Part shown: piece by piece, positions 1 to 64,000 of the stretch | How positions within the stretch are numbered: position 1 is the stretch's first letter | How the letters are laid out: each line of letters opens with the position of its first letter | Source: a virus | Lineage: Duplodnaviria > Heunggongvirae > Uroviricota > Caudoviricetes | Length of the DNA stretch: 64,000 nt | Strand: one strand, 5' to 3' | Virus record (IMG/VR): IMGVR_UViG_3300008120_000059 | Span: 64,001-128,000 of that record | Position numbers and translations under genes: made by a program | The notes under the pieces: model-generated | What the model saw: the letters and a program-made list of their open reading frames with translations, nothing else | The model's database searches: none | What the model was told of the DNA's origin: nothing

Positions 1-1058
1 ATTTGTTTTTTATTTTCAACTCGAACCACGTCTTCATCGATATTATAAATATCCGCAAGTGTAGTTGGTTTATCAACTGTTTTTTTCTTACCTAAGTGTT
101 TTAATAATTTGTTAGATTCTTCAACACTTAGAGGTTCAAATTTATGTTCACAAATTAATCTACCCTTTCTCAGTAGGGCTTGGTCAATTTTTTCTTTTTT
201 CATATTGAAGGTAGCAACGATTTGAATATTCAAACAATCCCCAAGAATACCATCTGTTATGTTTAATATATTAGAAACACCAACAGAAGAACCGTTTAAT
301 TCTCTATCTGAAATTACTTTCTCGGCATCTTCAATAATCAGAATAGAGTTTTTATGTTCCATCAAGAATGGAATAATTGAGGGTTCTGAAAGAGATTCGG
401 CCATAGATGGTGGAATAAATAGTATCTCTTTATCGACAATCAATCTTGTAAGGTACTTTATATACGAAGTTTTGCCCGTGCCGGGGTCTCCATGAAATAA
501 CACAATACCTTTATCATTTTTCTTGTTCAGTCGAGTGACAATAGTATCGTGTAGTTTTACAAACTTATCACCGTAATTTAATTTTATGTCAACATCAGGT
601 ACATTTAATTCATATTCCTCGGTGTCCATATGACCATGTTCAGATTTTACTAAACTAATACCACTCTTTTTTAATTCAAACTCAAATCCTGATATTTTTT
701 TCAAATCAAAATTTGTATCAAATATACCATGAGATAATGTGTAATAAAATTCTAACTCAAATAATAATTCTTCTTTTTCATATTTTGATTTTAATAATAT
801 TGCAGTTTTATTATTATCATTAAGAAGAAAAATTTCTGTATTTGGTTTATGTACTCTTCTTTTAGAGGTTGAATTTAATTCACATATAGGTCTATATCCA
901 TCTGATATGAAATAATCCATTACATCTGATGTATACACCTTCTCCGTCTTATAAACAGATGGTATTTCATCAAAGGTGTGAAGATACAATTGATTCGTTG
1001 GTACGTCGGTACCATACGATGTTTCATAAATAAAATATTGGTCTGGTGTTTTTCTCAT
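1..1058 (-). CDS. AAA+ ATPase, 3'-truncated by window edge (not in ORF track)
   Basis: Manual translation from ATG at 1058 (MRKTPDQYFIYE...) stays open to base 1. Walker A GDPGTGKT, Walker B LIIEDAE, sensor/Arg-finger region ATFN...IDQALLRKGRL. Confidence 0.9.
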   Translation of the reverse strand, partial: MRKTPDQYFIYETSYGTDVPTNQLYLHTFDEIPSVYKTEKVYTSDVMDYFISDGYRPICELNSTSKRRVHKPNTEIFLLNDNNKTAILLKSKYEKEELLFELEFYYTLSHGIFDTNFDLKKISGFEFELKKSGISLVKSEHGHMDTEEYELNVPDVDIKLNYGDKFVKLHDTIVTRLNKKNDKGIVLFHGDPGTGKTSYIKYLTRLIVDKEILFIPPSMAESLSEPSIIPFLMEHKNSILIIEDAEKVISDRELNGSSVGVSNILNITDGILGDCLNIQIVATFNMKKEKIDQALLRKGRLICEHKFEPLSVEESNKLLKHLGKKKTVDKPTTLADIYNIDEDVVRVENKKQ

Positions 1059-1059
1059 T

Positions 1060-1350
1060 CTATTTGTAATAAAATTTTAAATCCGTTGATTCATAAAAGT
1101 AAATTCCATTAAATTCACTATCTTCTACTTTTTTAAAAATCATCAAAGATACTCTTAGAAATTCAAGTTGTTCCTGTGTTAATTGAGGTTCACCTGTTTT
1201 TCTAAAATTATTTTCAGCGACTTTTAAAATACTATTATAAAACTCATCTTCGTTCAAGTTTGATAAAAAATATTTTCTCGCTTCCTCATTACTTTCAAAG
1301 TAATTTTTAATTGTTTGCAAATATATCAAACTTTCAGGAGAAAAATCCAT
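1060..1350 (-). CDS. hypothetical protein
   Basis: 96-aa ORF packed between flanking genes with 1-2 nt gaps. Confidence 0.75.
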   Translation of the reverse strand: MDFSPESLIYLQTIKNYFESNEEARKYFLSNLNEDEFYNSILKVAENNFRKTGEPQLTQEQLEFLRVSLMIFKKVEDSEFNGIYFYESTDLKFYYK

Positions 1351-1352
1351 TT

Positions 1353-2243
1353 TTAATAATTCATAATCAGTAATTCAATACCTTCGTTTTGTGTTCCGTC
1401 TTTTTTAGCGGCAGCCGCCTTTTTGAAAGTTTCTTTAGCCCATTTGTAACCAGTTGGTTGAAACATCAAAAGTTGTCCATTTTTACCAATACCAACACCA
1501 TTTTCGGGGAACCAATCATGAAGTTGTTTAAACTCATAATAAGATAAACTAAATTTACCTTGTATACCCTTTAATGTGTTTGCCAACCTTTCATGGTCAT
1601 TACTATCAAAATCATGATTTGAATAATAATTTTCTGTTTTCCAATAAGGGGGGTCCATGTAAAAATATGTTTTTGGCGAATCATACTTTTCAACAACTTT
1701 TTGGAAATCCATGTTTTCGACAAACGTGATTCTATCTAAATGTGCTCTATATTCAGGATGTTTGAGTTTGTCCATAAAGATTAACACCTTACATCTGTAC
1801 TTACCCTTGTAATCAGTATAACTAGAAGTTTCGGGTTTGGAACCTGAGAAAACTTGAGTTAATACGTAAACGTATTTTGCGGCAACATCAAAATTGGGCT
1901 CATCCCCAATGACTAATTCTTCGTTGAATACTTCTTTTTGGTATGTACGGAACATTTGTTCATATTCAGGTGGGGTGTTTTCCACACCTAATTGTTGACA
2001 TGGGTATTTCGCGAGTTCATCCCATAACCTATCGTAATGTTTAGCACATTTAAAAAGGTTTGCGTTCAATCGATTAAAGTCATTGTAAACGACTGTTTTG
2101 AGATTGGGGTATTTCTTTAGGTCCATATTAAAAAAGACCCAAAACATACCCGAAAACCCCTCCACGTAGGTTTCAATATCATTAGGTATGAACGGAACAA
2201 TCCACTTACCTATTCTAGCTTTTCCTCCAATGTAAGATATCAT
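1353..2243 (-). CDS. Dam-family (D12 class) DNA N6-adenine methyltransferase
   Basis: N-terminal SYIGGK, motif I-like YVEGFSG, VYND, catalytic DPPY (FYMDPPYW). Target site unknown. Confidence 0.9.
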   Translation of the reverse strand: MISYIGGKARIGKWIVPFIPNDIETYVEGFSGMFWVFFNMDLKKYPNLKTVVYNDFNRLNANLFKCAKHYDRLWDELAKYPCQQLGVENTPPEYEQMFRTYQKEVFNEELVIGDEPNFDVAAKYVYVLTQVFSGSKPETSSYTDYKGKYRCKVLIFMDKLKHPEYRAHLDRITFVENMDFQKVVEKYDSPKTYFYMDPPYWKTENYYSNHDFDSNDHERLANTLKGIQGKFSLSYYEFKQLHDWFPENGVGIGKNGQLLMFQPTGYKWAKETFKKAAAAKKDGTQNEGIELLIMNY

Positions 2244-2328
2244 TTATAATTTTATATTTTGCGTTATTAGTCCTCTAACTATAAAAATATAAGAAACTTT
2301 TTTCAAAAATGGAAATCAGTGCGCACTT

Positions 2329-2496
2329 TTATTTTACCGGCTGAGATTTGGTCTTTCCACCTTTCTGTCTTTTTCTTCTCGCGGCGCAGTGGGCTTTTTG
2401 AGAAAAACCTTTTGGATTGCTACAATCTATGGTCTTTTTATATTTCATTGACCATTTTTCAACCACCATGTCTTCCAACAATTCAATCAATTTCAT
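2329..2496 (-). CDS. 55-aa basic protein with KWSxKYKxxIDCxNPKGFSQxAHC motif (not in ORF track)
   Basis: Manual translation MKLIELLEDMVVEKWSMKYKKTIDCSNPKGFSQKAHCAARRKRQKGGKTKSQPVK*. TATTTAT box 4 nt upstream. Motif recalled from T4-like/large phage proteins. Confidence 0.85.
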   Translation of the reverse strand: MKLIELLEDMVVEKWSMKYKKTIDCSNPKGFSQKAHCAARRKRQKGGKTKSQPVK

Positions 2497-2500
2497 ATTG

Positions 2501-2516
2501 ATAAATACTTATTTAT
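2501..2516. promoter_or_regulatory. back-to-back TATTTAT boxes (putative divergent promoter)
   Basis: ATAAATA-CT-TATTTAT between divergent starts at 2496 (-) and 2534 (+). Confidence 0.5.
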
Positions 2517-2533
2517 TACTTATTTTTTGTATT

Positions 2534-2698
2534 ATGGGATGTTCTAATTGTAAACAGAAGAAAGAAATGGCTCCTCCAACAAAGGAGTCATTGGAAAGAT
2601 TAGCACAAAAGACAGAAAAGGTGATGTATGGTGCTTTTATTATTTGGAGTGTTTTCGCGGTTTACGGAATCTACTCCTTTGTTAAAAACTTTCTATGA
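2534..2698 (+). CDS. small membrane protein with N-terminal CxxC
   Basis: MGCSNCKQKK...YGAFIIWSVFAVYGIYSFVKNFL. ATG 2534 preferred over track start 2417, which would overlap the minus-strand 55-aa gene. Confidence 0.7.
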   Translation: MGCSNCKQKKEMAPPTKESLERLAQKTEKVMYGAFIIWSVFAVYGIYSFVKNFL

Positions 2699-3333
2699 AA
2701 AATGGAAAATACTTTGTAGTTCTCTTTTGTAACAAGAAAAGAGTTAAAATTCTATACAGGTGTCAAAAAAGGACAACTGTGTACGAGTATTGGCATGAAT
2801 ATAAGACAGAGAAAAAACCAAGATTTGTAAAAACACAAAACAGAAAAAGAAACAACGAAGTAGTTTATGAACTTGCGTTAATTTTTCCTAACAATAGGTG
2901 GGCGACTAAAACATTTGTCAAGGATAGTTTGGGGAGATTGATTGAGGCTAAGTACGAAGATGATAAATTCAGAATCAAAGAGATAATTCCTTATTGGAAA
3001 GAAGAACTAATATACGATTTTCAAAAGAAGGAAAGAATTAGATATCATGAATTGTTAGAACAAATAACATCTATAAATGAAATAGGTCAAATATTCACAT
3101 TGAATAATAAACTATTTGTTCAAAACGATGATAATATACTGTTGTTTGGAAATAAGAACATCCGTGACGCTAAAAGGTTGTTTGAATTGATAAGAGAGGA
3201 CGTTCTAAAAAAGAAGAAAGGTAATTTCATATTCATAAAAGACGTGTCAACCGCACAAAGAAAATTGTTATATCAACTACTTGAATCCAAAGGATTTAAA
3301 AAATCAGAATTATTTAGACACTACTCTTATTAA
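2695..3333 (+). CDS. hypothetical protein
   Basis: 212-aa ORF, ATGA overlap with upstream gene. Confidence 0.8.
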   Translation: MKNGKYFVVLFCNKKRVKILYRCQKRTTVYEYWHEYKTEKKPRFVKTQNRKRNNEVVYELALIFPNNRWATKTFVKDSLGRLIEAKYEDDKFRIKEIIPYWKEELIYDFQKKERIRYHELLEQITSINEIGQIFTLNNKLFVQNDDNILLFGNKNIRDAKRLFELIREDVLKKKKGNFIFIKDVSTAQRKLLYQLLESKGFKKSELFRHYSY

Positions 3334-3547
3334 AGATGATATCCACCTGACCAATTTTAATTGTAAAAGTTTTGTCGGGTTTAACCATTCGACTATTTTG
3401 TTTTTTTGAGATATAATCAAAAGTTTGTAGAAACTTTTCGTTTTCTAACTCAATAACCAATGTGCACGATTTAGTATCCAAATTAATTTTTTCAATTAAA
3501 TCTGATATTATTGCCAATTGATTTATCAAGTCACCTTTTTTTTCCAT
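3314..3547 (-). CDS. hypothetical protein
   Basis: ORF from ATG 3547 (MEKKGDLINQL...), overlapping the stop of the upstream gene. Confidence 0.7.
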   Translation of the reverse strand: MEKKGDLINQLAIISDLIEKINLDTKSCTLVIELENEKFLQTFDYISKKQNSRMVKPDKTFTIKIGQVDIIFNKSSV

Positions 3548-3737
3548 ATCCAAAAATTATAGAAAGTCTTTTAAAAAAAGAAAGTTTTTCTTTTTTAGGG
3601 GTCTCAAACATTTTGGTTTTATCCAATTTTTTGATTTCCTCAATCATTTGATTCTTGTGGGATTGTATCTCCTTGGAGTCCCTCTCCACTTCCCGATTCA
3701 ACCAATTTAATCCCTGTTGTATTCTCTTGTCTTGCAT
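3531..3737 (-). CDS. hypothetical basic protein
   Basis: ATG 3737, MQDKRIQQGLNWLNREVERDSKEI...; starts 98 nt inside the upstream gene. Confidence 0.65.
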   Translation of the reverse strand: MQDKRIQQGLNWLNREVERDSKEIQSHKNQMIEEIKKLDKTKMFETPKKEKLSFFKRLSIIFGYGKKR

Positions 3738-4095
3738 CCTCAATAAATGATATTTCTTTTAACTTATCAAGTGTCTGGTGTTGAAACAAAACTTCTAACT
3801 CTTTAATCTTTTGTTGTAAGAGTCTTTGTTTCTCTTCCATTTCTTTATTCATGGTTATTATTTCTTTTGCACAAGAAAAAACAACATCATAACCATCAGC
3901 GGTTGCATTACTGATTAATGAAACCAAAGTAAATTTCTCATTTTTATCTTGTATCTTATATTTGATAGATTTGTATTGAGAAATTATTGATTCGATTTTC
4001 CAAGTAACAGGAAGTTTAATGTCTAAACTTACGTTATTGTCTATTTCTCTCAAAGAGAAAAAATATGGTCTTAAATGTCTTATATTGTCAAACAC
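3640..4095 (-). CDS. hypothetical protein with coiled-coil segment
   Basis: 151-aa ORF, GTG start. Confidence 0.75.
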   Translation of the reverse strand: MFDNIRHLRPYFFSLREIDNNVSLDIKLPVTWKIESIISQYKSIKYKIQDKNEKFTLVSLISNATADGYDVVFSCAKEIITMNKEMEEKQRLLQQKIKELEVLFQHQTLDKLKEISFIEDARQENTTGIKLVESGSGEGLQGDTIPQESND

Positions 4096-4099
4096 TAAA

Positions 4100-4282
4100 T
4101 TATATTATTAAAAATGTTATTATGTAAGAAACCGCAAGATAAAACAAAACAGATTCTATTTTGGTCAACTTTAATATTGAGGGTTGTTCTGAGAAGAATT
4201 TTATCAAAAATTCAACACAGAACCTTAGTACGTAAATGGTACTCAATACCATCAAAAAAATAAAGATATAATTAATCATCAT
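4100..4282 (-). CDS. small two-TM membrane protein
   Basis: 60 aa with two hydrophobic stretches. Confidence 0.65.
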   Translation of the reverse strand: MMINYIFIFLMVLSTIYVLRFCVEFLIKFFSEQPSILKLTKIESVLFYLAVSYIITFLII

Positions 4283-4454
4283 GTTTTTTTATTTCTTGTA
4301 ATAGTTCTTTTCTATAAAGAGGAATTAACTCTTTTATTTCTTGAGCATATTTTCTAGCTCGAATAGATGCACTTCTATTACCCTTTTCGAATACCTTGGT
4401 GGTATCAACAGACATTTTTTCCACCAAGTCTTTGATTTGTTTAAGTGTGTCCAT
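4272..4454 (-). CDS. histone H1-like (Hc1-family) small nucleoid protein
   Basis: EKGNRSASIRARKYAQEIKELIPLYRKELL resembles the Hc1 core EKGNKAAGTRARKASLEL..L.KEFRK. Confidence 0.7.
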   Translation of the reverse strand: MDTLKQIKDLVEKMSVDTTKVFEKGNRSASIRARKYAQEIKELIPLYRKELLQEIKKHDD

Positions 4455-4489
4455 TTTTCCGTTTTTATATATAGTATACGGAAAATAAA

Positions 4490-6205
4490 CTACTTTTTCA
4501 AGTTTTGTTCGAATAATTTATAAATTTCTGTGAGAATGTCCAACTCGGACCTTGACTTTTGATATCTAAAATCAAATAACTTGTAAAAGTATTCAGATAT
4601 TCTATTTTCTTTTTCTTCCAATTTAACAAAATAGTACGCCTCATAGAAAAAATTCCACATATATTCATAGTGGGTTCCTTTCTCCTTGAAGAATATTTTT
4701 TCTTTATCAAAATTGGTGATTATTTTATTCCAACACCAATTAAAATGGTTTCGTTGGTCTATTTCGTCATAAAGTACATCAGAACCTAAAAAGGTTTCGT
4801 CTACTAAATCATATAAAGAAGATAGGAAATCATAAAATAATATTATTTTATCCCTATTAATGTTGTAGGTTCTATACCAAATCTGAGTACTTTCGTTGTA
4901 TCCGATGATTTTTTTCATTCTCGAGATTTCCTCATTCACAATTGAAGTCATTGTAGTTTTAGATTCATTCACACTCTTTACTTTTAAAGGTTGAACTCCT
5001 CTTGCTCCATGGAATGCTTCAGGTGCGTCTTTCTCTTTTTCTTTTTTTCTTTCAGCCGATTTACTTAATCTCTCTCCTGTTTTTGTTTTTATAACGTTAG
5101 CAGCATTTTGTGAGTTACCCATTTTTGAGTCACCTTCTAATGCCATTTTTAATCTTTTTTTGAATGATTCTGATGGTTCAAAATCATAATTTAAATCTAA
5201 AAGGGTACCACCCTTCATATTATCATCAATATACTCTTCTTGTTTCTCAGTTGGGTTTACCGCCATTTTTTCACCTTTACCAACTTGTTTTGGAAACTCA
5301 GGATTATCATTACCATCAAATGTTGATGCTTTTTTCAGTTTTTTCTGAACATCTTTAATTGCGTCGTCATTTTCTTTTTTAGAACCACTCTGAGCTTTCT
5401 TAGTTACCGCAATACCGGGTACCGCCTCACTTAGATTTTTTTTTGAATCAATTACCATTTTTTTAATCAAAGAAACCATTTCACTTTCAGTAAGTCTAAG
5501 AACCGATTTCTTAGATTCATACATACCAGTACCACACTCTGAACACATTCCTTCCTCATTCATGGGTGAACCACACTCACTACACGTACCCATTTCACCT
5601 TCATTTGTATCAATATCTTTAGTGATTGTTACTTTATGCATTTTACCACTTCCTTTAGGGAATTCGAATTCTTTTTTACCAGCATCTCTCGCTTTATCAG
5701 CAGCCAAAACAAACGCGCTTGATTCCTCCACATTTGTTTCTTCTTCCATATAACCTTGTCCACACTCATCACAAACACCTTCCTCTTCTTCAAGTTGTTT
5801 CCATGATTCTTCAACATTATGTACTTTTCCGTTAAATTTAATTTCTTTTAGACCTTTTTCTTTAGCGGATAAAATGGCTTCTGCCATGCTCGATACTTTA
5901 ATTTTTTTCATTTTTGTGGTTTCTTTATTTTCTTCTAATTCTTCTCCCATCTGGTCTAATTTATCAATCATTTCAGTTGGTGAATTATATTTTACTTTTT
6001 CGATTATGAACTCCTTTTTAGGATGTTTCTTTTTATAAATATCCAAATGTTGCATTGCAATTTCTTCGGATTCAAATGTTTCAACGGGTTCTCCCTCGCA
6101 AGTAATTTGAAACATATCTTGAGATTTTTTATTTTCTTTTAATATGGTTCTTTTTACTTCGTCAAATAATGACTCCGAAATGATATTTGATATATTCTTT
6201 TTCAT
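4490..6205 (-). CDS. probable virion/internal head protein, apparently fused to a second, aromatic-rich helical protein
   Basis: K/E-rich N-terminal part with CxxCG motifs, then an abrupt composition switch at about 4883. Confidence 0.6.
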   Translation of the reverse strand: MKKNISNIISESLFDEVKRTILKENKKSQDMFQITCEGEPVETFESEEIAMQHLDIYKKKHPKKEFIIEKVKYNSPTEMIDKLDQMGEELEENKETTKMKKIKVSSMAEAILSAKEKGLKEIKFNGKVHNVEESWKQLEEEEGVCDECGQGYMEEETNVEESSAFVLAADKARDAGKKEFEFPKGSGKMHKVTITKDIDTNEGEMGTCSECGSPMNEEGMCSECGTGMYESKKSVLRLTESEMVSLIKKMVIDSKKNLSEAVPGIAVTKKAQSGSKKENDDAIKDVQKKLKKASTFDGNDNPEFPKQVGKGEKMAVNPTEKQEEYIDDNMKGGTLLDLNYDFEPSESFKKRLKMALEGDSKMGNSQNAANVIKTKTGERLSKSAERKKEKEKDAPEAFHGARGVQPLKVKSVNESKTTMTSIVNEEISRMKKIIGYNESTQIWYRTYNINRDKIILFYDFLSSLYDLVDETFLGSDVLYDEIDQRNHFNWCWNKIITNFDKEKIFFKEKGTHYEYMWNFFYEAYYFVKLEEKENRISEYFYKLFDFRYQKSRSELDILTEIYKLFEQNLKK

Positions 6206-6709
6206 TTACTTAATAAATATCTTATTTATTTCATTTATTACAATTTTCTCGACCTGAGAATACGGTAATCCTAATTTTTTTGATACATTATAAACGGATT
6301 CTTTCAATTCTTGGTCTTCAAAAAAATCTAAACTTTTGATATCACCCTGATTACAGTAAGGATATTTTTTACATCTTTCTTTTACCTTTACATAAACACC
6401 ACCAGGACCTCCCCATTTTGGGAAATTTTTATCTTTTACCGCTCGACTGTTCATGATACTATTGGGACCATTGATTTTTAATGGGTTCGACCTACCAGCA
6501 CTATAAGAAGTGTCATATTGTCCTGAAGAAGAAGAGTCTGTAACTTCACTTAATTCTTCTTCAAAATTATGAATCTTTTTTATTTTCCTTTTAACTAATG
6601 GACCGCTCAGAGCTCCCTCAAATGAACCTGAGGAATCTGCAGAAGTTTCATTTGTATCTTTTGGGGAAGATTTTTTCCCTCTCAATATTTTCTCGAAATT
6701 ATATGACAT
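6206..6709 (-). CDS. hypothetical protein (possible internal head protein)
   Basis: 167 aa; stop abuts next start; CKKYPYCNQGD motif. Confidence 0.75.
   Translation of the reverse strand: MSYNFEKILRGKKSSPKDTNETSADSSGSFEGALSGPLVKRKIKKIHNFEEELSEVTDSSSSGQYDTSYSAGRSNPLKINGPNSIMNSRAVKDKNFPKWGGPGGVYVKVKERCKKYPYCNQGDIKSLDFFEDQELKESVYNVSKKLGLPYSQVEKIVINEINKIFIK
6213..6219 (-). promoter_or_regulatory. TATTTAT box
   Basis: 7 nt upstream of ATG 6205, embedded in the ATA-TTT-ATT codons of the upstream gene. Confidence 0.5.
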
Positions 6710-6948
6710 TATCTAACACTTTTTAAGGGTTGTTCCCAAAAAGACTTACGTTGCCATAGTGTTTTGAAAAGTTCCACAACAACTTTAGATGATAGGTCAA
6801 CGATTCTTTCATCAACTGACCTAGCACCTATCTCTTTTTGTATTATTTTCATTACAATGGTATGTGCTTGAGTGGTCTCAAGAAAATCTTTCATTTCTTT
6901 TCTTGCAATCTTTTCAATTTCTTTAACATCGGTGTTTGTAAGTGCCAT
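6709..6948 (-). CDS. hypothetical protein
   Basis: 79 aa with TAATG overlaps at both ends. Confidence 0.75.
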   Translation of the reverse strand: MALTNTDVKEIEKIARKEMKDFLETTQAHTIVMKIIQKEIGARSVDERIVDLSSKVVVELFKTLWQRKSFWEQPLKSVR

Positions 6949-7493
6949 TATGCGTTCATTCTATCTCTAATTAATGGCTCCATAGCCGATGTGAAAGTTG
7001 GTTCAAATTTTCTCAATTTTTCTAACATGTCCATTGTTTCGTCGTCTAATAATAACATGTCGCCATTTATGTATAACCCACTACCTTCACCCGAAATCAT
7101 AACAAAATTAATTTCTAAGTCTGTAATTTCACCATCAAGTCTGATTTCAGTCTCGGTTATGGTAATTCCAGGTTCTAAACTTGCAATTTGTGAAACTTGT
7201 TGTCTAAATGAATCAATTATTTGTGATAAGGCGGTTTTTTCTTCAGGTTTAAGTTTTATATCCTCTTGGTCAGAAGACAATAATTTAACATCCACATCAT
7301 TAACAACCTCCACGTTATCGTACTGTTTTTTGTTTAACTCGTTATCGGTATTTTGTGTATTGGTATTAGGTTGTTGAGTTTCATCCTCTTCCTTAATCAA
7401 ATTCTTGTTGGTGTACACGGTTTCATTAAGAGACCTTAACGTCTTTAACATACCTTTTATCTCGTCGTACCCCGATGTTTTTCTATTGTTCAT
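6948..7493 (-). CDS. hypothetical acidic protein
   Basis: 181-aa ORF in a coupled gene chain. Confidence 0.8.
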   Translation of the reverse strand: MNNRKTSGYDEIKGMLKTLRSLNETVYTNKNLIKEEDETQQPNTNTQNTDNELNKKQYDNVEVVNDVDVKLLSSDQEDIKLKPEEKTALSQIIDSFRQQVSQIASLEPGITITETEIRLDGEITDLEINFVMISGEGSGLYINGDMLLLDDETMDMLEKLRKFEPTFTSAMEPLIRDRMNA

Positions 7494-8088
7494 TTTTAAA
7501 AATTAGTCTAAAATTAAATGATGGGTTTATATCTGTATAAATATTTGAGAAATTAGATTTACACACTACACCATTAAATTTAATAGCGCTTTCAAGATAT
7601 CCCTGAGAAGGTACTATATTTTTTGGTATACCGTGGGATTCACATATATGTTCACACAATGATGAAATTGATAATACTTGGTCATCATTATACCTATCCC
7701 AAAAATAATGGTTTCTCCAATTTCTAACGAAAGGTTCACATCTGTAAGGGTCTCCAATCCAATTATGCATGAAACCTGTTACGGTATTTTTACTTAACCA
7801 TCCTAAATTTTCAACCGCAATTTTAATAAATTGTTTGTCAATATAAGGTTCGTCAAATGTATTTGAATAATAGTTGGTATCGAAAAGTTGGTAGATTGTA
7901 CCTAATTTAGTGACAATAAAGTGTGGTATTTCGTCGTATTTACCACACTTCCTGTACTTTAATTTATTAATGAAATCGTCCGCACGTCTATTAGTGTCGT
8001 ACAGTAATATTTGGGTTTTTTTCGTTCTGCGACGAACAACATTTAAAGTTTTATCATCTAAACCTTCTACGTTGTGTATTTCCAACAT
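7483..8088 (-). CDS. N-acetylmuramoyl-L-alanine amidase (Amidase_2/PGRP) fold protein, Zn ligands apparently lost
   Basis: PHFIVTKLGTIYQ, IKIAVENLGWL, WDRYNDDQVLSI..LC, DINPSF follow the amidase_2 layout. Expected His positions read LLYDT and CKSN. Confidence 0.65.
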   Translation of the reverse strand: MLEIHNVEGLDDKTLNVVRRRTKKTQILLYDTNRRADDFINKLKYRKCGKYDEIPHFIVTKLGTIYQLFDTNYYSNTFDEPYIDKQFIKIAVENLGWLSKNTVTGFMHNWIGDPYRCEPFVRNWRNHYFWDRYNDDQVLSISSLCEHICESHGIPKNIVPSQGYLESAIKFNGVVCKSNFSNIYTDINPSFNFRLIFKNEQ

Positions 8089-8206
8089 TTCTAGTTAACC
8101 TTTTACTGATAACAGAAGAAATGTCGTTGTCTTCTGTATTATTTATTTCCCCATTGTCCAAACCAAAGTTTTCCAACGATTCCTCCTGTTGTGGGGACTC
8201 TTCTAA
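8054..8206 (-). other. open -1 frame extension (50 codons) reachable by slippage at the A10 run
   Basis: LEESPQQEESLENFGLDNGEINNTEDNDISSVISKRLTRNVGNTQRRRFR*, no ATG, fills the 8089-8202 gap. Confidence 0.55.
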
Positions 8207-9312
8207 TTTTTTTTTTCTTCCTCAATGGGAAGTTGTTCATCTTGTATTGGTTCCTCAACAATCGGTTCAGGTGTTTCAATTATTTCCTCAACAATCGGTT
8301 CAGGTGTAACAATTGGTTCTTCAATTACTATCGGTTGTTCTTCAACTATTACAGGTTGTTCTTCAACAATTGGTTCTTCAATTACTATCGGTTGTTCTTC
8401 AACTATTACAGGTTGTTCTTCAACAATTGGTTCAGGAGTAATAGTTGTTTCTTCAATTACTATCGGTTGTTCTTCAACAATTGGTTCAGGTGCAATAGTT
8501 GGTTCAGGTGTGACAATTGGTTCTTCAACTATTACAGGTTGTTCTTCAACAATTGGTTCAGGAGTAATAGTTGTTTCTTTAACAACCACCGGTTCTTCTT
8601 TAATTAAATGGTCCTCAATTAAAAAAACATCTGATGAGTCATTATCCTCTTCTTCCTCAGGAGTTTCAACATCTTTTGGTTGGGGGGTTTTGTTAAGTAA
8701 TTTTTCTAAAATATCTAAATCTTCTTGAGAGATTCTAACTCGAGAGACTTCACCAACAATGTCTTTAGCATCTACCACCGGTGTTTCTTCACCAACGGGT
8801 TCAGGAGCGTCTTTTACCACTGGTTGTTCAACCTCTACAGTATTTTTCTCACTCTGAGTAAACTTAACTAACATATGTAGAAAAGAAAGTGAAATGATTG
8901 GTAACATACCTCCAGCGAAAAACGCTAAAAATCTTTTGTGACCAATCATGTCTGTAGGGTCAACACCAATATATTCTAAAAGTGGTGAAACTAACTCAAC
9001 CCAAGAAATAAATGCTTGACTCGTAATATCAATATATGAATAGGCGAAATAAATATTACCAATAAATTGAATGAGGGTTACAATACCAAATGGGAAATAT
9101 ACTTTTCTACCCATATCAGCTGATATTGCAGCCAACGCAGATAATGCGGCAATTTCGATACCTATTGATAAATAGATAGCCCAACTAATTGGGTTTGAAA
9201 TTCCGTACCATTTAGTTACGTGTGATATTGAAACCAACGCAACAGTTATAATTGGTATTAAAAACGCAGATACTATTAATGTTTTATAATTTTTATTAAT
9301 CCAATTTTTCAT
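8203..9312 (-). CDS. multi-pass membrane protein with acidic Pro/Glu repeat tail
   Basis: Several N-terminal TM stretches, then PEPIVEEQPVIVEE repeats; ends EEEKKN-TAG at an A10 run. Confidence 0.8.
   Translation of the reverse strand: MKNWINKNYKTLIVSAFLIPIITVALVSISHVTKWYGISNPISWAIYLSIGIEIAALSALAAISADMGRKVYFPFGIVTLIQFIGNIYFAYSYIDITSQAFISWVELVSPLLEYIGVDPTDMIGHKRFLAFFAGGMLPIISLSFLHMLVKFTQSEKNTVEVEQPVVKDAPEPVGEETPVVDAKDIVGEVSRVRISQEDLDILEKLLNKTPQPKDVETPEEEEDNDSSDVFLIEDHLIKEEPVVVKETTITPEPIVEEQPVIVEEPIVTPEPTIAPEPIVEEQPIVIEETTITPEPIVEEQPVIVEEQPIVIEEPIVEEQPVIVEEQPIVIEEPIVTPEPIVEEIIETPEPIVEEPIQDEQLPIEEEKKN
8249..8598 (-). repeat. coding tandem repeat (TPEPIVEEQP(V/I)(I/V)(V/I)EE)
   Basis: Near-identical DNA units such as ggttgttcttcaacaattggttca repeated several times. 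Confidence 0.9.
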
Positions 9313-9596
9313 TTAACACTATTTTCCAACTTGCTTATTTCATTATCAATTTCAGTTTGACGGTTTACATCTAAAATTTTTCTATCAGTTGCTTGAATCA
9401 TTCTTTTTTCTGATTTCAATCCTTCAATTCTTAACCTAACATCCAATTCTTCTTTGGTGTAGGTAGAATCTTTAATTGACTCAATTTCCTTTCTCATTTT
9501 AGAGAGTTCTCTTCCGTCGCCACAACTTTTAAAAAATCCTAAAAGTGCAACAACCAAAACGATTATTGTGAAATTTTTTTGAATAAAATTTTTCAT
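9309..9596 (-). CDS. putative lipoprotein/membrane-anchored coiled-coil protein
   Basis: Hydrophobic leader IIVLVVALLGFF followed by KSC (lipobox-like Cys). Confidence 0.6.
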   Translation of the reverse strand: MKNFIQKNFTIIVLVVALLGFFKSCGDGRELSKMRKEIESIKDSTYTKEELDVRLRIEGLKSEKRMIQATDRKILDVNRQTEIDNEISKLENSVK

Positions 9597-9605
9597 GTTT
9601 TTTAT

Positions 9606-10418
9606 TTATAAATAGTTTAATAATCCATAACTGTCGTTACGAAGTTTCTTTAGTGCTTTATCACGTAGTTGTCTAATACGTTCTTTAGTGCATCCGAATT
9701 CATCACCCAAGTCTTCTAAATTCATTTCAATACCGTTCAACCCATAAGACTTTTCAATAATGACCTTTTCTCTATCGTCAAGGATTGAAAGCATTTGAGA
9801 AACTCTTTTTTTAATTTCTTCAGACGTATTTAAAATGTCTTCAGGGTTATCAGCGTTGACATTAATGATGGTATCGATTAATTGGTCTCCCTCTTCATTT
9901 ATTTCATCATTCAAGTTTACACAATGAGGTAGTACTATTTCTGCCCCATTATCTTCATAATTGATAAAGAAAGGGTCATCAACATTTAACTGTTCATTTT
10001 TCTTTCTTTTTTGATTTTCCTGAATAATGTTTGACGGCAGTCTTATCATCCTTGAATTCTCGTTTAGAGAAGCCATAATAGATTGTTTAATCCACCAAAC
10101 AGCATATGAAATAAATTTGTAACCACTGTTAGGGTCAAATCTTTCGGCGGCTCGTATGAGACCGATATTACCTTCGGATATTAAATCAATTAAATCCATA
10201 CCATTGTTTTGATATGATTTAGCGACGGTGATTACAAAACGTAGATTACCCACTACGAGTTCGTTTAACAAATCGACTCTTTCCTTCTTAGGTAGGTCTT
10301 TATTTTTTAAGAGTTCGAAGACTTCATCCTGTCTTTGGTGAGTAATTACCTTAATCTTTCGGATGTCTTTGATGTAGTTCTGAATTTCTTCAGTGTTGAT
10401 TAGTAATGTTTTGGCCAT
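9606..10418 (-). CDS. RNA polymerase sigma-70 factor (RpoD/RpoS-like, lacking region 1.1)
   Basis: NLRFVITVAKSY, DLISEGNIGLIRAAERFD, KFISYAVWWIKQSI, region 4 LEDLGDEFGCTKERIRQLRDKALKKLR. Confidence 0.93.
   Translation of the reverse strand: MAKTLLINTEEIQNYIKDIRKIKVITHQRQDEVFELLKNKDLPKKERVDLLNELVVGNLRFVITVAKSYQNNGMDLIDLISEGNIGLIRAAERFDPNSGYKFISYAVWWIKQSIMASLNENSRMIRLPSNIIQENQKRKKNEQLNVDDPFFINYEDNGAEIVLPHCVNLNDEINEEGDQLIDTIINVNADNPEDILNTSEEIKKRVSQMLSILDDREKVIIEKSYGLNGIEMNLEDLGDEFGCTKERIRQLRDKALKKLRNDSYGLLNYL
9608..9614 (-). promoter_or_regulatory. TATTTAT box
   Basis: 11 nt upstream of ATG 9596, overlapping the last codons of the sigma gene (TAT TTA TAA). Confidence 0.5.
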
Positions 10419-10462
10419 GAATGTTCGGTTTGTGGTTCATGGGTAAAAATATGTAAAAAAAA

Positions 10463-10924
10463 TCAATTTTGGAAGCCATCCAAGAATTTTTTTTCGTCAG
10501 GAGTCAAACTGTCTATCCCCTCCTGTTCAATTTTCTCTAAAATATTATCAAGGTCCATTGTTTCGTTAGGGTTCTCGGTGTTTTCTTTTTTATTATATTC
10601 TAACCTTAATGAACTATATTCTTCACTTGGCTTAAACATAAAGTCCTTCATCTGTATAGGTAAATTGGCACTATATATACTTTCTCTTTCGAAGAGGAAG
10701 TAAAATTTCACATCCTCCATAGAAATAATATTGTGAAGTTCTTCAGAGAGCTCTTTTCTATTTGATTCGGATTCAAATATAACTATTATACTTTTAGACG
10801 TATCTTCAATAACAAACCTAACCTTGGCAATTTTTGGACTAACTCCAAGAACTTCCAAACAAAAAAATTCAATGTCTTCGTGGTCTTCGAAATTCGCGAA
10901 TAAAAATAAAAGATATGTCTTCAT
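10463..10924 (-). CDS. hypothetical protein with C-terminal DUF6576-like motif
   Basis: LDNILEKIEQEGIDSLTPDEKKFL. Confidence 0.65.
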   Translation of the reverse strand: MKTYLLFLFANFEDHEDIEFFCLEVLGVSPKIAKVRFVIEDTSKSIIVIFESESNRKELSEELHNIISMEDVKFYFLFERESIYSANLPIQMKDFMFKPSEEYSSLRLEYNKKENTENPNETMDLDNILEKIEQEGIDSLTPDEKKFLDGFQN

Positions 10925-10933
10925 TCAAATAAA

Positions 10934-11362
10934 TTACTGTACGATTAAAAATACGGATAAAATTGCAATAAGTCCACCCCCAACGATGGTTTTGAACTTA
11001 TTTTTCACCTTTTCTTTCTTCAACTGTAATTCTAAATTTTTTGTGTGATTTTCTAAAATTTGATATTTTTCGTCTTGAGATTTAATTATTGTTAAATAAT
11101 TTTCCTCTTTCTTCTGCATGGTAACAATTACACTATCTTTCAGTGAAACCTTTTCCTCTAATTTTGTGATTTGTTCATTTGATAATTTCAATTCAGCAAT
11201 CGCAGAATCACCTCTTAATAAGTCTTTAGCAATTGACTTAAATGTAGAAACCGGTAAACATTTTACTGGTTCGGGGGTTCGATTTTTATTATTTGTATCT
11301 GTCTGAGAAAAAGCTATCAAGCTCTGGCTCAGTAAAATTAGAAACACGATTAATTTTTTCAT
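10934..11362 (-). CDS. signal peptide + coiled coil + C-terminal TM protein (spanin-like candidate)
   Basis: MKKLIVFLILLSQSLIAFS/Q leader, heptad region, C-terminal IVGGGLIAILSVFLIV. Confidence 0.6.
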   Translation of the reverse strand: MKKLIVFLILLSQSLIAFSQTDTNNKNRTPEPVKCLPVSTFKSIAKDLLRGDSAIAELKLSNEQITKLEEKVSLKDSVIVTMQKKEENYLTIIKSQDEKYQILENHTKNLELQLKKEKVKNKFKTIVGGGLIAILSVFLIVQ

Positions 11363-11681
11363 GATATACTTCCTTTACTATTGTTTTTTGATTTTTAATT
11401 TTATCGATACTATTATCAACTTCTCCAATTTCTTTATTGATGTTGTCGATTTTATCGTCTAACATTTCTTGTTCTTTATACATGTTATTAATTACAACAT
11501 TCAAAGAATCAATCTTCGCCTTATCTTCAGGTGACATACCCACTCGAGGTGTTAAAATGAAAATCATCCAATACAGAACGAACAACCCGAACACAACCAT
11601 TAAAACGGTTTTATAGTTCTTTGCAAGAAAACCTGCAATTTTATTTGTATTTTCTTTTGCGTTTAAAAGTCTTTCGTCCAT
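11289..11681 (-). CDS. N-terminal TM + coiled-coil protein (i-spanin-like candidate)
   Basis: TM VLMVVFGLFVLYWMIFIL followed by heptads; overlaps next gene by 74 nt. Confidence 0.6.
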   Translation of the reverse strand: MDERLLNAKENTNKIAGFLAKNYKTVLMVVFGLFVLYWMIFILTPRVGMSPEDKAKIDSLNVVINNMYKEQEMLDDKIDNINKEIGEVDNSIDKIKNQKTIVKEVYHEKINRVSNFTEPELDSFFSDRYK

Positions 11682-11686
11682 ATGAT

Positions 11687-11693
11687 ATAAATA
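11687..11693 (-). promoter_or_regulatory. TATTTAT box
   Basis: 5 nt upstream of ATG 11681. Confidence 0.5.
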
Positions 11694-11703
11694 TTAATAA
11701 TAA

Positions 11704-12378
11704 TTATTTTTTCTTTCTAATTATCTCATCGATAATGCCATAACTCAACGCATCTTCTGATGATAACCACAAATCTCTCGACGCATCCTCCATGACAACT
11801 TCGGATGGTTTGTTACAATATTCACCCAATAGGTCAAATAGAATTTTATTTAATTTTTCCCATTCTTTCATATTAATCTTAGCATCCTGAATATTACCTT
11901 CAAAACCTCCTGAAGACTGATGTAACATTGTTCTACTGAATCTTAGTGAACATCTCTTACCTTTTGTACCCGCACCAAGTAAAACCGAACCCATAGATGC
12001 TGCCATTCCAGTGTTGATTGTACGAATATCCGAGTTGATATAATCCATTACATCCACCATTGATAATCCACTTTTTACAGAACCACCAGGACTATCAATG
12101 TGCATTGTGATATCAGTATTATCGATACTGTCTAAAAACATAAGTTGAGCTTGAACCACTGTCGACATGTTATCGTTTACAACACCCGCAACCCATATGA
12201 TTCTTTCCATCATCAATCGTGAGAATACATCCATCACGGTTACGTTCATTTGTCTCTCTTCCAATATGTATGGAGTTAAACTGTCTTCAACTTGTTTGTT
12301 GTAGTGATGTAAATTTAAACCGCTAATCCCTTTGTCCTTAGCGAATAGTCCGAAGTCTTTATATAGTTTACTGTTCAT
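11704..12378 (-). CDS. clpP: ATP-dependent Clp protease proteolytic subunit
   Basis: DVFSRLMMERII, SPGGSV, catalytic Ser in GMAASMG, His in MLHQ, Asp in RDLW. Confidence 0.95.
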   Translation of the reverse strand: MNSKLYKDFGLFAKDKGISGLNLHHYNKQVEDSLTPYILEERQMNVTVMDVFSRLMMERIIWVAGVVNDNMSTVVQAQLMFLDSIDNTDITMHIDSPGGSVKSGLSMVDVMDYINSDIRTINTGMAASMGSVLLGAGTKGKRCSLRFSRTMLHQSSGGFEGNIQDAKINMKEWEKLNKILFDLLGEYCNKPSEVVMEDASRDLWLSSEDALSYGIIDEIIRKKK

Positions 12379-12417
12379 GTGAATTATTTTTTTTAAATCT
12401 AAGAAAAAAAAGTGATA

Positions 12418-14784
12418 TTAAGAAATTTTTGGTGTGATAAAATCAATTGAACTAATGTTGTTATCTTTTTTGACCATAACCAAATTGTCCGACCAGTTTC
12501 TAATTAATGGGTTATGGGAAATAACAAATATGTGTTCAAAATAATCTTTAATTTTTTTGAAGAACTCTCCCACCATTTCCAAATTCTCATCCGCAATTTT
12601 ACCAAATACTTCATCCATTACAACAATATTTGGTTTGGGTAATGACGATATCTTGGTTAATACGCTTCGAAGGGCAAGTGATGAAATAGTTCTTTCATAA
12701 CCCGAACCACTAACGAGTGGTTTTACTACTCTAGTTTCAGTATCAATCATTATAAATTCAACCTCGTTTCTCTCGTTGATGTTCAATTCTAAAATAAAGT
12801 GACAACTATCAACTAAAAGTCTGTACAACTCTTGGTTAATTAGTGGGACCATATTTTTTAAAATAACCTTTGAGATTCCATTCTTACCGAAAACGGTTAG
12901 GTAAACCTTGAAGATAGATTGAGTTTCATTTTCAACTTTTATCTTTCTAATTAAATCCTTATTAGTTTCAATTTTTTCAGTTAAAGTTTGATTCTGATTT
13001 TTTAATCTTTCAATAGTAGTGCCATAACTTCTTAGATTTGCATTGAGGGTTTCAATTTGAGACTTTAAACCCACAATTTCAGCATCTATTCTTTGATTCT
13101 CTTCTAACTTTTGTTTGTTGCGGTCATAGTTATCAAGTTTTGTTTGTAACTTTTCAATTTCTATTTTTTTCTGCTCGACCTCCAACTCATACCTTGTCTT
13201 TTTAATTTTGTTTTTTTCGTACCCATCGTACTCTTTTTTCAAATCAATAAAGACCTTTTCCTTTTCAGTTAATTCATCATACTTCTTACGATTATCTGTT
13301 TGAATTTTCCTAATTGATTCGACCAATTCTTTTAATTTATTTATTTCATCAGTGTGGTCAACCTCAGCTAATGCTCTTTTACAGGTCGGACATATTTGTC
13401 CTTCCTCTAATTGTTTTATTAGTTCTTCGTTTCGTTTAATGGAGTCAGCATTTACTCTACCTTCCACAACTATTCCATTCATTTCATCTTTTAGTAACAA
13501 ATGATTTTCCTCAAGATAAAACTGTGAAGGTTCTTTTACATTAACAGAATCGGCGTTAGTAATTGAAACTTGTTTTTGTTTTTCCAAATTACTAATATCA
13601 ACCTTTATTTGACTTGTATTGGTACGAATTAAATCTTGGTCAATATCTGTGTTTCTTTTTGACAACAAATCATCTCTTTTATTTTCCGCATTTTTTAAGG
13701 TTGACTGAGTTTTTGTTGTTTCAATTTCTAATCTAGATATTTCTGATTTGTTTTCATCGATACCTTCTTGAAAAGAAGTAATCTCTGTTTCCAAATCATT
13801 CATATTATGATTATTGGAAATCAATTTTTTACTCCATTCACTTTGAATTGTTTTACAGATTTCTTCTTTTTCTTTAAGAATTTCTAAACCTAAAAACTTT
13901 GTAAGTATTAAACCTCTTGCAGTAGGTTTTGATTCAATGAGTTCTTCTAAATTATTTCCAGTTGTTAATATTGTTGATAGAAAATCTTCCTCTGTGCCGA
14001 TTGCCTTTGTTATAAAATCTTCAGTTTCTCTACGTTGTTCACCTGTTAAATTTTCAATCGTACCATCTTGATTTTTTTTATAAAAATCCAATTTATTTGT
14101 GACGGTATAATCACCACTTTTTGTTTTCTTACGTGAGCTTATTCTCTCAATAATGTAGTCCTCATTGTCTATGGTTATGTATCCCTTAACTTTTACTTCG
14201 TCATTGTTACTGAACCTATTGAAAATTTCTGAATTGGTTTTAGTTTTTGTGGTTTTATTAAAAAATAAAAACATCATTAAATCAACTGTTGCAGTTGACT
14301 TACCACCAAAATTTTTGGGTGTAGATTCTACAACTGTGATGCCGGGTAATATGGTAAAATCAATCTCATTGTTTCCCCCATAGGACAGGAAATTTGAAAA
14401 TTCAACCTTTTTGATATACCATTTAGTGTATTTGATTCTATCACCGTTTTTACGGATGAATTCTTCATTTACTTTATTGTCAAGATTATTAAGTCTTTCT
14501 AATGATATATTGATTTCATTCTCCTCAACGAAATCTTTCATCAAAGTTTTTTGGTACTGAAAATCAGAAATATTTTCTGTTATGTCTAATGACGCTAATT
14601 TTGTTTGGTCATCATTGGATATAACTTTAGTTATAATTTGAACGTACTTTGTGTTGTATTTCTTTTGAAAATATGATTTAACTCTATTGAGTTTTTCAGA
14701 GGTGAAGTTCTCATGTGTATCCTGCCATGTAACTTTAATGTAGGGATTTTTAAGATTGGTTACTTCTTTCTTTGTAGTGTCCAT
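12418..14784 (-). CDS. SbcC/Rad50/T4 gp46-like ATPase with extra N-terminal domain
   Basis: Walker A variant NFGGKST, long coiled coil, Zn hook CPTC, signature GSGYE, Walker B VVMDE, H-loop ISHN. Confidence 0.9.
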   Translation of the reverse strand: MDTTKKEVTNLKNPYIKVTWQDTHENFTSEKLNRVKSYFQKKYNTKYVQIITKVISNDDQTKLASLDITENISDFQYQKTLMKDFVEENEINISLERLNNLDNKVNEEFIRKNGDRIKYTKWYIKKVEFSNFLSYGGNNEIDFTILPGITVVESTPKNFGGKSTATVDLMMFLFFNKTTKTKTNSEIFNRFSNNDEVKVKGYITIDNEDYIIERISSRKKTKSGDYTVTNKLDFYKKNQDGTIENLTGEQRRETEDFITKAIGTEEDFLSTILTTGNNLEELIESKPTARGLILTKFLGLEILKEKEEICKTIQSEWSKKLISNNHNMNDLETEITSFQEGIDENKSEISRLEIETTKTQSTLKNAENKRDDLLSKRNTDIDQDLIRTNTSQIKVDISNLEKQKQVSITNADSVNVKEPSQFYLEENHLLLKDEMNGIVVEGRVNADSIKRNEELIKQLEEGQICPTCKRALAEVDHTDEINKLKELVESIRKIQTDNRKKYDELTEKEKVFIDLKKEYDGYEKNKIKKTRYELEVEQKKIEIEKLQTKLDNYDRNKQKLEENQRIDAEIVGLKSQIETLNANLRSYGTTIERLKNQNQTLTEKIETNKDLIRKIKVENETQSIFKVYLTVFGKNGISKVILKNMVPLINQELYRLLVDSCHFILELNINERNEVEFIMIDTETRVVKPLVSGSGYERTISSLALRSVLTKISSLPKPNIVVMDEVFGKIADENLEMVGEFFKKIKDYFEHIFVISHNPLIRNWSDNLVMVKKDNNISSIDFITPKIS

Positions 14785-15266
14785 TTGTTCTTCTTTAAGT
14801 TATAGGTTTGAACGTGTTCTTTTTTAAATGACATCCATTTTTCTATCTCTTCACTATTGTTTGGTTTGAATTCTGTGAAAAGTATTTTGTCTTTATTCTT
14901 AATTGTGGTTGGTTTTATTAATATAACTTGAGTAAAATCTCTGTTTGTTCTAATAAACCAATGCTTATTTTTGTTTGGGGTTATAGTATCACCTACTTTA
15001 TCGTACCAATACTTTACCTTCCGTATTGGAATATTAACAGTCCTAAAATCATAACCACTAATCAAGGAATATTCATTCTCCCAAAAATCACCAATCCAAC
15101 CCCCTCTTTCCAACTCCACACCAAATGAATTATCGTCAACACAAATTAAATCAATTGCTTTTGAATTAGGATGTGACTCGAACAAAATGTTAAAAACTTC
15201 TTTAATGAAAATTTTAGCAAAATTTCTTACTTCAGTGTCATCAAAACTTCTTTTTATGTAACCCAT
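14760..15266 (-). CDS. putative PD-(D/E)xK-fold protein
   Basis: AIDLI...FGVELER...TVNIPIRK pattern. Confidence 0.45.
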   Translation of the reverse strand: MGYIKRSFDDTEVRNFAKIFIKEVFNILFESHPNSKAIDLICVDDNSFGVELERGGWIGDFWENEYSLISGYDFRTVNIPIRKVKYWYDKVGDTITPNKNKHWFIRTNRDFTQVILIKPTTIKNKDKILFTEFKPNNSEEIEKWMSFKKEHVQTYNLKKNKWTLQRKK

Positions 15267-15294
15267 TTAAAATTTTTGAACATCCCGTCAGGGT

Positions 15295-15639
15295 TTATTT
15301 ATTGAATCTACTTTCTTCAAAGAATTCAACTATTCCATTTATAGCCCATACACTTCCCGCGGTAAACATACCGTCAAAGAAAATAGATGGTAACCAATGA
15401 ATACCAAAATGAGTTGTCATTCCCCCGAGACAGATTGAAAAGAAGAATCCAACCCATGTTGATGTACATAACATACAACTAATCAATCCTGAAATAAAAT
15501 TTCCAACTCCTTGTAAAGGAGCGTATTCATTTTTGGCCCAATTATGTATGGAATCTCTTACAGAGTCAAAAATAGAACCGTAAACGATTATAGTGCTCAT
15601 TCCATATGCTGCCATAATCCAAATAAAAATGTTTGTCAT
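15295..15639 (-). CDS. DUF1360-like membrane protein
   Basis: Hydrophobic helices with LISCMLCTSTWVG (CxxC..W). Confidence 0.6.
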   Translation of the reverse strand: MTNIFIWIMAAYGMSTIIVYGSIFDSVRDSIHNWAKNEYAPLQGVGNFISGLISCMLCTSTWVGFFFSICLGGMTTHFGIHWLPSIFFDGMFTAGSVWAINGIVEFFEESRFNK

Positions 15640-15687
15640 GTTTGAATGTATTTTATAAAATATATGAAAAAAAAATCAATAAAAAAA

Positions 15688-16203
15688 TTATTCACCATAT
15701 AAAGATGAGAGGTTACTGTCCTTCATAAATTTACCCTTTCTGCCGAGACCCTCTAATGATTTTGTTAGACTTTCCAATTCAGACTTTAATTTCTCATTTT
15801 CAACTTTTAAAGTGTTTAATTCTTCGTCATTTTTTACCTCAATAATCTTTTCAATTGGGACTTCTTTTATAACCTCTCTTACTACAATCTGAGTATCCCC
15901 TTTTATCTCCACCGGTACCTCTTTAATAACTTCAACAGGTACCTCTTTAATAACTTCTCGAATAATTTCAATTGGTTTTTCAATTATCCTATCTACGGGA
16001 ATCTCTTTAATAATTTCTTTGATTACTTCCTTCTCTACTATCTTTTCACCAGATGAAAATCCAAATGGTACTTCACCGTACTTTACAATATTGAAACCTT
16101 TTTTAAAAACTTGTTCCGCAAATTCTTGAGGATTCTCAATTTTGTTTAATTCACAATACTTTATGAATTCATTATCTAATATTAAGTAGTTTTTCTGATT
16201 CAT
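15688..16203 (-). CDS. protein with KEVPVEVI (alveolin/articulin-like) repeats and a coiled coil
   Basis: EVIKEIIKEIPVDRIIEKPIEIIREVIKEVPVEVIKEVPVE; ATG at 16203. Confidence 0.75.
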   Translation of the reverse strand: MNQKNYLILDNEFIKYCELNKIENPQEFAEQVFKKGFNIVKYGEVPFGFSSGEKIVEKEVIKEIIKEIPVDRIIEKPIEIIREVIKEVPVEVIKEVPVEIKGDTQIVVREVIKEVPIEKIIEVKNDEELNTLKVENEKLKSELESLTKSLEGLGRKGKFMKDSNLSSLYGE

Positions 16204-16978
16204 TGTCAATATCTAATATGTCAGATATGGAGAAATGTAGAAAAGGTTGTTCATTCTCTATATCATAAGTATGGTATTCATCGTTTACCACGTCATAAAC
16301 ACCGTATCCGTGATAATTAACTGTCTCACCAAAATTTTGTTGAATCAGAGAACCAATCATGATAGCTTTACCTCCGTTGGGTAAGTCAAACATTTGTCTT
16401 TTATGGATATCACCACAAAGTAATAAATCCAAACCAACAAAGTTTAATGGTGAGTAGGCATTTTCAAACTCGAACCCTAAATCAGTGGACAAACCTTGTA
16501 TTGGTCCATGAAATAAACCAACATAAAATTTATTATCCTCTTTTTCAAAATCGGGTTTTTGATTGTGTTGATATAAAGAGTAAACCACCCAATTAATGTT
16601 CTCATCCTCATATACCCCACTGTTTTTGAAATATTTGACATTTTCATTATTCAACATTTCAACAATTGGGGTAATACTATCCAATCTACTCACATTATTT
16701 TCTAAAAAATCATGGTTTCCTGGTATTATTATAACAGGTCCGATGTTTTCGTGTAACTGTGTTAGGAACCAAGATGTGAGCATCATTTGTTCGTTTGAGA
16801 TATTAATTTTTTGATGAGCAATGTCACCAGTAATGACCACTCTTATCTCATCGTAATTACAATCTTCCACTCTTCTCATCGCATCGTCAATTACCATCTT
16901 GAATTGTTTCTTATACATGTCATGTAATTGAAAGGTCCTGATGTGTAAATCAGATATGTGTATAATTTTTCTTATCAT
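16172..16978 (-). CDS. SbcD/Mre11/T4 gp47-like metallophosphoesterase nuclease
   Basis: HISDLH, ITGDIAH, PGNHD, LFHG, GDIH motifs. Confidence 0.9.
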   Translation of the reverse strand: MIRKIIHISDLHIRTFQLHDMYKKQFKMVIDDAMRRVEDCNYDEIRVVITGDIAHQKINISNEQMMLTSWFLTQLHENIGPVIIIPGNHDFLENNVSRLDSITPIVEMLNNENVKYFKNSGVYEDENINWVVYSLYQHNQKPDFEKEDNKFYVGLFHGPIQGLSTDLGFEFENAYSPLNFVGLDLLLCGDIHKRQMFDLPNGGKAIMIGSLIQQNFGETVNYHGYGVYDVVNDEYHTYDIENEQPFLHFSISDILDIDNESEKLLNIR

Positions 16979-17829
16979 TTTAAGTATTTTTTTATATCCA
17001 TTTGTAAAATCGAATTGGTCATGTCCGATGGGACTTTGTATTCCGTAAACGTCCCATTATCTTTAAGATGTGTAATGACACAACCTAATAATTTGATATC
17101 TGAAAACTTACTACCTTCCAACATTTTTAATAATAGTTTACCATACAATGGTAGTTGAACATAATAGTGACTTAGAGCGGTATCATAATAGTTTTCAAAA
17201 GGGTGTAACATTTTTGAAGTATAGGGTTGTATTTGAAAATTCTTTTCTTGGTTTGTTTTCCAATCCGTAACAACAATTCCAAATCCGTCTTTTTGTTTGT
17301 TCATCATCAGCCAGCATTTATCAGGTTGACCAACATATCCTAGTTCAGGGTCACCCAACACCATTTCAGTATCTAAGAGTACCGCACCTCTTTCTTCCAT
17401 CAAGGTTAAAAAATCTTTACCCGCTGATATCATACTGTCACTCTTCATGATTTGTTGATTGTCACATTCAAAAATTGGTTGTCTCACATCTTTATAATTA
17501 CCATATCTACCAACTAAATCAGTTTCTAACATGTAATGAACCCTACTACCTAAATTTGTAGAGTAATCACCCGCTTTCTTCCATTTTTCTAACAATAAAC
17601 GAGTTTCTTCCTCGTCACCATCTGTCATTTGGTAAGCTTTAGATTCTGCATCAAATGGGATGTAAAATTTTTTAATGACTTTTGATACGGATGGAAAATT
17701 ATTTCTATGTTTTCCATCTAAATCTCTCATAAAATAAATGTGTTCATCTTCATAAAAAGTAAGTTCTAACTCCTTTTTTCTAATTTCAACACACTCTCTG
17801 ATTTCCTGTGCTATTTCTGTTAAATTCAT
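16975..17829 (-). CDS. PD-(D/E)xK exonuclease (RecB/Cas4-like)
   Basis: PSVSKVI, GSRVH, GQPD...DWKT, HYYVQLPLY. Confidence 0.8.
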   Translation of the reverse strand: MNLTEIAQEIRECVEIRKKELELTFYEDEHIYFMRDLDGKHRNNFPSVSKVIKKFYIPFDAESKAYQMTDGDEEETRLLLEKWKKAGDYSTNLGSRVHYMLETDLVGRYGNYKDVRQPIFECDNQQIMKSDSMISAGKDFLTLMEERGAVLLDTEMVLGDPELGYVGQPDKCWLMMNKQKDGFGIVVTDWKTNQEKNFQIQPYTSKMLHPFENYYDTALSHYYVQLPLYGKLLLKMLEGSKFSDIKLLGCVITHLKDNGTFTEYKVPSDMTNSILQMDIKKYLK

Positions 17830-17830
17830 T

Positions 17831-18769
17831 TTAATCTAATTTAAATTCTTTGTATTCGGTTAAGTTTCCTTGTAAATCTGCAATGTCTTTGTCTTTAGGT
17901 AGTTTCACGATGTTTATCTTACCCAATAGTTTACCACAATTTAATTTGTGATATAATTTTTCTGCGTCGTCCCACGCATCACCATCTAACAATATTGTCA
18001 CTTCACATCTAAGGTCATATATTTTATTAAAGAGTAAATCACTTATGTACTTACCTAACATTGGGACGGCATTATCTAAAAAAATAGAGTCAAACGCACC
18101 CTCGACTAAATAAATTTTTTTTGACCAATCTATCAAACTTTCATTAAAAATAATTGTCTCTTTTTGTACGTCAGGATTTTTATATTTTAATTTAGTTTTT
18201 GACAAAAATGAACGTGCAACAAAGTAATTGATTTGTCTCCATTCATTATAAGATGGAATTATTATTCTATTCTCATATGGTCCTGAGAATGCAAACCCTA
18301 TATTGTGTTTTCTTATTATTTTGTCAGTAACGTTTCTCTTTTTTAGATACGCCATGGCTTGTCTATAGTGGTGAGTCAATTTAACACCGTCACTTGGATT
18401 GTTAAGTGCAATAAATTCTTTGGGTAATTCAACTTGTTTGAATTGTTTTACCACAAGTTCTACCTCATCAGGTTTTAATAACTCATATCTTTTTAGATGT
18501 TTTTCGTTTCCATATTTTTTTATGAGTTTGTAAACCGAGCCATGGGTATTGTATAATTCAGAACATGACCAACACTTATAAACCAACATTTTGTAATTGA
18601 TTTCCAAGTTACCTTTACCATCACCGTGGTCTAATCCTTTGATTTCGTGGGAACATACTGGACAATCAAACGCCAACTGTCCTTTGTATTCGTTGTGCAT
18701 TCTACAGTCACCAAGAATATCTTCAAGGATGTCAATAACAGGTTTGTATTCAATGGCAACTGATGGCAT
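17831..18769 (-). CDS. DNA primase (Zn finger + TOPRIM)
   Basis: CPVC...CWSC Zn finger, LVEGAFD, LLDGDA, DIAD. ATG 18769 preferred over track start 18811. Confidence 0.85.
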   Translation of the reverse strand: MPSVAIEYKPVIDILEDILGDCRMHNEYKGQLAFDCPVCSHEIKGLDHGDGKGNLEINYKMLVYKCWSCSELYNTHGSVYKLIKKYGNEKHLKRYELLKPDEVELVVKQFKQVELPKEFIALNNPSDGVKLTHHYRQAMAYLKKRNVTDKIIRKHNIGFAFSGPYENRIIIPSYNEWRQINYFVARSFLSKTKLKYKNPDVQKETIIFNESLIDWSKKIYLVEGAFDSIFLDNAVPMLGKYISDLLFNKIYDLRCEVTILLDGDAWDDAEKLYHKLNCGKLLGKINIVKLPKDKDIADLQGNLTEYKEFKLD

Positions 18770-18810
18770 AGATAAAATATACAAAATAAAAATTGTAAAA
18801 CCAAACCGCA

Positions 18811-18850
18811 TAAAAAAAGGTGGGGGTTATACACCAAAACCTCCCACCTT
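18811..18850 (-). terminator. intrinsic terminator
   Basis: Minus-strand AAGGTGGGAGGTT...AACCCCCACCTT stem followed by a T run. Confidence 0.8.
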
Positions 18851-18940
18851 ATGTCAAAATACTAATGCTATCTTGACATTATTAGTTATTGAATCAAATT
18901 CTTTTCAAAGTATACACAATCATTTTCATAAAAACAAATT

Positions 18941-19549
18941 TTAATTGGAAATACCTAATTTTTGCATGTTCACAAATCCAATCACCGCTGTTGCCGCATC
19001 ACTCATATCGTAGTTTTCTTTTTTCAATTGACCGTTTTTACCATACAACCACTCTACCTCAGGACAAACGGTATTTACGTTTTCCCATATAATGTGTTTC
19101 TTGTCTATATCTTTAGGTAAACCACCAAATAAAACATTCTTACCCTTATCGTTTTTACCAACTAAGCTTGGAAATGCATATTTTCTTGCATTGTAGGTGG
19201 TAATGAAAGTAGGTACAATACCTAAAATCTCATAACACGATTTGAGAATCATTGTGTTGTATCTCAATAATGTTCCAACAGTGTAAATGTTATTTGAATT
19301 TAATAGTGGTTCCTCAATAACAACTCGTGTTATCCCCACATCTTTATAATCTTCTAAATGTTTTTTAAACGCCTGTGCCTTCTTTAGAAGTTCCTCAATC
19401 TTATCTTCAGGTTGAGGTTTTATTTTAGGAGAAAAGTGTGTCAATTCTAAAAGTCGCGAAGAATTAACATCAAATAGCGCCCATCCGATGGTCTTGGTTG
19501 AAATGTCTAATCCCAAAATTTTGGGTGCATTCTTAAATTTTATACTCAT
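18941..19549 (-). CDS. RuvC-like Holliday junction resolvase (RNase H fold)
   Basis: ILGLDISTKTIGWA, VVIEEP, DMSDA acidic residues. Confidence 0.8.
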   Translation of the reverse strand: MSIKFKNAPKILGLDISTKTIGWALFDVNSSRLLELTHFSPKIKPQPEDKIEELLKKAQAFKKHLEDYKDVGITRVVIEEPLLNSNNIYTVGTLLRYNTMILKSCYEILGIVPTFITTYNARKYAFPSLVGKNDKGKNVLFGGLPKDIDKKHIIWENVNTVCPEVEWLYGKNGQLKKENYDMSDAATAVIGFVNMQKLGISN

Positions 19550-19555
19550 ATAAAA

Positions 19556-19584
19556 ATTATATGAGATATCATTTAAATTGTAAA
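19556..19584 (-). promoter_or_regulatory. sigma70-like promoter TTTACA-N17-TATAAT
   Basis: -35 at 19584-19579, -10 at 19561-19556, ending 6 nt before ATG 19549. AT-rich context lowers specificity. Confidence 0.45.
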
Positions 19585-19587
19585 GAG

Positions 19588-21738
19588 TTAGAAATCTATT
19601 TTTATTGCGAATACTTGTGTTCCGCTTCTTTTTACAGGATTGGCGGTCTTACCTATTGCCAACACTTCTTTATTTTCGTTCAATAAAGCAACTTCTGTAA
19701 TTCTCTTATCTTGACCTGTAGTATACGTTGGATTTTGTGTAACATTAAATTGACTAGCCGGTAAGTTCACCAAGAAATTCATTTTCTCAATATCCGTTGC
19801 TCTTACCAATTTAATACTACCAGGAAAAGGTTGTTCATCACCAAACTGTGGTGCTGTTGATGGTTGATTTGGTATCTCACCAATATAAGATTCTAAATCA
19901 AATATTGTAGTATCATTATCGTACATGTCAAAAGTAACTTGAAATGAATAATCAACTAAGTTCGCAGGGTTAATTGTGTTACCAACAGTATGATTTGGTA
20001 TATATTGAGTCATATCCAATAATTTCCAAAGATTTGGTTCAGGTAAATCACCATAATTGGTAACTTGAATTAATAATTGGAACTGATTAGCTATAAACCC
20101 ATTTTTAAAATTACAAGTACTACCTGTTACCATATCTGTGAAATAACCATTTGCGAACTTGACATATAACTGACAGGGAGTTGTATAATAGGTACTACCT
20201 GTTGTTGTTTCGAATTTAGTATAGTAGTTACAAGGTAATCCATTCATTTGGGTATCACCCGTGTAGTTTAACATGTATGTTAACCATATAGTCTGTTCAG
20301 TTGAACCAGAATAAAAAGATTGTGCGGCTGGTAAATCACTTGGTAATAAGTTTATTTTTGGTGAAGGTAGTGTGTACTTTCTGTTAGATTTATAATCCAT
20401 AACAGCAACCAACTCTTGGTCGTCAATGACAACTACTTTATTGTTTACGAAAATTTTACCAACTCTATTTCCAATCTCATCTAATAGATATCTGTACTTG
20501 ATTTTTTGGTATGCGTTTTTCTTCGAACTAACAAAGTAATCTGTTGTGTCCATAGTAAGTAAAGCACCTATTGTTGTACCAGTATTTCTATGGTATTGAA
20601 TAAATGGGATATATACTTCAAAATATTCTAAATCTGTTATCGTGTTACCAATTGAGTCTTCTAACAATGCTTGAGATTCCGTATTATTTGTGCTTATATA
20701 ATCGTCGTACTTATAGAATCTTTCAGGGTCATTTTTTAAATCTCCGAGTTCTGAATAATGGATTACAGCAATACATCTTTGTTCCTCAGGAGTAACTTCA
20801 ATCACTTCATTATATGAATTTTTATAAGAAGTGGGGTTAGTTACCGTGGTACCTGAACTTGTTGTAAATGTTTGACCACTTGATGTTGTATAACCTAAAA
20901 ATTGTTTAGTTGATACGTGTTTGTTTGATGTAAAACCTGTTATGTTTTCGTCCACACCATTAACGTCAAAACCGATTGGTTTCATACCCCAAACGACATT
21001 CATGGTCCATGAATTTAATTGTTGTGTTGGGTCAATTTCCGCGGGTTTACAGTTTGGATTATATGTTACACTTACAGGATATTCATTTTCACAAGAATTA
21101 CATACCACTTGAGCGGGACCTGTACATCCTGAAAAATTAGGTGTCGCTCTATCAAGATAAAGTGTATTTCCTGTTACACCTGTAATTTTATATGTTAAAC
21201 TGTTTGTTTCACCAGTGATTACAGGATGATTTGGGTCATTACCACAAAATCCACCATAAACTATTGTAATATACTCACAGTCATTAAAACTAGCACCTGT
21301 TAATACGGTCACACTATTATCACCTGTCATCGCGGATAATGATATTTGTTGAGTTTCACACTCAACACTCGTTCCTGTACAATTACTACTATCATAATCA
21401 ATATACTCGGTTACAAAACCGGCAGGACCCATAACGTTTCTTAAAGTATCGGTGGTTGAAGATTGTACGGGAATACCATAAACCGTAGAACCCGTGTTAC
21501 TACTATCTAATTTATAGGGATATTTTACACCCCCTTCTTTATCAAAGGGTGCAAAGACCATTTGAAATGGTTGTGAGTTTAATCCTGTAAAATTATCAAA
21601 CGGTGATGTGTAATCAAATTCAGAATCCCCAATTTGAAAATATGCGATGTTAAAACTACCTTTTGCAATAGAATTTCTACCCTTTTGGGTGATTCTAACT
21701 GATAAAAATTCTGAATTATTATTACTTAAAAAACTCAT
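19588..21738 (-). CDS. virion structural protein (tail/baseplate-associated)
   Basis: Beta/Thr/Gly-rich; C-terminal ITEVALLNENKEVLAIGK resembles tail-fibre attachment modules; TATTTAT box upstream. Confidence 0.6.
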   Translation of the reverse strand: MSFLSNNNSEFLSVRITQKGRNSIAKGSFNIAYFQIGDSEFDYTSPFDNFTGLNSQPFQMVFAPFDKEGGVKYPYKLDSSNTGSTVYGIPVQSSTTDTLRNVMGPAGFVTEYIDYDSSNCTGTSVECETQQISLSAMTGDNSVTVLTGASFNDCEYITIVYGGFCGNDPNHPVITGETNSLTYKITGVTGNTLYLDRATPNFSGCTGPAQVVCNSCENEYPVSVTYNPNCKPAEIDPTQQLNSWTMNVVWGMKPIGFDVNGVDENITGFTSNKHVSTKQFLGYTTSSGQTFTTSSGTTVTNPTSYKNSYNEVIEVTPEEQRCIAVIHYSELGDLKNDPERFYKYDDYISTNNTESQALLEDSIGNTITDLEYFEVYIPFIQYHRNTGTTIGALLTMDTTDYFVSSKKNAYQKIKYRYLLDEIGNRVGKIFVNNKVVVIDDQELVAVMDYKSNRKYTLPSPKINLLPSDLPAAQSFYSGSTEQTIWLTYMLNYTGDTQMNGLPCNYYTKFETTTGSTYYTTPCQLYVKFANGYFTDMVTGSTCNFKNGFIANQFQLLIQVTNYGDLPEPNLWKLLDMTQYIPNHTVGNTINPANLVDYSFQVTFDMYDNDTTIFDLESYIGEIPNQPSTAPQFGDEQPFPGSIKLVRATDIEKMNFLVNLPASQFNVTQNPTYTTGQDKRITEVALLNENKEVLAIGKTANPVKRSGTQVFAIKIDF

Positions 21739-21747
21739 GGTTATAAT

Positions 21748-21754
21748 ATAAATA
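21748..21754 (-). promoter_or_regulatory. TATTTAT box
   Basis: 9 nt upstream of ATG 21738. Confidence 0.5.
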
Positions 21755-21775
21755 CTTTAGTTGAGATAATCAATT

Positions 21776-24697
21776 TTAATTACATGTTCCAGTGCTTGTA
21801 AAAGTACCGTCACCATCATTCGTAACTTGAGGTGTTGGTGTTAAATAACCACAGTATGTCTCAGTTGTACCATTCCCAACAGTAATAAATTGAAGGGTAC
21901 CGGTACAGTCAGTATAACTAAATGTGGTATGACCTCCTGTTCCTGTCGTTCCTCCATCGAATTCCCATAGTATGTCACATGGAGTAGCCGAACTGGTTGG
22001 GGTGAGTGTTGGTGTTGGGGTATTTGTTGGTGTTACTGTATTGGTAGAAGTCACGGTCGGTGTTGGTGTTACAGTTTCAGTTGGTGTAACTGTATTAGTA
22101 GGTGTTACAGTATTCGTTGGGGTTACGGTCGGTGTTGGTGTTACAGTTTCAGTTGGTGTAACTGTATTAGTAGGTGTTATTGTTGGTGTTGATGTGGGCG
22201 AACCACCGGGTGATGTTGTAATTGTTGGAGTTACTGTATTAGTAGGTGTTACAGTATTCGTTGGGGTTACGGTCGGTGTTGGTGTTAAAGTATTGGTGGG
22301 TGTGGGTGTTACAAGTGGTATGATTGAATCGGAGCAAATACCCACCCTAGAACCTGAGGCACCACCATTACCTGATATGGTCATCGAGATAAATGGTGTT
22401 GAATTTGTTATTATGAATTTTCCACCACCATTGACAAAAAGTGGTGCGGTTGAGCCACCAATAATTGTGTTACCTGTTATTGTTACATAACAACTTAACG
22501 GTGAAGATATTGTGGGGGTACCTGTATTTGTTGTAAATGTGAAATCTTCATCACTAGTACCACCCATACCGGTTATAAAAACAACTAAATCATTTACTGG
22601 TGAACTAAAATTGTATCTATATGAGAAAGGTCCTGAATTTCCTAAAAAGTTATGATAGTCGGTCATTACAATAGTGTCACCAACACAGGATGACGTGTAT
22701 CCAGATGTATTTTCGGTAACACTACCACTATATGTTGATGTTATAGAAACACCGTTCACTGTCGAGGGGACATAAACGCTATCGTTACAAGTATACCCTG
22801 TTGATGGTGTACTACTAACAGTTGGTGTTGGGGTAAGTGTTGGTGTATTCGTAGGAGTCGCACTCTGAGTCGGTGTTACTGTTGGGGTGGGTGATGATAT
22901 CGGTGTCGACGAACTATCACAACAATCATCCAAATTAACTCTAAAAACTTGTTCACAACAACCTTCACAATCAATTCTAACATATATCTCCATTAATGTT
23001 GGGTCTATACCTGTAATATCACAAATATCTCCTGTGGACATACTTGTACATGAAGTTATACCTGTTATGTTAGTTGAAGTTAATCCGGTATAGACCGTAC
23101 AATTTGTATAATTAGAACCGGAATTAAATGAAATCTTAACGCCTTTTGGGGTGACCAAATCGTTTACACAACCTGAAGGTGTAACAGTAGGTGTAGGGGT
23201 TTTTGTTGGGGTGTTGGTGGGTGTTGGGGTTGGCGAACCACCAGGTGTTGATGTAACTGATGGTGTAACGCTAGGTGTTAGAGTCGGTGTTGATGTTACT
23301 GTAAGTGTAACTGTCGGTGTTAAAGACGGAGTTGTTGAAGGTGTTTCACTTGGTGTATTAGAGGGTGTTGCCGATGGTGAAGTAGTTGGTGTGGGCGAAC
23401 CTCCTGGTGATGAAGTAACTGTAGGTGTAACTGTATTTGTAGGGGTTGATGTATTGGTTGGAGTTACTGATGGTGAGGTAGTTGGTGTGGGTGTAGGTGA
23501 ATCGCCTGGTGATGAAGTAACTGTAGGTGTAACTGTATTTGTGGGAGTTGATGTATTGGTTGGTGTAGGTGAACCGCCAGGTGAAGTTGTGACTGTAGGT
23601 GTAACTGTATTTGTAGGAGTTACTGTTGGTGTGACAGATACAGTTGAAACCGGCGAACTTGTTGGTGTTACTGTTGGTGTTACTGTTGGTGTGACAGATA
23701 CAGTTGAAGCTGGTGAACTTGTTGGTTCAGGAGTGACTGTAGGTGTGACTGTCGGAGTACTAGTTAATGTAGGTGTTGGGACCGGTAGTGAGTCACAATT
23801 TTGGTAGTCCTCACAACCACCATTAGGATTCACAACTATATTAGTTGGGTCACTGAATGTAATTGTTTGATTGTCAAAACATACACATTGATAAACCGTA
23901 GCAAAAGGTGCGATGGTTCCGGAAGTTTGAAGCAAACCATAACAATCAGTATATGAATATGTAATTGTATTTCCATCTTCACTTATGATTTGTTTACACA
24001 CACAATCCGTACATATTGATGGTGTTGGTGTTGGGGTGGGGGATAGTGTTGGTGTTACAGTGTTAGTTGGTGTGGGTGTAACTGTTTTAGTAAGTGTTGG
24101 AGTTGGGGTTGGGGTTTCTGTGGGTGTTTCTGAAGGTGTTGGGGTTGGGGTTTCTGTGGGTGTTTCTGTTGGAGTTGGGGTTTCTGTGGGTGTTTCTGTT
24201 GGAGTTGGTGTCGGGGTTGGTGAAGGACATGATGGACACTCACCAGCTGTACAACTTGGTTGTGAAACCCACGTCCCAGTGTCGTCAACTGTTGCGGTTG
24301 AAGGGCCCGACGCAACCGCAATATAACAATCCGTATTGTCAGTGTATACACTACCTACTATATAATTTAATCCACTTTGTACTTCATAAATAGTGCCTCC
24401 TTGTTCACAACATTTTTCAAAAAAAGTGGTTTCTTGACATTGTGAACCACTATCATTTGCAGTACTATTCGATGCGGTTAATGGAGAATCGTTTTTAAAA
24501 TAATATAAACTAGGTAATCCATTTTGTATGTCGGTACAAATAGTATAACTACCATTTGAAAAACTTGTTGTTGTAAGTACACCATTACAGTTGTAATAAG
24601 CAACATACACCTTACCATTATTAACAGGGTTAGTGTTACCGGTGGCATTACCGGTATCCAATGAACTTATTGTGACGTTATATAATTGACAAGCCAT
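21776..24697 (-). CDS. modular Cys-rich / Thr-Pro stalk protein (putative fibre/adhesin)
   Basis: Several Cys-rich modules and one beta-sandwich-like domain separated by four TP-repeat tracts. Confidence 0.8.
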   Translation of the reverse strand: MACQLYNVTISSLDTGNATGNTNPVNNGKVYVAYYNCNGVLTTTSFSNGSYTICTDIQNGLPSLYYFKNDSPLTASNSTANDSGSQCQETTFFEKCCEQGGTIYEVQSGLNYIVGSVYTDNTDCYIAVASGPSTATVDDTGTWVSQPSCTAGECPSCPSPTPTPTPTETPTETPTPTETPTETPTPTPSETPTETPTPTPTLTKTVTPTPTNTVTPTLSPTPTPTPSICTDCVCKQIISEDGNTITYSYTDCYGLLQTSGTIAPFATVYQCVCFDNQTITFSDPTNIVVNPNGGCEDYQNCDSLPVPTPTLTSTPTVTPTVTPEPTSSPASTVSVTPTVTPTVTPTSSPVSTVSVTPTVTPTNTVTPTVTTSPGGSPTPTNTSTPTNTVTPTVTSSPGDSPTPTPTTSPSVTPTNTSTPTNTVTPTVTSSPGGSPTPTTSPSATPSNTPSETPSTTPSLTPTVTLTVTSTPTLTPSVTPSVTSTPGGSPTPTPTNTPTKTPTPTVTPSGCVNDLVTPKGVKISFNSGSNYTNCTVYTGLTSTNITGITSCTSMSTGDICDITGIDPTLMEIYVRIDCEGCCEQVFRVNLDDCCDSSSTPISSPTPTVTPTQSATPTNTPTLTPTPTVSSTPSTGYTCNDSVYVPSTVNGVSITSTYSGSVTENTSGYTSSCVGDTIVMTDYHNFLGNSGPFSYRYNFSSPVNDLVVFITGMGGTSDEDFTFTTNTGTPTISSPLSCYVTITGNTIIGGSTAPLFVNGGGKFIITNSTPFISMTISGNGGASGSRVGICSDSIIPLVTPTPTNTLTPTPTVTPTNTVTPTNTVTPTITTSPGGSPTSTPTITPTNTVTPTETVTPTPTVTPTNTVTPTNTVTPTETVTPTPTVTSTNTVTPTNTPTPTLTPTSSATPCDILWEFDGGTTGTGGHTTFSYTDCTGTLQFITVGNGTTETYCGYLTPTPQVTNDGDGTFTSTGTCN

Positions 24698-24700
24698 TTA

Positions 24701-25051
24701 TTACGTTATTTGAACAACATTAACATTAAATGCACATGGGTAGTAACAATCACTACATCTTAAATCAACTAATGCTAATTGATAACCACCTTGCAATTTT
24801 GGTACCGATGATGGTACAGGGTTTATGTGTCCGTCACAGTGTTCCACAAATACAAAAATTTGTGGTATGTTATCCAATAAACTTATATTAAACGTATATC
24901 CCGTTGATATTGGAATTAAAACTTCAACCCCATTGATATAATTTGCATCATCAATATTATGTGTTAACCCTGTGTAGATATAGTACCCGTTACAAGGTGT
25001 TTGTCCTGAAAAATTTGATATTGTTACTGAGTATGTTACTAATGACGGCAT
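24701..25051 (-). CDS. small beta-rich Cys-containing protein
   Basis: 116 aa, in operon with the stalk proteins. Confidence 0.7.
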   Translation of the reverse strand: MPSLVTYSVTISNFSGQTPCNGYYIYTGLTHNIDDANYINGVEVLIPISTGYTFNISLLDNIPQIFVFVEHCDGHINPVPSSVPKLQGGYQLALVDLRCSDCYYPCAFNVNVVQIT

Positions 25052-25057
25052 TATTTC

Positions 25058-25064
25058 ATAAATA
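25058..25064 (-). promoter_or_regulatory. TATTTAT box
   Basis: 6 nt upstream of ATG 25051. Confidence 0.5.
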
Positions 25065-25076
25065 TAAATTCAATGT

Positions 25077-25925
25077 TTAATTACAATAATCGGGATTTAA
25101 ATCACAATCTATAAATGCAATACCACAATAGTTAGGGTCTGTTATGGTTCCACTTAAACCGGTTTGTGCAACTAAGTATTCACCAGCACTTGGATTGAGT
25201 GTAATATTTCCACTATCCTGTGATGAACCAATGAATATTTGCCATTGTGGTGATGTGTATACCGCAATTACCACCCCTGAACTATTAACCTTATAAAAAG
25301 TAATTGGGATATTTGAAGTGGCGGTTGTTACACTACCTAAATTATCTTTTAGTGTCCAAGTAACTTCATATTGTATATTTTCATCTATCGTTTCAATACT
25401 GTACCATAAACAATATGATGAAGGGGTGTTTTGTGTTGGAGTAGGAGTTGGAGTCTTGGTAACTGTTGGGGTTGGTGATAAACCAGGAGTTTTTGTTGGA
25501 GTAGGGGTTGGTGTAATTGAAGCGTTCGGTGTCTTAGATGGTGTAGCGGTAACTGTTGGTGTTTTTGTAACTGTAGGTGTTGGGGTTGGGGTTCTTGTAA
25601 CTGTAGGTGTTGGAGTTGGACTTATTGGTGGGTCACACTGTACCTCAACACTAAAACATAGTGTATCATAACAAGGAAACGCTTTACTATCGTGAGTGTA
25701 AATATTTTTAATTATATAACGACCTGTAGTGTCGTCTGTCATTTTAACCCAATATTGAGTATTAAAACTTAAGTTTGTAATTGTAACAGCTGTAAGAGTT
25801 AAACCTGTTGCGTAAAGTGTAAATGTTGAATTGTTCGTTTCAGGATACGGGCTATCACCGGACTTGTATCTAATTGAGTACGTACCATCATTGATTATAT
25901 TGTATAAACGAACATTTAATCCCAT
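25077..25925 (-). CDS. two-domain protein with central Thr-Pro linker
   Basis: Beta-rich N- and C-domains joined by about 70 aa of TP repeats. Confidence 0.8.
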
Positions 25926-25951
25926 TTTTTAATTATTGATTTCTATATTTG

Positions 25952-25958
25952 ATAAATA
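25952..25958 (-). promoter_or_regulatory. TATTTAT box
   Basis: 26 nt upstream of ATG 25925. Confidence 0.4.
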
Positions 25959-25988
25959 TAAAAAATCCTATTTTATAGTAAAGTTATT

Positions 25989-28553
25989 TTAACATCCATC
26001 ACCAATTGTATACTGAGTAGTTACCGAACCAGAAACTACTTCATAAATTACACTTCCAATTTGAAAAAACCCATCAAATGTTGTTGTTAAGTTATTATTC
26101 GTGTAGATGGTAACACCTGAATCATAAATATTGACCACATTTGGTAATGTGTATAATGTTACACTATACGAACCTGAACACAACACAACCCCACTACAGT
26201 AATTTGTACATCCAACCATATTCCATTCTTGATATGTCGGACTAGGTGTTGGTGTAACTGATGGAGTTTTAGTTGGGGTTGGGGTTTTAGTTAAAGTAGG
26301 GGTTGGGGTTGGGGAAACCGCTACCAAGGATGAACCACAAATTTCGTATAGAGCATTATCATTTATACCATATATTGTATTTGTCGGTACATACAAAGGT
26401 TTAGAAATACCGTCACCAATAATTTCACTAAATATACCTGTTGTCGGGTCTAGAACACCTAAGAATCCATCTGACAATGTTGAATATCTGCTAATATATA
26501 ATTTACCGTTATCAGGATTATATATCATAGACCTTGTTGAGCCAAAAATCCAAGTTGCTCCCGATATTGAATTTAAAGTAAGTGTGGTGTTTGTTGCAAC
26601 ATCTATTTTGTATACCGTAGACGCACTAACTAAATAAATAATATTGTTCGTCACATCCAAAGCAATTAAACTTGCTGAGGTGATTGGTAGTGATGTACCA
26701 TCTAACGAAATAGTATTACCAGAACAAGAATATATTCTACCACTCTGAGCGAAATATAATTTATTATTATTAGGATTGTAAACAGTCGCTTCAGGGTTTG
26801 ATAAAGTTATACCTGTAATTTGGTTTGTAAAAGTATCTGTTGAACCATCTATGACACTAATTTGTGAAACTGAAAAATTTCCACCTGTTTGACTAAATGC
26901 ATAAATTTTATTTAAAACAGAATTATATTCAATTTTTCCTAAACCTGATGTTATTCCCGAAATTGATATTGACGATGTTGTGTTTGTGTTTAAATTTCTT
27001 ATTAACATTTTAACAGGAAATGATGATTCCCAACTGTATAATTTGTTGTTAGTTGAGTTATATCCTAATAATAAACTACTTCCTGACCATGTAAATTCAT
27101 TTGTTAAACTTGTTGAATTTGGGACAAAAGATTGTACAACACTTGATGCGTTTAGAACGTATGCTTTGTTATTTGATGATGAATAAACCATACCTTGTCT
27201 ACCAACGGCAGAATATGAATTCGTTGCGGCAAGAGTATTTCTAACTGAATCACTACAACCACCTGATGGTGTTGGGGTCAGGGTCGGGGTTACGGTATTA
27301 GTAGGTGTTACACTTGGGGTCGCAACTGGATTACCGGATGGACTTGGTGTTGGGGTTTTTGTTGGGGTCGGGGTTGGAGATACAATAGGTACAGGTAATG
27401 TAAAATTCACAGAATTAGTACACGTACCAGTACTTTGAACTGTAAATGTTGTTATTGAATAACACACAAGTGCGGTATACCCAGATAATAATTGAGATGT
27501 TGTCACACCAGTTGCAATTAATACTATAGTTCCTCCTGTTGTTGTTCCCGAAATATTATAAGGTCCGGCTTGCGTTAAAAAATAAATTGGGTGTAATGAG
27601 AATGTATATTGAGTACATCCTGTAGGTACTAGTGAAGGTGATGGGGTTACTGTGGGTGTTACACTAACAGTTACCGAAGGTGTTAATGAAGGGGTATTTG
27701 TGGGTGTATTTGTTGGTGTAACCGAAGGTGTCGAACCTAACGTACTTGACGGTGTATTTGTGGGTGTATTTGTTGGTGTAACCGAAGGTGTCGGAGTTAG
27801 ACTTGGAGTTTTTGTTGGAGTTACAGTATTTGTTGGGGTTGGGGTTTCGGAAGGAGTTTCGGAAGGAGTTTGTGTTAATGTGGGTGTTGGAGTTGGGGTC
27901 ACACTCGGACAAACTACAGTACAGAAACCATTGAAAGATATCCCTGCATATGGGTAACTCGGGTCGTAACAAACATATGTTGGTGAAAATGAACCACTAT
28001 GATATACACCACAACAGTCCGTATAATACCAATTTGGTGAATCGGTTATACCTGAGTAACATAAAGTTGGTGTGGGTGTTGGAGTAGGGGTAGGAGTTGG
28101 ACTTGGTGGTGTTAAACAGTCAATACAATTTGTAAAAAGAGCATTTTCAGAAATTAATTGTGCAACAGTATAATTGTAAGTGGTGCTACCAGTGCCTTGT
28201 TCATAAACTCCTGTATAGTTGTAACATGTACCATCATAAGAAATTGTTGCACCTGTACTTTGGAAATACTGATTAACTTCTGAATTTTTTAAACCAAAGT
28301 AAACAAATGCCCCTGGTATTTGGCAATGTTCAAATTGCCACCCATTAAAATCGTCGTTACATTGTTCACAGGTTGTATAACCACTAAAAATAACCGTACC
28401 TGACGGTCCACCTCCGACATTTCCTGTTGAAGACCAACATTGGTAATCAGCAAAAATCGTGTCACCCGATAATACTAAACTGTCATCGACGACAAAATCA
28501 TAGTATGACGCTGGGTCTAAACAATTTTGAAATGTTATTATTTGTGCTGGCAT
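25989..28553 (-). CDS. Cys-module / TP-stalk protein with YVTN/YncE-like beta-propeller
   Basis: Repeats such as MVYSSSNNKAYV, IEYNSVLNKIYA, VYNPNNNKLYFA, IALDVTNNIIYL, MIYNPDNGKLYI. Confidence 0.8.
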   Translation of the reverse strand: MPAQIITFQNCLDPASYYDFVVDDSLVLSGDTIFADYQCWSSTGNVGGGPSGTVIFSGYTTCEQCNDDFNGWQFEHCQIPGAFVYFGLKNSEVNQYFQSTGATISYDGTCYNYTGVYEQGTGSTTYNYTVAQLISENALFTNCIDCLTPPSPTPTPTPTPTPTLCYSGITDSPNWYYTDCCGVYHSGSFSPTYVCYDPSYPYAGISFNGFCTVVCPSVTPTPTPTLTQTPSETPSETPTPTNTVTPTKTPSLTPTPSVTPTNTPTNTPSSTLGSTPSVTPTNTPTNTPSLTPSVTVSVTPTVTPSPSLVPTGCTQYTFSLHPIYFLTQAGPYNISGTTTGGTIVLIATGVTTSQLLSGYTALVCYSITTFTVQSTGTCTNSVNFTLPVPIVSPTPTPTKTPTPSPSGNPVATPSVTPTNTVTPTLTPTPSGGCSDSVRNTLAATNSYSAVGRQGMVYSSSNNKAYVLNASSVVQSFVPNSTSLTNEFTWSGSSLLLGYNSTNNKLYSWESSFPVKMLIRNLNTNTTSSISISGITSGLGKIEYNSVLNKIYAFSQTGGNFSVSQISVIDGSTDTFTNQITGITLSNPEATVYNPNNNKLYFAQSGRIYSCSGNTISLDGTSLPITSASLIALDVTNNIIYLVSASTVYKIDVATNTTLTLNSISGATWIFGSTRSMIYNPDNGKLYISRYSTLSDGFLGVLDPTTGIFSEIIGDGISKPLYVPTNTIYGINDNALYEICGSSLVAVSPTPTPTLTKTPTPTKTPSVTPTPSPTYQEWNMVGCTNYCSGVVLCSGSYSVTLYTLPNVVNIYDSGVTIYTNNNLTTTFDGFFQIGSVIYEVVSGSVTTQYTIGDGC

Positions 28554-28570
28554 TTATTACTATTCTTTCT

Positions 28571-28577
28571 ATAAATA
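28571..28577 (-). promoter_or_regulatory. TATTTAT box
   Basis: 17 nt upstream of ATG 28553. Confidence 0.45.
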
Positions 28578-28597
28578 CTTAAATCATTATTTTATCA

Positions 28598-31500
28598 TTA
28601 ACATGCTTCTCCACAAAATGTGTTACAATAATCACCACAACCAGTACCGTATGTATATTGCGAAGTATATATTGGTGGTACGAAGTTTCCTCTAAACAAT
28701 ATAAACACATTTGTCACTCTCATAAGACAAACGCTATAATTACCAGGGGCGTTATAACCTTGTGTTGTGAATGTACCATCACAACATTGGTATGCAAAGT
28801 ATACTTGATTATCATCTGAGGCTGTTAAATCATTAATATCAACAAAAAAGTCTGTACACAAACAATCACCACAAGCACCATCATACGTTATCTCCCCACC
28901 ATAAGGACCTAATACACTTGGAATACTACATGAACATATCTCAATTGTACCACTTGCTGGGTACACATTTGGGTCAAGTATTTCTGTGGGTGTTCCTCCA
29001 CCGCAACAAGTGGTATAGTTAACTATATTACCAGGTCCTAATCCTGTAATAATATATGACTCACAAACACATGGTGGAGTTGGGGTTGGGGTCGGAGTTG
29101 GAGTTGGGGTTGGGGTTGATGACGGATTTGAAACCGGAGATGGTGTTGGAGTGTTTGTTGGAGTGTTTGTTGGAGTTACAGTCTTGGTTGGTGTATTTGT
29201 AGGAGTATTGGTTGGTGTTAAAGTTGGAGTAACTGTCCTTGTTGGAGTATTTGTAGGGGTAAAGGTTGGAGTTACAGTCTTGGTTGGAGTATTTGTAGGG
29301 GTAAAGGTTGGAGTTACAGTCTTGGTTGGTGTATTTGTAGGGGTAAAGGTTGGAGTTACAGTCTTGGTTGGTGTATTTGTAGGAGTATTGGTTGGTGTTA
29401 AAGTTGGAGTAACTGTCCTTGTTGGTGTATTTGTCGGTGTTTTTGTTGGGGTTAAAGTTGGTGTAACTGTTGGTGTAACTGTTGGGGTTGGTGAAGGACA
29501 AGGGTGATAAGTTTCACATTCAGTACATGTATTGTATGTACCATACGCAGTGATTGCGGAACCAGGTACTCCTGGTCCGACTGAGTTTGTAACAAAATAA
29601 CAACAACCATTAATTGATATATAACGGTTTACTAAAAGATTTGGGTTAAATCCATTTTGACAACCAAATTGAATTGTATATTGTCCTGTTGTACCACAAC
29701 ATCCACATCTTTGTAAATCGAAAATCCAAGTGGCGCATGGGTTAGCTCCAATACATGTTTCACATGTATCAACACTAAATGATGATGGTGGATAATACCC
29801 GTCAACCCCACTAAAGTTTGGTGGTGAGTAGGTTTGACTATAACCTTCAACAAAATAACAACATCCATTTATAACAATAGTTTGACCTTGTGAAATACCG
29901 CTTTGAACATAGGTCAAATTAGTTGTTATACTTAAATAAGAAATAGTATTACCTAAAATACCACCATCACAACATGGTAATAAATAAACATAACCAACCT
30001 GTAAGGATGGTGATGGTGTTACTGTGCTTGTTGGTGTTAATGTAGGAGTTAAAGTTGGTGTAACTGTTTTTGTTGGTGTATTGGTAGGGGTTACGGATGG
30101 TGTTCTCGTAGGAGTAACACTATTGGTTGGGGTGTTAGTCGGGGTTAAAGTTGGTGTAACTGTTCTTGTTGGTGTATTGGTAGGGGTTACCGTAGGGCTA
30201 ACAGTGGCGGCTGGAGTTCTTGTTGGAGTAACAGTATTTGTTGGGGTATTGGTTGGTGTGAGAGTTGGTGTAACTGTTCTTGTTGGTGTATTGGTAGGGG
30301 TTACCGTATTCGTAGGTGTAACAGTTCTGGTTGGTGTTGGTGTCGGGGTTGGTGATGGACAAAAATTTAGAGTTTCTCCTAAACATTGTGCACAACTTGT
30401 CTGAACAGTAGTGTAAATCGTACCTCCAGGTCCTACCTGTTGCACATACGTTGCACATAACTGAATGTCTTGTAAATAAAATACCGTACCTAACAATGTA
30501 CCTAATGGTACTTGACCATAATAAACATTGGTGTCACCAGGACAACATGATTCAAATCTAGCAGCAACATACTGAGGACTAGCCGTTGGGGTTACTGTTT
30601 TGGTTGGTGTCAATGTTGGTGTAACAGTATTTGTTGGAGTGTTAGTTGGTGTTACGGTTGGACTAACTGTGGCAGCCGGTGTTCTTGTTGGTGTAACAGT
30701 ATTTGTTGGGGTATTTGTTGGAGTTACCGTAGGACTAACAGTGGCTGCTGGAGTTCTTGTTGGGGTATTGGTTGGGGTAACAGTATTTGTGGGGGTTACT
30801 GTGTTCGTTGGGGTATTGGTAGGTGTATTTGTTGGTGTTAATGTTGGACTAACAGTAGCCGCTGGTGTTCTTGTTGGTGTAACAGTATTTGTTGGGGTAT
30901 TTGTTGGAGTTACCGTATTTGTTGGAGTATTAGTTGGGGTGTTAGTTGGTGTTACAGTGTTGGTTGGTGTATTAGTTGGAGTTAAAGTTGGTGTAACTGT
31001 TCTTGTTGGTGTATTGGTAGGTGTAACTGTATTCGTAGGGGTGACTGTATTAGTTGGAGTGTTGGTTGGAGTATTAGTTGGAGTTAAGGTTGGACTAACA
31101 GTGGCAGCTGGTGTTCTTGTCGGGGTTACGGTATTAGTAGGGGTATTGGTTGGAGTTACCGTATTTGTTGGAGTATTAGTTGGGGTGTTGGTTGGAGTAA
31201 CAGTGTTGGTTGGGGTGTTAGTAGGGGTGTTGGTCGGTGTAACTGTATTTGTTGGAGTAACAGTATTAGTAGGTGTGTTTGTTGGTGTGTTAGTCGGTGT
31301 TAATGTTGGACTAACAGTAGCCGCTGGTGTTCTCGTAGGAGTTACAGTATTGGTAGGAGTATTGGTAGGAGTAACGGTGTTTGTTGGGGTGTTTGTAGGA
31401 GTATTGGTTGGTGTTACAGTATTGGTTGGAGTATTGGTTGGTGTAAAAGTTGGTGTAACAGTTTTTGTTGGTGTATTAGTAGGAGTATTGGTCGGTGTGA

Positions 31501-34500
31501 CAGTGTTGGTTGGTGTTACTGTATTTGTTGGAGTATTGGTTGGGGTATTGGTTGGTGTAAGGGTAGGACTAACAGTGGCTGCCGGAGTTCTTGTTGGAGT
31601 AACAGTATTGGTTGGGGTATTGGTTGGTGTAACAGTATTAGTCGGCGTATTGGTTGGAGTATTTGTTGGTGTGACTGTATTCGTTGGAGTGTTAGTAGGT
31701 GTAAAAGTTGGTGTGACGGTTCTTGTTGGTGTATTGGTTGGTGTAACGGTATTGGTTGGGGTGTTTGTGGGTGTAAGGGTAGGACTAACAGTGGCGGCCG
31801 GAGTTCTTGTTGGAGTCACTGTATTGGTCGGTGTGTTGGTGGGTGTGACTGTGTTAGTAGGTGTATTTGTAGGTGTATTAGTTGGTGTGACTGTATTTGT
31901 TGGAGTGTTTGTTGGGGTGTTTGTGGGTGTAACAGTATTAGTAGGAGTATTGGTTGGTGTTACAGTTTTGGTTGGAGTGTTAGTAGGTGTAACAGTATTA
32001 GTAGGTGTATTGGTAGGTGTATTGGTTGGTGTAACAGTATTCGTAGGAGTATTTGTTGGAGTATTTGTTGGACTAACAGTAGCTGCTGGTGTTCTTGTTT
32101 AGCTGCTGGTGTTCTTGTTGGGGTTACGGTATTAGTTGGGGTTACAGTGTTAGTCGGAGTGTTAGTTGGTGTATTCGTTGGTGTAACGGTATTTGTTGGG
32201 GTGTTAGTTGGTGTATTTGTTGGTGTTACTGTATTGGTAGGAGTATTTGTAGGACTCAATGTAGGTGTAACTGTATTGGTCGGTGTTAAAGTTGGTGTAA
32301 CTGTCTTTGTTGGTGTATTAGTAGGTGTCTGAGTTGGTGTAACTGTATTAGTCGGAGTATTAGTAGGCGTAACAGTGTTTGTTGGAGTATTGGTTGGGGT
32401 ATTTGTAGGAGTTACCGTATTGGTTGGGGTGTTTGTAGGAGTATTGGTAGGGGTGACAGTCTTGGTTGGAGTATTTGTGGGGGTAACAGTATTTGTTGGG
32501 GTAACCGTATTAGTTGGTGTGTTGGTTGGAGTATTTGTTGGGGTTAGAGTTGGTGTAACAGTTTTTGTTGGTGTATTAGTTGGAGTAACGGTATTTGTTG
32601 GGGTATTGGTTGGGGTATTTGTAGGAGTTACCGTATTAGTCGGGGTATTAGTAGGCGTAACAGTGTTTGTTGGAGTATTGGTTGGGGTGTTTGTAGGAGT
32701 TAAGGTAGGTGTAACAGTCTTGGTTGGGGTGTTGGTTGGTGTAACTGTATTAGTAGGTGTGTTAGTTGGTGTAACTGTATTAGTAGGTGTATTTGTTGGA
32801 GTATTTGTTGGGGTAACAGTATTCGTAGGAGTATTGGTCGGTGTTAATGTAGGAGTAACAGTTCTTGTTGGAGTATTTGTTGGGGTAACAGTATTCGTAG
32901 GAGTATTAGTAGGTGTTAATGTAGGTGTAACAGTCTTGGTCGGAGTGTTTGTAGGAGTATTTGTTGGTGTAACAGTGTTTGTTGGTGTTACCGTGTTTGT
33001 AGGAGTATTGGTAGGAGTGTTCGTTGGAGTATTGGTTGGTGTTAATGTAGGTGTAACAGTATTAGTAGGTGTTAATGTAGGTGTAACAGTCTTGGTTGGG
33101 GTGTTTGTAGGAGTATTTGTTGGTGTAACGGTGTTCGTAGGGGTAACTGTAGGACTCAATGTAGGGGTTACAGTATTGGTCGGAGTATTAGTAGGTGTTA
33201 ATGTAGGTGTAACAGTCTTGGTTGGTGTATTGGTTGGGGTAACCGTGTTAGTTGGTGTGTTGGTGGGTGTTACTGTATTAGTAGGAGTAACTGTAGGACT
33301 CAATGTAGGAGTTACAGTCTTGGTTGGTGTATTAGTGGGTGTGTTTGTTGGTGTAACAGTATTGGTTGGGGTAACCGTGTTAGTTGGTGTGTTGGTTGGA
33401 GTATTTGTTGGGGTATTGGTTGGGGTGACTGTCTTAGTCGGTGTATTAGTTGGGGTTACTGTATTTGTTGGTGTAACCGTATTTGTTGGTGTATTTGTGG
33501 GTGTATTGGTTGGAGTTAAAGTTGGTGTTACAGTTTTTGTTGGTGTGTTGGTCGGTGTAACTGTATTTGTTGGTGTATTTGTGGGTGTATTGGTCGGTGT
33601 AACTGTATTTGTTGGAGTATTTGTTGGGGTGTTAGTGGGTGTAACAGTATTAGTAGGAGTATTTGTGGGCGTATTGGTCGGTGTAACTGTATTTGTCGGA
33701 GTATTGGTTGGGGTATTTGTTGGTGTAACGGTGTTCGTAGGGGTAACTGTAGGACTCAATGTAGGGGTTACAGTGTTTGTAGGAGTGTTTGTGGGAGTGT
33801 TGGTTGGGGTAACTGTATTAGTAGGAGTAACTGTAGGGGTGACAGTTTTAGTAGGTGTATTAGTTGGAGTATTGGTAGGGGTTACAGTATTAGTAGGGGT
33901 ATTTGTAGGAGTTAATGTAGGAGTTACAGTCTTGGTTGGGGTATTTGTTGGTGTAACGGTGTTCGTAGGGGTAACTGTAGGACTCAATGTGGGAGTCACC
34001 GTATTGGTCGGAGTATTGGTGGGGGTTACTGTATTAGTAGGAGTATTAGTAGGAGTATTGGTTGGGGTTACCGTGTTGGTCGGAGTTAAAGTTGGTGTAA
34101 CAGTTTTTGTTGGTGTATTGGTTGGAGTTACAGTGTTCGTAGGGGTATTTGTTGGTGTTAGAGTTGGTGTAACAGTTTTTGTTGGTGTATTAGTAGGAGT
34201 TACGGTGTTAGTTGGAGTGTTGGTAGGTGTGTTAGTTGGTGTTACAGTGTTGGTTGGTGTATTAGTAGGTGTCTGAGTTGGTGTAACTGTCTTGGTTGGG
34301 GTATTAGTTGGCGTTACAGTATTGGTTGGGGTTACCGTATTTGTAGGAGTTACGGTATTGGTTGGAGTAACAGTATTAGTCGGCGTTACTGTGTTAGTTG
34401 GGGTGTTAGTGGGGGTAACAGTATTAGTAGGAGTAACGGAATTCGTGGGAGTGTTTGTAGGAGTGTTTGTTGGTGTTAATGTAGGTGTTACGGTTTTTGT

Positions 34501-37500
34501 TGGTGTATTGGTTGGGGTTACTGTATTTGTAGGAGTATTTGTAGGAGTTAAGGTAGGTGTAACAGTATTGGTTGGGGTATTGGTAGGTGTGTTGGTCGGG
34601 GTGACTGTGTTAGTTGGTGTAACTGTATTAGTTGGTGTATTCGTAGGGGTTTGAGTTGGTGTAACAGTATTGGTTGGGGTATTTGTTGGAGTTAAAGTTG
34701 GTGTGACAGTTTTTGTTGGTGTATTGGTAGGAGTTACGGTATTTGTAGGAGTATTAGTCGGTGTCTGAGTTGGTGTTACGGTGTTTGTTGGAGTATTGGT
34801 TGGAGTTAATGTAGGTGTTACAGTCTTGGTTGGTGTATTAGTTGGTGTTACAGTATTAGTAGGTGTAACAGTATTAGTAGGTGTAACAGTGTTTGTAGGT
34901 GTAACGGTATTGGTGGGAGTCACCGTATTAGTTGGTGTGTTAGTTGGGGTTACGGTGTTGGTTGGAGTAACGGTATTTGTTGGGGTGTTTGTAGGAGTGT
35001 TTGTTGGTGTTAATGTAGGTGTTACGGTTTTTGTTGGTGTATTGGTTGGTGTAACAGTATTTGTTGGTGTGTTGGTGGGTGTGTTGGTGGGTGTTACAGT
35101 ATTAGTTGGGGTATTAGTAGGACTCAATGTTGGGGTAACAGTATTCGTTGGTGTTACAGTATTGGTTGGAGTGTTTGTTGGGGTATTTGTTGGGGTTACG
35201 GTATTAGTAGGGGTATTGGTTGGAGTTAATGTAGGAGTAACAGTCTTGGTTGGTGTATTAGTTGGCGTAACAGTGTTTGTTGGGGTGTTAGTTGGGGTAT
35301 TTGTAGGGGTTACCGTATTGGTCGGAGTGTTGGTTGGTGTTAATGTAGGAGTAACAGTCTTGGTTGGAGTGTTTGTTGGGGTAACAGTATTGGTTGGAGT
35401 CACTGTATTAGTTGGTGTGTTGGTCGGTGTATTTGTTGGGGTTAAAGTTGGTGTGACAGTTTTTGTTGGTGTATTGGTTGGGGTTACTGTGTTAGTAGGA
35501 GTGTTTGTAGGTGTATTAGTAGGGGTATTAGTATTAGTCGGGGTATTGGTCGGTGTAACTGTATTCGTTGGAGTAACGGTAGGAGTTAATGTAGGAGTAA
35601 CAGTCTTGGTTGGTGTATTAGTAGGTGTGTTAGTAGGGGTTACCGTATTGGTTGGGGTGTTAGTCGGGGTAACTGTGTTAGTTGGTGTGTTAGTTGGTGT
35701 GTTGGTCGGAGTTACCGTATTTGTTGGAGTATTTGTAGGGGTTAAGGTAGGCGTAACAGTTCTTGTTGGAGTATTGGTCGGTGTAACTGTATTCGTTGGA
35801 GTTACAGTGTTAGTGGGGGTTACGGTATTGGTCGGCGTTACAGTGTTAGTCGGTGTTACCGTATTAGTTGGAGTATTTGTTGGCGTAACAGTGTTTGTTG
35901 GAGTTACAGTGTTTGTGGGGGTATTGGTTGGAGTATTGGTGGGAGTCTGAGTTGGGGTGACTGTCTTAGTTGGGGTATTGGTCGGGGTAACTGTGTTGGT
36001 TGGAGTAACGGTATTTGTTGGGGTATTGGTCGGGGTATTGGTTGGAGTTAAAGTTGGCGTAACAGTGTTTGTTGGTGTATTGGTAGGTGTTACAGTATTA
36101 GTTGGGGTATTGGTTGGAGTTAAAGTTGGTGTAACAGTTTTTGTTGGTGTATTAGTTGGCGTTACAGTATTAGTTGGTGTGTTAGTTGGTGTGTTTGTTG
36201 GGGTTACCGTATTGGTCGGAGTTACCGTAGGACTCAATGTAGGAGTTACAGTATTAGTTGGTGTGTTGGTTGGTGTGACTGTATTCGTTGGAGTGTTAGT
36301 AGGTGTCTGAGTTGGGGTAACAGTATTTGTTGGAGTATTGGTAGGAGTATTGGTAGGGGTTACAGTATTGGTAGGAGTATTGGTAGGGGTTACAGTATTG
36401 GTAGGAGTATTCGTTGGGGTTAGAGTTGGTGTAACAGTTTTGGTAGGAGTATTAGTAGGGGTTACAGTATTTGTAGGAGTTACCGTAGGACTCAATGTGG
36501 GAGTCACCGTATTAGTTGGTGTATTGGTTGGGGTTACGGTGTTGGTTGGAGTGTTTGTAGGTGTATTAGTTGGAGTAACAGTATTTGTAGGTGTATTAGT
36601 CGGGGTATTGGTTGGTGTTACGGTGTTGGTTGGGGTTAAAGTTGGTGTGACAGTTTTTGTTGGTGTATTGGTTGGCGTAACAGTGTTTGTCGGAGTATTA
36701 GTTGGGGTGTTGGTTGGTGTATTAGTTGGAGTTACAGTGTTGGTTGGAGTGTTAGTTGGTGTTACGGTATTGGTTGGGGTTACTGTGTTTGTAGGAGTAT
36801 TGGTCGGTGTATTCGTTGGGGTTAGAGTTGGTGTAACAGTTTTGGTAGGAGTATTAGTAGGAGTTATAGTATTCGTTGGTGTGTTGGTCGGTGTAACAGT
36901 ATTAGTTGGGGTGTTGGTTGGGGTGTTGGTTGGAGTAACAGTATTAGTTGGAGTATTAGTTGGGGTGTTGGTTGGAGTAACAGTGTTTGTTGGGGTTACC
37001 GTAGGGCTCAATGTGGGAGTTACAGTTTTAGTAGGGGTGTTTGTTGGAGTTACGGTGTTGGTTGGGGTATTGGTTGGTGTGTTAGTTGGTGTAACTGTAT
37101 TAGTGGGAGTCACTGTAGGGCTCAATGTTGGAGTTACAGTGTTGGTTGGGGTGTTAGTTGGTGTATTGGTTGGTGTAACTGTATTCGTTGGAGTGTTTGT
37201 AGGAGTGTTGGTTGGGGTTACAGTATTAGTTGGTGTGTTGGTTGGAGTTAATGTAGGTGTAACGGTTCTTGTGGGGGTGTTGGTAGGGGTTACGGTATTA
37301 GTTGGAGTGTTTGTTGGGGTATTTGTTGGGGTTACGGTATTAGTTGGAGTGTTTGTTGGGGTATTTGTTGGGGTTACGGTATTAGTAGGGGTATTGGTTG
37401 GGGTATTTGTTGGGGTTACGGTATTAGTAGGGGTATTGGTTGGAGTTAATGTAGGTGTAACGGTTCTTGTGGGGGTGCTGGTAGGGGTTACGGTGTTAGT

Positions 37501-40500
37501 TGGAGTGTTGGTAGGTGTGTTAGTTGGCGTAACGGTGTTAGTTGGAGTCACAGTCGGACTCAATGTAGGTGTTACTGTATTTGTTGGGGTGTTGGTAGGG
37601 GTATTTGTAGGTGTTACGGTGTTGGTAGGTGTAACTGTTGGACTCAATGTAGGAGTCACAGTATTTGTTGGTGTATTTGTAGGTGTGTTAGTTGGGGTAA
37701 CGGTATTAGTTGGAGTGTTGGTTGGTGTATTTGTTGGTGTTACTGTGTTAGTAGGGGTATTTGTGGGAGTATTTGTAGGTGTTACGGTGTTGGTAGGTGT
37801 AACTGTTGGACTCAATGTGGGAGTCACAGTTTTAGTAGGAGTATTTGTAGGTGTTACGGTGTTGGTAGGTGTGTTTGTTGGGGTATTGGTTGGAGTTACC
37901 GTATTCGTCGGAGTATTAGTAGGGGTGTTAGTTGGAGTTACAGTGTTTGTTGGTGTGTTTGTAGGGGTATTGGTAGGTGTTACTGTGTTAGTAGGAGTAT
38001 TTGTAGGAGTATTGGTTGGTGTTACGGTATTTGTAGGAGTTACAGTTGGTGTTAATGTAGGAGTCACCGTGTTTGTTGGGGTATTGGTGGGAGTATTTGT
38101 AGGGGTTACCGTATTTGTCGGTGTATTGGTTGGTGTTAAAGTAGGTGTAACCGTTCTTGTTGGAGTGTTAGTTGGTGTAACCGTATTTGTAGGAGTATTA
38201 GTAGGGGTGTTGGTAGGGGTTACAGTATTCGTAGGGGTATTGGTTGGTGTATTCGTGGGTGTGACAGTATTAGTTGGTGTTACGGTTGGACTCAGTGTAG
38301 GGGTTACTGTATTGGTTGGAGTGTTAGTTGGGGTATTTGTAGGTGTAACTGTATTTGTTGGGGTGTTTGTAGGTGTATTAGTTGGTGTAACTGTATTAGT
38401 TGGTGTATTCGTAGGGGTTTGAGTTGGTGTAACAGTATTTGTAGGAGTCACAGTCGGACTCAATGTGGGAGTCACGGTCTTAGTCGGTGTGTTAGTAGGG
38501 GTAACTGTGTTCGTAGGAGTTACCGTAGGACTCAATGTAGGGGTGACAGTGTTGGTTGGAGTATTGGTTGGTGTGTTGGTTGGTGTTACGGTGTTTGTAG
38601 GAGTTACTGTATTAGTAGGAGTGTTCGTAGGGGTATTGGTAGGGGTTACTGTGTTAGTTGGAGTGTTAGTAGGTGTATTGGTAGGAGTAACTGTATTGGT
38701 TGGTGTATTTGTGGGTGTAACAGTGTTAGTTGGTGTGTTAGTTGGTGTGTTGGTAGGAGTTACGGTGTTAGTTGGAGTATTTGTAGGTGTCTGAGTTGGT
38801 GTAACTGTATTCGTAGGGGTTACAGTCGGACTCAGTGTAGGTGTTACTGTGTTAGTCGGGGTAACTGTAGGTGTATTTGTTGGAGTTACAGTGTTGGTTG
38901 GGGTGTTGGTTGGAGTTACGGTGTTCGTTGGAGTATTGGTTGGTGTATTAGTTGGGGTTACTGTATTAGTTGGAGTATTGGTTGGGGTATTGGTTGGAGT
39001 TACAGTCTTGGTTGGTGTGTTGGTTGGTGTTACGGTGTTTGTTGGAGTATTGGTTGGAGTGTTTGTGGGGGTGTTGGTTGGTGTTACGGTGTTTGTTGGG
39101 GTGACTGTATTGGTTGGAGTGTTTGTTGGGGTGTTGGTGGGAGTATTTGTAGGGGTTACCGTATTTGTCGGTGTATTGGTTGGTGTTAAAGTAGGTGTAA
39201 CCGTTCTTGTTGGAGTTACAGTCGGACTCAATGTTGGAGTTACTGTATTGGTTGGTGTTAGTGTCGGGCTTAATGTTGGTGTAACAGTACTAGTTGGGGT
39301 ATTGGTTGGGGTGTTGGTTGGAGTTACCGTATTGGTTGGTGTATTCGTCGGTGTATTTGTAGGTGTAACAGTATTCGTAGGTGTTACAGTTGGAGTATTG
39401 GTTGGGGTTACTGTGTTAGTTGGAGTATTGGTGGGGGTATTGGTTGGAGTAACAGTATTTGTTGGTGTCACAGTCGGACTCAATGTTGGTGTAACAGTTT
39501 TTGTTGGGGTATTTGTCGGTGTCTGAGTTGGTGTTACGGTATTGGTTGGCGTATTGGTAGGAGTATTGGTTGGCGTATTTGTTGGAGTTACGGTATTAGT
39601 TGGTGTGACTGTATTGGTTGGGGTGTTAGTCGGCGTGTTCGTAGGGGTGTTGGTTGGTGTTACCGTATTTGTTGGTGTATTAGTAGGTGTGTTAGTAGGT
39701 GTTACTGTATTTGTAGGCGTGTTCGTGGGAGTCTGAGTTGGTGTTACAGTGTTAGTAGGAGTGTTAGTTGGCGTGTTAGTGGGTGTAACAGTATTAGTAG
39801 GAGTCACCGTTGGACTCAATGTAGGTGTAACAGTATTGGTTGGTGTGTTGGTCGGAGTGTTGGTAGGAGTTACAGTATTAGTAGGAGTCACCGTTGGACT
39901 CAATGTAGGTGTAACTGTATTTGTTGGGGTATTTGTTGGGGTATTGGTAGGAGTTACTGTATTAGTCGGAGTGTTGGTCGGGGTGTTGGTTGGAGTAACA
40001 GTGTTGGTGGGAGTATTGGTTGGAGTGTTAGTTGGTGTATTTGTTGGGGTTACGGTGTTGGTTGGAGATACCGTATTTGTAGGAGTATTGGTTGGAGTGT
40101 TAGTTGGGGTTAGTGTTGGGGTTACGGTGTTTGTTGGGGTATTGGTAGGTGTATTGGTTGGTGTAACGGTATTTGTAGGAGTAACAGTGTTGGTTGGAGT
40201 ATTGGTAGGACTTAATGTTGGCGTATTAGTTGGGGTTACGGTGCTGGTTGGAGTCACTGTTGGACTCAATGTAGGTGTAACTGTATTTGTTGGTGTGTTG
40301 GTAGGAGTGTTTGTAGGAGTCACAGTATTAGTAGGAGTCACAGTTGGACTTAATGTGGGAGTTACTGTATTAGTTGGAGTGTTGGTAGGTGTGTTAGTTG
40401 GGGTTACTGTATTTGTCGGGGTATTGGTTGGGGTATTTGTTGGTGTAACGGTGTTGGTCGGAGTGTTTGTGGGAGTATTTGTAGGAGTTACTGTGTTCGT

Positions 40501-43500
40501 AGGAGTTACTGTAGGACTCAATGTTGGTGTTACTGTATTTGTTGGGGTGTTAGTAGGAGTGTTTGTTGGAGTCACCGTGTTTGTTGGGGTATTGGTGGGA
40601 GTATTTGTTGGTGTAACAGTATTTGTTGGGGTGTTAGTTGGGGTGTTGGTAGGAGTTACCGTATTGGTTGGTGTGTTAGTTGGGGTGTTGGTAGGAGTTA
40701 CCGTATTGGTTGGTGTGTTAGTAGGAGTGTTTGTTGGTGTAACAGTATTGGTTGGTGTGTTAGTAGGAGTGTTTGTTGGTGTAACAGTATTGGTAGGAGT
40801 TACAGTTGGGGTGTTGGTTGGAGTTACAGTATTAGTAGGCGTATTGGTAGGAGTATTAGTTGGAGTTACTGTATTTGTAGAAGTATTGGTAGGAGTATTG
40901 GTAGGGGTGACAGTATTGGTGGGCGTATTGGTAGGAGTATTGGTTGGGGTGACTGTATTTGTTGGAGTATTTGTTGGGGTGTTAGTTGGAGTTACTGTAT
41001 TTGTAGGAGTATTGGTAGGAGTATTGGTAGGGGTGACAGTATTGGTGGGGGTGTTTGTAGGAGTATTGGTAGGGGTGACAGTATTGGTTGGAGTATTAGT
41101 TGGGGTGACTGTATTTGTTGGAGTATTTGTTGGGGTGTTGGTAGGGGTGTTGGTAGGAGTTACAGTATTGGTTGGAGTAACTGTATTGGTTGGAGTGTTT
41201 GTCGGGGTATTTGTAGGTGTCAGTGTCGGTGTTACGGTATTTGTTGGAGTATTAGTAGGAGTGTTAGTTGGTGTAACCGTATTTGTTGGTGTATTTGTGG
41301 GTGTATTGGTAGGAGTAACTGTATTGGTAGCCGTATTGGTAGGAGTGTTGGTTGGTGTATTAGTTGGTGTGACTGTATTGGTCGGAGTTACCGTCGGTGT
41401 ATTTGTTGGGGTTACGGTATTGGTAGGGGTTACTGTTGGTGTATTCGTAGGCGTGTTTGTTGGGGTTACGGTATTTGTTGGAGTATTAGTGGGGGTATTC
41501 GTAGGTGTATTGGTTGGTGTTACGGTGTTAGTTGGGGTATTTGTAGGGGTTTGAGTTGGTGTAACGGTATTGGTTGGAGTCACTGTTGGACTCAATGTTG
41601 GCGTTACCGTATTGGTAGGAGTATTAGTTGGCGTATTGGTAGGAGTAACTGTGTTGGTTGGGGTGTTGGTAGGAGTGTTAGTTGGTGTTACAGTATTAGT
41701 TGGTGTGTTAGTTGGTGTGTTTGTTGGTGTTACGGTGTTCGTAGGGGTGTTAGTAGGTGTCAGTGTTGGGGATACCGTATTGGTAGGAGTGTTAGTTGGT
41801 GTATTTGTAGGGGTTACCGTATTGGTAGGAGTATTAGTTGGTGTATTTGTAGGAGTAGCAGTATTAGTAGGGGTATTTGTTGGAGTATTGGTCGGTGTTA
41901 CAGTGTTTGTTGGAGTGTTGGTTGGTGTTACAGTGTTTGTTGGGGTGTTTGTCGGAGTGTTGGTTGGGGTATTCGTTGGTGTTACAGTATTTGTAGGGGT
42001 TACGGTGTTGGTTGGAGTATTGGTGGGGCTTAATGTTGGGGTATTTGTAGGGGTTACGGTGTTGGTTGGGGTCGCTGTTGGAGTCAATGTAGGTGTAACT
42101 GTATTGGTTGGGGTATTGGTAGGAGTATTGGTTGGGGTAACAGTATTGGTAGGAGTAACTGTTGGACTCAATGTAGGAGTAACTGTATTGGTAGGAGTGT
42201 TTGTTGGTGTATTGGTTGGTGTTACAGTATTAGTTGGAGTATTTGTTGGAGTTAAAGTTGGTGTAACAGTTTTTGTTGGTGTATTAGTTGGGGTGTTAGT
42301 AGGAGTTACTGTATTGGTTGGTGTGTTTGTGGGAGTATTGGTTAATGTAACGGATGGTGTTACAGTGTTGGTTGGTGTTACCGTTGGAGTATTGGTGGGT
42401 GTTGGGGTGCTCGTTGGAGTTGGTGAGGGTAACATTGTATAATCAATGTCACAAGAAGGTGCTGGTGTTGGTGAAACCGTCACAGTTACACTTGGTGTAT
42501 TTGTTGGAGTTACAGTATTGGTTGGAGTTACAGTATTTGTCGGGGTGTTTGTGGGGGTAACTGTATTGGTTGGAGTCACTGTTGGACTCAATGTTGGTGT
42601 TACAGTGTTAGTAGGAGTGTTGGTCGGCGTGTTAGTTGGAGTATTGGTTGGTGTTACGGTGTTAGTTGGTGTTACCGTAGGACTCAATGTAGGAGTCACA
42701 GTATTGGTAGGTGTATTGGTTGGAGTATTGGTTGGTGTTACGGTGTTAGTTGGTGTTACCGTAGGACTCAATGTAGGAGTCACAGTATTCGTTGGTGTGT
42801 TTGTAGGTGTATTAGTCGGAGTTACGGTGTTGGTTGGAGTTACGGTATTTGTGGGAGTGTTTGTAGGAGTGTTGGTAGGAGTGTTTGTTGGAGTTACGGT
42901 GTTGGTTGGGGTATTGGTTGGGGTATTGGTTGGTGTAACGGTATTTGTAGGAGTATTTGTAGGTGTCTGAGTTGGAGTTACTGTATTCGTCGGTGTGTTT
43001 GTTGGGGTGTTGGTAGGAGTTACGGTATTGGTAGGACTTAATGTTGGAGTGTTAGTTGGAGTATTTGTTGGAGTTACTGTGTTGGTTGGAGTATTCGTAG
43101 GTGTAACCGTATTTGTTGGTGTATTAGTTGGGGTGTTTGTAGGTGTATTAGTTGGTGTCACAGTTTCTGTTGGAGTCACTGTAACAGTATTGGTTGGTGT
43201 GACTGTATTGGTAGGGGTTACGGTGTTGGTTGGTGTAAGTGTTGGTGTTTCTGTGGGAGTATTTGTTGGTGTGTTGGTGGGGGTATTTGTTGGTGTTTCG
43301 GTTGGTGTATTTGTAGGTGTATTAGTTGGAGCTACCGTATTTGTTGGAGTTACAGTTGGAGTGTTAGTTGGGGTAACCGTTGGTGTAACAGTATTGGTAG
43401 GAGTATTGGTTGGGGTTTGAGTTGGTGTAACGGTTGCAGTATTTGTTGGTGTTAGGGTAGGTGTTTCAGTTTGTGTTACAGTGGGTGTATTGGTTGGAGT

Positions 43501-44748
43501 TACAGTATTGGTTGGAGTTACAGTTGAGGTATTAGTCGGAGTGTTAGTTGGTGTTATGGTGTTGGTTGGGGTATTGGTAGGTGTTTCGGTAGGGGTAACG
43601 GTTGGACTCAGTGTTGGTGTTACTGTGTTAGTCGGAGTATTAGTTGGGGTGTTGGTTGGTGTTTCGGTAGGGGTAACGGTTAGGGTTACGGTGTTGGTTG
43701 GAGTATTGGTTGGTGTTTCGGTTGGTGTTTCGGTTGGTGTATTAGTTGGGGTAACAGTATTGGTTGGAGTTACAGTTGGGGTAACAGTTGGGGTAACAGT
43801 TGGAGTTACGGTGTTGGTTGGGGTATTGGTTGGTGTTTCGGTTGGTGTTTCGGTTGGTGTATTAGTTGGGGTAACAGTATTTGTTGGGGTGTTAGTGGGT
43901 GTTTCAGTCGGTGTATTAGTTGGGGTATTGGTTGGTGTTTCGGTAGGGGTTACTGTATGAGTTGGTGTATTGGTAGGTGTTTCGGTAGGGGTTACCGTAT
44001 TTGTTGGAGTTACAGTTGGAGTTTCGGTAGGGGTAACTGTATTTGTTGGGGTGTTGGTAGGTGTTTCAGTTGGTGTATTGGTTGGGGTTACCGTATTTGT
44101 TGGGGTTACAGTTGGAGTTTCGGTCGGAGTAACAGTTGGTGTCTCGGTTGGTGTAACTGTATTCGTAGGAGTTACAGTAGGTGTGTTGGCTGGTGATTCG
44201 GTTGGAGTTACTGTGTTAGTTGGGGTAACTGTAGGAGTTTCAGTTGGGGTAACCGTTGGGGTATTTGTTGGGGTATTGGTTGGAGTTACTGTGTTAGTTG
44301 GAGTAACTGTAGGAGTTTCAGTTGGGGTAACTGTAGGCTCGTTTGTTGGAGTATTAGTCGGAGTTACGGTATTCGTAGGAGTATTTGTTGGAGTGATAGT
44401 ATTGGTTGGGGTAACAGTAGGTGTTTTTGTAACCGTAGGTGTAACAGTAGGGGTTTTGGTAACTGTTGGGGTTGGGGTATTTGAAGTAAAGGTTGTTGGT
44501 GTTGGTGTTAATGATGGTGTAAGTGTTGGTGAAGGTGTAGGTGAAGGTGTAGGGCAAGGAATCTCAGCCACACAAGTTTTATCAAGTGACGGAAAATAAA
44601 CTGAGTAAGTACCTAAGTAGTAGTTTGTGTCGTAATAATATGGCATCACGACAGTACCTAAATTCAAGGTACCGCCAGTACAAGGATAAAATGTGATAAC
44701 ACCAATTTCACCATCAAAATTACCTGTGTTTATTTTTATTAATGCCAT
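28598..44748 (-). CDS. giant mucin-like Thr/Pro/Asn repeat protein (5,376 aa after removing a 20-nt duplication) with C-terminal Cys-rich modules
   Basis: Track ORFs 31960..44748 and 28598..31819 become one frame when one copy of the 20-mer at 32080-32119 is removed: (16151-20)/3 = 5377 codons. Confidence 0.8.
30578..44553 (-). repeat. ~14-kb degenerate coding repeat ([26 protein letters not shown] units)
   Basis: Continuous T/P/N/V tract of about 4,650 codons with diversified synonymous positions and some recent exact 42-nt tandem copies (about 37287-37370). Confidence 0.97.
32080..32119. repeat. exact 20-nt tandem duplication causing a frameshift
   Basis: tagctgctggtgttcttgtt at 32080-32099 and 32100-32119. 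Confidence 0.95.
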
Positions 44749-44771
44749 TTAAATCTACAGTCTTATCTATA

Positions 44772-44829
44772 TCTATTTTTATTATAAAAATATACTCATT
44801 TATTCGGGTATTGTCAACGTCTATTTTTA
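44772..44829 (-). promoter_or_regulatory. TTGACA-N17-TATATT promoter flanked by 10-bp direct repeats
   Basis: -35 at 44817-44812, -10 at 44794-44789; tctattttta at 44772-44781 and 44820-44829. Confidence 0.5.
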
Positions 44830-44838
44830 CAGTTTTTA

Positions 44839-47800
44839 TCATGGACAATCAAAAATGGAACTACTTAATTCCTCATTAGTTGGTTCTGTAGGACAATGGT
44901 TGGCATCGATATAATATTGACCGAGGTTGAATCCAATATTTGGATGTTTATCGTATTTGTGTTTCATCAGAATTTGGTCGCTGTTATTTCCATTGAAAAC
45001 AACAACAAATTCATCAGTTAGTGGTGTATTGTCTAATTCAAAATTTAGATTGAAGTATAATCCTGTATCGCAATAATTTAAGTCGACATCAATTACTTCT
45101 ATGGTTTTACCATATTTGTTTATTAAATAATCCCCATGGTTATATAATTCTTTCGGATGGTCACAACAAGGTTCAATAAAATCTGTTGGTTTTTTTTGTA
45201 ATTCCTCTGGGAACCTATCGTCAAAAAAGTAAACACTATTTGTAGGTGTTCCAAAATTTTCAATGATTCTATTTGTATAAACTCTTAGTTGTGTTGTTGG
45301 TAAAACTTCAAAAACTTCATAAGTATTATTTTGGGTTAATCCTGTAATGATACTTTTCTTGATTGATGCTAAACATTCAATGTCTGTAATTTCAAGTTTT
45401 TGATAGTTGTACGTAAATGAATACCCTGATACAGGTCCATTCACAATTTGTTGGTGACTATATTCTGTACATTGTTTGTAAGATGCAGATAAAACATATT
45501 CCCCAACATTTAAATCACAAACACTTTTACCACTTATCGTACCACCACTAATATAACTTTCAATATTGTCATCTGTAGTTTGGTTGTCAATGGTTAATCC
45601 GCTATCAACTACTAAAACTATAGAGTCACATTTTAAACCATAGTTAAAGTTTGATTTGTATTCAACTTTTGGTTGTATTGTGTAACCTGTGTAATTGTCA
45701 CAATATGTTGCACCTGAAACAACTGAAATTGGGGATGATATTGTTCCTTGGTAACCAACAATACTAAATAATTCTACGTGACTTTTTCCTGATGGTGTTG
45801 GACATGGGTCATGTTCAATTTTGGGTTGTAGACCTTCAATTTTGAATTTTACTTCTTTATTTGCTGCATCTACAATATTAAAATCTATTACATCATTTTC
45901 TGAAAAACCAGTTAATTTATATACACAATCACTAACTTTTTGAATGTAAACATCCGCATTTTCATTTGTTCCACTTACACAATTAGCATAAATGTTAAAT
46001 GGCCATGTTGAACCTTGTTGGATACCTGTTTTGTATCCAATTACTTCAAAAAACACATCACTCACTAATGTACATCCACTGTTTGAGTCGCAATAAACGG
46101 TATTATCAGTATAAACTTTAACACTGATTCCATTTGTATTTTTTGTGATTTTGTAATCGGCATCAAATCGATAATCAAAATAGTCGACCACTGAACATTC
46201 GTTTGGACCTAATTTTACGGATGAAAACTTAACTTTTTCAACACCATTTTCATCAGTGTATGTTGTGTATTTTATTAATGGTATTGTTTCTGAAAAATAT
46301 GTTTGGCCTGTGGTTCCCGTGAAAGCAGAATAGGGTTCATACCCTGCACTATTTCTTGTAATAGTTACGTCATCAATCAATACAGATAACGCCGATAACC
46401 ATAGTTCTTTAATTTTAGTAACATCAGGTTCAAGATAATCTTTATAATCACATATTAAGGAAAGATTTACCGTATCACCACTGGTGACCCCACTTGTACA
46501 TCCTGTAAATGGTTGTGCATCAAATAATTTTGCACTGTTTGAAGTGTTACTTGTTCCACTAACAATCACATACATAGAGGATGTTAGACCCGTGTAGTCG
46601 GCCCCACCATAAACTGTTCCATCAATTTCAATTACAGGATAGTAAGTAACACCTGTAAGGTTTATTAAACCTCTAAAATTATTTTCTTCACCTAAAATAT
46701 TTTCTAAATCTTCCTCAATTACATTTTCAAAATCAGGGTATAGTTCCTCAATAAATTCTAATGGTTGACAATCATATCTATATTGATATTTTGGTCTACC
46801 AAACACGTTATTTTCTATTAAATTACCGCCGGTCCATTGAGTGGTTGATGGTACTAATTGTTCAACTAATTGTGGCCAATAAGGTGATAATTTATTAACA
46901 AATTCAATAACATTTATTTGATTATATGGTGTAAAACCTGTTGTTTGTGATATATAATCTCTATAGACATCTTCTAATTGAATATAATTTTTTTTGTAAC
47001 GAATTTTGTTAGAATTTGTTACAAGTCCATGAATAAAGGTGTCTAAAAATTCAGCAAAAGTTTTACCTGTTTGGGGTAATAAAGTATTTGTACCAAAACT
47101 TATTAATAATTCTCTACTTTGTCTAAAGATATCATAATCTATACCTCGTGATGGTGAGATATAAATTCCAATGTTTTTTCTATTTAAAATTAATAAATAA
47201 TCATCCTCAATTGGTTTTCCGTCTTTATTATCGACCGCGGAAACCAATTCATAACCGGTATCTAAACCTGGTAATGTTCTATATAAATCAAAGTATTCTT
47301 CTCCGTATGTGTAGTTTTTATTCTTTGTTTTAATTGTTTTGGTGTTACCCGTTAGTATTGAGTTACTACTGTCTAAAACGAGTGGAGTACGGTGTGATAA
47401 TGTAATATCGTACCATCCTGAACCTTTACCAAAGAATATGTTTTCAGTTTCGTTATATGCTCTTCTTGGTAGTCCAGTTTTTTCGTCTACAGGGTAACCC
47501 TCTCTGTCAAATGTTGTTGACGCTGAGTAGTAAACTTTAGAATATGTGAAACCTGTACTATCAAAGGTGGCGTAAGAATATCTTTTGTTACCTTGAATCG
47601 CATCGTATATGTCTTGTTGTAAATTAAAACTAGATGGAATTGACGTTACTTTATAAATGTATTCATCAATCCTAATCAAAGGCTCGGGTGCCCCCAAAAA
47701 TTTTAAAAAGAAATCAATAGAGGATTTTGTTCCTTTTGATTTATAAATGTGAGCAAGATTTATAAGTAATCTTCGATAAAACTCATACTCAGCTTCAATT

Positions 47801-49083
47801 AAATTCGTACCGGTTGATACTCCGTCATAATTTGATTGTAATCTTGAATATAAAACATCATTTAGACTATTTTCATCGAATAAATTTAATGTTGATAAAC
47901 CTAAATTTTCTGCTAAGTTTTTTAAAAGTACATCAGGTAAATTATTAATTCCATCATAACTTACGTTTCTCATATAAGCTATGTTGTCTATGTATTTCTT
48001 TACACTATCAAAGCTTTGACCATATAATTGAAATACACTTTCAGCTCTTTTATCTTCGGTGTCAAATTCAAATAACTGTGGTGCGGCTAAAAATCTAACC
48101 ATTAGATTAGATTTATACACATCTATCTCATCAGCAATATCTTTTAATTTACCAACATATAAATCGTAATCAAAACCGGTTATTTGTATGTTATAACCAT
48201 CATTAGATATTGGCCAAGTTATTACAACATCAACCAAAGATGTTTTTGAATTGTCTTGAACATCTCTCGGTACTTTAAATGATGAAGTATAAATTGGATT
48301 TGTTTCTCTATTTAAAAGTGATTCCTCTAAATCGTCTAACCCTTCGAAAAATTCTTCAACTAAACCATCGTTTGGTCTTATCAATAAATTTTCTGAATAT
48401 GTTGAACCAGTAAATGGTTGTCCATATACCTTTAAGTAAATTCTATTGTTTGTATTCGGTTCGCTGTATTCTAAAATTGGATATGGTGTGTTATTTGTAA
48501 CAACAACATATTTTGTATAAGACGAATAAAAATTTCTTAATTCGTTTTCAGTTTCTGGTTTAACTACTGAATTAGGCTCAACAAAAACTAAATCAAAAGG
48601 ATTGAATATTTTACTTCTTTCGATGTAAAAAGTTGTGGTATTGGTGCTATCGTTATATGTTATTCCACTAGCACTGTAATTAGAAACACCTATAGGACTG
48701 TCCGATAAGATTGAAATTCCACCCGGAAACTTGTTTATAATTCTAGTTAATGAAACTAAAATTCTACTTGTTAACGAACCAAATAAAGATTTATCGGCAT
48801 ATTTTTTGTTGCCCTTAAACCTTACTTCGTCAGTTCTCTTTTTTCTTGGTGTTGCTGATGTTGTTTGAATACCCTCAACCTCTTTTAACGTATCTAATGT
48901 TAAAAATTGAGAGAATGGGTTACTCGTAAAATTTTTAGAATCTTTGTCAGGGATAGACTTATCAAGCGCAAATACGGTGTTGGTTAGTGCAGATGAACCA
49001 TCAGTTATCTGTCTACCAACTAAGAAATCATTAAATGTTTCCGCTCCGCTTGACGCTTGACTCGGTACTTTTCTCCTTGCCAT
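44839..49083 (-). CDS. large baseplate wedge-like structural protein (P2 gpI / T4 gp7-like core)
   Basis: LPDVLLKNLAENLG...RRLLINLAHIYKSKGTKSSIDFFLKFLG motif; located in the baseplate cluster. Confidence 0.65.
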   Translation of the reverse strand: MARRKVPSQASSGAETFNDFLVGRQITDGSSALTNTVFALDKSIPDKDSKNFTSNPFSQFLTLDTLKEVEGIQTTSATPRKKRTDEVRFKGNKKYADKSLFGSLTSRILVSLTRIINKFPGGISILSDSPIGVSNYSASGITYNDSTNTTTFYIERSKIFNPFDLVFVEPNSVVKPETENELRNFYSSYTKYVVVTNNTPYPILEYSEPNTNNRIYLKVYGQPFTGSTYSENLLIRPNDGLVEEFFEGLDDLEESLLNRETNPIYTSSFKVPRDVQDNSKTSLVDVVITWPISNDGYNIQITGFDYDLYVGKLKDIADEIDVYKSNLMVRFLAAPQLFEFDTEDKRAESVFQLYGQSFDSVKKYIDNIAYMRNVSYDGINNLPDVLLKNLAENLGLSTLNLFDENSLNDVLYSRLQSNYDGVSTGTNLIEAEYEFYRRLLINLAHIYKSKGTKSSIDFFLKFLGAPEPLIRIDEYIYKVTSIPSSFNLQQDIYDAIQGNKRYSYATFDSTGFTYSKVYYSASTTFDREGYPVDEKTGLPRRAYNETENIFFGKGSGWYDITLSHRTPLVLDSSNSILTGNTKTIKTKNKNYTYGEEYFDLYRTLPGLDTGYELVSAVDNKDGKPIEDDYLLILNRKNIGIYISPSRGIDYDIFRQSRELLISFGTNTLLPQTGKTFAEFLDTFIHGLVTNSNKIRYKKNYIQLEDVYRDYISQTTGFTPYNQINVIEFVNKLSPYWPQLVEQLVPSTTQWTGGNLIENNVFGRPKYQYRYDCQPLEFIEELYPDFENVIEEDLENILGEENNFRGLINLTGVTYYPVIEIDGTVYGGADYTGLTSSMYVIVSGTSNTSNSAKLFDAQPFTGCTSGVTSGDTVNLSLICDYKDYLEPDVTKIKELWLSALSVLIDDVTITRNSAGYEPYSAFTGTTGQTYFSETIPLIKYTTYTDENGVEKVKFSSVKLGPNECSVVDYFDYRFDADYKITKNTNGISVKVYTDNTVYCDSNSGCTLVSDVFFEVIGYKTGIQQGSTWPFNIYANCVSGTNENADVYIQKVSDCVYKLTGFSENDVIDFNIVDAANKEVKFKIEGLQPKIEHDPCPTPSGKSHVELFSIVGYQGTISSPISVVSGATYCDNYTGYTIQPKVEYKSNFNYGLKCDSIVLVVDSGLTIDNQTTDDNIESYISGGTISGKSVCDLNVGEYVLSASYKQCTEYSHQQIVNGPVSGYSFTYNYQKLEITDIECLASIKKSIITGLTQNNTYEVFEVLPTTQLRVYTNRIIENFGTPTNSVYFFDDRFPEELQKKPTDFIEPCCDHPKELYNHGDYLINKYGKTIEVIDVDLNYCDTGLYFNLNFELDNTPLTDEFVVVFNGNNSDQILMKHKYDKHPNIGFNLGQYYIDANHCPTEPTNEELSSSIFDCP

Positions 49084-50000
49084 TATTCTGTTATAGTATC
49101 AAAGTTTAAGGTTTCGTCTACGTCATTTCTTTCTTCACGAATCTCATATAATGTTTCATTAAATTCGTCTTTAACTTCGTAAAGATTGTATTGTCTATAG
49201 ATGTTATTATTATTGTCATAGATGGTATAGATACCTTGTGAAACCGCTTTACTTTGATTACCATAAAGAGCATGTGCCAATGTTGAAGCATCATGTTCAA
49301 CCATTTCTACCTCAATTGTGGTGGGATTTAAATATGTGTTTGTTAATATGATTTTTTGTGATGGTACACCAATAAATGGAACCGTATTTGGTTTATTTGT
49401 TGGTGCTGAAGATGGTGTTACTGTTAAAAACATCAAATTGGTTGCCTGTTCACTATACTGATATCTGATAGCTTTTTGTGATGTACTTGTTAAATTTGAA
49501 ACAATTGGTGTACAGTAGAACGAAGATGTTACGATTCTATAAAAATTTGGAATTTTTTTATTGTCAGATGAATTAATGTACTCAATTCTATATCCAACAA
49601 GTCCTTGTGGTGTAAATTTATTTCTATCATCAGCAGGAACATTGGATAAGTCAATGACCAATCCTCTAACTGAAGGTAGAGACGCTAAAATTCCACAATC
49701 AGTAATTGAAGTTCTTATTTGTTTTGGTCTTATATGGAGTGTGTATACACCTAAATCCGCAAAATCGGATGCGGTTAATTTTAAGTTGTACAATCCACCT
49801 AAGATTTCAACATTAGGTGCTGAAGTATCATCCGTGGTGTTCGAATTATGATAAACAGGGGTTAATACTTCAGCTGAACTTAATTTCTTAAGAGTAACAG
49901 TCGAAGTGCTATTTCTATCCGCAACGTAATGAAAATAAATTTCAACGTCTTCGGGTGACACATCTGATGGTCTAATTATACCGTAACTACCTACTGCCAT
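49083..50000 (-). CDS. virion structural protein (baseplate cluster)
   Basis: 305 aa, TAATG-coupled, TATTTAT box upstream. Confidence 0.6.
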   Translation of the reverse strand: MAVGSYGIIRPSDVSPEDVEIYFHYVADRNSTSTVTLKKLSSAEVLTPVYHNSNTTDDTSAPNVEILGGLYNLKLTASDFADLGVYTLHIRPKQIRTSITDCGILASLPSVRGLVIDLSNVPADDRNKFTPQGLVGYRIEYINSSDNKKIPNFYRIVTSSFYCTPIVSNLTSTSQKAIRYQYSEQATNLMFLTVTPSSAPTNKPNTVPFIGVPSQKIILTNTYLNPTTIEVEMVEHDASTLAHALYGNQSKAVSQGIYTIYDNNNNIYRQYNLYEVKDEFNETLYEIREERNDVDETLNFDTITE

Positions 50001-50011
50001 GTTTTTTTATA

Positions 50012-50018
50012 ATAAATA
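50012..50018 (-). promoter_or_regulatory. TATTTAT box
   Basis: 11 nt upstream of ATG 50000. Confidence 0.5.
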
Positions 50019-50024
50019 TGAAAA

Positions 50025-51191
50025 TTATTGTTTTCTAATATTAAAATATCCGTTTCCATAAATTGATAATTCACCTGTGTTGTCAATTTCAGATAATCGT
50101 AATGTTTTTTCCATTACACCTTGTTTTCCTCTTTCAACAAAAATGTCAGAATAGATTACTGGTTCATCAATAAATCCTAAGAAATGTTCATTTCTTGTAA
50201 TAACCTTATTGATGACTTCTTCTTTTGTAAATCCTGATGTTGTACCAGTAATTGTAGTGATTCCATCCTCAAAATCTTGATAATACAAATTATCAATTGT
50301 GTATGCACTGTAAGCCACACCATTTGTTACTCCTGTAGTTACACCTGAGTATGTATTTGAACCGTATAATTTTAATTCGCTAATTTTACTTTTACCAATT
50401 GCAGCATATGTAAATGTGGTATAACCTGTGTTGGTTCCATTATAGTCTAAATCGTTTAGATAATTTTGACTTTGACCCGATATGTTGGTGTATGGTATTG
50501 TGAACCCGGAGAATGTCCCTAATGGGTTAGAGACAGTGGTATTTGAAGGTACTTGTACTTTCTTTTTAGTTTCAAACTGACTCCATGGTGTGTTGATTGA
50601 AATTGATATGGTTGTTTCGCCGGTGGATGAATATGTTTTTGTTGCGGTAATTCCAGTTGTTGATAGAATACTTGTAGTCCCGTCTCCCCAACTGACAGTA
50701 AAATCGATAAAATGTATTTCAGAAACTTTACTCGTGTCCACCGTATTGTAAACCTGAACTGTGTTACCGGTCTGAGTATAAGAAAAGTTACAAATTTGTT
50801 CAACTTGTTCAAGTTCCCCATCAAAACCAACCATTACACCCATTTCGTCAACGTGTGTTTCTAAAAATATCGGTAACATGTGTTCACCATACGCCTCCCC
50901 TTTTGTAATATTGTTCCAACCATATAGTTCTAAAGTTAAATCACAACCAGCGTCTCCGTAAGAGTTGGTTGGTATGGTGGTTCCCGTCCACATGTAGTAT
51001 CCATTACTAACAGTACCACCAGTGACGTTATACACTATAAAACCATCTAAAGGGTCAAGATATTGAGACTCCGACCACGATATTAAACTACCCAAACTAT
51101 TGTACCAATATGGACCATCGTTTGAATACAATTTAACATTAGGAATATTTTTCCTAAGTATTTCGTATTTTGTTGGTGATTTAATATCCAT
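50025..51191 (-). CDS. structural protein with PKD/Ig-like segment
   Basis: FTVSWGDGT...TKTYSSTGETTISISI (PKD-like WGDG motif). Confidence 0.6.
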   Translation of the reverse strand: MDIKSPTKYEILRKNIPNVKLYSNDGPYWYNSLGSLISWSESQYLDPLDGFIVYNVTGGTVSNGYYMWTGTTIPTNSYGDAGCDLTLELYGWNNITKGEAYGEHMLPIFLETHVDEMGVMVGFDGELEQVEQICNFSYTQTGNTVQVYNTVDTSKVSEIHFIDFTVSWGDGTTSILSTTGITATKTYSSTGETTISISINTPWSQFETKKKVQVPSNTTVSNPLGTFSGFTIPYTNISGQSQNYLNDLDYNGTNTGYTTFTYAAIGKSKISELKLYGSNTYSGVTTGVTNGVAYSAYTIDNLYYQDFEDGITTITGTTSGFTKEEVINKVITRNEHFLGFIDEPVIYSDIFVERGKQGVMEKTLRLSEIDNTGELSIYGNGYFNIRKQ

Positions 51192-52024
51192 TATTGTTTT
51201 CTTTCATAAAAATTTATTGGTGCGGTTACTATTCCTTTTCTTGTACCTAATGAACCATTATACGCATAAACTATGTATGAATAATTTGTTCTATCTATAA
51301 TTACTTTATAGTAGACATCTTCTTCTTCAGCATACGGTGTTGTTGCATTTACATTTTTTGATTTATTTACAAAATCAATAACACTTCCGTCTTTTGCATT
51401 ATAGTACTTGGCGGTCATATAAAATGTATTTCCCGTAATATTTGTTTCATCAAATGGTGAATCATCCGCAAACCAAAAAAAGTACATATTTTCCGTATTT
51501 CTGTAGTTTGAACCAGTGAAAACAGGGACATAAACAAAATCGTTTAGAGGTAACGTAGCTCCCGACGGTGTGCCTGTATAATATATTCTTTCACCAAGAG
51601 GGAGTGATAAATTCTTTGCAAAAACCAATCTTCTATTCGTTTGATTTGGTGATGCGTCATTATTAGTTTTGTAAAACTCTAATCTGAAAAAACTTTCTGT
51701 TGACTGTTTTAACATTTTAGAATTTTCTTCCATTGTTATTCCAACGTCTTCATAATTTTGTGAGTAATTACCAAAACTATTCAAAAAATAAAAATTATAC
51801 CATATGTCCGTTTGGTTAAAAGTATTATCAGTTACCGGTGAAACTTGGTCATATGCGGTATGTATGTATCTTACAGTTTCATAATTTTCAGTTGGGTTGA
51901 TGATTTCATATAAAATCTCTTGCTCCATCTGCTCAGCATTATCAGTCCAACCCAAATCTGTTTTAAACATTTGGTTTGATGGAATTATAATTGTTTGGTC
52001 ATTATTTTTAGCAAGAATTTTCAT
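51191..52024 (-). CDS. virion structural protein (baseplate cluster)
   Basis: 277 aa, coupled to neighbours. Confidence 0.6.
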   Translation of the reverse strand: MKILAKNNDQTIIIPSNQMFKTDLGWTDNAEQMEQEILYEIINPTENYETVRYIHTAYDQVSPVTDNTFNQTDIWYNFYFLNSFGNYSQNYEDVGITMEENSKMLKQSTESFFRLEFYKTNNDASPNQTNRRLVFAKNLSLPLGERIYYTGTPSGATLPLNDFVYVPVFTGSNYRNTENMYFFWFADDSPFDETNITGNTFYMTAKYYNAKDGSVIDFVNKSKNVNATTPYAEEEDVYYKVIIDRTNYSYIVYAYNGSLGTRKGIVTAPINFYERKQ

Positions 52025-52025
52025 A

Positions 52026-53786
52026 TTAACATTTAAACTTGTTTACGTTCTTAACTTTATCTTGTTTATTCCTGTAGATATTTTCGTTTCGTAAATAAAA
52101 ATCAATATCACTTTTTACATAATGTATATTATTAATAAAAGGAAAGTTGGTACCGAAACCATCAGGGTCAATAAATCCATGGTCGTATAAATCTCTCCAT
52201 TTCCATAACGCCTCGTCTTCAAAATATTTTGAATTCTGTGGTAATCCGTATACTTGATTTGTTGTTGAAGTTTCAATATATGGTGACAATTGTCTTAGTT
52301 TTACTCTATGGTGTGGTTGATAATAAAGACCATACATGTTTGTCATTGAACCACCTGAAAAGGTTACAGTTGTACCCGTTTGTCCATAATCAAAAACAAA
52401 TAAAGGATTAGAGAATCTGTGATATGATTCACTTATAATTCTTTCTTTTAATTCTGAACGATTGTATTCAACAAAGGCACCATGTAAAACTGTACCAACA
52501 GGTAAATCTACACCTGTTGTAAAATTATAGGTTGTTGCACTAATCGTTCTCGAGAAACCACTTGTTAATATGGACGTTTCAGTAGTTCCTGTACCATTAA
52601 AATGTTCGTCAACCCATGTATCATGAAAATTGAATTTCCAACCAACTTTAGGTGGGTATTCAAAATAACCGTTTCTATTGGCCAAAATGGTACTTACATA
52701 AACTTCAGTTGGTAAATAACCTAAATTATTAGTTAATCCCGTAAGAACAAATGGTTCTTTGAAATCATAAATTAATGATTCCATCATATTCCTTTCAACC
52801 AAAACATCAGAAACACCAGCACTATTTTCTAAAAGTAATTTTCTTTCGTTTTCCCAAATAGATGACTCAAATCCAATTTTGTCTAATATATAATCTTCCC
52901 TTTCTGTTAGTGTTTTGTGTTTGTGAACGTAATAATTAGATGTGGAACCTGTTATGTCATTTCTGTCAAGACATCGTTTACCAAAAACAACTGTTGAAAG
53001 TGTTGAACCAGAGGGTAATTCGGATTTAGATATTTCTAAAACATATTTTTCAGAATTATATATTGAGTCACCAACACTTATAATTGTGAATGTTTTACCC
53101 GTGACATTTACCGCGTTATTAAAACTACCTCCGCTTAGTGTAATAAATTCACCCGATAACATTCCGTGTTCTACAGGACTTGTTAACTTGTATGTGTTAC
53201 CATTGCTTTCAACCCTAAAAGGTATTCCATCGCCTGATGTAAAACTAAAATAAGTTCCACCACTTAATGAATATTTCATCGGATAAGCACTGTCTTGACC
53301 ATAAACATATGAAAGGTATATGTTCCAATTGTGATATGGTGCTTGTATGGACGATATTGAGGTGTGTTCAGTTTCTCCTGAATAAGCAAAAATGGGACTG
53401 TACGTTGTTAATGATGAAATAGTTTGTATAGTGTTTATTTGTCTTACCACATCTTTTCTTAAAAAAGCAAATTCTTGGTAGGGTATGAAACCTGTAAAAT
53501 CATTATTACCACCGTCACCAACCAAATACAGTCTTTTTAATAATGGATTATATTCAGATGAACCACTATAAAGATTTCTAAAAACCATTTTTAGTTTACC
53601 ATGAATTTTATAGCTATTACTTTCGTTCCTTTCTTTATTAAAGAGCTCCGCGTTACTTAGAATAATTGTTCTGTCACCTTCTCTTAAAAGATTCTCAGTT
53701 TCCTCTAACCCAACACGAATTGTTTGGTCTTCATTGATTGAACCAAAAAATTTTTTAGATGGTAATATAATCCTTTTTTTATCCAT
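52026..53786 (-). CDS. virion structural protein (baseplate cluster)
   Basis: 586 aa, beta-rich, coupled. Confidence 0.6.
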   Translation of the reverse strand: MDKKRIILPSKKFFGSINEDQTIRVGLEETENLLREGDRTIILSNAELFNKERNESNSYKIHGKLKMVFRNLYSGSSEYNPLLKRLYLVGDGGNNDFTGFIPYQEFAFLRKDVVRQINTIQTISSLTTYSPIFAYSGETEHTSISSIQAPYHNWNIYLSYVYGQDSAYPMKYSLSGGTYFSFTSGDGIPFRVESNGNTYKLTSPVEHGMLSGEFITLSGGSFNNAVNVTGKTFTIISVGDSIYNSEKYVLEISKSELPSGSTLSTVVFGKRCLDRNDITGSTSNYYVHKHKTLTEREDYILDKIGFESSIWENERKLLLENSAGVSDVLVERNMMESLIYDFKEPFVLTGLTNNLGYLPTEVYVSTILANRNGYFEYPPKVGWKFNFHDTWVDEHFNGTGTTETSILTSGFSRTISATTYNFTTGVDLPVGTVLHGAFVEYNRSELKERIISESYHRFSNPLFVFDYGQTGTTVTFSGGSMTNMYGLYYQPHHRVKLRQLSPYIETSTTNQVYGLPQNSKYFEDEALWKWRDLYDHGFIDPDGFGTNFPFINNIHYVKSDIDFYLRNENIYRNKQDKVKNVNKFKC

Positions 53787-56700
53787 TATTCTTGAGATGG
53801 GAACGCACCTTTTGGTCCAAATAATTTTATAAATTTATCAACCGCAGTTGCGCCTGGTCTTAATCCAAAATAAAATAAGAATGGTGTTGATAATATTTGT
53901 TTATTACCAGTATAATTTACTTGTGTTGGTTTTAATATAAAATCAACATCATTATTCCACGGTTTTGAAGCCCATCCCCCCACCTCTCCAACTCTAATCC
54001 ACAAAGTACCTGCATCCGGTGATAAAGTGGTTCCTGATGTTATATGTAAAACAGTAAACCCTTCCTCTTGATTGTTGTAGTTTAGATGCACGTCGTTTGT
54101 ATCTTCAACATCAAACGAACCATCGTTAACATCAGCACCTGCGATTGTGAATGTATCTCCCGAATATGTTTTTGTCATCGGAAATAAAACATAATTATAT
54201 GTTGAATCACCCGTAAACGCATAATTATACGTCATTCCTTGTAATCTCTGAGAAACAACAGTGGCATAATCCCAAGATTGTCCATATCCTTCACCAAAAC
54301 CTTGTCCGTCCTTATCCCAATAAAAAAATGGAACAATTTGTGACGATTCTGTTAACCTACCTGGTTCATTTAGACAAACTCTAACCCTATAACCGTCATC
54401 GTCTAAAACAAAATTTATCGGCATTGGTCCATTCGTTGTTCCGGATTGTGATTTAAATAATTGAACATAATCATCAGGGTCAAGAATTACAGGACTGTAT
54501 TGACCATAATATCTATTTTGTAAATCAAATTCCTCAATACCGGCTTCATTGTTAATTGATATTAATTGTAAAACGTCACCATTTAATATTTCTTTATTAG
54601 TGTTAAACGGGTAGTATGAAGTGTATCCATTATTAGAGAAAAAATCTTTATAATTATAATTGGCGTTTGTGTCAAGTCTGTAATTAATGTAAAGACCCAA
54701 CATTTCTTTAAAATTTTGATACGATGTTGAACCTATACTTCTAACAATAGAGCAATTTGGGTCTAATGTTGGGTCTACACAAATTTCTTTAATAAATTCA
54801 TCTCTTGGACCTAAATCCATTATTGTTGTTGGGTGTCTTAGGGTACTGAATTCAGAACCTGATGCCGTTTTTTGGAAAATCGAGCCGTTCCATTTTGTGG
54901 ACCTGTAATAAAATTTTTTTACTGCGTCATTTGATGTTTTTTCTGAAACTTTATAATATAGTAAATTTTGACAGTAATTGGTCCCTCTGACGTTCAAATC
55001 TAAAGTTTCTTCATTGTCCCATCTCACTCTAGCTTTGAAAGGGAACATATAAAGAGAACCCGCTAACCAGTTGTCAAAAAAGGAATAATTAGCAATACCT
55101 TCGCAGAAAACTTTATTTACCAATTTTCTTCTTGCATATTCTCTGATTAATTTAAATTGTACATCTCTATTGTCTGTATGAGCCGCGGGAATTACTGTGT
55201 AAACACCAAATCTAAATTCAGAAAAACCACTTCTCGTGTCACATTTTATCGAACAAGGGTTTTTGGACAAGTCATTAGCTGCTGCTTGTCCAACTACCAT
55301 TAAGTTTAAATTATTACAATTTGTACCAGGGTTTGCCGTTGTTCCACTATAATCGGCAGTAGTACCGCTTGCACAGTAACTTATTTTTACAATACCACTA
55401 TCGTCATATATTGTATTTTGAGATAAACACCCTTCGGGTAAAGATGTGGAATCAAACGAGCTTGTTGTTGAACCGGTTATCGGGTAATTTGAATCGTATA
55501 TTTCGTAAGTGAATCCCGACCAAACATAATCTTTTGGGATTGTTGGGTCGTTCCATTGTAACCACGAATTTGCGGACGCTAAATCTCTACCTAAAACACC
55601 TGTTGTTGAACCACAAGTATAGTTTCTGTAAAGAAAAGTATAACTATTTCCTGTTGTTAATCCACTTAATGCTGTAATATCGGCCGTTTGTGCACCTGAA
55701 TGAGCTAGATAAGAAGTAACCCTTATGTAATAATTTCTATTAGGATTTACTATTATATTGTTTATAATTGTTGATAATGATTGTCCATACGTGTAACCCG
55801 TATAATAATAAGATGTTAAACCACTTGAGGGTGATTCACTTAAAAAATATTCTCTTTCAGTTGGGTCATAGTCACATATAAAAATATCTGTCACCGTGGA
55901 ATCACAGGTTCCTGTTACCACGGGTACACCATCTCCACCAGCGTAGGACATAGAACCATCTCTAGCGCAAACACCTGTAACTGATGACCCACTAAATGGT
56001 ATTGATTGGGATTGAATTGAGTTATTAGTACAATCTCTCCAAGTATAGGTGGTTGTGCCAGTAGTTGGTGGTGGTAAAGTGTATGTTGTACAATTAACCA
56101 AAAAAGTAAGTTTGTCTCGAACCGCGGTACCACTAGCGACTTTTTGATATATGTTAGAAGGGTCGGTGTCAGTCGACGAATCTTCCGTAAAAACTTGAAT
56201 TTCATCACAAGATTCACATTCGGGATATATTGTTAAACTTAATCTTACTGTTCCCAATGCTTGTAATGGTTCAATAATTGATTCATCCCACCCGTCAAAA
56301 GGTGCCCAATAAAAAGTCCATCCTAAAATATTCCAAGGACCAATTCTAACTTTTTCATAAATTAATTGAAATGGAGCAATGATAATTTGAACAGCACCAA
56401 CAAAGGCGGTATATATGACTCTTTCGAACGCATTAATAATAATCGCCAAAAGAATTGCAAAACTAAACTTTCTCCACGCATAATTTATTGGTGGGGTGAC
56501 AACACTTGATTCGCAATCTTCTTCCGCTTTTGGTGCAATATCTTTTATACCTAAAAAGTTGTCTTTACCACCTTTAAAATGCCCACCCATGTAAGATGTT
56601 ACAGTGTAGACTTTGTTATATGTAAATCTATAGAAATAATCCTCAGGATAATAACTTCCATAAGTCTGATTGAATATTACTGATGAACTTGTGGCTGAAG

Positions 56701-57910
56701 TTGGGTAGTCGTCCCAATTTAATGAAAACGCATATGAACCATCAACGTCGGAATTGTACTCCCTAATGTTTGGTATCAAATAACTAGCAACATATCTAAC
56801 CCTACCTAAAGTTTCATTTTTACCTGATATTCTGAATCTATAACAAGCCGATGTTGGTATTCCTTTGTTAGGGTCATTTGTTGTTTCATTTTCACCAAAT
56901 TCATTTGTGTACACAAAATCCATGTTCATGGGTAATGGGACCACAAATGAACCATCGTCCTCGATATCTTCTTGTATTTCGTATCTCTCAAGTATTGGTC
57001 GACCACTACTGTCTTTATTTGGTGTAAACCTTATTATTTCAATAACAGCATCAAATGTGGTTAAATCACATTTTCGACCCATCTCACCTCTTGGTCTACA
57101 ATTTTTATTTATTGTATTTTTACCTTTATCCGAATATATTGAACCTAATAGATACGCTTTTGGCTCTACTTTAACCCCTTTACTTGATAAATCAAAATCA
57201 GTTCTGGTTAATCCAATTTCACATAAATCTTCGTTACCCCAAAAAGGATAAACTTCTATAGTTTGATTAAAAGAAACTATTTGAGGTAAAGTGTCTAAAT
57301 CATTTGACGCTTTGTACGAATATGTATTTTTGAATTTGTCAACACCTAAACCTTGTCTAATAAAATCGTCAGGTCTAAGTGAAAAACACCCAATATCAGA
57401 TAAATCTACATCAACATGAATTGTTTGTGTCCCTACAGGAACACCCCAAATCATGAAGTCACCAGCATCGTTTGTTTTTACAGTGTATTTGTAATATTTT
57501 TCATAAACCTCAAGAACCTCTTCTCTCGTTAAAATATCTTTTTGGTCAGGGAATGTACCGGTTGGTTCGTGTCCACCGTGTTGTTTTCGACTTGGTAAAA
57601 GATTATATCTATATCCTTCATCATTTTTACTATCTACCGTGGTAAATGGATATAACTCAGAAATTACGGGGTCGTTTGAATCTTCTTCGGATATTGGAAT
57701 GAAAATAGAAACTCTAGCATTTGGAACACCGAATCCATTGTTTACAAAGATTCTTCCACAAACAACACCATAGTCCGCACACATTGAGGAGTATACCTCC
57801 GTCTGTGTGAATTTAAGGGATAATATTTCCAATAAGTCAAAGTCGTTTTTTAATTCGACAACAACTTTTTGGTCTTTACCTATATTTGTGGAAATTCTGT
57901 GTTTCTGCAT
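53786..57910 (-). CDS. large structural protein (baseplate hub/tail-associated) with internal hydrophobic stretch and Cys-rich insert
   Basis: 1374 aa; N-terminal GRIFVNNGFGVPNARVSIF...TNDAGDFMIWGVPVG (transthyretin-like beta-sandwich pattern). Confidence 0.6.
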   Translation of the reverse strand: MQKHRISTNIGKDQKVVVELKNDFDLLEILSLKFTQTEVYSSMCADYGVVCGRIFVNNGFGVPNARVSIFIPISEEDSNDPVISELYPFTTVDSKNDEGYRYNLLPSRKQHGGHEPTGTFPDQKDILTREEVLEVYEKYYKYTVKTNDAGDFMIWGVPVGTQTIHVDVDLSDIGCFSLRPDDFIRQGLGVDKFKNTYSYKASNDLDTLPQIVSFNQTIEVYPFWGNEDLCEIGLTRTDFDLSSKGVKVEPKAYLLGSIYSDKGKNTINKNCRPRGEMGRKCDLTTFDAVIEIIRFTPNKDSSGRPILERYEIQEDIEDDGSFVVPLPMNMDFVYTNEFGENETTNDPNKGIPTSACYRFRISGKNETLGRVRYVASYLIPNIREYNSDVDGSYAFSLNWDDYPTSATSSSVIFNQTYGSYYPEDYFYRFTYNKVYTVTSYMGGHFKGGKDNFLGIKDIAPKAEEDCESSVVTPPINYAWRKFSFAILLAIIINAFERVIYTAFVGAVQIIIAPFQLIYEKVRIGPWNILGWTFYWAPFDGWDESIIEPLQALGTVRLSLTIYPECESCDEIQVFTEDSSTDTDPSNIYQKVASGTAVRDKLTFLVNCTTYTLPPPTTGTTTYTWRDCTNNSIQSQSIPFSGSSVTGVCARDGSMSYAGGDGVPVVTGTCDSTVTDIFICDYDPTEREYFLSESPSSGLTSYYYTGYTYGQSLSTIINNIIVNPNRNYYIRVTSYLAHSGAQTADITALSGLTTGNSYTFLYRNYTCGSTTGVLGRDLASANSWLQWNDPTIPKDYVWSGFTYEIYDSNYPITGSTTSSFDSTSLPEGCLSQNTIYDDSGIVKISYCASGTTADYSGTTANPGTNCNNLNLMVVGQAAANDLSKNPCSIKCDTRSGFSEFRFGVYTVIPAAHTDNRDVQFKLIREYARRKLVNKVFCEGIANYSFFDNWLAGSLYMFPFKARVRWDNEETLDLNVRGTNYCQNLLYYKVSEKTSNDAVKKFYYRSTKWNGSIFQKTASGSEFSTLRHPTTIMDLGPRDEFIKEICVDPTLDPNCSIVRSIGSTSYQNFKEMLGLYINYRLDTNANYNYKDFFSNNGYTSYYPFNTNKEILNGDVLQLISINNEAGIEEFDLQNRYYGQYSPVILDPDDYVQLFKSQSGTTNGPMPINFVLDDDGYRVRVCLNEPGRLTESSQIVPFFYWDKDGQGFGEGYGQSWDYATVVSQRLQGMTYNYAFTGDSTYNYVLFPMTKTYSGDTFTIAGADVNDGSFDVEDTNDVHLNYNNQEEGFTVLHITSGTTLSPDAGTLWIRVGEVGGWASKPWNNDVDFILKPTQVNYTGNKQILSTPFLFYFGLRPGATAVDKFIKLFGPKGAFPSQE

Positions 57911-57916
57911 TATTCT

Positions 57917-57923
57917 ATAAATA
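57917..57923 (-). promoter_or_regulatory. TATTTAT box
   Basis: 6 nt upstream of ATG 57910. Confidence 0.5.
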
Positions 57924-57962
57924 GAAAATTATGGATTTCCAGAAAAATAAATAAAAATTAAA

Positions 57963-59795
57963 TTAGAATGTAGTCGTTCCTAATGTTTTTACTCTAACTT
58001 TTATATCTTTCTGAGGAAATCTTATTTGATATATTTGGTTAGATTTCATATAGATAGTCATATCGGATTGAGCAATTTCTTTTGTGGTTGGGTCAATATA
58101 TGATTGTAACACTTCAGAAGATGAATATTCTCCACCTACGTTATTGAAAACTCTTATATCGACAGCGTTTACCACTCCATTTACTTCACCTATTGTTTTA
58201 TATAAATCACCAACAAATAATGGGTCACCCATTTTTCTTTTTTCAATTGAAAAATAACTAACAGTATCCTCGATAATAGTTTTAACAATCTCTGTTTGGT
58301 TACCATTTTTATCAATAACAACGTCAATCTCTAGTGTGAAATCAACCACTTCACCGCTTTGAACTTCTAAAAAGTCATTAACCATTCGGTACTCGGCTAA
58401 GTAAGATAAAATGTTGTTTTTTAATGTGTTTGAAACAGTATCAATAAGATTACCATTCTCATCATATGACAATAATTTAATTTTTATTTTATTGTCTTCT
58501 TCCATCACGTTTACCTTAGCGGGAGCCCCATATGTTGATGGCATTGTCTCAATTAAAGATTTATAATCATTAAGAGTTACCGCCCTATTTTGTGCAGAGA
58601 AGTTATATGCTATCATGTTTCTAACTTCTTCAATTGTGGGTTGGTCCGCACCTCCAACAGCTGGTGTTACGTTGGTTACGGTTAAAGAATTTTGTACTTG
58701 AGTGTTCGTTGATGAGTTAGGTCCATTAATAGAAAATTCAACATTATCTACACTTGTAATAATATCAATACCGAGATTACTATCCTTACCTCCTCCAATT
58801 CTATATTTTATGAATAACGTTGTATTTGATTTCGGTAAAGCACCTAATGATAGGTTATTCAAATACGTTCCAAGACTTACTCTTAAAGTACCTTGGTTAT
58901 AGTTGTCCAAATTATCCAATGGATTAACATTACCAGAACCAAATGTTACCGAAAAATAATTTTCGGGAGTATATTCTGTAATAAATTTATTTGTAACTGG
59001 AACGTATGTTCCCGATATGAAATTATCACTATCAGATGCCGATGTTGGGTCGGGCACAAATACTTTATCTTGTATTAATGATTTTACTTCGTACCATTTA
59101 TTTTCAGAACTTAAAAATTCAGAGTTAGTTGGATTATTTACAAAGTTTGTTCCCTCTTTATGAATTACTCCACTCACCCCTAATATGTTTTGTTCAGGTA
59201 AGAATATTTTTAAGAAAGGTTTTTGGTCAACTTCTGTTATAACTTTTCTATATATTCTTGTTACACCATTTACAACAGCTTCTCTTTTTACAATTGAGTA
59301 TGATATGAGTCTATTATTACCATCAAAATTTGGGATTTTTAATCTGTTTGGTTCACCTCTTTTATTGAAGGGATTTGAGAAATCAATATCGTCGATGGTT
59401 TCAAAAACTTGTCCCCCACCCGATACTTGTGCACCTGATTTTATAGTCCCCAAATAACGCTCATCTTCTTTATCTCCTCTAACAGGTACTTGTATTGTAA
59501 AATCACACAAAGAAACCGATGGTCTATTACCTGGTATTCTCATACCATATGTTTTGGCAATATGATACAATGATTGTCTTTGTTGTGCAAAATCTAGCAT
59601 TGTCTCTTGCCAAACCCTATCAATGTGAAAATGTAAATTGTCTGTCACAGCGGCATTTAAATCCAATAAAACAGAATAAATTGATGCGTCATTTGTATTC
59701 TTAATCAAATCGGGATAATATTCCCTTGTGAGATTAACTAGTTCCTGTCTTAAACTCGCAAAGTCTCTGACGGCGTATGATATTTTTTTAGCCAT
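57963..59795 (-). CDS. baseplate wedge subunit (T4 gp6 / baseplate J-like)
   Basis: DFASLRQEL, YRIGGG, GGADQPTIEEVR, QNRAVTLNDYK. Confidence 0.88.
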   Translation of the reverse strand: MAKKISYAVRDFASLRQELVNLTREYYPDLIKNTNDASIYSVLLDLNAAVTDNLHFHIDRVWQETMLDFAQQRQSLYHIAKTYGMRIPGNRPSVSLCDFTIQVPVRGDKEDERYLGTIKSGAQVSGGGQVFETIDDIDFSNPFNKRGEPNRLKIPNFDGNNRLISYSIVKREAVVNGVTRIYRKVITEVDQKPFLKIFLPEQNILGVSGVIHKEGTNFVNNPTNSEFLSSENKWYEVKSLIQDKVFVPDPTSASDSDNFISGTYVPVTNKFITEYTPENYFSVTFGSGNVNPLDNLDNYNQGTLRVSLGTYLNNLSLGALPKSNTTLFIKYRIGGGKDSNLGIDIITSVDNVEFSINGPNSSTNTQVQNSLTVTNVTPAVGGADQPTIEEVRNMIAYNFSAQNRAVTLNDYKSLIETMPSTYGAPAKVNVMEEDNKIKIKLLSYDENGNLIDTVSNTLKNNILSYLAEYRMVNDFLEVQSGEVVDFTLEIDVVIDKNGNQTEIVKTIIEDTVSYFSIEKRKMGDPLFVGDLYKTIGEVNGVVNAVDIRVFNNVGGEYSSSEVLQSYIDPTTKEIAQSDMTIYMKSNQIYQIRFPQKDIKVRVKTLGTTTF

Positions 59796-59796
59796 A

Positions 59797-60249
59797 TTAT
59801 ATGTTAATAATTATAAAATCGGACGAAACAAAAGGTTCGTTATTTATGTCATAGTCAATTCGAACTTTTGCGGTATATGGTTTGGTTGAATAATCAGAAA
59901 CTCTAAACAATCTTGAGTCCTCATCTTCTTGTGGGCTCATAGATTCTTCAGGGTCTTGGTCAGCGGGTGTAACTCTAATTGATTTTATTTCTAAATTAGG
60001 TATGTATAATTTCACCGCAGTTCTTATTTCATCTTCTATCTGACCCCATGTTACAGCGTCATTTGGTTCAAAAATAAATTCATATAATCTAGTCCCAAAA
60101 TCAGGTAAATAATATCTTGAACCCTTTCTTGTTAATAACAAGTGAATCAAGTTTGCACGAATCTCTCTCTCAGGGGTTTCGGTCATAACCAAAAAATCAC
60201 CCTTAGGACTAATTCTGAATGGAAAATCTATACCATATGTAATCGCCAT
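59797..60249 (-). CDS. baseplate gp25-like protein
   Basis: GIDFPF, IRANLIHLLLTRKGSRYYLPDFGTRLYEFIFEP. Confidence 0.9.
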   Translation of the reverse strand: MAITYGIDFPFRISPKGDFLVMTETPEREIRANLIHLLLTRKGSRYYLPDFGTRLYEFIFEPNDAVTWGQIEDEIRTAVKLYIPNLEIKSIRVTPADQDPEESMSPQEDEDSRLFRVSDYSTKPYTAKVRIDYDINNEPFVSSDFIIINI

Positions 60250-60253
60250 ACTA

Positions 60254-60260
60254 ATAAATA
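60254..60260 (-). promoter_or_regulatory. TATTTAT box
   Basis: 4 nt upstream of ATG 60249. Confidence 0.5.
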
Positions 60261-60286
60261 TAACTAAAGAACAAATACTAATAAAT

Positions 60287-60313
60287 AAAAAAATCCCAAC
60301 CGAAGTTGGGATT
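60287..60313 (-). terminator. intrinsic terminator with cUUCGg tetraloop
   Basis: AATCCCAAC-TTCG-GTTGGGATT followed by TTTT on the minus strand, downstream of nrdA. Confidence 0.9.
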
Positions 60314-60399
60314 ATATATTGTTTGATTTTTTTGCTCCTGTATAATCAAACAAAGTAGATGTATGGTTAATTATAAAATATCAATGGAGCCACCTACAG

Positions 60400-62832
60400 T
60401 TACGAGCCACAACCTTCACATTCAAAAGGAGAATCTGTTGGTCTTGATGGTATTGACATCTCCACGACTTCTTCTTCTTTTTGATTATTTTGGTTGTATG
60501 AAGTATTTTGTACTTCTTTAGCTTCAACTGTGGGTTTTGCTGTTGAGGTGTCGATTCCTAAACCCTTTAATGGGTCAACAGCAGCTCTGGTTCGTAAATA
60601 ATACATACCCGTTTTTAAACCAAGTTTCCATCCATAAAGATGTGCGGCTAAAACTTTGGTTTTGTTTGCGTTGTCAATAAATAAATTTAAAGACTGTGAT
60701 TGGTCAATGTAAATTGACCTGTTTGCCGCCATGGTTAAGATTCTTTTTTGAGACATTTCCCAAACTGTTTTGTAAACTTCTTTCACATCAACAGGTACCT
60801 CAGGAATGTTTTGAACAGAACCATTTTCCATGATTAGTTTTTTCTTTAATTCGTCAGACCACAATCCTCTTTCAAGTAATTCATTTACGAGATGTTTATT
60901 GATTACAATAAATTCACCTCCTAATGTTCTTCTTGAGTAAAGGTTAGATGTAAATGGTTCAAATGCTTCATTATTACCAAGAATTTGTGCGGTAGATGCT
61001 GTTGGCATAGGAGCAACTAATAGAGAGTTTCTTACACCATGTTTAACAACATCTTTTCTTAGTGACTTCCAATCCCATCTTCCACTTGTGTCCTTGTCTG
61101 TTTTACCCCATAACTCGTATTGAAATTGACCTTTAGATAACGGAGAACCTTCAAATGAAGAGTACGCCCCGTTTTCAACAGCCAAGTCTTTAGACGATGT
61201 GAGAGCCGCGAAATAAATTGTTTCAAATATTTCTACTTGTAATTTGTCCGAATCCTCACTTTCAAAAGGTAATTTTAACATACAAAACACATCCGCCAAT
61301 CCTTGTACACCTAAACCAACTGGTCTATGTTTCATGTTTGAAAGTTTTGTTTCCTCAGTAGGGTAAAAATTCAAATCAATAACGTTGTTTAGGTTTTTCA
61401 CAACTTGATATACATTATCATAAAGTAGTTCATGATTAAATTCTTTATTAATGATGTATTTTGGTAATGCGATTGACGCTAAATTACAAACCGCTTGTTC
61501 TGTTGGGCTTGAGTACTCAATAATCTCGGTACACAAATTAGATGATTTAATTGTACCTAAGTTCTTTTGGTTTGATTTGTAATTAGCAGCATCCTTGTAC
61601 AACATGTATGGGGTACCGGTCTCAATTTGTGCCGTTAAAATTGCGTCCATTAATTTTCTCGCTTTAACAACTTTTCTTGCTCGACCCTCTTTCTCATACC
61701 TTTCGTACAATTCTGTGAATTCTTGAGTAAAAGAAAATGGGTCATCATAAGCGTCTGACAAACCAGGAGCTTCATCAGGTGAAAATAGTGACCACTCCCC
61801 GTCTTCCTCAACTCTTTTCATAAAAAGATTGGGTGTCCACATCGCTAAGAATAAATCACGAGCCCTTAATTCTTCTTTACCGTGATTTTTTCTCAAATCA
61901 ATAAATTCAAAAACATCTGCGTGCCATGGCTCAAGATAAATCGCGAAAGAACCTTTTCTTTTACCACCCTGATTAATCCAACGAGCGACTTCATTGTATG
62001 TTTTCATCATCGGGAGTAGTCCGTCTGATTCACCACCTGTTCCTTTAATATATGAACCCTTGGCTCTAACATCATGAACATGTAGTCCGATACCACCAGC
62101 CCATTTTGAAATTTTAGCAACATCTTTAATTGTGTCAAACAAACCATCAATGTCATCACCTTTATTACCAATTAAGAAACAAGAAGACATTTGTGGTCTA
62201 CGAGTACCGGCATTAAACAAAGTTGGAGTTGCGTGAGTGTAAAAATGTTGTGATAAATCGTCATAAATTCTCAAAGCAGTTTCTAAGTCACCATTACAAA
62301 TACCAACAGCAACTCTCATGTACATATATTGAGGTCTTTCAACGATTCTTCTTCCGATTTTCAAAAGGTAAGAACGTTCAAGAGTTTTAAATCCAAAATA
62401 ATCAAAATCAAAATCTCTCTCTTGAACAATCGCACCATCTAAAGATTCTTTGTTTTGAATCACAAATTGATAAACCTCATCTGATATTAAAGATGAATCT
62501 TTTCCTGTTCTTGGTTCAATAAATGAGTGAAGTTCTTTAATACATTGGGAAAACTTTTTTGGTGTCGTTTTATGTAGATTTGACACCGCCAATCTTCCAG
62601 CTAATTTAGCATAGTCTGAATGTGTTGTTACCATAGACGCAGCCGTCTCGGCTGCTAATGTGTCCAACTCAGTTGTAGATATACCATCGTAAATCCCTTG
62701 AGTAACTTTAAGAGTCACTAATGTTGGGTCAATGTATTCTAAATTCAAATCATCACAGAAATATTGTATTCTTCTGGTGATTTTGTCATATCTCATTTCT
62801 TCCAATGAGCCATCTCTCTTTTTTACTTTCAT
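60400..62832 (-). CDS. nrdA: ribonucleoside-diphosphate reductase class Ia alpha subunit
   Basis: ATP cone (KRDG), ATPTLFNAG, SSCF, SNLCTEI, CNLAS, GMYYLR, C-terminal CEGC. Confidence 0.97.
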   Translation of the reverse strand: MKVKKRDGSLEEMRYDKITRRIQYFCDDLNLEYIDPTLVTLKVTQGIYDGISTTELDTLAAETAASMVTTHSDYAKLAGRLAVSNLHKTTPKKFSQCIKELHSFIEPRTGKDSSLISDEVYQFVIQNKESLDGAIVQERDFDFDYFGFKTLERSYLLKIGRRIVERPQYMYMRVAVGICNGDLETALRIYDDLSQHFYTHATPTLFNAGTRRPQMSSCFLIGNKGDDIDGLFDTIKDVAKISKWAGGIGLHVHDVRAKGSYIKGTGGESDGLLPMMKTYNEVARWINQGGKRKGSFAIYLEPWHADVFEFIDLRKNHGKEELRARDLFLAMWTPNLFMKRVEEDGEWSLFSPDEAPGLSDAYDDPFSFTQEFTELYERYEKEGRARKVVKARKLMDAILTAQIETGTPYMLYKDAANYKSNQKNLGTIKSSNLCTEIIEYSSPTEQAVCNLASIALPKYIINKEFNHELLYDNVYQVVKNLNNVIDLNFYPTEETKLSNMKHRPVGLGVQGLADVFCMLKLPFESEDSDKLQVEIFETIYFAALTSSKDLAVENGAYSSFEGSPLSKGQFQYELWGKTDKDTSGRWDWKSLRKDVVKHGVRNSLLVAPMPTASTAQILGNNEAFEPFTSNLYSRRTLGGEFIVINKHLVNELLERGLWSDELKKKLIMENGSVQNIPEVPVDVKEVYKTVWEMSQKRILTMAANRSIYIDQSQSLNLFIDNANKTKVLAAHLYGWKLGLKTGMYYLRTRAAVDPLKGLGIDTSTAKPTVEAKEVQNTSYNQNNQKEEEVVEMSIPSRPTDSPFECEGCGS

Positions 62833-62839
62833 AATCTAA

Positions 62840-63817
62840 TTAAAAATCTATATCTTCAAATGATGTATCCATATCTTCAATGGAAACGTTATTATTCACA
62901 CCAGCTTTTTGATATTCAGCAACTCTTTTTTCAAAGAAATTAGTCTTACCTTGAAGAGCAATATTTTGCATGAAATCAAATGGATTTTCAACATTGTAGA
63001 CCTTTGAACAATTTAATGACATTAATAGTCTATCGGTCACAAATTCCAAATATTGAGACATCAAATCTGAATTCATACCAATTAGTTTAACAGGTAGTGC
63101 CTCTAAAATAAATTCTTTTTCAATCTCTAAAGCTCCACAGATAATGTCTTTAATTCTCTTCTCACTTAATTTATTTTCAATATGGTGATTAAACAAATGA
63201 CAAGCAAAGTCACAGTGCATTCCTTCATCTCTTGAAATAAGCTCATTTGAAAAGGTTAAACCCGGCATTAAACCACGTTTTTTGAGCCAGAAAATAGAAC
63301 AGAATGAGCCAGAAAAGAAAATACCCTCAACAGCAGCAAAGGCAATAAGTCTTTCAACGAAGGTACCCTTTTCAATATACTTTAACGCCCATTCCGCCTT
63401 TTTCTTAACAGCAGGGATTGTGTCAATTGCATTAAATAATCTACCTTGTTCTTGTTTATCCTTGATATATGTATCAATCAACAAAGAATAAGTTTCACTG
63501 TGAATATTTTCCATCATGATTTGGAAACCATAAAACATTTTAGCTTCCGTATATTGTACCGCATTCACAAAATTCATTGCAATGTTTTCATTTACAATAC
63601 CATCCGAAGCGGCGAAAAATGCTAATACGTTTTTAACAAAATGTTGTTCATCTTCATTTAGTTTGTTTTCCCAATCATAAATGTCTTGAGCTAAATCAAT
63701 TTCTTCAGCAGTCCAAAAACATGCTTCTTGTTGTTTGTAAAGTTTCCAAATGTCGTGGTGTTCGATTGGAAAAAGGACAAAACGTCCTGGATTTTCTTTC
63801 AAAATCTTCTCTGTCAT
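62840..63817 (-). CDS. nrdB: ribonucleoside-diphosphate reductase class Ia beta subunit
   Basis: [20 protein letters not shown] (radical Tyr), [23 protein letters not shown]. Confidence 0.97.
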
Positions 63818-63831
63818 GGTGATAATAATTA

Positions 63832-64000
63832 TTAATTTCTGTTTAAAGTTTCCTGTCTTTTGGTGAAAGCTTCTCTCACCCTGTCAGCAGCGTTTTTTTG
63901 TTTCTCCTCTTTATGACCAAGGAGTGTTGTTTGAGACTCAGTATCAATGACTAACAGTCTATTGTCAAATTTACAATTCTGCCAAATAATTCCGTCACGA
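63832..64000 (-). CDS. C-terminal fragment, probably of a DnaB/gp41-like replicative helicase
   Basis: Open frame from window edge: [29 protein letters not shown]...RN*. Only the tail is visible. Confidence 0.5.

Follow-up and report, generated by a model that had tools for sequence, protein, structure and literature searches.

A conserved hairpin and A10 run at the end of a phage membrane-protein gene as a candidate transcriptional-slippage cassette

Programmed transcriptional slippage is, to our knowledge, known only from a few bacterial genes, IS elements and RNA viruses. A single slippery run gives access to two or three frames behind a common N-terminus in Thermus thermophilus dnaX, in paramyxovirus P/V/W and in potyvirus P3N-PIPO/P3N-ALT, while the phage genes for the lambda G/GT tail chaperone and T7 10A/10B, which serve the virion or its assembly, use -1 ribosomal frameshifts on heptamers. 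Slippage by bacterial RNA polymerase requires long A/T runs (PMC6260861), and knowledge of the signals that stimulate it was described in 2016 as very limited (PMC5009743). In Citrobacter rodentium tssM1, A11 precedes the stop codon, the mRNAs carry 10-15 A's, the long form makes up about 20% of the product, and both isoforms, as well as their ratio, are needed (PMC4256274). The 2016 review describes, after Penno et al. 2015, a stable stem-loop directly 5' of the slippage motif in a Roseiflexus IS630-family element, as in an intrinsic terminator, and for Shigella it describes slippage in spa13/spa32 (and in mxiE, spa33 and mxiA) that adds a C-terminal extension to the product 25-30% of the time, with the end of the spa13/spa32 extension overlapping the start of the next gene, whose expression is strongly affected by slippage (PMC5009743).

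Here we describe a locus in a large freshwater phage (record of 162.9 kb, 53% complete), analysed in a window that comprises a 64,000-nucleotide stretch of that record; no published description of the site was found in the literature searched. Like tssM1 and Yersinia pseudotuberculosis tssM3, it holds a gene for an inner-membrane protein with a poly-A run shortly before a premature stop, and the slippage by bacterial RNA polymerase that yields a short and a full-length form of those proteins (PMC4256274) is what we infer here from sequence. Unlike the present gene, tssM1 and tssM3 belong to a cellular T6SS and come without a described stimulatory hairpin (PMC4256274), without an overlap of the downstream gene start and without a third product; the tssM1 extension is a folded periplasmic domain, whereas ours appears to be a low-complexity cytoplasmic linker followed by a basic tail, in a family that spans hundreds of phage contigs. 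The hairpin geometry is that of the Roseiflexus stimulator, with a spacing of 0 nt, and the site is a match to this class in geometry and not a member of it: the Roseiflexus motif is heteropolymeric (T5C5), undergoes deletion of one C only and serves a transposase, whereas a long homopolymer, which can slip both ways unaided and needs an insertion to reach the long form, here would serve a phage membrane protein with alternative C-termini (PMC5009743). Shigella spa13/spa32 differs in lying in a type III secretion operon and in its shorter runs, and is our model for a coupling to the neighbouring amidase gene that we propose solely on the basis of an invariant 32/29-nt overlap (PMC5009743).

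A membrane-protein gene ending on ten adenines

Read on the minus strand, the gene (8203..9312) encodes 369 aa in frame 0. It ends GAA-AAA-AAA-AAT-TAG (EEKKN-TAG), with the A10 homopolymer, the candidate slippage or shift site (8207..8216, minus strand), ahead of a TAG stop that begins 1 nt past the run (8203..8205, minus strand). The protein has a highly conserved N-terminal domain with four transmembrane (TM) helices (about residues 1-160; mean column identity 87%, with more than 4000 homologues of the protein), followed by an acidic region of Pro/Glu/Val/Ile tandem repeats (8251-8652). AlphaFold2 (AF2) predicts helices at residues 9-34, 41-64, 68-93, 99-114 and 122-161 (pLDDT 69), and the model of residues 1-235, of the same pLDDT, has no significant fold match in the PDB; a PDB profile search gives no match, and a BFVD search returns uncharacterised proteins and weak DUF2637 matches only. 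Neither the membrane protein nor its extension has a family in Pfam, PHROG or NCBIfam (at E of 0.1-1 or better). In some homologues, a weak TacA1/RHH-like match is seen at about residues 177-235. A DNA search with the surrounding 2 kb in 50,697 phage records gives no match, a protein search gives a single distant match in an unannotated 462-kb uncultured phage, and a related-locus search with P0093 found nothing.

Downstream lies an Amidase_2, endolysin-like gene (7483..8088, minus strand; Pfam PF01510, E = 5.4e-7, 30.4 bits versus a cut-off of 26), and the operon around the membrane-protein gene is otherwise gapless. A sigma-70 gene is present two genes upstream, and no RNA polymerase gene was detected in the record at its 53% completeness. 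Four TM helices, a charged C-terminus and the Amidase_2 neighbour are holin-like traits, but at 369-419 aa the protein is far larger than typical holins and it falls outside every described holin family in the Pfam, PHROG and NCBIfam profiles. Where the original prediction spoke of an envelope gene, we go no further than to call it a 4-TM protein of a lysis-like cassette, in which a role in lysis is suspected. The lambda S105/S107 holin and antiholin, which are initiated at two separate start codons and have unlike N-termini, offer a possible functional analogy only, that of two isoforms whose differing charged terminus tunes the timing of lysis, and unlike them the present protein combines its large size with a lysis role that is putative.

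In the -1 frame an extension of 50 codons, devoid of ATG, begins at the run (8054..8206, minus strand; LEESPQQ...RLTRNVGNTQRRRFR, with the tail SSVISKRLTRNVGNTQRRRFR), and one extra A in the mRNA would place it in frame with the gene to give a product of about 419 aa. The extension fills the 114-nt gap before the Amidase_2 gene and overlaps that gene by 35 nt (8054-8088), the amidase ATG lying 32 nt before the extension stop, and this distance is 32 or 29 nt in every relative examined. The original prediction had described this gene end, the open -1 frame, the gap and the overlap, all of which hold on the minus strand. It had also taken the A10 run for a site of programmed recoding, through -1 frameshifting or transcriptional slippage, and this we find supported by an architecture that is conserved over 85 distinct contexts in a set of 126 related loci. 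In a conservation test set beforehand, 110 of the 120 closest homologues end just after [DE]..KK(K/N), as anticipated for a conserved KKN-stop with an open -1 frame, and on the tail side 68 of 70 complete extensions close with a common basic tail, RNVGNTQRRRFR, of the pattern [KR]K..RNVGN[ST].RR.F[RK].

Conservation of the run, the extension and an abutting hairpin

The run is A10 in 107 of the 126 loci, A9 in 9 and A11 in 10, and is never shorter than 9, so that a homopolymer of about nine or more A/T inside coding sequence, as slippage calls for, is present in the window and in its relatives alike. Long A/T runs are depleted elsewhere in the genome: the 162.9-kb record holds 2 runs of at least 10 A/T and 9 of at least 9, versus 10.2 and 28.9 expected from a Markov-1 model. 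Among the long runs the A10 site alone sits where two long frames meet, and the other 8 runs of at least 9 A/T, which lie between genes, resemble terminators or fall in frame inside ORFs, do not look like recoding sites. Relatives carry the run in either of two codon phases, in which it is translated differently (EKKN versus LKKKS). At the consensus level, each of 78 groups of loci with identical flanks has a single run length, with 11 loci of one genotype, for example, all A10, which marks the length as a stable feature of the genotype rather than noise from assembly. We conclude that the run length is selected.

The frame-0 stop falls 0-16 nt past the run in 79 of the 85 contexts, and in 57 of these the opening of the -1 frame lies at most 6 nt ahead of the run, which confines any shift to the run itself; the alternative frame is thus open and conserved, with a shift window confined to the run. 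Extensions in relatives are 50-151 codons long, and their length differences and indels are without exception multiples of 3. Diverged pairs give a dN/dS of 0.2-0.3, and the motifs DDLYWESDD and NPNQIIYDL are kept at positions well away from the amidase overlap. The extension has no conserved start codon, the TTG at 8176 being TCG or TTA in relatives, and extensions of up to 151 codons reach their first ATG only late. Six contexts have the long form already in frame 0 while retaining A10 or A11, and in these the other frames stop close by; T. thermophilus dnaX likewise has its long form in frame and makes the short form by slippage, although dnaX, like the paramyxovirus and potyvirus cases, involves other genes and polymerases (a viral RdRp for the RNA viruses). 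Distant homologues that lack the run carry a similar basic tail in frame. The pattern of conservation indicates that the extension is coding and that it is part of the same polypeptide as the membrane protein. Two other ways of reading past the end of the gene were rejected, namely reassignment of the stop codon, as frame 0 ends in TAG or TAA depending on the relative and further stops follow, and read-through into the amidase gene, which shares frame 0, because two TAA codons intervene.

An RNA hairpin, CUUCC-CAUUGA-GGAAG, abuts the run on its 5' side (8217..8232, minus strand; 0 nt from the run, -5.4 kcal/mol, z = -2.0), the 3' arm ending on the base that precedes the first A. We know of no such pairing of a 5' hairpin with A10 in dnaX, paramyxovirus P/V/W or the potyviruses. 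In the window the hairpin has a short stem of 5 bp (P = 0.045 versus synonymous-codon shuffles). With a hairpin defined by a dG of -5 kcal/mol or lower and a 3' arm no more than 3 nt from the run, 52 of 76 distinct sequences carry one and 24 do not, as compared with 5.8% of 3040 control windows from the same genes and with 10.4 hairpins expected among the 76 from synonymous-codon shuffles; counted by distinct flanks the fraction is 24 of 35 (binomial P = 4e-22). The stems are wholly different between lineages, and their 3' arm resembles a Shine-Dalgarno sequence in the window's clade (GAGGAAG) and in most clades does not (GAGUUAGUUG, CAGAUGAAG, GGAUGAUGAUUU). A terminator role for hairpin and run was rejected, as the run in the sense RNA is A and not U, and on the other strand precedes the hairpin. 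The original prediction had pointed instead to a UCCCC...GGAGGA hairpin downstream of the run, which proves weak (70-nt fold z = -1.1) and absent as a shared structure, with no downstream structure common to relatives in 70-nt folds (z mostly -1.7 to +1.3). Both the 5' hairpin at 8217-8232 and an open third frame at 8139-8207 had been overlooked in that first reading.

The third frame, entered with one A fewer or two A more in the mRNA, encodes a 22-aa WFG tail (8139..8207, minus strand; IRRVPTTGGIVGKLWFGQWGNK) that would give a product of probably about 390 aa. Omega is about 0.58 in this frame versus 0.93 in the long frame over the same bases, third-frame peptides are better conserved than long-frame peptides in 96 of 118 pairs, and the third-frame ORF exceeds synonymous shuffles in several clades, though not in all. 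Discordant substitutions number 125 versus 88 (about P = 0.01), a signal that is absent in some clades. On this evidence the third frame looks selected, and the two C-terminal forms first proposed are probably three.

Slippage weighed against other readings

We consider the hairpin and A10 run to be a programmed, hairpin-assisted transcriptional-slippage cassette, with a probability of about 70%. Slippage by the polymerase is better supported than a shift by the ribosome because the hairpin that is conserved as a putative stimulator lies 5' and not 3' of the run. Several points count against it: the Roseiflexus hairpin drives a one-base deletion, while it would take an insertion to make the long form of the present protein; the conservation of the tail is entangled with the overlapping amidase N-terminus; the window hairpin is short, and nearly a third of relatives (24 of 76) lack one by our definition; and, as the record is only 53% complete, the phage may encode an RNA polymerase of its own.

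That the ribosome shifts on a faithful A10 mRNA, by -1 frameshifting on A_AAA_AAA or A_AAA_AAT or by sliding on the poly(A) lysine codons, is unlikely. Both heptamers lie in zero-frame phase, in both registers, the frame-0 stop is close behind, and the GAGGAAG arm in the window's clade looks like a Shine-Dalgarno sequence, such as precedes the shift site of dnaX. The sliding of ribosomes on successive AAA codons varies with how long the A stretch is (PMC4363877), and the conserved A9-11 run thus fits this reading too; because A_AAA_AAA is a good -1 site on which ribosomes may also slide, a shift in translation could contribute or even dominate. However, beyond the heptamer we find neither a conserved 3' stimulator nor a conserved upstream Shine-Dalgarno sequence, the latter resemblance being confined to some clades; a hairpin abutting the run on its 5' side would be melted inside a ribosome with its P site on the run; and to enter the third frame, if it is selected, the ribosome would have to make a further shift of +1 or -2 at the site. 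The phage frameshift genes lambda G/GT and T7 10A/10B resemble this one in that a shift near the 3' end extends the protein C-terminally, in their case at a fixed ratio, but differ from it in that here the run is 9-11 nt long, the conserved signal is 5', and the product is a membrane protein whose gene neighbours that of the endolysin. Replication slippage in a DNA contingency tract, giving A9, A10 and A11 phage subpopulations with one isoform per genome, is very unlikely; it would accommodate the variation of run length by lineage, the six in-frame contexts and an A11 genotype recovered from two independent assemblies (L063/L064), but none of the 78 identical-flank groups contains more than one run length, and an RNA hairpin selected beyond the codons is left unexplained. 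A minor contribution of this kind is possible, since consensus assemblies would hide minority variants.

It is highly improbable that there is no recoding and that the extension is a small gene in its own right, or a non-coding spacer kept for the amidase start and its signals, even with an AGGAGG-like sequence 5 nt before the TTG in the window and a tail that overlaps the conserved amidase N-terminus. Independent initiation at that TTG was rejected because the codon is not conserved, and the late ATGs of the longer extensions, a -1 frame that opens at the run and not at a start codon, motifs kept well upstream of the amidase gene, the natural fused forms and the otherwise gapless operon all speak against it. 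Hardly credible is a homopolymer error in sequencing or assembly, or a recent pseudogene, behind which the true gene would be one ORF. The contig is metagenome-assembled and A11 would yield such an ORF, which the original prediction had named as its refutation; single-ORF A11 genotypes do occur (L062, L063/L064), yet they are a natural minority that keeps the run, and loci of the L005 type have A11 and still need a shift. An error would moreover have to recur as A10 across independent loci from many samples, in homologues of which nearly all stop at the run.

Under the slippage reading, the multisubunit RNA polymerase of the host, guided by the sigma factor of the phage, would copy the T10 template, at which point the RNA-DNA hybrid would be entirely rA:dT and the nascent hairpin would fold immediately behind it, and the transcript would realign to give mRNAs with A9, A10, A11, A12 and so on. 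Ordinary translation would then yield the 369-aa protein from faithful mRNA, with its stop right after the run; the protein of about 419 aa from mRNA with one more A, with 50 further residues, a basic tail and a last 11 codons that overlap the endolysin start; and probably a protein of about 390 aa with a basic-aromatic WFG tail from mRNA with one A fewer or two A more. The isoforms would have the 4-TM anchor in common and differ in a C-terminus that the positive-inside rule places in the cytoplasm; they probably set the behaviour of a putative lysis-cassette membrane protein, and ribosomes translating the long form may couple endolysin translation to the rate of slippage. The sequences themselves show the site, its conservation, the coding status of the extension and the hairpin; polymerase slippage, the product ratios and the functions of the isoforms are what we infer from them. 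A more doubtful extension, drawn by analogy with paramyxovirus P/V/W, is a three-way decoder in which the stutter would fix the ratio of three isoforms of a holin-like membrane protein (tail-less, long with the basic tail, and WFG-tailed), meter the endolysin and time lysis; the stutter rate would meter endolysin because only the long-form frame carries ribosomes over the endolysin start.

What the cassette would mean for phage biology

The site is a natural cassette, conserved over hundreds of contigs and rich in covariation, in which a long homopolymer adjoins a terminator-like hairpin, and the dsDNA phage that carries it is presumably transcribed by host RNA polymerase. The dozens of natural variants of the site in stem, spacing and run length are a ready mutational series on realignment driven by nascent RNA. 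For annotation, the gene is split or truncated by gene callers in almost every genome, as the database entries of its closest homologues, which stop at the run in 110 of 120 cases, illustrate. If the isoforms control lysis or the dosage of endolysin, this would be a new route to the timing of phage lysis, and if the three-way decoder holds, slippage would act as a lysis timer throughout a widespread family of giant phages from fresh water.

A conserved A-run ahead of the stop codon of a membrane-protein gene

The four-TM membrane-protein gene (8203..9312, minus strand; 369 aa) ends ...IEEEKKN, encoded GAA AAA AAA AAT TAG, with a run of ten A's at 8207-8216. From the run, the -1 frame stays open for 50 ATG-free codons (LEESPQQEESLENFGLDNGEINNTEDNDISSVISKRLTRNVGNTQRRRFR) to a stop at 8054 (minus strand), 35 nt within the following Amidase_2 gene (7483..8088, minus strand; PF01510, 30.4 bits vs. 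a cut-off of 26). The original prediction proposed -1 frameshifting or transcriptional slippage at this run, and all of its statements on the sequence prove correct when the minus-strand ORF, A10, TAG, 50-codon frame and amidase overlap are re-read. The minus-strand operon runs from a sigma-70 factor (9606-10418) through an N-anchored coiled-coil protein of 95 aa (9309-9596), the membrane protein and the amidase to more small genes, and is so tightly packed that adjacent genes touch or share a few bases; the sole "gap", of 114 nt, is occupied by the -1 frame. The record, at 162.9 kb (162,907 bases) and a CheckV completeness of 53%, indicates a very large phage.

We find that this arrangement is widely conserved in a family of more than 4000 database homologues, whose alignment shows 87% mean column identity in the N-terminal domain and a hypervariable acidic C-terminal half. 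Among the 120 closest homologues, 110 terminate directly after [DE]..KK(K/N), even where no relationship is left in the 40 residues before it, and two are longer fused forms. Viral and metagenome collections yield 126 run-bearing loci, in 85 distinct sequence contexts, with A10 in 107, A9 in nine, A11 in ten and never a shorter run. A frame-0 stop lies 0-16 nt past the run in 79 contexts; in 57 of these the -1 frame opens at most 6 nt ahead of the run, usually because of a TGA just upstream. The motif [KR]K..RNVGN[ST].RR.F[RK], followed by the stop, closes 68 of 70 complete extensions (50-151 codons), so the pairing of a KKN-stop with an open -1 frame, pointed out by the original prediction, is borne out among relatives. 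Relatives carry the run in either of two codon phases (GAA AAA AAA AAT and TTA AAA AAA AAA), and therefore nucleotides, not amino acids, are conserved. Its length never varies among loci with identical flanks (78 groups), which rules out assembly noise as its source and argues against a hypervariable DNA tract.

Across the whole record, A/T runs of at least 10 number 2 (10.2 expected, Markov-1) and those of at least 9 number 9 (28.9 expected), a 3- to 5-fold depletion over 162,907 bases that fits selection against slippage sites arising by accident; none of the other long A/T runs lies at a junction of two long frames. The only other run of ten, outside the window, is a T10 on the plus strand (5937-5946 of the record's contig, C1); on its upstream side a frame is open for 36 codons, and on its downstream side a different one is open for 63. 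An A9 at window positions 5436-5444 (T9 on the plus strand) is in frame within a 571-aa gene (4490..6205, minus strand), where slippage would truncate the protein, an alternative long frame being absent. Several of the longest runs are terminator-like: at C1 positions 25126-25150 and 33075-33100, outside the window, a GC-rich hairpin comes straight after an A9 (e.g., tcccctttcgggga), and these look like opposite-strand or bidirectional terminators.

The -1-frame extension as part of the membrane protein

Differences in extension length among relatives are multiples of three throughout, and extension dN/dS is 0.2-0.3 in diverged pairs and near 1 in very close pairs, the latter as expected for a fast-evolving linker. 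Since the amidase N-terminus overlaps the basic tail, conservation of the two is hard to separate; the motifs N[YF]GL[ED], DDLYWESDD and NPNQIIYDLDN, found repeatedly across clades, lie far upstream of that overlap. No start codon in the extension is conserved among relatives, and initiation at a TTG at 8176, preceded by an AGGAGG-like leader, was rejected, as close relatives have TCG or TTA in its place. In six contexts the long form is encoded in one frame across the run, with A10 (loci L018, L151, L152 and L171) or A11 (L062, and L063/L064 from two independent assemblies). In distant homologues, where the acidic region and the run are both missing, a similar short basic tail occurs in frame (ending ...KMKKILGK or ...NKLRRQ), and therefore the basic C-terminus is ancestral; the run clade would have put it behind a frame switch. 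On this comparative sequence evidence, we take the extension to be coding and part of the membrane protein's own polypeptide. The distant homologues (L025-L060, 204-276 aa) form a sister group that shares the 4-TM domain at about 45% identity and is devoid of the acidic repeat region, A-run and extension; some members have a different gene downstream.

A hairpin 5' of the run and a proposed mechanism of frame change

A hairpin, CUUCC-CAUUGA-GGAAG (8217-8232, minus strand; -5.4 kcal/mol, z = -2.0), precedes the run, its 3' arm bordering directly on the first A. Over the 34 nt ahead of the run, the MFE averages -6.7 kcal/mol vs. -2.3 elsewhere in the same genes (76 distinct upstream sequences; Wilcoxon P = 1e-13), and 52 of the 76 contain a hairpin of -5 kcal/mol or lower with its 3' arm ending no more than 3 nt from the run, vs. 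5.8% of 3040 control windows; counting distinct 3' flanks or stems only, the conservative figure is 24 of 35 (binomial P = 4e-22), these P-values overstating independence because the loci are related. Peptide-preserving synonymous-codon shuffles predict 10.4 such hairpins and a mean MFE of -3.0, and thus the structure is under selection as RNA. Stem sequences bear no relation to one another across lineages, with CUUCC/GGAAG in the window and CUUUAUCUG/CAGAUGAAG, CUUCGUCA/UGACGAAG, CAACUAACUC/GAGUUAGUUG, GAUCAUAUCC/GGAUGAUGAUC and CAACAUUAG/CUGAUGUUG in others. Hairpins at the in-frame long-form loci (0.0 kcal/mol in L018, -4.4 in L062, -0.9 in L063, -6.1 in L151, -4.7 in L152 and -6.1 in L171, vs. 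the mean of -6.7) tend to be weak or absent, consistent with a relaxed need for slippage in this small sample of six.

These features point to transcriptional slippage at the hairpin and A10 run, to which we assign a probability of about 0.7. Ribosomes that shift by -1 or slide on poly(A) may contribute as well. Stimulators of -1 ribosomal frameshifting, the defining element of such cassettes, sit 3' of the site, but none is conserved downstream of the run among relatives, and the UCCCC...GGAGGA hairpin that the original prediction placed there is weak and lacks a counterpart in them; ribosome sliding on poly(A) has precedent (PMC4363877). Slippage by bacterial RNA polymerase requires long A/T runs (PMC6260861), and in a Roseiflexus IS element polymerase realignment is stimulated by a hairpin placed directly 5' of the slippage motif (PMC5009743). 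Lineages with the long form already in frame still keep the run (A10 or A11), which fits a site that would populate several frames irrespective of genomic phase. The record encodes a sigma factor and no RNA polymerase gene was found in it, which supports slippage weakly because the record is 53% complete.

The closest known system in its working is C. rodentium tssM1, where an A11 ahead of the stop leads to transcripts with 10-15 A's and a long-form share of about 20% (PMC4256274). The phage site shares with it a poly-A run ahead of the stop in a membrane-protein gene; to this come a 5' hairpin placed as in the Roseiflexus element and a predicted multi-frame output as in paramyxovirus P/V/W. 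It differs from the Roseiflexus class proper, which has a heteropolymer motif, in that its run is a homopolymer and its long form requires an insertion. A full-text literature search found no description of a hairpin plus A-run slippage site in phages.

A candidate third product and a possible role in lysis

An mRNA with one A less, or with two extra, would give access to a third-frame tail (8139-8207, minus strand; IRRVPTTGGIVGKLWFGQWGNK), and similar basic-aromatic tails of 20-37 codons occur in most clades. Over the bases common to both frames, 125 substitutions are synonymous only in the third frame vs. 88 only in the long frame, with rough omega values of 0.58 and 0.93, respectively, crude estimates for overlapping frames. 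Third-frame peptides are the more alike in 96 of 118 pairs (identities 0.53 vs. 0.41, 0.43 vs. 0.36 and 0.47 vs. 0.43). The third-frame ORF is 2-4 times as long as in synonymous shuffles in four clades, no longer than these in a Thr/Pro-rich clade, and just 2-8 codons in a few lineages. We place the odds that a functional third isoform exists close to even.

An AF2 model of the membrane protein (pLDDT 69) has four to five membrane helices; searches of PDB, Pfam, PHROGs and NCBIfam gave no match that identifies the fold, and the BFVD matches are confined to uncharacterised phage proteins and weak ones to DUF2637. The acidic region, rich in Pro/Glu/Val/Ile (8251-8652, minus strand), consists of tandem repeats whose periods are 18, 36, 54-57, 72 and 126 nt; homologues that are nearly identical (82-95%) span 308-369 aa, and therefore repeat number changes fast between close phages. 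A conserved segment after the membrane domain, ...KDIVGEVSRVRLSEEDLxxLE... (about 8683-8760, residues about 185-210), matches Pfam TacA1, a ribbon-helix-helix-like antitoxin, in several homologues (27-33 bits vs. a cut-off of 21); the window's own 369-aa protein has no match at an E of 0.1 or better.

The basic N-terminus, RK in loop 2 and acidic loop 3 would place the variable C-terminus in the cytoplasm by the positive-inside rule. With the gene of the N-anchored coiled-coil protein on one side and that of a signal-less amidase on the other, the location suggests that the membrane protein acts like a holin or regulates lysis; in known holins such as lambda S, timing is tuned by charged cytoplasmic tails. 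In every relative, 32 nt (29 in one clade) separate the amidase ATG from the extension stop that follows it, and this ATG would be traversed only by ribosomes on transcripts with one extra A. By analogy with Shigella spa13/spa32, where slippage controls a downstream gene (PMC5009743), amidase expression may be coupled to slippage in these phages.

Follow-up and report, generated by a model that had tools for sequence, protein, structure and literature searches.

Five consecutive genes on one strand form a 23-kb cassette in the genome of a large uncultured phage, whose host is probably a member of the Bacteroidota (Table 1). The window analysed here comprises 64 kb of a 163-kb contig, and its gene calls bear out the first-pass annotation, which had described a run of five genes, four of them with stalks rich in Thr and Pro (TP linkers). 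In three of the TP genes these linkers are 20-140 aa long; in the fourth, the giant gene, they account for 4,935 of the 5,376 residues (92%) of the fused protein.

Table 1. Features of the cassette and its surroundings (positions in the window).
Feature	Position	Strand	Description
716-aa gene	19588-21738	minus	conserved downstream neighbour; end of variable slot
Variable cassette	21776-44748	minus	five consecutive genes, four with TP linkers
973-aa gene	21776-24697	minus	TP linkers
973-aa gene, B-type module m6	21779-21979	minus	
973-aa gene, modules m4/m5	22325-22798	minus	
973-aa gene, module m3	22910-23170	minus	
973-aa gene, B-type module m2	23792-24013	minus	
973-aa gene, B-long + A	24227-24697	minus	
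116-aa gene	24701-25051	minus	conserved; without TP linker
282-aa gene	25077-25925	minus	97-aa conserved N-terminal domain, TP linker, variable C-terminal module
854-aa gene	25989-28553	minus	TP linkers
854-aa gene, C-terminal module Ct8	25992-26225	minus	
854-aa gene, beta-propeller	26325-27257	minus	
854-aa gene, module m3	27396-27629	minus	
854-aa gene, B51	27909-28061	minus	
854-aa gene, double A	28116-28553	minus	
Giant gene	28598-44748	minus	assembled as two ORFs, 28598-31819 and 31960-44748
Giant gene, C-terminal part	28598-32098	minus	frame 2; further stalk and tip modules
Giant gene, distal tip	28601-29071	minus	two type-B-like units and Cys-rich tail; 16 Cys
Giant gene, module 2	29498-30004	minus	double type A unit; 16 Cys
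Giant gene, module 1	30359-30574	minus	type A unit (alignment and profile scan)
Giant gene, 20-nt duplication	32080-32119	minus	perfect tandem copy (AACAAGAACACCAGCAGCTA twice); shifts the frame, splitting the gene as assembled
Giant gene, stalk	32101-44553	minus	reading frame 1; Thr/Pro/Asn/Val repeat units
Giant gene, CDID island	42442-42453	minus	lone Cys within stalk; residues 766-769
Giant gene, N-terminal domain	44554-44748	minus	65 aa; putative virion anchor; kept in 13 viral loci
1,414-aa gene	44839-49083	minus	upstream neighbour; last gene of baseplate-side block
gp6-like baseplate wedge gene	57963-59795	minus	upstream of cassette
gp25-like baseplate gene	59797-60249	minus	upstream of cassette

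The modules carried on these linkers fall into small Cys-rich families. Type A units are ~65 aa long with four conserved Cys, and an alignment of 27 units from the window and its relatives shows C8, C36 and C62 to be invariant and C59 and G27 nearly so. A profile scan of the entire 163-kb contig recovers exactly six units, all within the cassette (two in the 854-aa gene, one in the 973-aa gene and three in the C-terminal part of the giant gene), the very count given at first pass. The type B strings quoted there are each present in the translations, and the Y..C.G motif behind them is real, with six matches to [YFWV]x[YF]xxCxG at the locus among the coding frames of the window and one further minus-strand match outside it, in a candidate frame. 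The single type B family does not hold, however, but divides into two subfamilies, B51 (~51 aa, consensus CxSGxT...WYYTDCCG...C...C) and B-long (~90 aa, consensus ..C....D...A.GNT....N..V.V.Y.DC.G), whose direct link is weak (5% in profile-profile comparison).

Pairwise BLAST among the modules of the window is weak. In an all-against-all profile-profile alignment of 20 unit profiles, by contrast, same-type pairs stand clearly apart: the best 24 pairs are all of one type, with A-A probabilities of 95, 92, 86, 77, 67 and 64% and B-B probabilities of 70, 49, 48 and 42%, and cross-type and control pairs remain below 5%. Surveyed across 1.84 billion representative proteins, the type A profile matches 79 clusters, nine of them at E<=1e-10 and about half with TP linkers; one member carries collagen repeats, another is encoded on a 109-kb phage contig, and fn3 occurs in one of the 77 type-A-bearing proteins outside the locus. 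Type A is thus a virus-associated family. AlphaFold predicts compact beta domains for type A (pLDDT ~80) and B-long (82-97). Against solved structures, the type A model reaches a best Foldseek E of 0.3 and a best VIA Z of 4.0, and the B-long model a best VIA Z of 4.5 (rmsd 3.6, 75 aligned) among C2, Fn3 and PA-IIL lectin-type sandwiches, with no match in a viral structure library; as modelled, both folds appear to resemble generic small beta domains.

Searches with whole proteins and single modules against Pfam and PHROGs return no fibre, spike or adaptor match, and the only hit, phrog_15511 (of unknown function), falls on the TP linkers themselves. PDB sequence searches with the modules find no matching family and fold searches no clear one, and tblastn with the double-A domain and the 1,414-aa neighbour against 50,697 GenBank phage records finds nothing, in keeping with the earlier suspicion of an undescribed fibre or appendage system. 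Pfam scans of the window's modules detect no Ig-like, fn3 or BACON domain, and the neighbours between gp6 and the cassette match no known fibre, spike or adaptor family.

Of the 223 linker-delimited modules that have four or more Cys, 164 have an even count, and the commonest count is six; the set includes related modules, so that the significance of the parity excess is inflated. Whenever a type A unit has an additional Cys at site 1, it also has a second additional one at or beyond the CxxC. Together these patterns point to disulfide pairs, and of the two stabilising principles suggested at first pass, disulfides or metals, they favour the former; metal binding may be an alternative for four-Cys units.

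Comparison of orthologous loci displays the mix-and-match construction directly, with its joints in the TP linkers, much as had been supposed. In related viral contigs N-terminal domains are kept and distal modules are swapped, gained or lost at TP linkers; the cassette modules themselves are conserved in orthologs. The beta-propeller is an insertion seen in the 854-aa gene of the window only: eight orthologs are without it, and in P0017 it lies at the N-terminus. Ct8 is also the end of the L010 ortholog of the 282-aa gene, a gene whose C-terminal module is different in all three orthologs, and in a 248-kb relative a TP-linked protein of 372 aa begins with the 116-aa domain. The anchor domain of the giant protein heads other cargo elsewhere: in L011 it precedes SprB repeats, and in L030/L032 it begins globular proteins of 463-539 aa. 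Related contigs also encode fusions of B51 with SprB repeats (PF13573). SprB is a gliding-motility surface adhesin of Flavobacterium johnsoniae; unlike these relatives, the window's own modules and its two flanking proteins show no SprB repeat in Pfam scans.

The giant gene belongs to the locus, as first annotated, but is split in the assembly by the 20-nt duplication; removing one copy yields a single 5,376-aa frame without a stop. The fused protein is 45% T, 20% P, 14% N and 9% V. One 14-aa stalk peptide occurs in 148 copies encoded by 145 DNA versions, and third-codon-position identity among identical copies is 0.39, the value predicted by codon usage only. Peptides have therefore been kept while synonymous sites were scrambled, which marks the stalk array as a protein under selection rather than an artefact. 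The order of anchor, stalk, A, AA and tip is identical in two uninterrupted orthologs, L009 (2,940 aa) and L062 (2,737 aa); a second relative, L060, is likewise broken, by a 49-nt duplication, and in five of seven closely related contigs carrying the anchor domain the array is interrupted by the contig end. Since the gene is frameshifted in the assembly, the tip may not be produced as part of the giant protein. The distal tip is present in five viral contigs only, the window's own included. The CDID island recurs in the L062 stalk, and similar CDFDVDV islands occur in one relative.

The cassette occupies a fixed slot. On the same strand, the gp25-like and gp6-like genes precede it by 13-15 kb, and replication genes (RuvC, primase) follow beyond the 716-aa protein, so that a locus first placed among tail and baseplate genes is better described as sitting at the margin of the baseplate block, and position alone does not prove a virion role. 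In the window, in L009/L010 and in the 248-kb relative G001, the genes run from gp25 and gp6 through those for large baseplate-side proteins to the variable TP-module genes, after which come a gene for a 715-770-aa protein and the replication genes. The downstream portion of this arrangement is seen in L011, L012 and the P0012 contig, where the TP-module genes are followed by genes for a 715-743-aa protein and a ~200-aa product and by primase. Flavobacterium phage immuto, the nearest cultured phage found, has tail-fibre/tail-spike genes at the equivalent place, 10-18 kb after gp6, and the 716-aa protein is weakly similar to two immuto genes directly upstream of its tail-fibre genes. In L032 the anchor-domain gene lies downstream of the tape-measure gene, among distal tail genes. 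The homolog of the 1,414-aa neighbour in the 248-kb relative has 2,804 aa and 49 Cys.

We propose, with a probability of roughly 55%, that the cassette products are adhesion fibres attached to the virion, braced by disulfides and borne on extended tethers, most plausibly in a phage of the large T4-like type. Virion membership is suggested by gene position, by the pairing of a conserved N-terminus with variable cargo and by absent signal peptides: read by eye, the five N-termini show no visible signal peptide or lipoprotein signal, which is consistent with assembly in the cytoplasm and lytic release, and the five proteins show no visible anchor motif or secretion-type C-terminal domain. In the model we favour, the cassette would supply a hypervariable set of host-attachment proteins, each attached to the particle, on the baseplate or close to it, by its conserved N-terminal domain and continuing as an extended Thr/Pro spacer that carries one to several small beta-rich domains. 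Disulfides would form in these domains once the particle exits the reducing cytoplasm, and it is these domains that would bind structures on the host surface. The giant protein would bear four or five of them at the far end of its ~4,700-residue spacer, with a contour that we ourselves estimate at ~1.5 micrometres if the chain is extended, polyproline-II-like and ~0.31 nm per residue, and may act as a long-reach tether catching cells ahead of tail engagement. New specificities could arise as recombination in linker-coding DNA shifts whole modules between genes and phages.

Long stalks carrying binding domains are familiar from mucins, from serine-rich-repeat adhesins of the Fap1/GspB type and from the Pro/Thr linkers of cellulases and scaffoldins. 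The cassette proteins share with these the beads-on-string arrangement of folded domains on long Thr/Pro stalks, but show neither a signal peptide or cell-wall anchor nor a cohesin or dockerin, and are phage-encoded and probably assembled in the cytoplasm. Classical phage fibres are trimeric and rigid, and the literature searched yielded no phage fibre precedent for a Thr/Pro chain of thousands of residues. Mosaic phage receptor-binding proteins, such as T4-type and T5/lambdoid side fibres, combine a conserved N-terminal virion-attachment part with exchangeable distal parts (reviewed in PMC9603124). This is most likely the known type to which the cassette belongs, with module families new to the libraries searched: it has a conserved N-terminus, variable distal modules exchanged between phages and a position near baseplate or distal tail genes. 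It departs from mosaic fibres in matching no fibre family by sequence and none clearly by fold, in having as shaft a low-complexity Thr/Pro chain in place of a trimeric beta-helix, coiled coil or collagen, and in its candidate binding units, which are tiny serial Cys-rich domains, one set borne on the ~4,700-residue shaft.

Decoration proteins of the capsid or neck, Hoc-like or whisker-like, might also display exchangeable small domains on flexible tethers, adhering weakly to mucus, particles or polysaccharide without recognising a specific receptor; the lack of baseplate-adaptor homology in the Pfam and PHROGs scans is compatible with such a role. We consider it unlikely, since the cassette follows gp25/gp6 and large baseplate-side genes and not head genes, the L032 anchor domain is encoded after the tape-measure gene, and the modules show no Ig-like domain in Pfam. 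We judge it a little harder still to believe that the proteins stay outside the particle and are released at lysis or act on the infected-cell surface, as a sticky matrix, as decoys or as mimics or binders of the host's gliding adhesins. The fusions of B51 to SprB repeats and the replication genes adjoining the slot speak for a role of this kind; against it, no secretion signal or secretion-type C-terminal domain is visible, a conserved N-terminal domain with variable cargo is the pattern of a structural attachment protein, and in the window, L009/L010 and G001 the slot goes together with baseplate genes. A reading of the giant gene as a pseudogene in decay or a low-complexity assembly artefact, with the module likeness a matter of shared Cys/Thr/Pro composition, is very improbable and for the locus as a whole largely refuted, because the two duplications, the contigs ending within arrays and the weak BLAST scores are outweighed by intact orthologs of the same architecture, scrambled synonymous sites, the clean parting of module types from controls and the 79 type A clusters.

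Of all aspects of phage biology, the recognition of hosts is the hardest to predict, and in most uncultured aquatic phages no receptor-binding protein can be recognised. If the cassette does encode adhesion fibres, a whole clade of large phages, with probable hosts among the Bacteroidota, would use serial mini-domains on flexible mucin-like tethers as opposed to rigid trimeric fibres, and would exchange binding modules at linker joints in a natural plug-and-play fashion. The locus would also supply a minimum of three new families of compact, Cys-rich domains (type A, B51 and B-long) to express and test as binders, and a ~1.5-micrometre single-polypeptide tether on a virus would alter estimates of phage-cell encounter rates in water. 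Even if the proteins are not in the particle, the cassette represents a large, fast-evolving and unexplained investment of 23 kb of genome.

A bolder version of the adhesion-fibre model, which we offer as doubtful speculation, is that the clade builds micrometre-long, monomeric, mucin-like "fishing lines", in which a 65-residue baseplate anchor would bear a 2,000-4,700-residue stalk, possibly glycosylated by phage transferases, and, at its end, a group of disulfide-knotted binding domains with new folds, raising the capture radius more than tenfold. The out-of-frame stalk duplications (20 nt here, 49 nt in L060) could then be a slippage switch by which tip display goes off and on within the population. 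Freeman et al. are said to have described, in 2023, O-glycosylated virion proteins in mycobacteriophages Che8, Corndog and Myrna, where phage-encoded glycosyltransferases reportedly modify Ser/Thr-rich parts of structural proteins. The targets there are reported to be short C-terminal tails of capsid/tail-tube proteins, whereas the cassette has kilo-residue stalks, and no glycosyltransferase gene is adjacent to the cassette, nor was a prolyl hydroxylase found. Glycosyltransferases are encoded elsewhere in the phage genome: at least three GT2 genes score above the Pfam cut-off, 25-70 kb from the locus (G000:C1 16262, 56047 and 60938), and in L011 GT9 genes adjoin a TP gene.

The locus comprises five genes and at least three new domain families, and one of its members reaches 5,376 residues. 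Cutting its proteins at TP linkers (Thr/Pro-rich spacers between folded modules) yields 19 modules in the window, none of which has a match in Pfam or PHROGs. The first-pass annotation had proposed at least two small cysteine-rich families, types A and B. Type A is borne out: an alignment of 27 units from the window and its relatives spans ~65 columns and shows four conserved cysteines (C…G…C…CxxC), and scanning the whole contig with the resulting profile yields exactly six units, every one within the locus, in agreement with the number and distribution originally given. The type B motif is likewise real and concentrated in the locus, but it marks two subfamilies rather than one family: B51, a 51-aa unit with the consensus CxSGxT..WYYTDCCG…C…C that is present in 31 of 178 collected modules and, in related phages, frequently joined to SprB repeats, and B-long, a unit of ~90 aa. 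When 20 unit alignments were compared all against all as profiles, the 24 highest-ranking pairs all joined units of the same type, and controls stayed below 5% probability.

Beyond the locus, the type A profile retrieves 79 clusters from 1.84 billion representative proteins at E<=1e-3, nine of them at E<=1e-10. About half of the matches contain TP linkers and almost none carries a Pfam domain; single cases each have collagen repeats, SprB, VWA, fn3 or a beta-propeller, and one linker-free protein lies beside lysis genes in a 109-kb phage contig. AlphaFold models type A as a small five-stranded domain whose C-terminal helix carries the CxxC (pLDDT about 80) and B-long as a beta-sandwich (pLDDT 82-97); the B51 model is poor (pLDDT below 50). 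The type A and B-long models have only weak generic structural matches (best Z 4.0 and 4.5; VIA-align, 48,161 chains), and Foldseek finds no convincing relative of either (best E 0.3 against the PDB and 0.0095 against a viral library). A resemblance of type A to riboflavin synthase was dropped as chance, with the double type A unit (AA) matching Pfam Lum_binding weakly (E 0.014) and the top Foldseek row falling short of significance (E 0.3, TM 0.15). One module of the 854-aa protein, 311 aa long, is a propeller built of repeats, and the N-terminus of the protein P0017 is related to it.

Genes of the locus and its surroundings, in window coordinates
Feature	Position	Strand	Remark
gp25-like gene	59797-60249	minus	upstream of locus
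gp6-like baseplate wedge gene	57963-59795	minus	upstream of locus
Giant gene, first ORF as assembled	31960-44748	minus	4,262 aa
Giant gene, second ORF as assembled	28598-31819	minus	
854-aa gene	25989-28553	minus	
282-aa gene	25077-25925	minus	
116-aa gene	24701-25051	minus	
973-aa gene	21776-24697	minus	
716-aa protein	19588-21738		downstream border of variable slot
ClpP protease	11704-12378		
Sigma-70-type factor	9606-10418		
Amidase	7483-8088		
Dam-type methylase	1353-2243		

The giant gene is assembled as two ORFs. A perfect 20-nt tandem duplication (32080-32119) lies exactly where the first ORF enters a frameshifted tail, the second frame starts right at the duplication joint, and deleting one copy restores a single stop-free frame of 5,376 codons. 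Uninterrupted orthologs in the viral contigs L009 (2,940 aa) and L062 (2,737 aa), with the order anchor-stalk-A-(AA)-tip, confirm that the two ORFs were one gene. A further ortholog, in viral contig L060 (IMGVR_UViG_3300008267_000295), is frameshifted just before its tip modules at a perfect 49-nt tandem duplication (8527-8624), and perfect 104-nt repeats lie nearby, 114 nt apart. Given these long perfect repeats, an assembly error is plausible for the L060 duplication, and the frameshifts in L060 and the window could reflect either recurrent slippage or recurrent misassembly.

The fused protein consists of 45% Thr, 20% Pro, 14% Asn and 9% Val, and 4,935 of its residues are linker, including unbroken stalks of 700 and 3,952 residues. 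The commonest 14-aa stalk peptide occurs in 148 copies encoded by 145 distinct DNA versions, whose third-codon-position identity (0.39) equals the expectation from codon usage alone. With third positions thus scrambled and the DNA repeats just 65-80% alike, it is the peptide and not the DNA that is conserved, and the stalk array is neither a recent DNA expansion nor an assembly artefact. Stalk composition itself varies among relatives (TPTN in the window, TPSV in L009). A dozen plus-strand ORFs of 100-700 aa at 32375-44599 were rejected as genes, being the stop-free antisense of ACN/CCN codons; gene callers may nevertheless report them. A lone-cysteine island, SCDIDY (42442-42453), interrupts the otherwise cysteine-free stalk and recurs in L062, and a similar island, CDFDVDV, is found in the 248-kb relative G001 (L057 8700-13958), making three phages in all; it may serve for cross-linking or processing.

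Among close relatives carrying the anchor of the giant protein, its N-terminal 65-aa domain, five of seven contigs break off inside the TP array. Because this gene systematically interrupts short-read assemblies, databases probably list fewer giant stalk genes than exist. In L023, L024, L026, L027 and L028, the contig stops 105-1,058 residues into the array after the anchor. The distal cysteine-rich tip has no homologs among proteins of 641-5,000 aa in the protein collection and no match in a single-protein scan of viral contigs; its relatives were recovered solely by an alignment-based scan of those contigs. A three-copy complex prediction of the anchor scored 0.01, which favours neither an oligomer nor a monomer.

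L009 (171 kb) and L010 (43 kb), both viral contigs, have the whole locus in the same order, and L060 and L062 carry the giant gene. Four contigs are more distant relatives. In three of them (L011, L012 and that encoding P0012), the downstream part of the slot runs from TP-module genes through a 715-743-aa protein and a ~200-aa gene to primase, and G001:C1 (248 kb) keeps the entire slot from the baseplate genes to its homolog of the 716-aa protein; in all four, the slot is filled with different TP-linked proteins. Across the orthologs compared, the N-terminal domain of each locus gene is retained and the distal part varies. Members of the 854-aa family always start with AA-B51-m3 and end in module Ct5 (six members) or Ct8 (three members), with the propeller inserted in the window's member only. 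The 282-aa family has three distinct C-terminal modules in three phages. Modules also cross between families: Ct8 from the window's 854-aa gene is the C-terminal module of the 282-aa-family member in L010 (E 2e-11); P0012, which belongs to the 854-aa family, finishes with module m3 of the 973-aa gene; and in G001 a 372-aa TP protein begins with the domain of the 116-aa gene. In other phages the anchor stands ahead of SprB-repeat cargo or globular cargo of another kind, and the viral contig L032 has an anchor-domain gene downstream of the tape-measure gene, within a group of distal tail genes. Module exchange also reaches the upstream neighbour of the locus, a 1,414-aa protein without a match in the protein atlas: its homolog in L057 (G001:C1; 240-8654) has 2,804 aa and 49 cysteines, and shares its C-terminal module with the 282-aa-gene homolog of the same contig (14655-15890).

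A hallmark of phage receptor-binding proteins is a conserved N-terminus followed by variable distal modules, in genes next to those of the baseplate or distal tail. From this hallmark, we propose that the N-terminal domains would dock each protein on the particle, that the TP chains may act as spacers, and that the cysteine-rich modules may serve as binding units. No signal peptide is visible on inspection of the five sequences, so synthesis and assembly of the proteins probably take place in the cytoplasm, with release through lysis. The locus probably works like mosaic receptor-binding fibres, yet no sequence or fold test that we ran supports membership among them; the same tests support no membership in the mucins, serine-rich-repeat adhesins or cellulosomal linkers that its stalks look like. 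A literature search covering few subscription journals returned no description of such phage proteins.

Cysteine counts are even in 164 of 223 linker-delimited modules with at least four cysteines, six being the commonest count; this is far above chance, with a p-value inflated by the relatedness of the modules. The extra cysteines of type A units also occur as pairs. Both patterns favour disulfides within modules, which presumably form after exit from the cell, and zinc binding by the four-cysteine units may be an alternative. Neither an Erv1-type sulfhydryl oxidase nor a prolyl hydroxylase was found in the 162,907-bp contig, whose completeness CheckV estimates at 53%. The contig carries at least three GT2 glycosyltransferase genes, and in L011 (491-4805) a 1,435-aa TP-module gene is arranged head-to-head with genes for two GT9 glycosyltransferases, a methyltransferase and a sugar epimerase, making glycosylation of the stalks possible.

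The window covers bases 64001-128000 of this IMG/VR virus contig. The genes of interest are all encoded on its minus strand, and GC content, ~31% in the window, rises up to 41-45% with very strong GC skew across 22-44 kb. Ribonucleotide reductase (RNR) genes also lie upstream of the locus, and six genes of 277-1,414 aa that could not be annotated follow the gp6-like gene; downstream come the conserved 716-aa protein and then RuvC, primase, exonuclease and SbcCD. The 716-aa protein, labelled only "viral hypothetical protein" in the protein atlas, is 52-59% identical to its homolog in G001 and weakly similar to two genes that lie just ahead of the fibre genes in Flavobacterium phage immuto. In L011, L012 and the contig encoding P0012, its position is taken by genes of similar length (714-743 aa). 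The GenBank phages closest by gp6, namely a 484-kb uncultured phage, immuto and a Microcystis phage, are only distantly related, at 26-29% identity. The nearest bacterial relatives of ClpP are from Bacteroidota (44-52% identity), and its best matches overall (61-80%) are mostly on contigs, two of them ~250 kb, binned with Flavobacteriaceae, Saprospirales or Bacteroidetes MAGs; these matches fit a probable host among the Bacteroidota. The type A profile has no match in the four MAGs that each hold one of the four best-matching ClpP-bearing contigs. Two contigs, L036 (CBFHJJ010000001.1, 248 kb) and L038 (CAIWBA010000291.1, 254 kb), are deposited within Flavobacteriaceae and Bacteroidetes MAGs. 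L036 carries ClpP, RNR, gp25, gp6 and a homolog of the 716-aa protein in phage order, and is therefore a related jumbo phage that was placed in a bacterial bin.

Follow-up and report, generated by a model that had tools for sequence, protein, structure and literature searches.

A giant phage gene for a threonine-proline repeat protein and its candidate role as a virion fibre

The locus studied here raises a double question: whether an extremely repetitive tract in a metagenomic phage contig is one real gene, and what a phage might use its product for. The tract lies in a window of 64,000 nucleotides (positions 64,001 to 128,000 of IMG/VR virus record IMGVR_UViG_3300008120_000059). An initial annotation, made from the letters alone, had described a mucin-like phage protein of about 5,376 aa. 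That the gene belongs to a phage is borne out by the virus record itself and by the gp25-like and gp6/J-like baseplate genes found upstream.

Extent and integrity of the gene

The giant gene occupies positions 28598 to 44748 on the minus strand, from an ATG at 44748 to a stop codon at 28598-28600, its length depending on how a single joint is treated. In the window, two frames rather than one open reading frame cover it (table 11). The first runs from 44748 to 31960 and encodes 4,262 aa, including a 52-residue out-of-frame tail at its end; the second stays open between about 32099 and 28598. The frameshift falls where a 20-nt word stands twice in perfect tandem (32080-32119, minus strand), at 32100-32119 and 32080-32099. 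Deleting one copy yields a product of exactly 5,376 aa, so that the size first proposed holds for the corrected gene but not for the interrupted frame of the window; inserting instead the 268 nt found in another contig yields 5,472 aa.

Two contigs bear on the nature of this break. JGI contig Ga0114876_1000028 (L083) starts exactly at the second copy of the word, its remaining 3,502 nt being identical to the window, and ENA contig L082 carries 268 extra bases between the two words, with the frame kept. Because the former starts at the second copy and the latter reads through, the frame split is most likely an assembly joint, at which either the 268 nt or one overlap copy was mishandled. Programmed frameshifting or phase variation at the duplication was considered and rejected, as the site falls on the end of a contig and is read through in an independent assembly. 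Exact-pattern scans for either joint allele gave no match in JGI metagenome contigs or IMG/VR. A single product of 5,378 aa is called in two independent assemblies (ENA contigs from two samples), with 3,303 codons of the 5' part and 3,317 of the 3' part open and, indels aside, 1 substitution relative to the window in about 6,500 codons. The assemblies differ from one another by indels, which could be path choices of the assembler and not real alleles.

Inflation of the repeat during assembly had been named at the outset as the finding that would undo the claim. The longest exact repeat in the gene is 83 nt and every 99-mer is unique; among 102 identical 18-aa units, identity at third codon positions is 0.388, with 0.386 expected for independent codon draws. 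With no 99-mer occurring twice and with full randomisation of synonymous sites among units of identical peptide sequence, inflation is very unlikely, and with two assemblies giving 5,378 aa the length can be taken as real. A chimeric assembly of several alleles, or a truly frameshifted and decaying gene, could be suspected from the frameshift in the window, from the indels among assemblies, and from the fact that 8 of 12 related IMG/VR contigs stop inside the repeat, with one locus (L015) also broken in frame. We nevertheless hold this to be extremely unlikely: no 99-mer is repeated, the intact product occurs in two independent assemblies otherwise identical to the window, no stop occurs in the 1,166 codons past the break, which cover every Cys-rich module, and the position of the break is precisely the end of another contig. 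The locus is thus shown to be one real gene, with a product of about 5,380 to 5,470 residues.

The coding strand was correctly described as nearly devoid of G: the G content is 7.1% over the whole gene and 5.8% in its repetitive stalk, and GC skew, computed on the plus strand, reaches 0.77. Within the stalk, the sense frame has 0 stops, whereas each of the other five has between 15 and 704. The initial annotation had also read antisense TGA codons at TQT as a sign of selection. Their placement is as claimed (the least broken antisense frame has 19 stops, and 13 of its 14 TGA stops lie at sense TPTQTP), but as evidence they are weak. Selection on the Thr/Pro frame itself is upheld on other grounds, namely that the pattern is kept in orthologues while synonymous sites are randomised, and this orthologue and codon evidence is much stronger than the antisense argument.

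Build of the encoded protein

The proposed succession of an N-terminal domain, a long repeat and five Cys-rich modules was found, with a first domain of 64 aa rather than 65. This domain (44557-44748, minus strand) contains three Cys and is our proposed virion anchor; no signal peptide or membrane segment was found at the N terminus of the protein. Its model is a six-stranded beta-sandwich (pLDDT 78), for which the best fold matches are generic, unrelated Ig-like chains at Z 6.0, too low to tell relatives from chance, and Pfam detects no Ig family in it. A word-indexed search with the domain among proteins of 2,344 to 7,458 aa gave 76 candidates and 0 significant matches; full-length long orthologues are evidently absent from that collection.

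The stalk, about 4,650 residues or 86% of the protein, is encoded on the minus strand in three parts. Part 1 (42475-44556; aa 65-758) is a (Thr-X)n repeat with Glu-containing variants, and ends at a 17-residue interruption (42424-42474) with one Cys and the residues DIDYTM. Part 2 (32120-42423) is again (Thr-X)n, with (TPTN)3-TV, 14 aa or 42 nt, as the dominant unit, and part 3 (30587-32079), in the frame past the joint, contains recurring RTPAATVSP units. Overall composition is 48.5% T, 21% P, 15.7% N and 8.9% V. Alternate positions are occupied by Thr in 97% of cases (Thr or Ser in 99.3%), the other positions by Thr in 0.1%, and not one register slip occurs in 4,642 stalk residues, a pattern far beyond chance. 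Periods of 2, 4 and 14 residues are present. Such a long Ser/Thr/Pro-rich tract of low complexity, with few charged, aromatic or hydrophobic residues, is what characterises mucin-like proteins and Pro-Thr linkers. Collagen-like sequence, with Gly at every third residue, is not seen, the stalk being without Gly and its period not being 3, and no heptad or collagen pattern was found. An ice-binding TxT array was rejected on account of Pro at about every fourth residue. The ESM Atlas clusters that come nearest to the stalk consist of viral proteins without names (score 0.91), which is no more than a lead.

How such a chain behaves physically bears directly on its use. A regular 14-aa unit, an alternation above 99% in three divergent orthologues and the zero register slips could be taken to indicate an ordered rod, in which Thr-X alternation forms a multi-chain beta or polyproline-type fibre acting as a rigid spacer of about 1 micrometre. 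However, Pro at roughly every fourth residue, the lack of Gly and of heptad or collagen patterns, and the scarcity of aromatic (4) and charged (78) residues fit disordered Pro/Thr linkers, and slippage in DNA repeated with a period of 6 nt could equally keep the register, so that we regard a rod as decidedly unlikely. For a flexible chain, with assumed persistence lengths of 1 to 15 nm, the computed span is roughly 55 to 215 nm. The earlier estimate of more than 1 micrometre is therefore correct for the fully stretched contour (1.4 to 1.7 micrometres) but not for the flexible chain.

The protein has 42 Cys. At its far end, five Cys-rich modules follow in a 1 + 2 + 2 arrangement (all on the minus strand). 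Module 1 (30362-30586) is separated by a Thr/Pro linker of 115 aa (30017-30361) from modules 2 and 3 (29513-30016), an internal duplicate pair with CC motifs; a second linker of 146 aa (29075-29512) leads to the C-terminal double module of 158 aa (modules 4 and 5; 28601-29074), our proposed binding tip. This last is modelled as two all-beta domains (pLDDT 87.6); a set of 1.84 billion representative proteins yields only 20 relatives, in which it is usually C-terminal too. Fold searches with it reached at best E 0.24 in the PDB (Foldseek), Z 4.0 in VIA and E 0.11 in AFDB, and those with both models yielded no convincing relative and no recognisable lectin or receptor-binding fold. Weak rows, all below noise level and set aside, included viral vertex proteins, lectins, C2 domains, Ig-like domains and T9SS C-terminal domains. 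Pfam and PHROGs gave 0 matches that would link the giant protein to any described domain of a fibre, spike or lectin. Used as a query for related IMG/VR loci, the C-terminal module confirmed none, and tblastn against cultured-phage records found nothing with either the C-terminal 333 aa or the upstream neighbour P0006.

Neighbourhood, orthologues and proposed role

The gene lies within a baseplate and tail-fibre gene block, headed by a gp6/J-like baseplate wedge gene and a gp25-like baseplate gene (57963-60249, minus strand), which match phrog_6 (E 1.7e-22) and PF04965 (E 1e-14), respectively. Both are on the same strand as the giant gene, six to seven genes upstream of it; Flavobacterium phage immuto has the same two genes, with annotated tail fibre and tail spike genes seven genes later. 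The immediate upstream neighbour, P0006 (44839-49083, minus strand; 1,414 aa, no family), is conserved, the giant gene following a P0006 orthologue in 12 related loci. Neither P0006 nor the five genes that separate the giant gene from the wedge gene match any family, and PDB sequence searches with three neighbours found nothing. The ESM Atlas contains P0006 letter for letter, with no usable neighbours. Downstream, P0004, P0005 and P0003 (21776-28553, minus strand) encode small Cys-containing modules joined by Thr/Pro linkers. The giant gene is one member of a fibre-like block sharing its build and not an isolated oddity. BLASTP between the five modules and the neighbouring fibre-like proteins detected no significant similarity, so that any mix-and-match within this genome concerns the architecture only, not shared modules.

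Orthologues reveal a steep gradient of divergence along the protein. The N-terminal domain is 79 to 96% identical across nine of them. In locus L002, P0006 is 97% identical and the N-terminal domain 87%, while the shared Cys modules fall to 45-51%, module 5 aligning only locally, and the next gene to 54%; for L011, the corresponding figures are 89% for the N-terminal domain and 33% for the C-terminal module. Module 1 is 49-51% identical in both loci. The content of modules varies as well: L011 has modules 2 and 3 (47-59% identity), and L002 lacks both. The C-terminal double module is 33-36% identical to the two orthologues, and 29-45% identical to all but one of 20 aligned relatives. The stalk pattern, for its part, is retained, with Ser or Thr at 99-100% of alternate positions in orthologues of 2,940 and 2,737 aa despite the use of other residues (S, V, I). 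A conserved N-terminal attachment part followed by a fast-evolving C-terminal part is thus observed, and a conserved N terminus with fast-diverging C-terminal modules is, at the level of sequence comparison, the pattern of receptor-binding fibres.

We propose, with a probability of about 55%, that the giant protein forms a fibre of the virion, carried on a flexible tether that would probably be O-glycosylated. The N-terminal domain would anchor the chain at the baseplate or tail, the stalk would serve as a non-globular, extended and flexible tether, and the Cys-rich modules at the far end would bind host surface structures, so that the particle would capture hosts over a radius wider by roughly 0.05 to 0.2 micrometre. 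The host-binding tips would be exchangeable and the anchor fixed, and the length of the stalk might shift by indels in multiples of 6 nt, such that frame and Thr-X register are kept. The roles suggested by the initial annotation (tether, host capture, O-glycosylated shield) would still be the best candidates.

Two other placements of the protein were weighed. It may be a decoration of the virion, forming 'hairs' on head, neck or sheath that act as a glycosylated brush, shielding the particle or sticking non-specifically to mucus, particles or cell envelopes. Capsid fibres exist in the Flavobacteriaceae jumbo phages PTm1 and PTm5 (Tenacibaculum), and other jumbo phages are hairy-tailed (PMC13282480); the stalk makes up most of the protein, and the N-terminal domain resembles the generic Ig-like sandwich of decoration proteins, at a Z that is not significant. 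However, the gene sits in the baseplate and tail-fibre block and not beside capsid genes, and its C-terminal modules diverge fast, like host-range determinants; we consider decoration unlikely. Alternatively, the protein may not belong to the particle, but be made late and released at lysis, or displayed on the infected cell, as an extracellular matrix, aggregation or decoy polymer. The many Cys would suit an oxidising extracellular setting, and the size is extreme for assembly onto a particle. Yet the N terminus lacks a signal peptide or membrane segment, the gene sits among structural genes, and the strong conservation of the N-terminal domain suggests a fixed protein partner, which makes this option quite unlikely.

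A bolder version of the tethered fibre can be put forward only tentatively: the protein would be an undescribed type of virion appendage, a phage-glycosylated 'fishing line' of micrometre contour with a strict (Thr/Ser-X)n shaft, and one of the longest polypeptides that phages encode; within the population, indels quantised in steps of 6 nt would tune its length, and its orphan Cys-rich tips would be swapped for host range; and an abundant lake phage would thereby gain a capture radius several times its own size.

Glycosylation, occurrence and known systems

Pro at -1, +1 or +3 of Thr is the context favoured by mucin-type O-glycosylation. It applies to 2,241 of the 2,255 stalk Thr, while N-x-S/T sequons number only 2 among 729 Asn. 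About 29 kb from the giant gene, a 12-kb operon (G000:51259-63368) comprises 15 soluble genes, in which no membrane segment was found, and encodes at least 4 GT2-type transferases, a UDP-GlcNAc 2-epimerase, two FkbM methyltransferases and a GDP-mannose 3,5-epimerase. Because nearly every Thr has Pro at one of these positions, the stalk is probably O-glycosylated, with the phage's own soluble glycosyltransferases as candidate enzymes acting in the cytoplasm. The operon could instead serve DNA, lipid or host glycans. Glycosyltransferases of the GT60 (PF11397), GT27 and TibC (TIGR04414) types were not found in the 163-kb contig, which represents 53% of the genome.

The source is an abundant jumbo myophage of freshwater whose host is probably a member of the Bacteroidota. 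At least 18 DNA runs from 14 studies contain at least 0.79 of the sampled words of the giant gene, and in the assembly collection, 51-52 blocks contain proteins identical to those of both neighbouring genes. With the 14 kb next to the gene, megablast against cultured-phage records gave nothing; among cultured phages, the wedge protein has its best relative in a Flavobacterium phage. The genome is estimated at about 300 kb (from a 163-kb contig at 53% completeness), so that a gene of about 16 kb costs 10% of the contig and about 5% of the genome. Lack of expression had been the other finding said to undo the claim; four metatranscriptome runs from one study contain the gene (21 to 63% of words overall), with 0.37-0.48 of its 3' part and 0.21-0.63 of its 5' part, figures that come from assembled, unstranded contigs of essentially one study and are open to DNA carry-over. 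A further RNA run, X27 (share 0.05), was left out as too small.

If the proposed reading is true, an abundant freshwater phage invests about 16 kb in one thread-like protein, and phages can make mucin-like tethers that greatly exceed in length every tail fibre shaft described, which would bear on host finding in dilute water and on virion glycosylation beyond mycobacteriophages. Genes of this build also break short-read assemblies, as in the 8 of 12 related contigs that end in the repeat, yield false frameshifts at joints and elicit antisense open reading frames from gene callers; for that reason viral databases systematically miss or garble them.

Comparable known systems include the tail fibres and receptor-binding proteins of T4-like and other myophages, with their conserved N-terminal anchor and variable C-terminal tip: their genes, too, follow gp25-like and gp6/J-like genes, encode a conserved N terminus and a diverging, module-swapping C terminus, and lie in a hypervariable island between conserved genes. 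Unlike solved fibres, however, to which no sequence or fold relation was found, and unlike beta-helix, coiled-coil or collagen triple-helix shafts, the shaft here is a Thr/Pro repeat of low complexity. In the literature, PTNTPTNTP is encountered only in O-glycosylated Pro/Thr linkers of the cellulase and cellulosome type (PMC3878649, PMC4687162). Those of the Clostridium thermocellum CipA type and the PT boxes of Cellulomonas are, like the stalk, extended spacers between small binding modules, but measure 10 to 50 residues, about 100 times less than the stalk, which moreover is phage-encoded, has no secretion signal and keeps a strict dipeptide periodicity. Animal mucins and Thr-rich proteins of protists likewise combine Thr/Pro tandem repeats with Cys-rich terminal modules; in contrast to mucins, the giant protein involves no secretory pathway, and its repeats are not homogenised at the DNA level. 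Decoration proteins of the Hoc type have recognisable tandem Ig-like domains; in the giant protein one small N-terminal beta-sandwich is modelled, with the weak Ig-like fold matches given above. That phage enzymes O-glycosylate virions is established in mycobacteriophages (Freeman et al. 2023, Cell Host Microbe, PMC10527164, as cited in PMC12619734); there, cytoplasmic glycosyltransferases of the phage, for which our soluble operon would be the candidate counterpart, modify short C-terminal tags on capsid and tail-tube subunits, whereas the candidate substrate here is the Thr-rich stalk of a separate fibre protein. Finally, compared by traits, the source phage resembles the 'Moraphages' (PMC12619734), freshwater jumbo phages with predicted Bacteroidota hosts, in its freshwater origin, its estimated size of about 300 kb, its glutamine synthetase gene, its several glycosyltransferases and its links to Bacteroidota; a giant Thr-rich gene is not mentioned in their description.

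Layout and reading frame

Genes in the window (bases 64,001-128,000 of the source contig, an IMG/VR virus record of 162,907 bp with a CheckV completeness of 53%) lie nearly all on the minus strand, among them the giant gene (44748 to 28598). It encodes three parts: an N-terminal domain, a stalk of about 4,650 residues consisting of a Thr/Pro/Asn/Val repeat with a single 17-residue interruption, and five Cys-rich modules in the order 1 + 2 + 2, with Thr/Pro linkers (115 and 146 residues) between the groups. G makes up 5.8% of the coding strand in the stalk, and of the 14 TGA stops that interrupt the least-broken antisense frame, 13 lie opposite TPTQTP in the sense frame. The initial annotation was accurate in describing this layout (we count 64 residues for the N-terminal domain), the G-poor coding strand and the antisense TGA stops at TQT. 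Between P0006, the gene directly upstream, and the giant gene lies an AT-rich 90-nt gap (44749-44838), across which ENA gene callers put a 40-aa ORF.

The claim that one continuous frame spans 28598-44748 did not hold in the window: under table 11 two frames are obtained, 44748-31960 and about 32099-28598, and between them a perfect 20-nt word occurs twice in tandem (32080-32119). Removing one copy gives 5,376 aa, the figure first reported. A large assembly collection contains 51-52 blocks with proteins identical to those of both flanking genes. Two ENA contigs assembled by MEGAHIT, each from another sample (L082 of 194 kb and L085 of 168 kb), have the gene between such neighbours called as a single 5,378-aa product, with open codons verified for 3,303 5' codons in L085 and 3,317 3' codons in L082. 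L082 has 268 additional bases between the two words, which keep the frame and belong to a period of 288 nt with an exact ~112-nt repeat. The JGI contig L083 begins right at the second copy of the word and matches the window without a difference over the 3,502 nt that remain of the gene. Because this contig end coincides with the duplicated word, and because the duplication is overlap-sized, the frame break is, judging from the sequences, most likely an assembly joint, that is, an untrimmed join of two contigs. A second frame break was seen within the stalk of an orthologue (L015:15414-16708), where a 255-aa ORF gives way to one of 192 aa that overlaps it in a different frame.

Length and age of the repeat

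The question arises as to whether the length of the repeat is real. Assembly inflation, named at the outset as one thing that could undo the initial annotation, would be expected to leave exact copies as the assembler loops through the repeat. The longest exact repeat in the giant gene is 83 nt and all 99-mers are unique, and we therefore consider that the length is not inflated. Identical peptide units encoded by differing DNA also argue against inflation: one 18-residue peptide occurs 102 times, in 102 distinct DNA versions. Since third-position identity among these copies (0.388) is close to that expected under independent codon draws (0.386), we infer that the peptide repeat is old and upheld by selection on the protein, its DNA being scrambled. 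Exact 36-mer repeats are all spaced by multiples of 6 nt.

Indels aside, a single synonymous change in about 6,500 codons separates the window from the ENA contigs. Window 36373-42751 is further distinguished from L082 and L085 by in-frame indels of 30, 84 and 198 nt, each flanked by exact direct repeats of 42-71 nt; they correspond either to real length alleles or to path choices of the assembler.

In a JGI contig that ends inside the repeat (Ga0114347_1000459, L086:14485-21510), a chain of antisense ORFs of up to 601 aa is called and the true gene is missed. Plus-strand ORFs in the window, such as 36338-38422, are antisense calls of the same kind; such calls are an annotation artefact that the G-poor repeat produces systematically.

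Orthologues, occurrence and gene neighbourhood

Relatives of P0006 were found in 79 IMG/VR loci, in 12 of which the next gene opens with the same N-terminal domain. Two orthologues are complete, with 2,940 aa (L002) and 2,737 aa (L011), and eight related contigs stop inside the repeat. Stalk composition varies, with S-V-T-P units in L002 and T-I and T-V units in L011; in all stalks alternate positions are Ser or Thr at 99-100%, with no register slip. Across orthologue loci the N-terminal domain is 79-96% identical, the C-terminal double module 33-36%, and module sets vary. Because identity to L002 is 97% at P0006 but falls to 45-54% in the fibre-like genes after it, the region of the giant gene reads as a hypervariable island.

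Eighteen DNA runs from 14 studies, labeled lake water, freshwater or fungus metagenomes and dated 2017-2025, contain 79-86% of sampled 31-mers from the 3' 9.4 kb of the giant gene. Four metatranscriptome runs, all from a single freshwater study of 2017, contain 21-63% of the 5' 6.7 kb, and two of them 37-48% of the 3' part. Transcription is thus likely, short of proof since the RNA matches come as assembled contigs that carry no strand information.

The same strand carries, upstream, a gp25-like gene (PF04965) and a gp6/J-like wedge gene, the latter separated from the giant gene by five genes without assignment and P0006. The wedge gene has its best cultured relative in Flavobacterium phage immuto; there the same gene pair is present, and seven genes further on come genes annotated as tail fibre and tail spike. 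Downstream, three further minus-strand genes (21776-28553; 854, 282 and 973 aa) share the build of the giant gene, with small Cys-containing modules on Thr/Pro linkers; no relation between their modules and those of the giant gene was detectable by BLASTP. One of the three has NNKLY-type propeller-like repeats. The phage also encodes a sigma-70 family factor with Pfam regions 2 and 4 (9606-10418, minus) and, outside the window, a glutamine synthetase (G000:C1:47702-48826, L081:1702-2826, minus), a trait stressed for the freshwater 'moraphage' lineage (PMC12619734).

A putative fibre

Gene position, conserved N terminus and variable tip agree, and the giant protein is probably a fibre, anchored by its N terminus and carrying binding modules at the far end. 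Lacking a signal peptide, it would be synthesized in the cytoplasm. The N-terminal domain is modeled as a small six-stranded beta-sandwich (pLDDT 78) that matches generic Ig-like folds only (best Z 6.0). The C-terminal double module is confidently modeled as two all-beta domains (pLDDT 87.6), with no convincing match among solved and predicted folds. Only 20 relatives of this double module turned up in 1.84 billion representative proteins, mostly short fragments, and in most of these the module extends to the C-terminal end.

As the stalk contains no Gly, four aromatic residues and a Pro at about every fourth position, its composition fits an extended, flexible Pro/Thr linker; outside this gene, the literature records the peptide PTNTPTNTP from cellulosome and CBM linkers only. 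Lys and Arg together number only 55 in the stalk, so that trypsin would hardly reveal it. The proposal that the stalk exceeds 1 micrometre would stand for its contour length (1.4-1.7 micrometres) but not for its expected span, 55-215 nm at assumed persistence lengths of 1-15 nm.

Just before the window lies a plus-strand operon of 15 tightly packed sugar genes over 12 kb (G000:C1:51259-63368, L081:5259-17368), including at least four GT2-type glycosyltransferases, a UDP-GlcNAc 2-epimerase, two FkbM methyltransferases and a GDP-mannose 3,5-epimerase. All products are soluble, with no membrane-like segment, and the operon looks like a cytoplasmic glycan-building line. Almost all Thr residues of the stalk have Pro at position -1, +1 or +3, and there are practically no sequons for N-glycosylation; together with the soluble operon, these features make O-glycosylation of the stalk plausible, although no known protein-glycosylating enzyme family was recognised in the 53% complete genome.

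Our literature searches brought up no account of such a gene, and a recent paper on jumbo phages of freshwater Bacteroidota ('moraphages', PMC12619734) makes no mention of it. The giant protein could be assigned to none of the described fibre families by sequence or fold, and is not of the collagen-like type; it is predicted to work like a tail fibre and a mucin-like linker combined.
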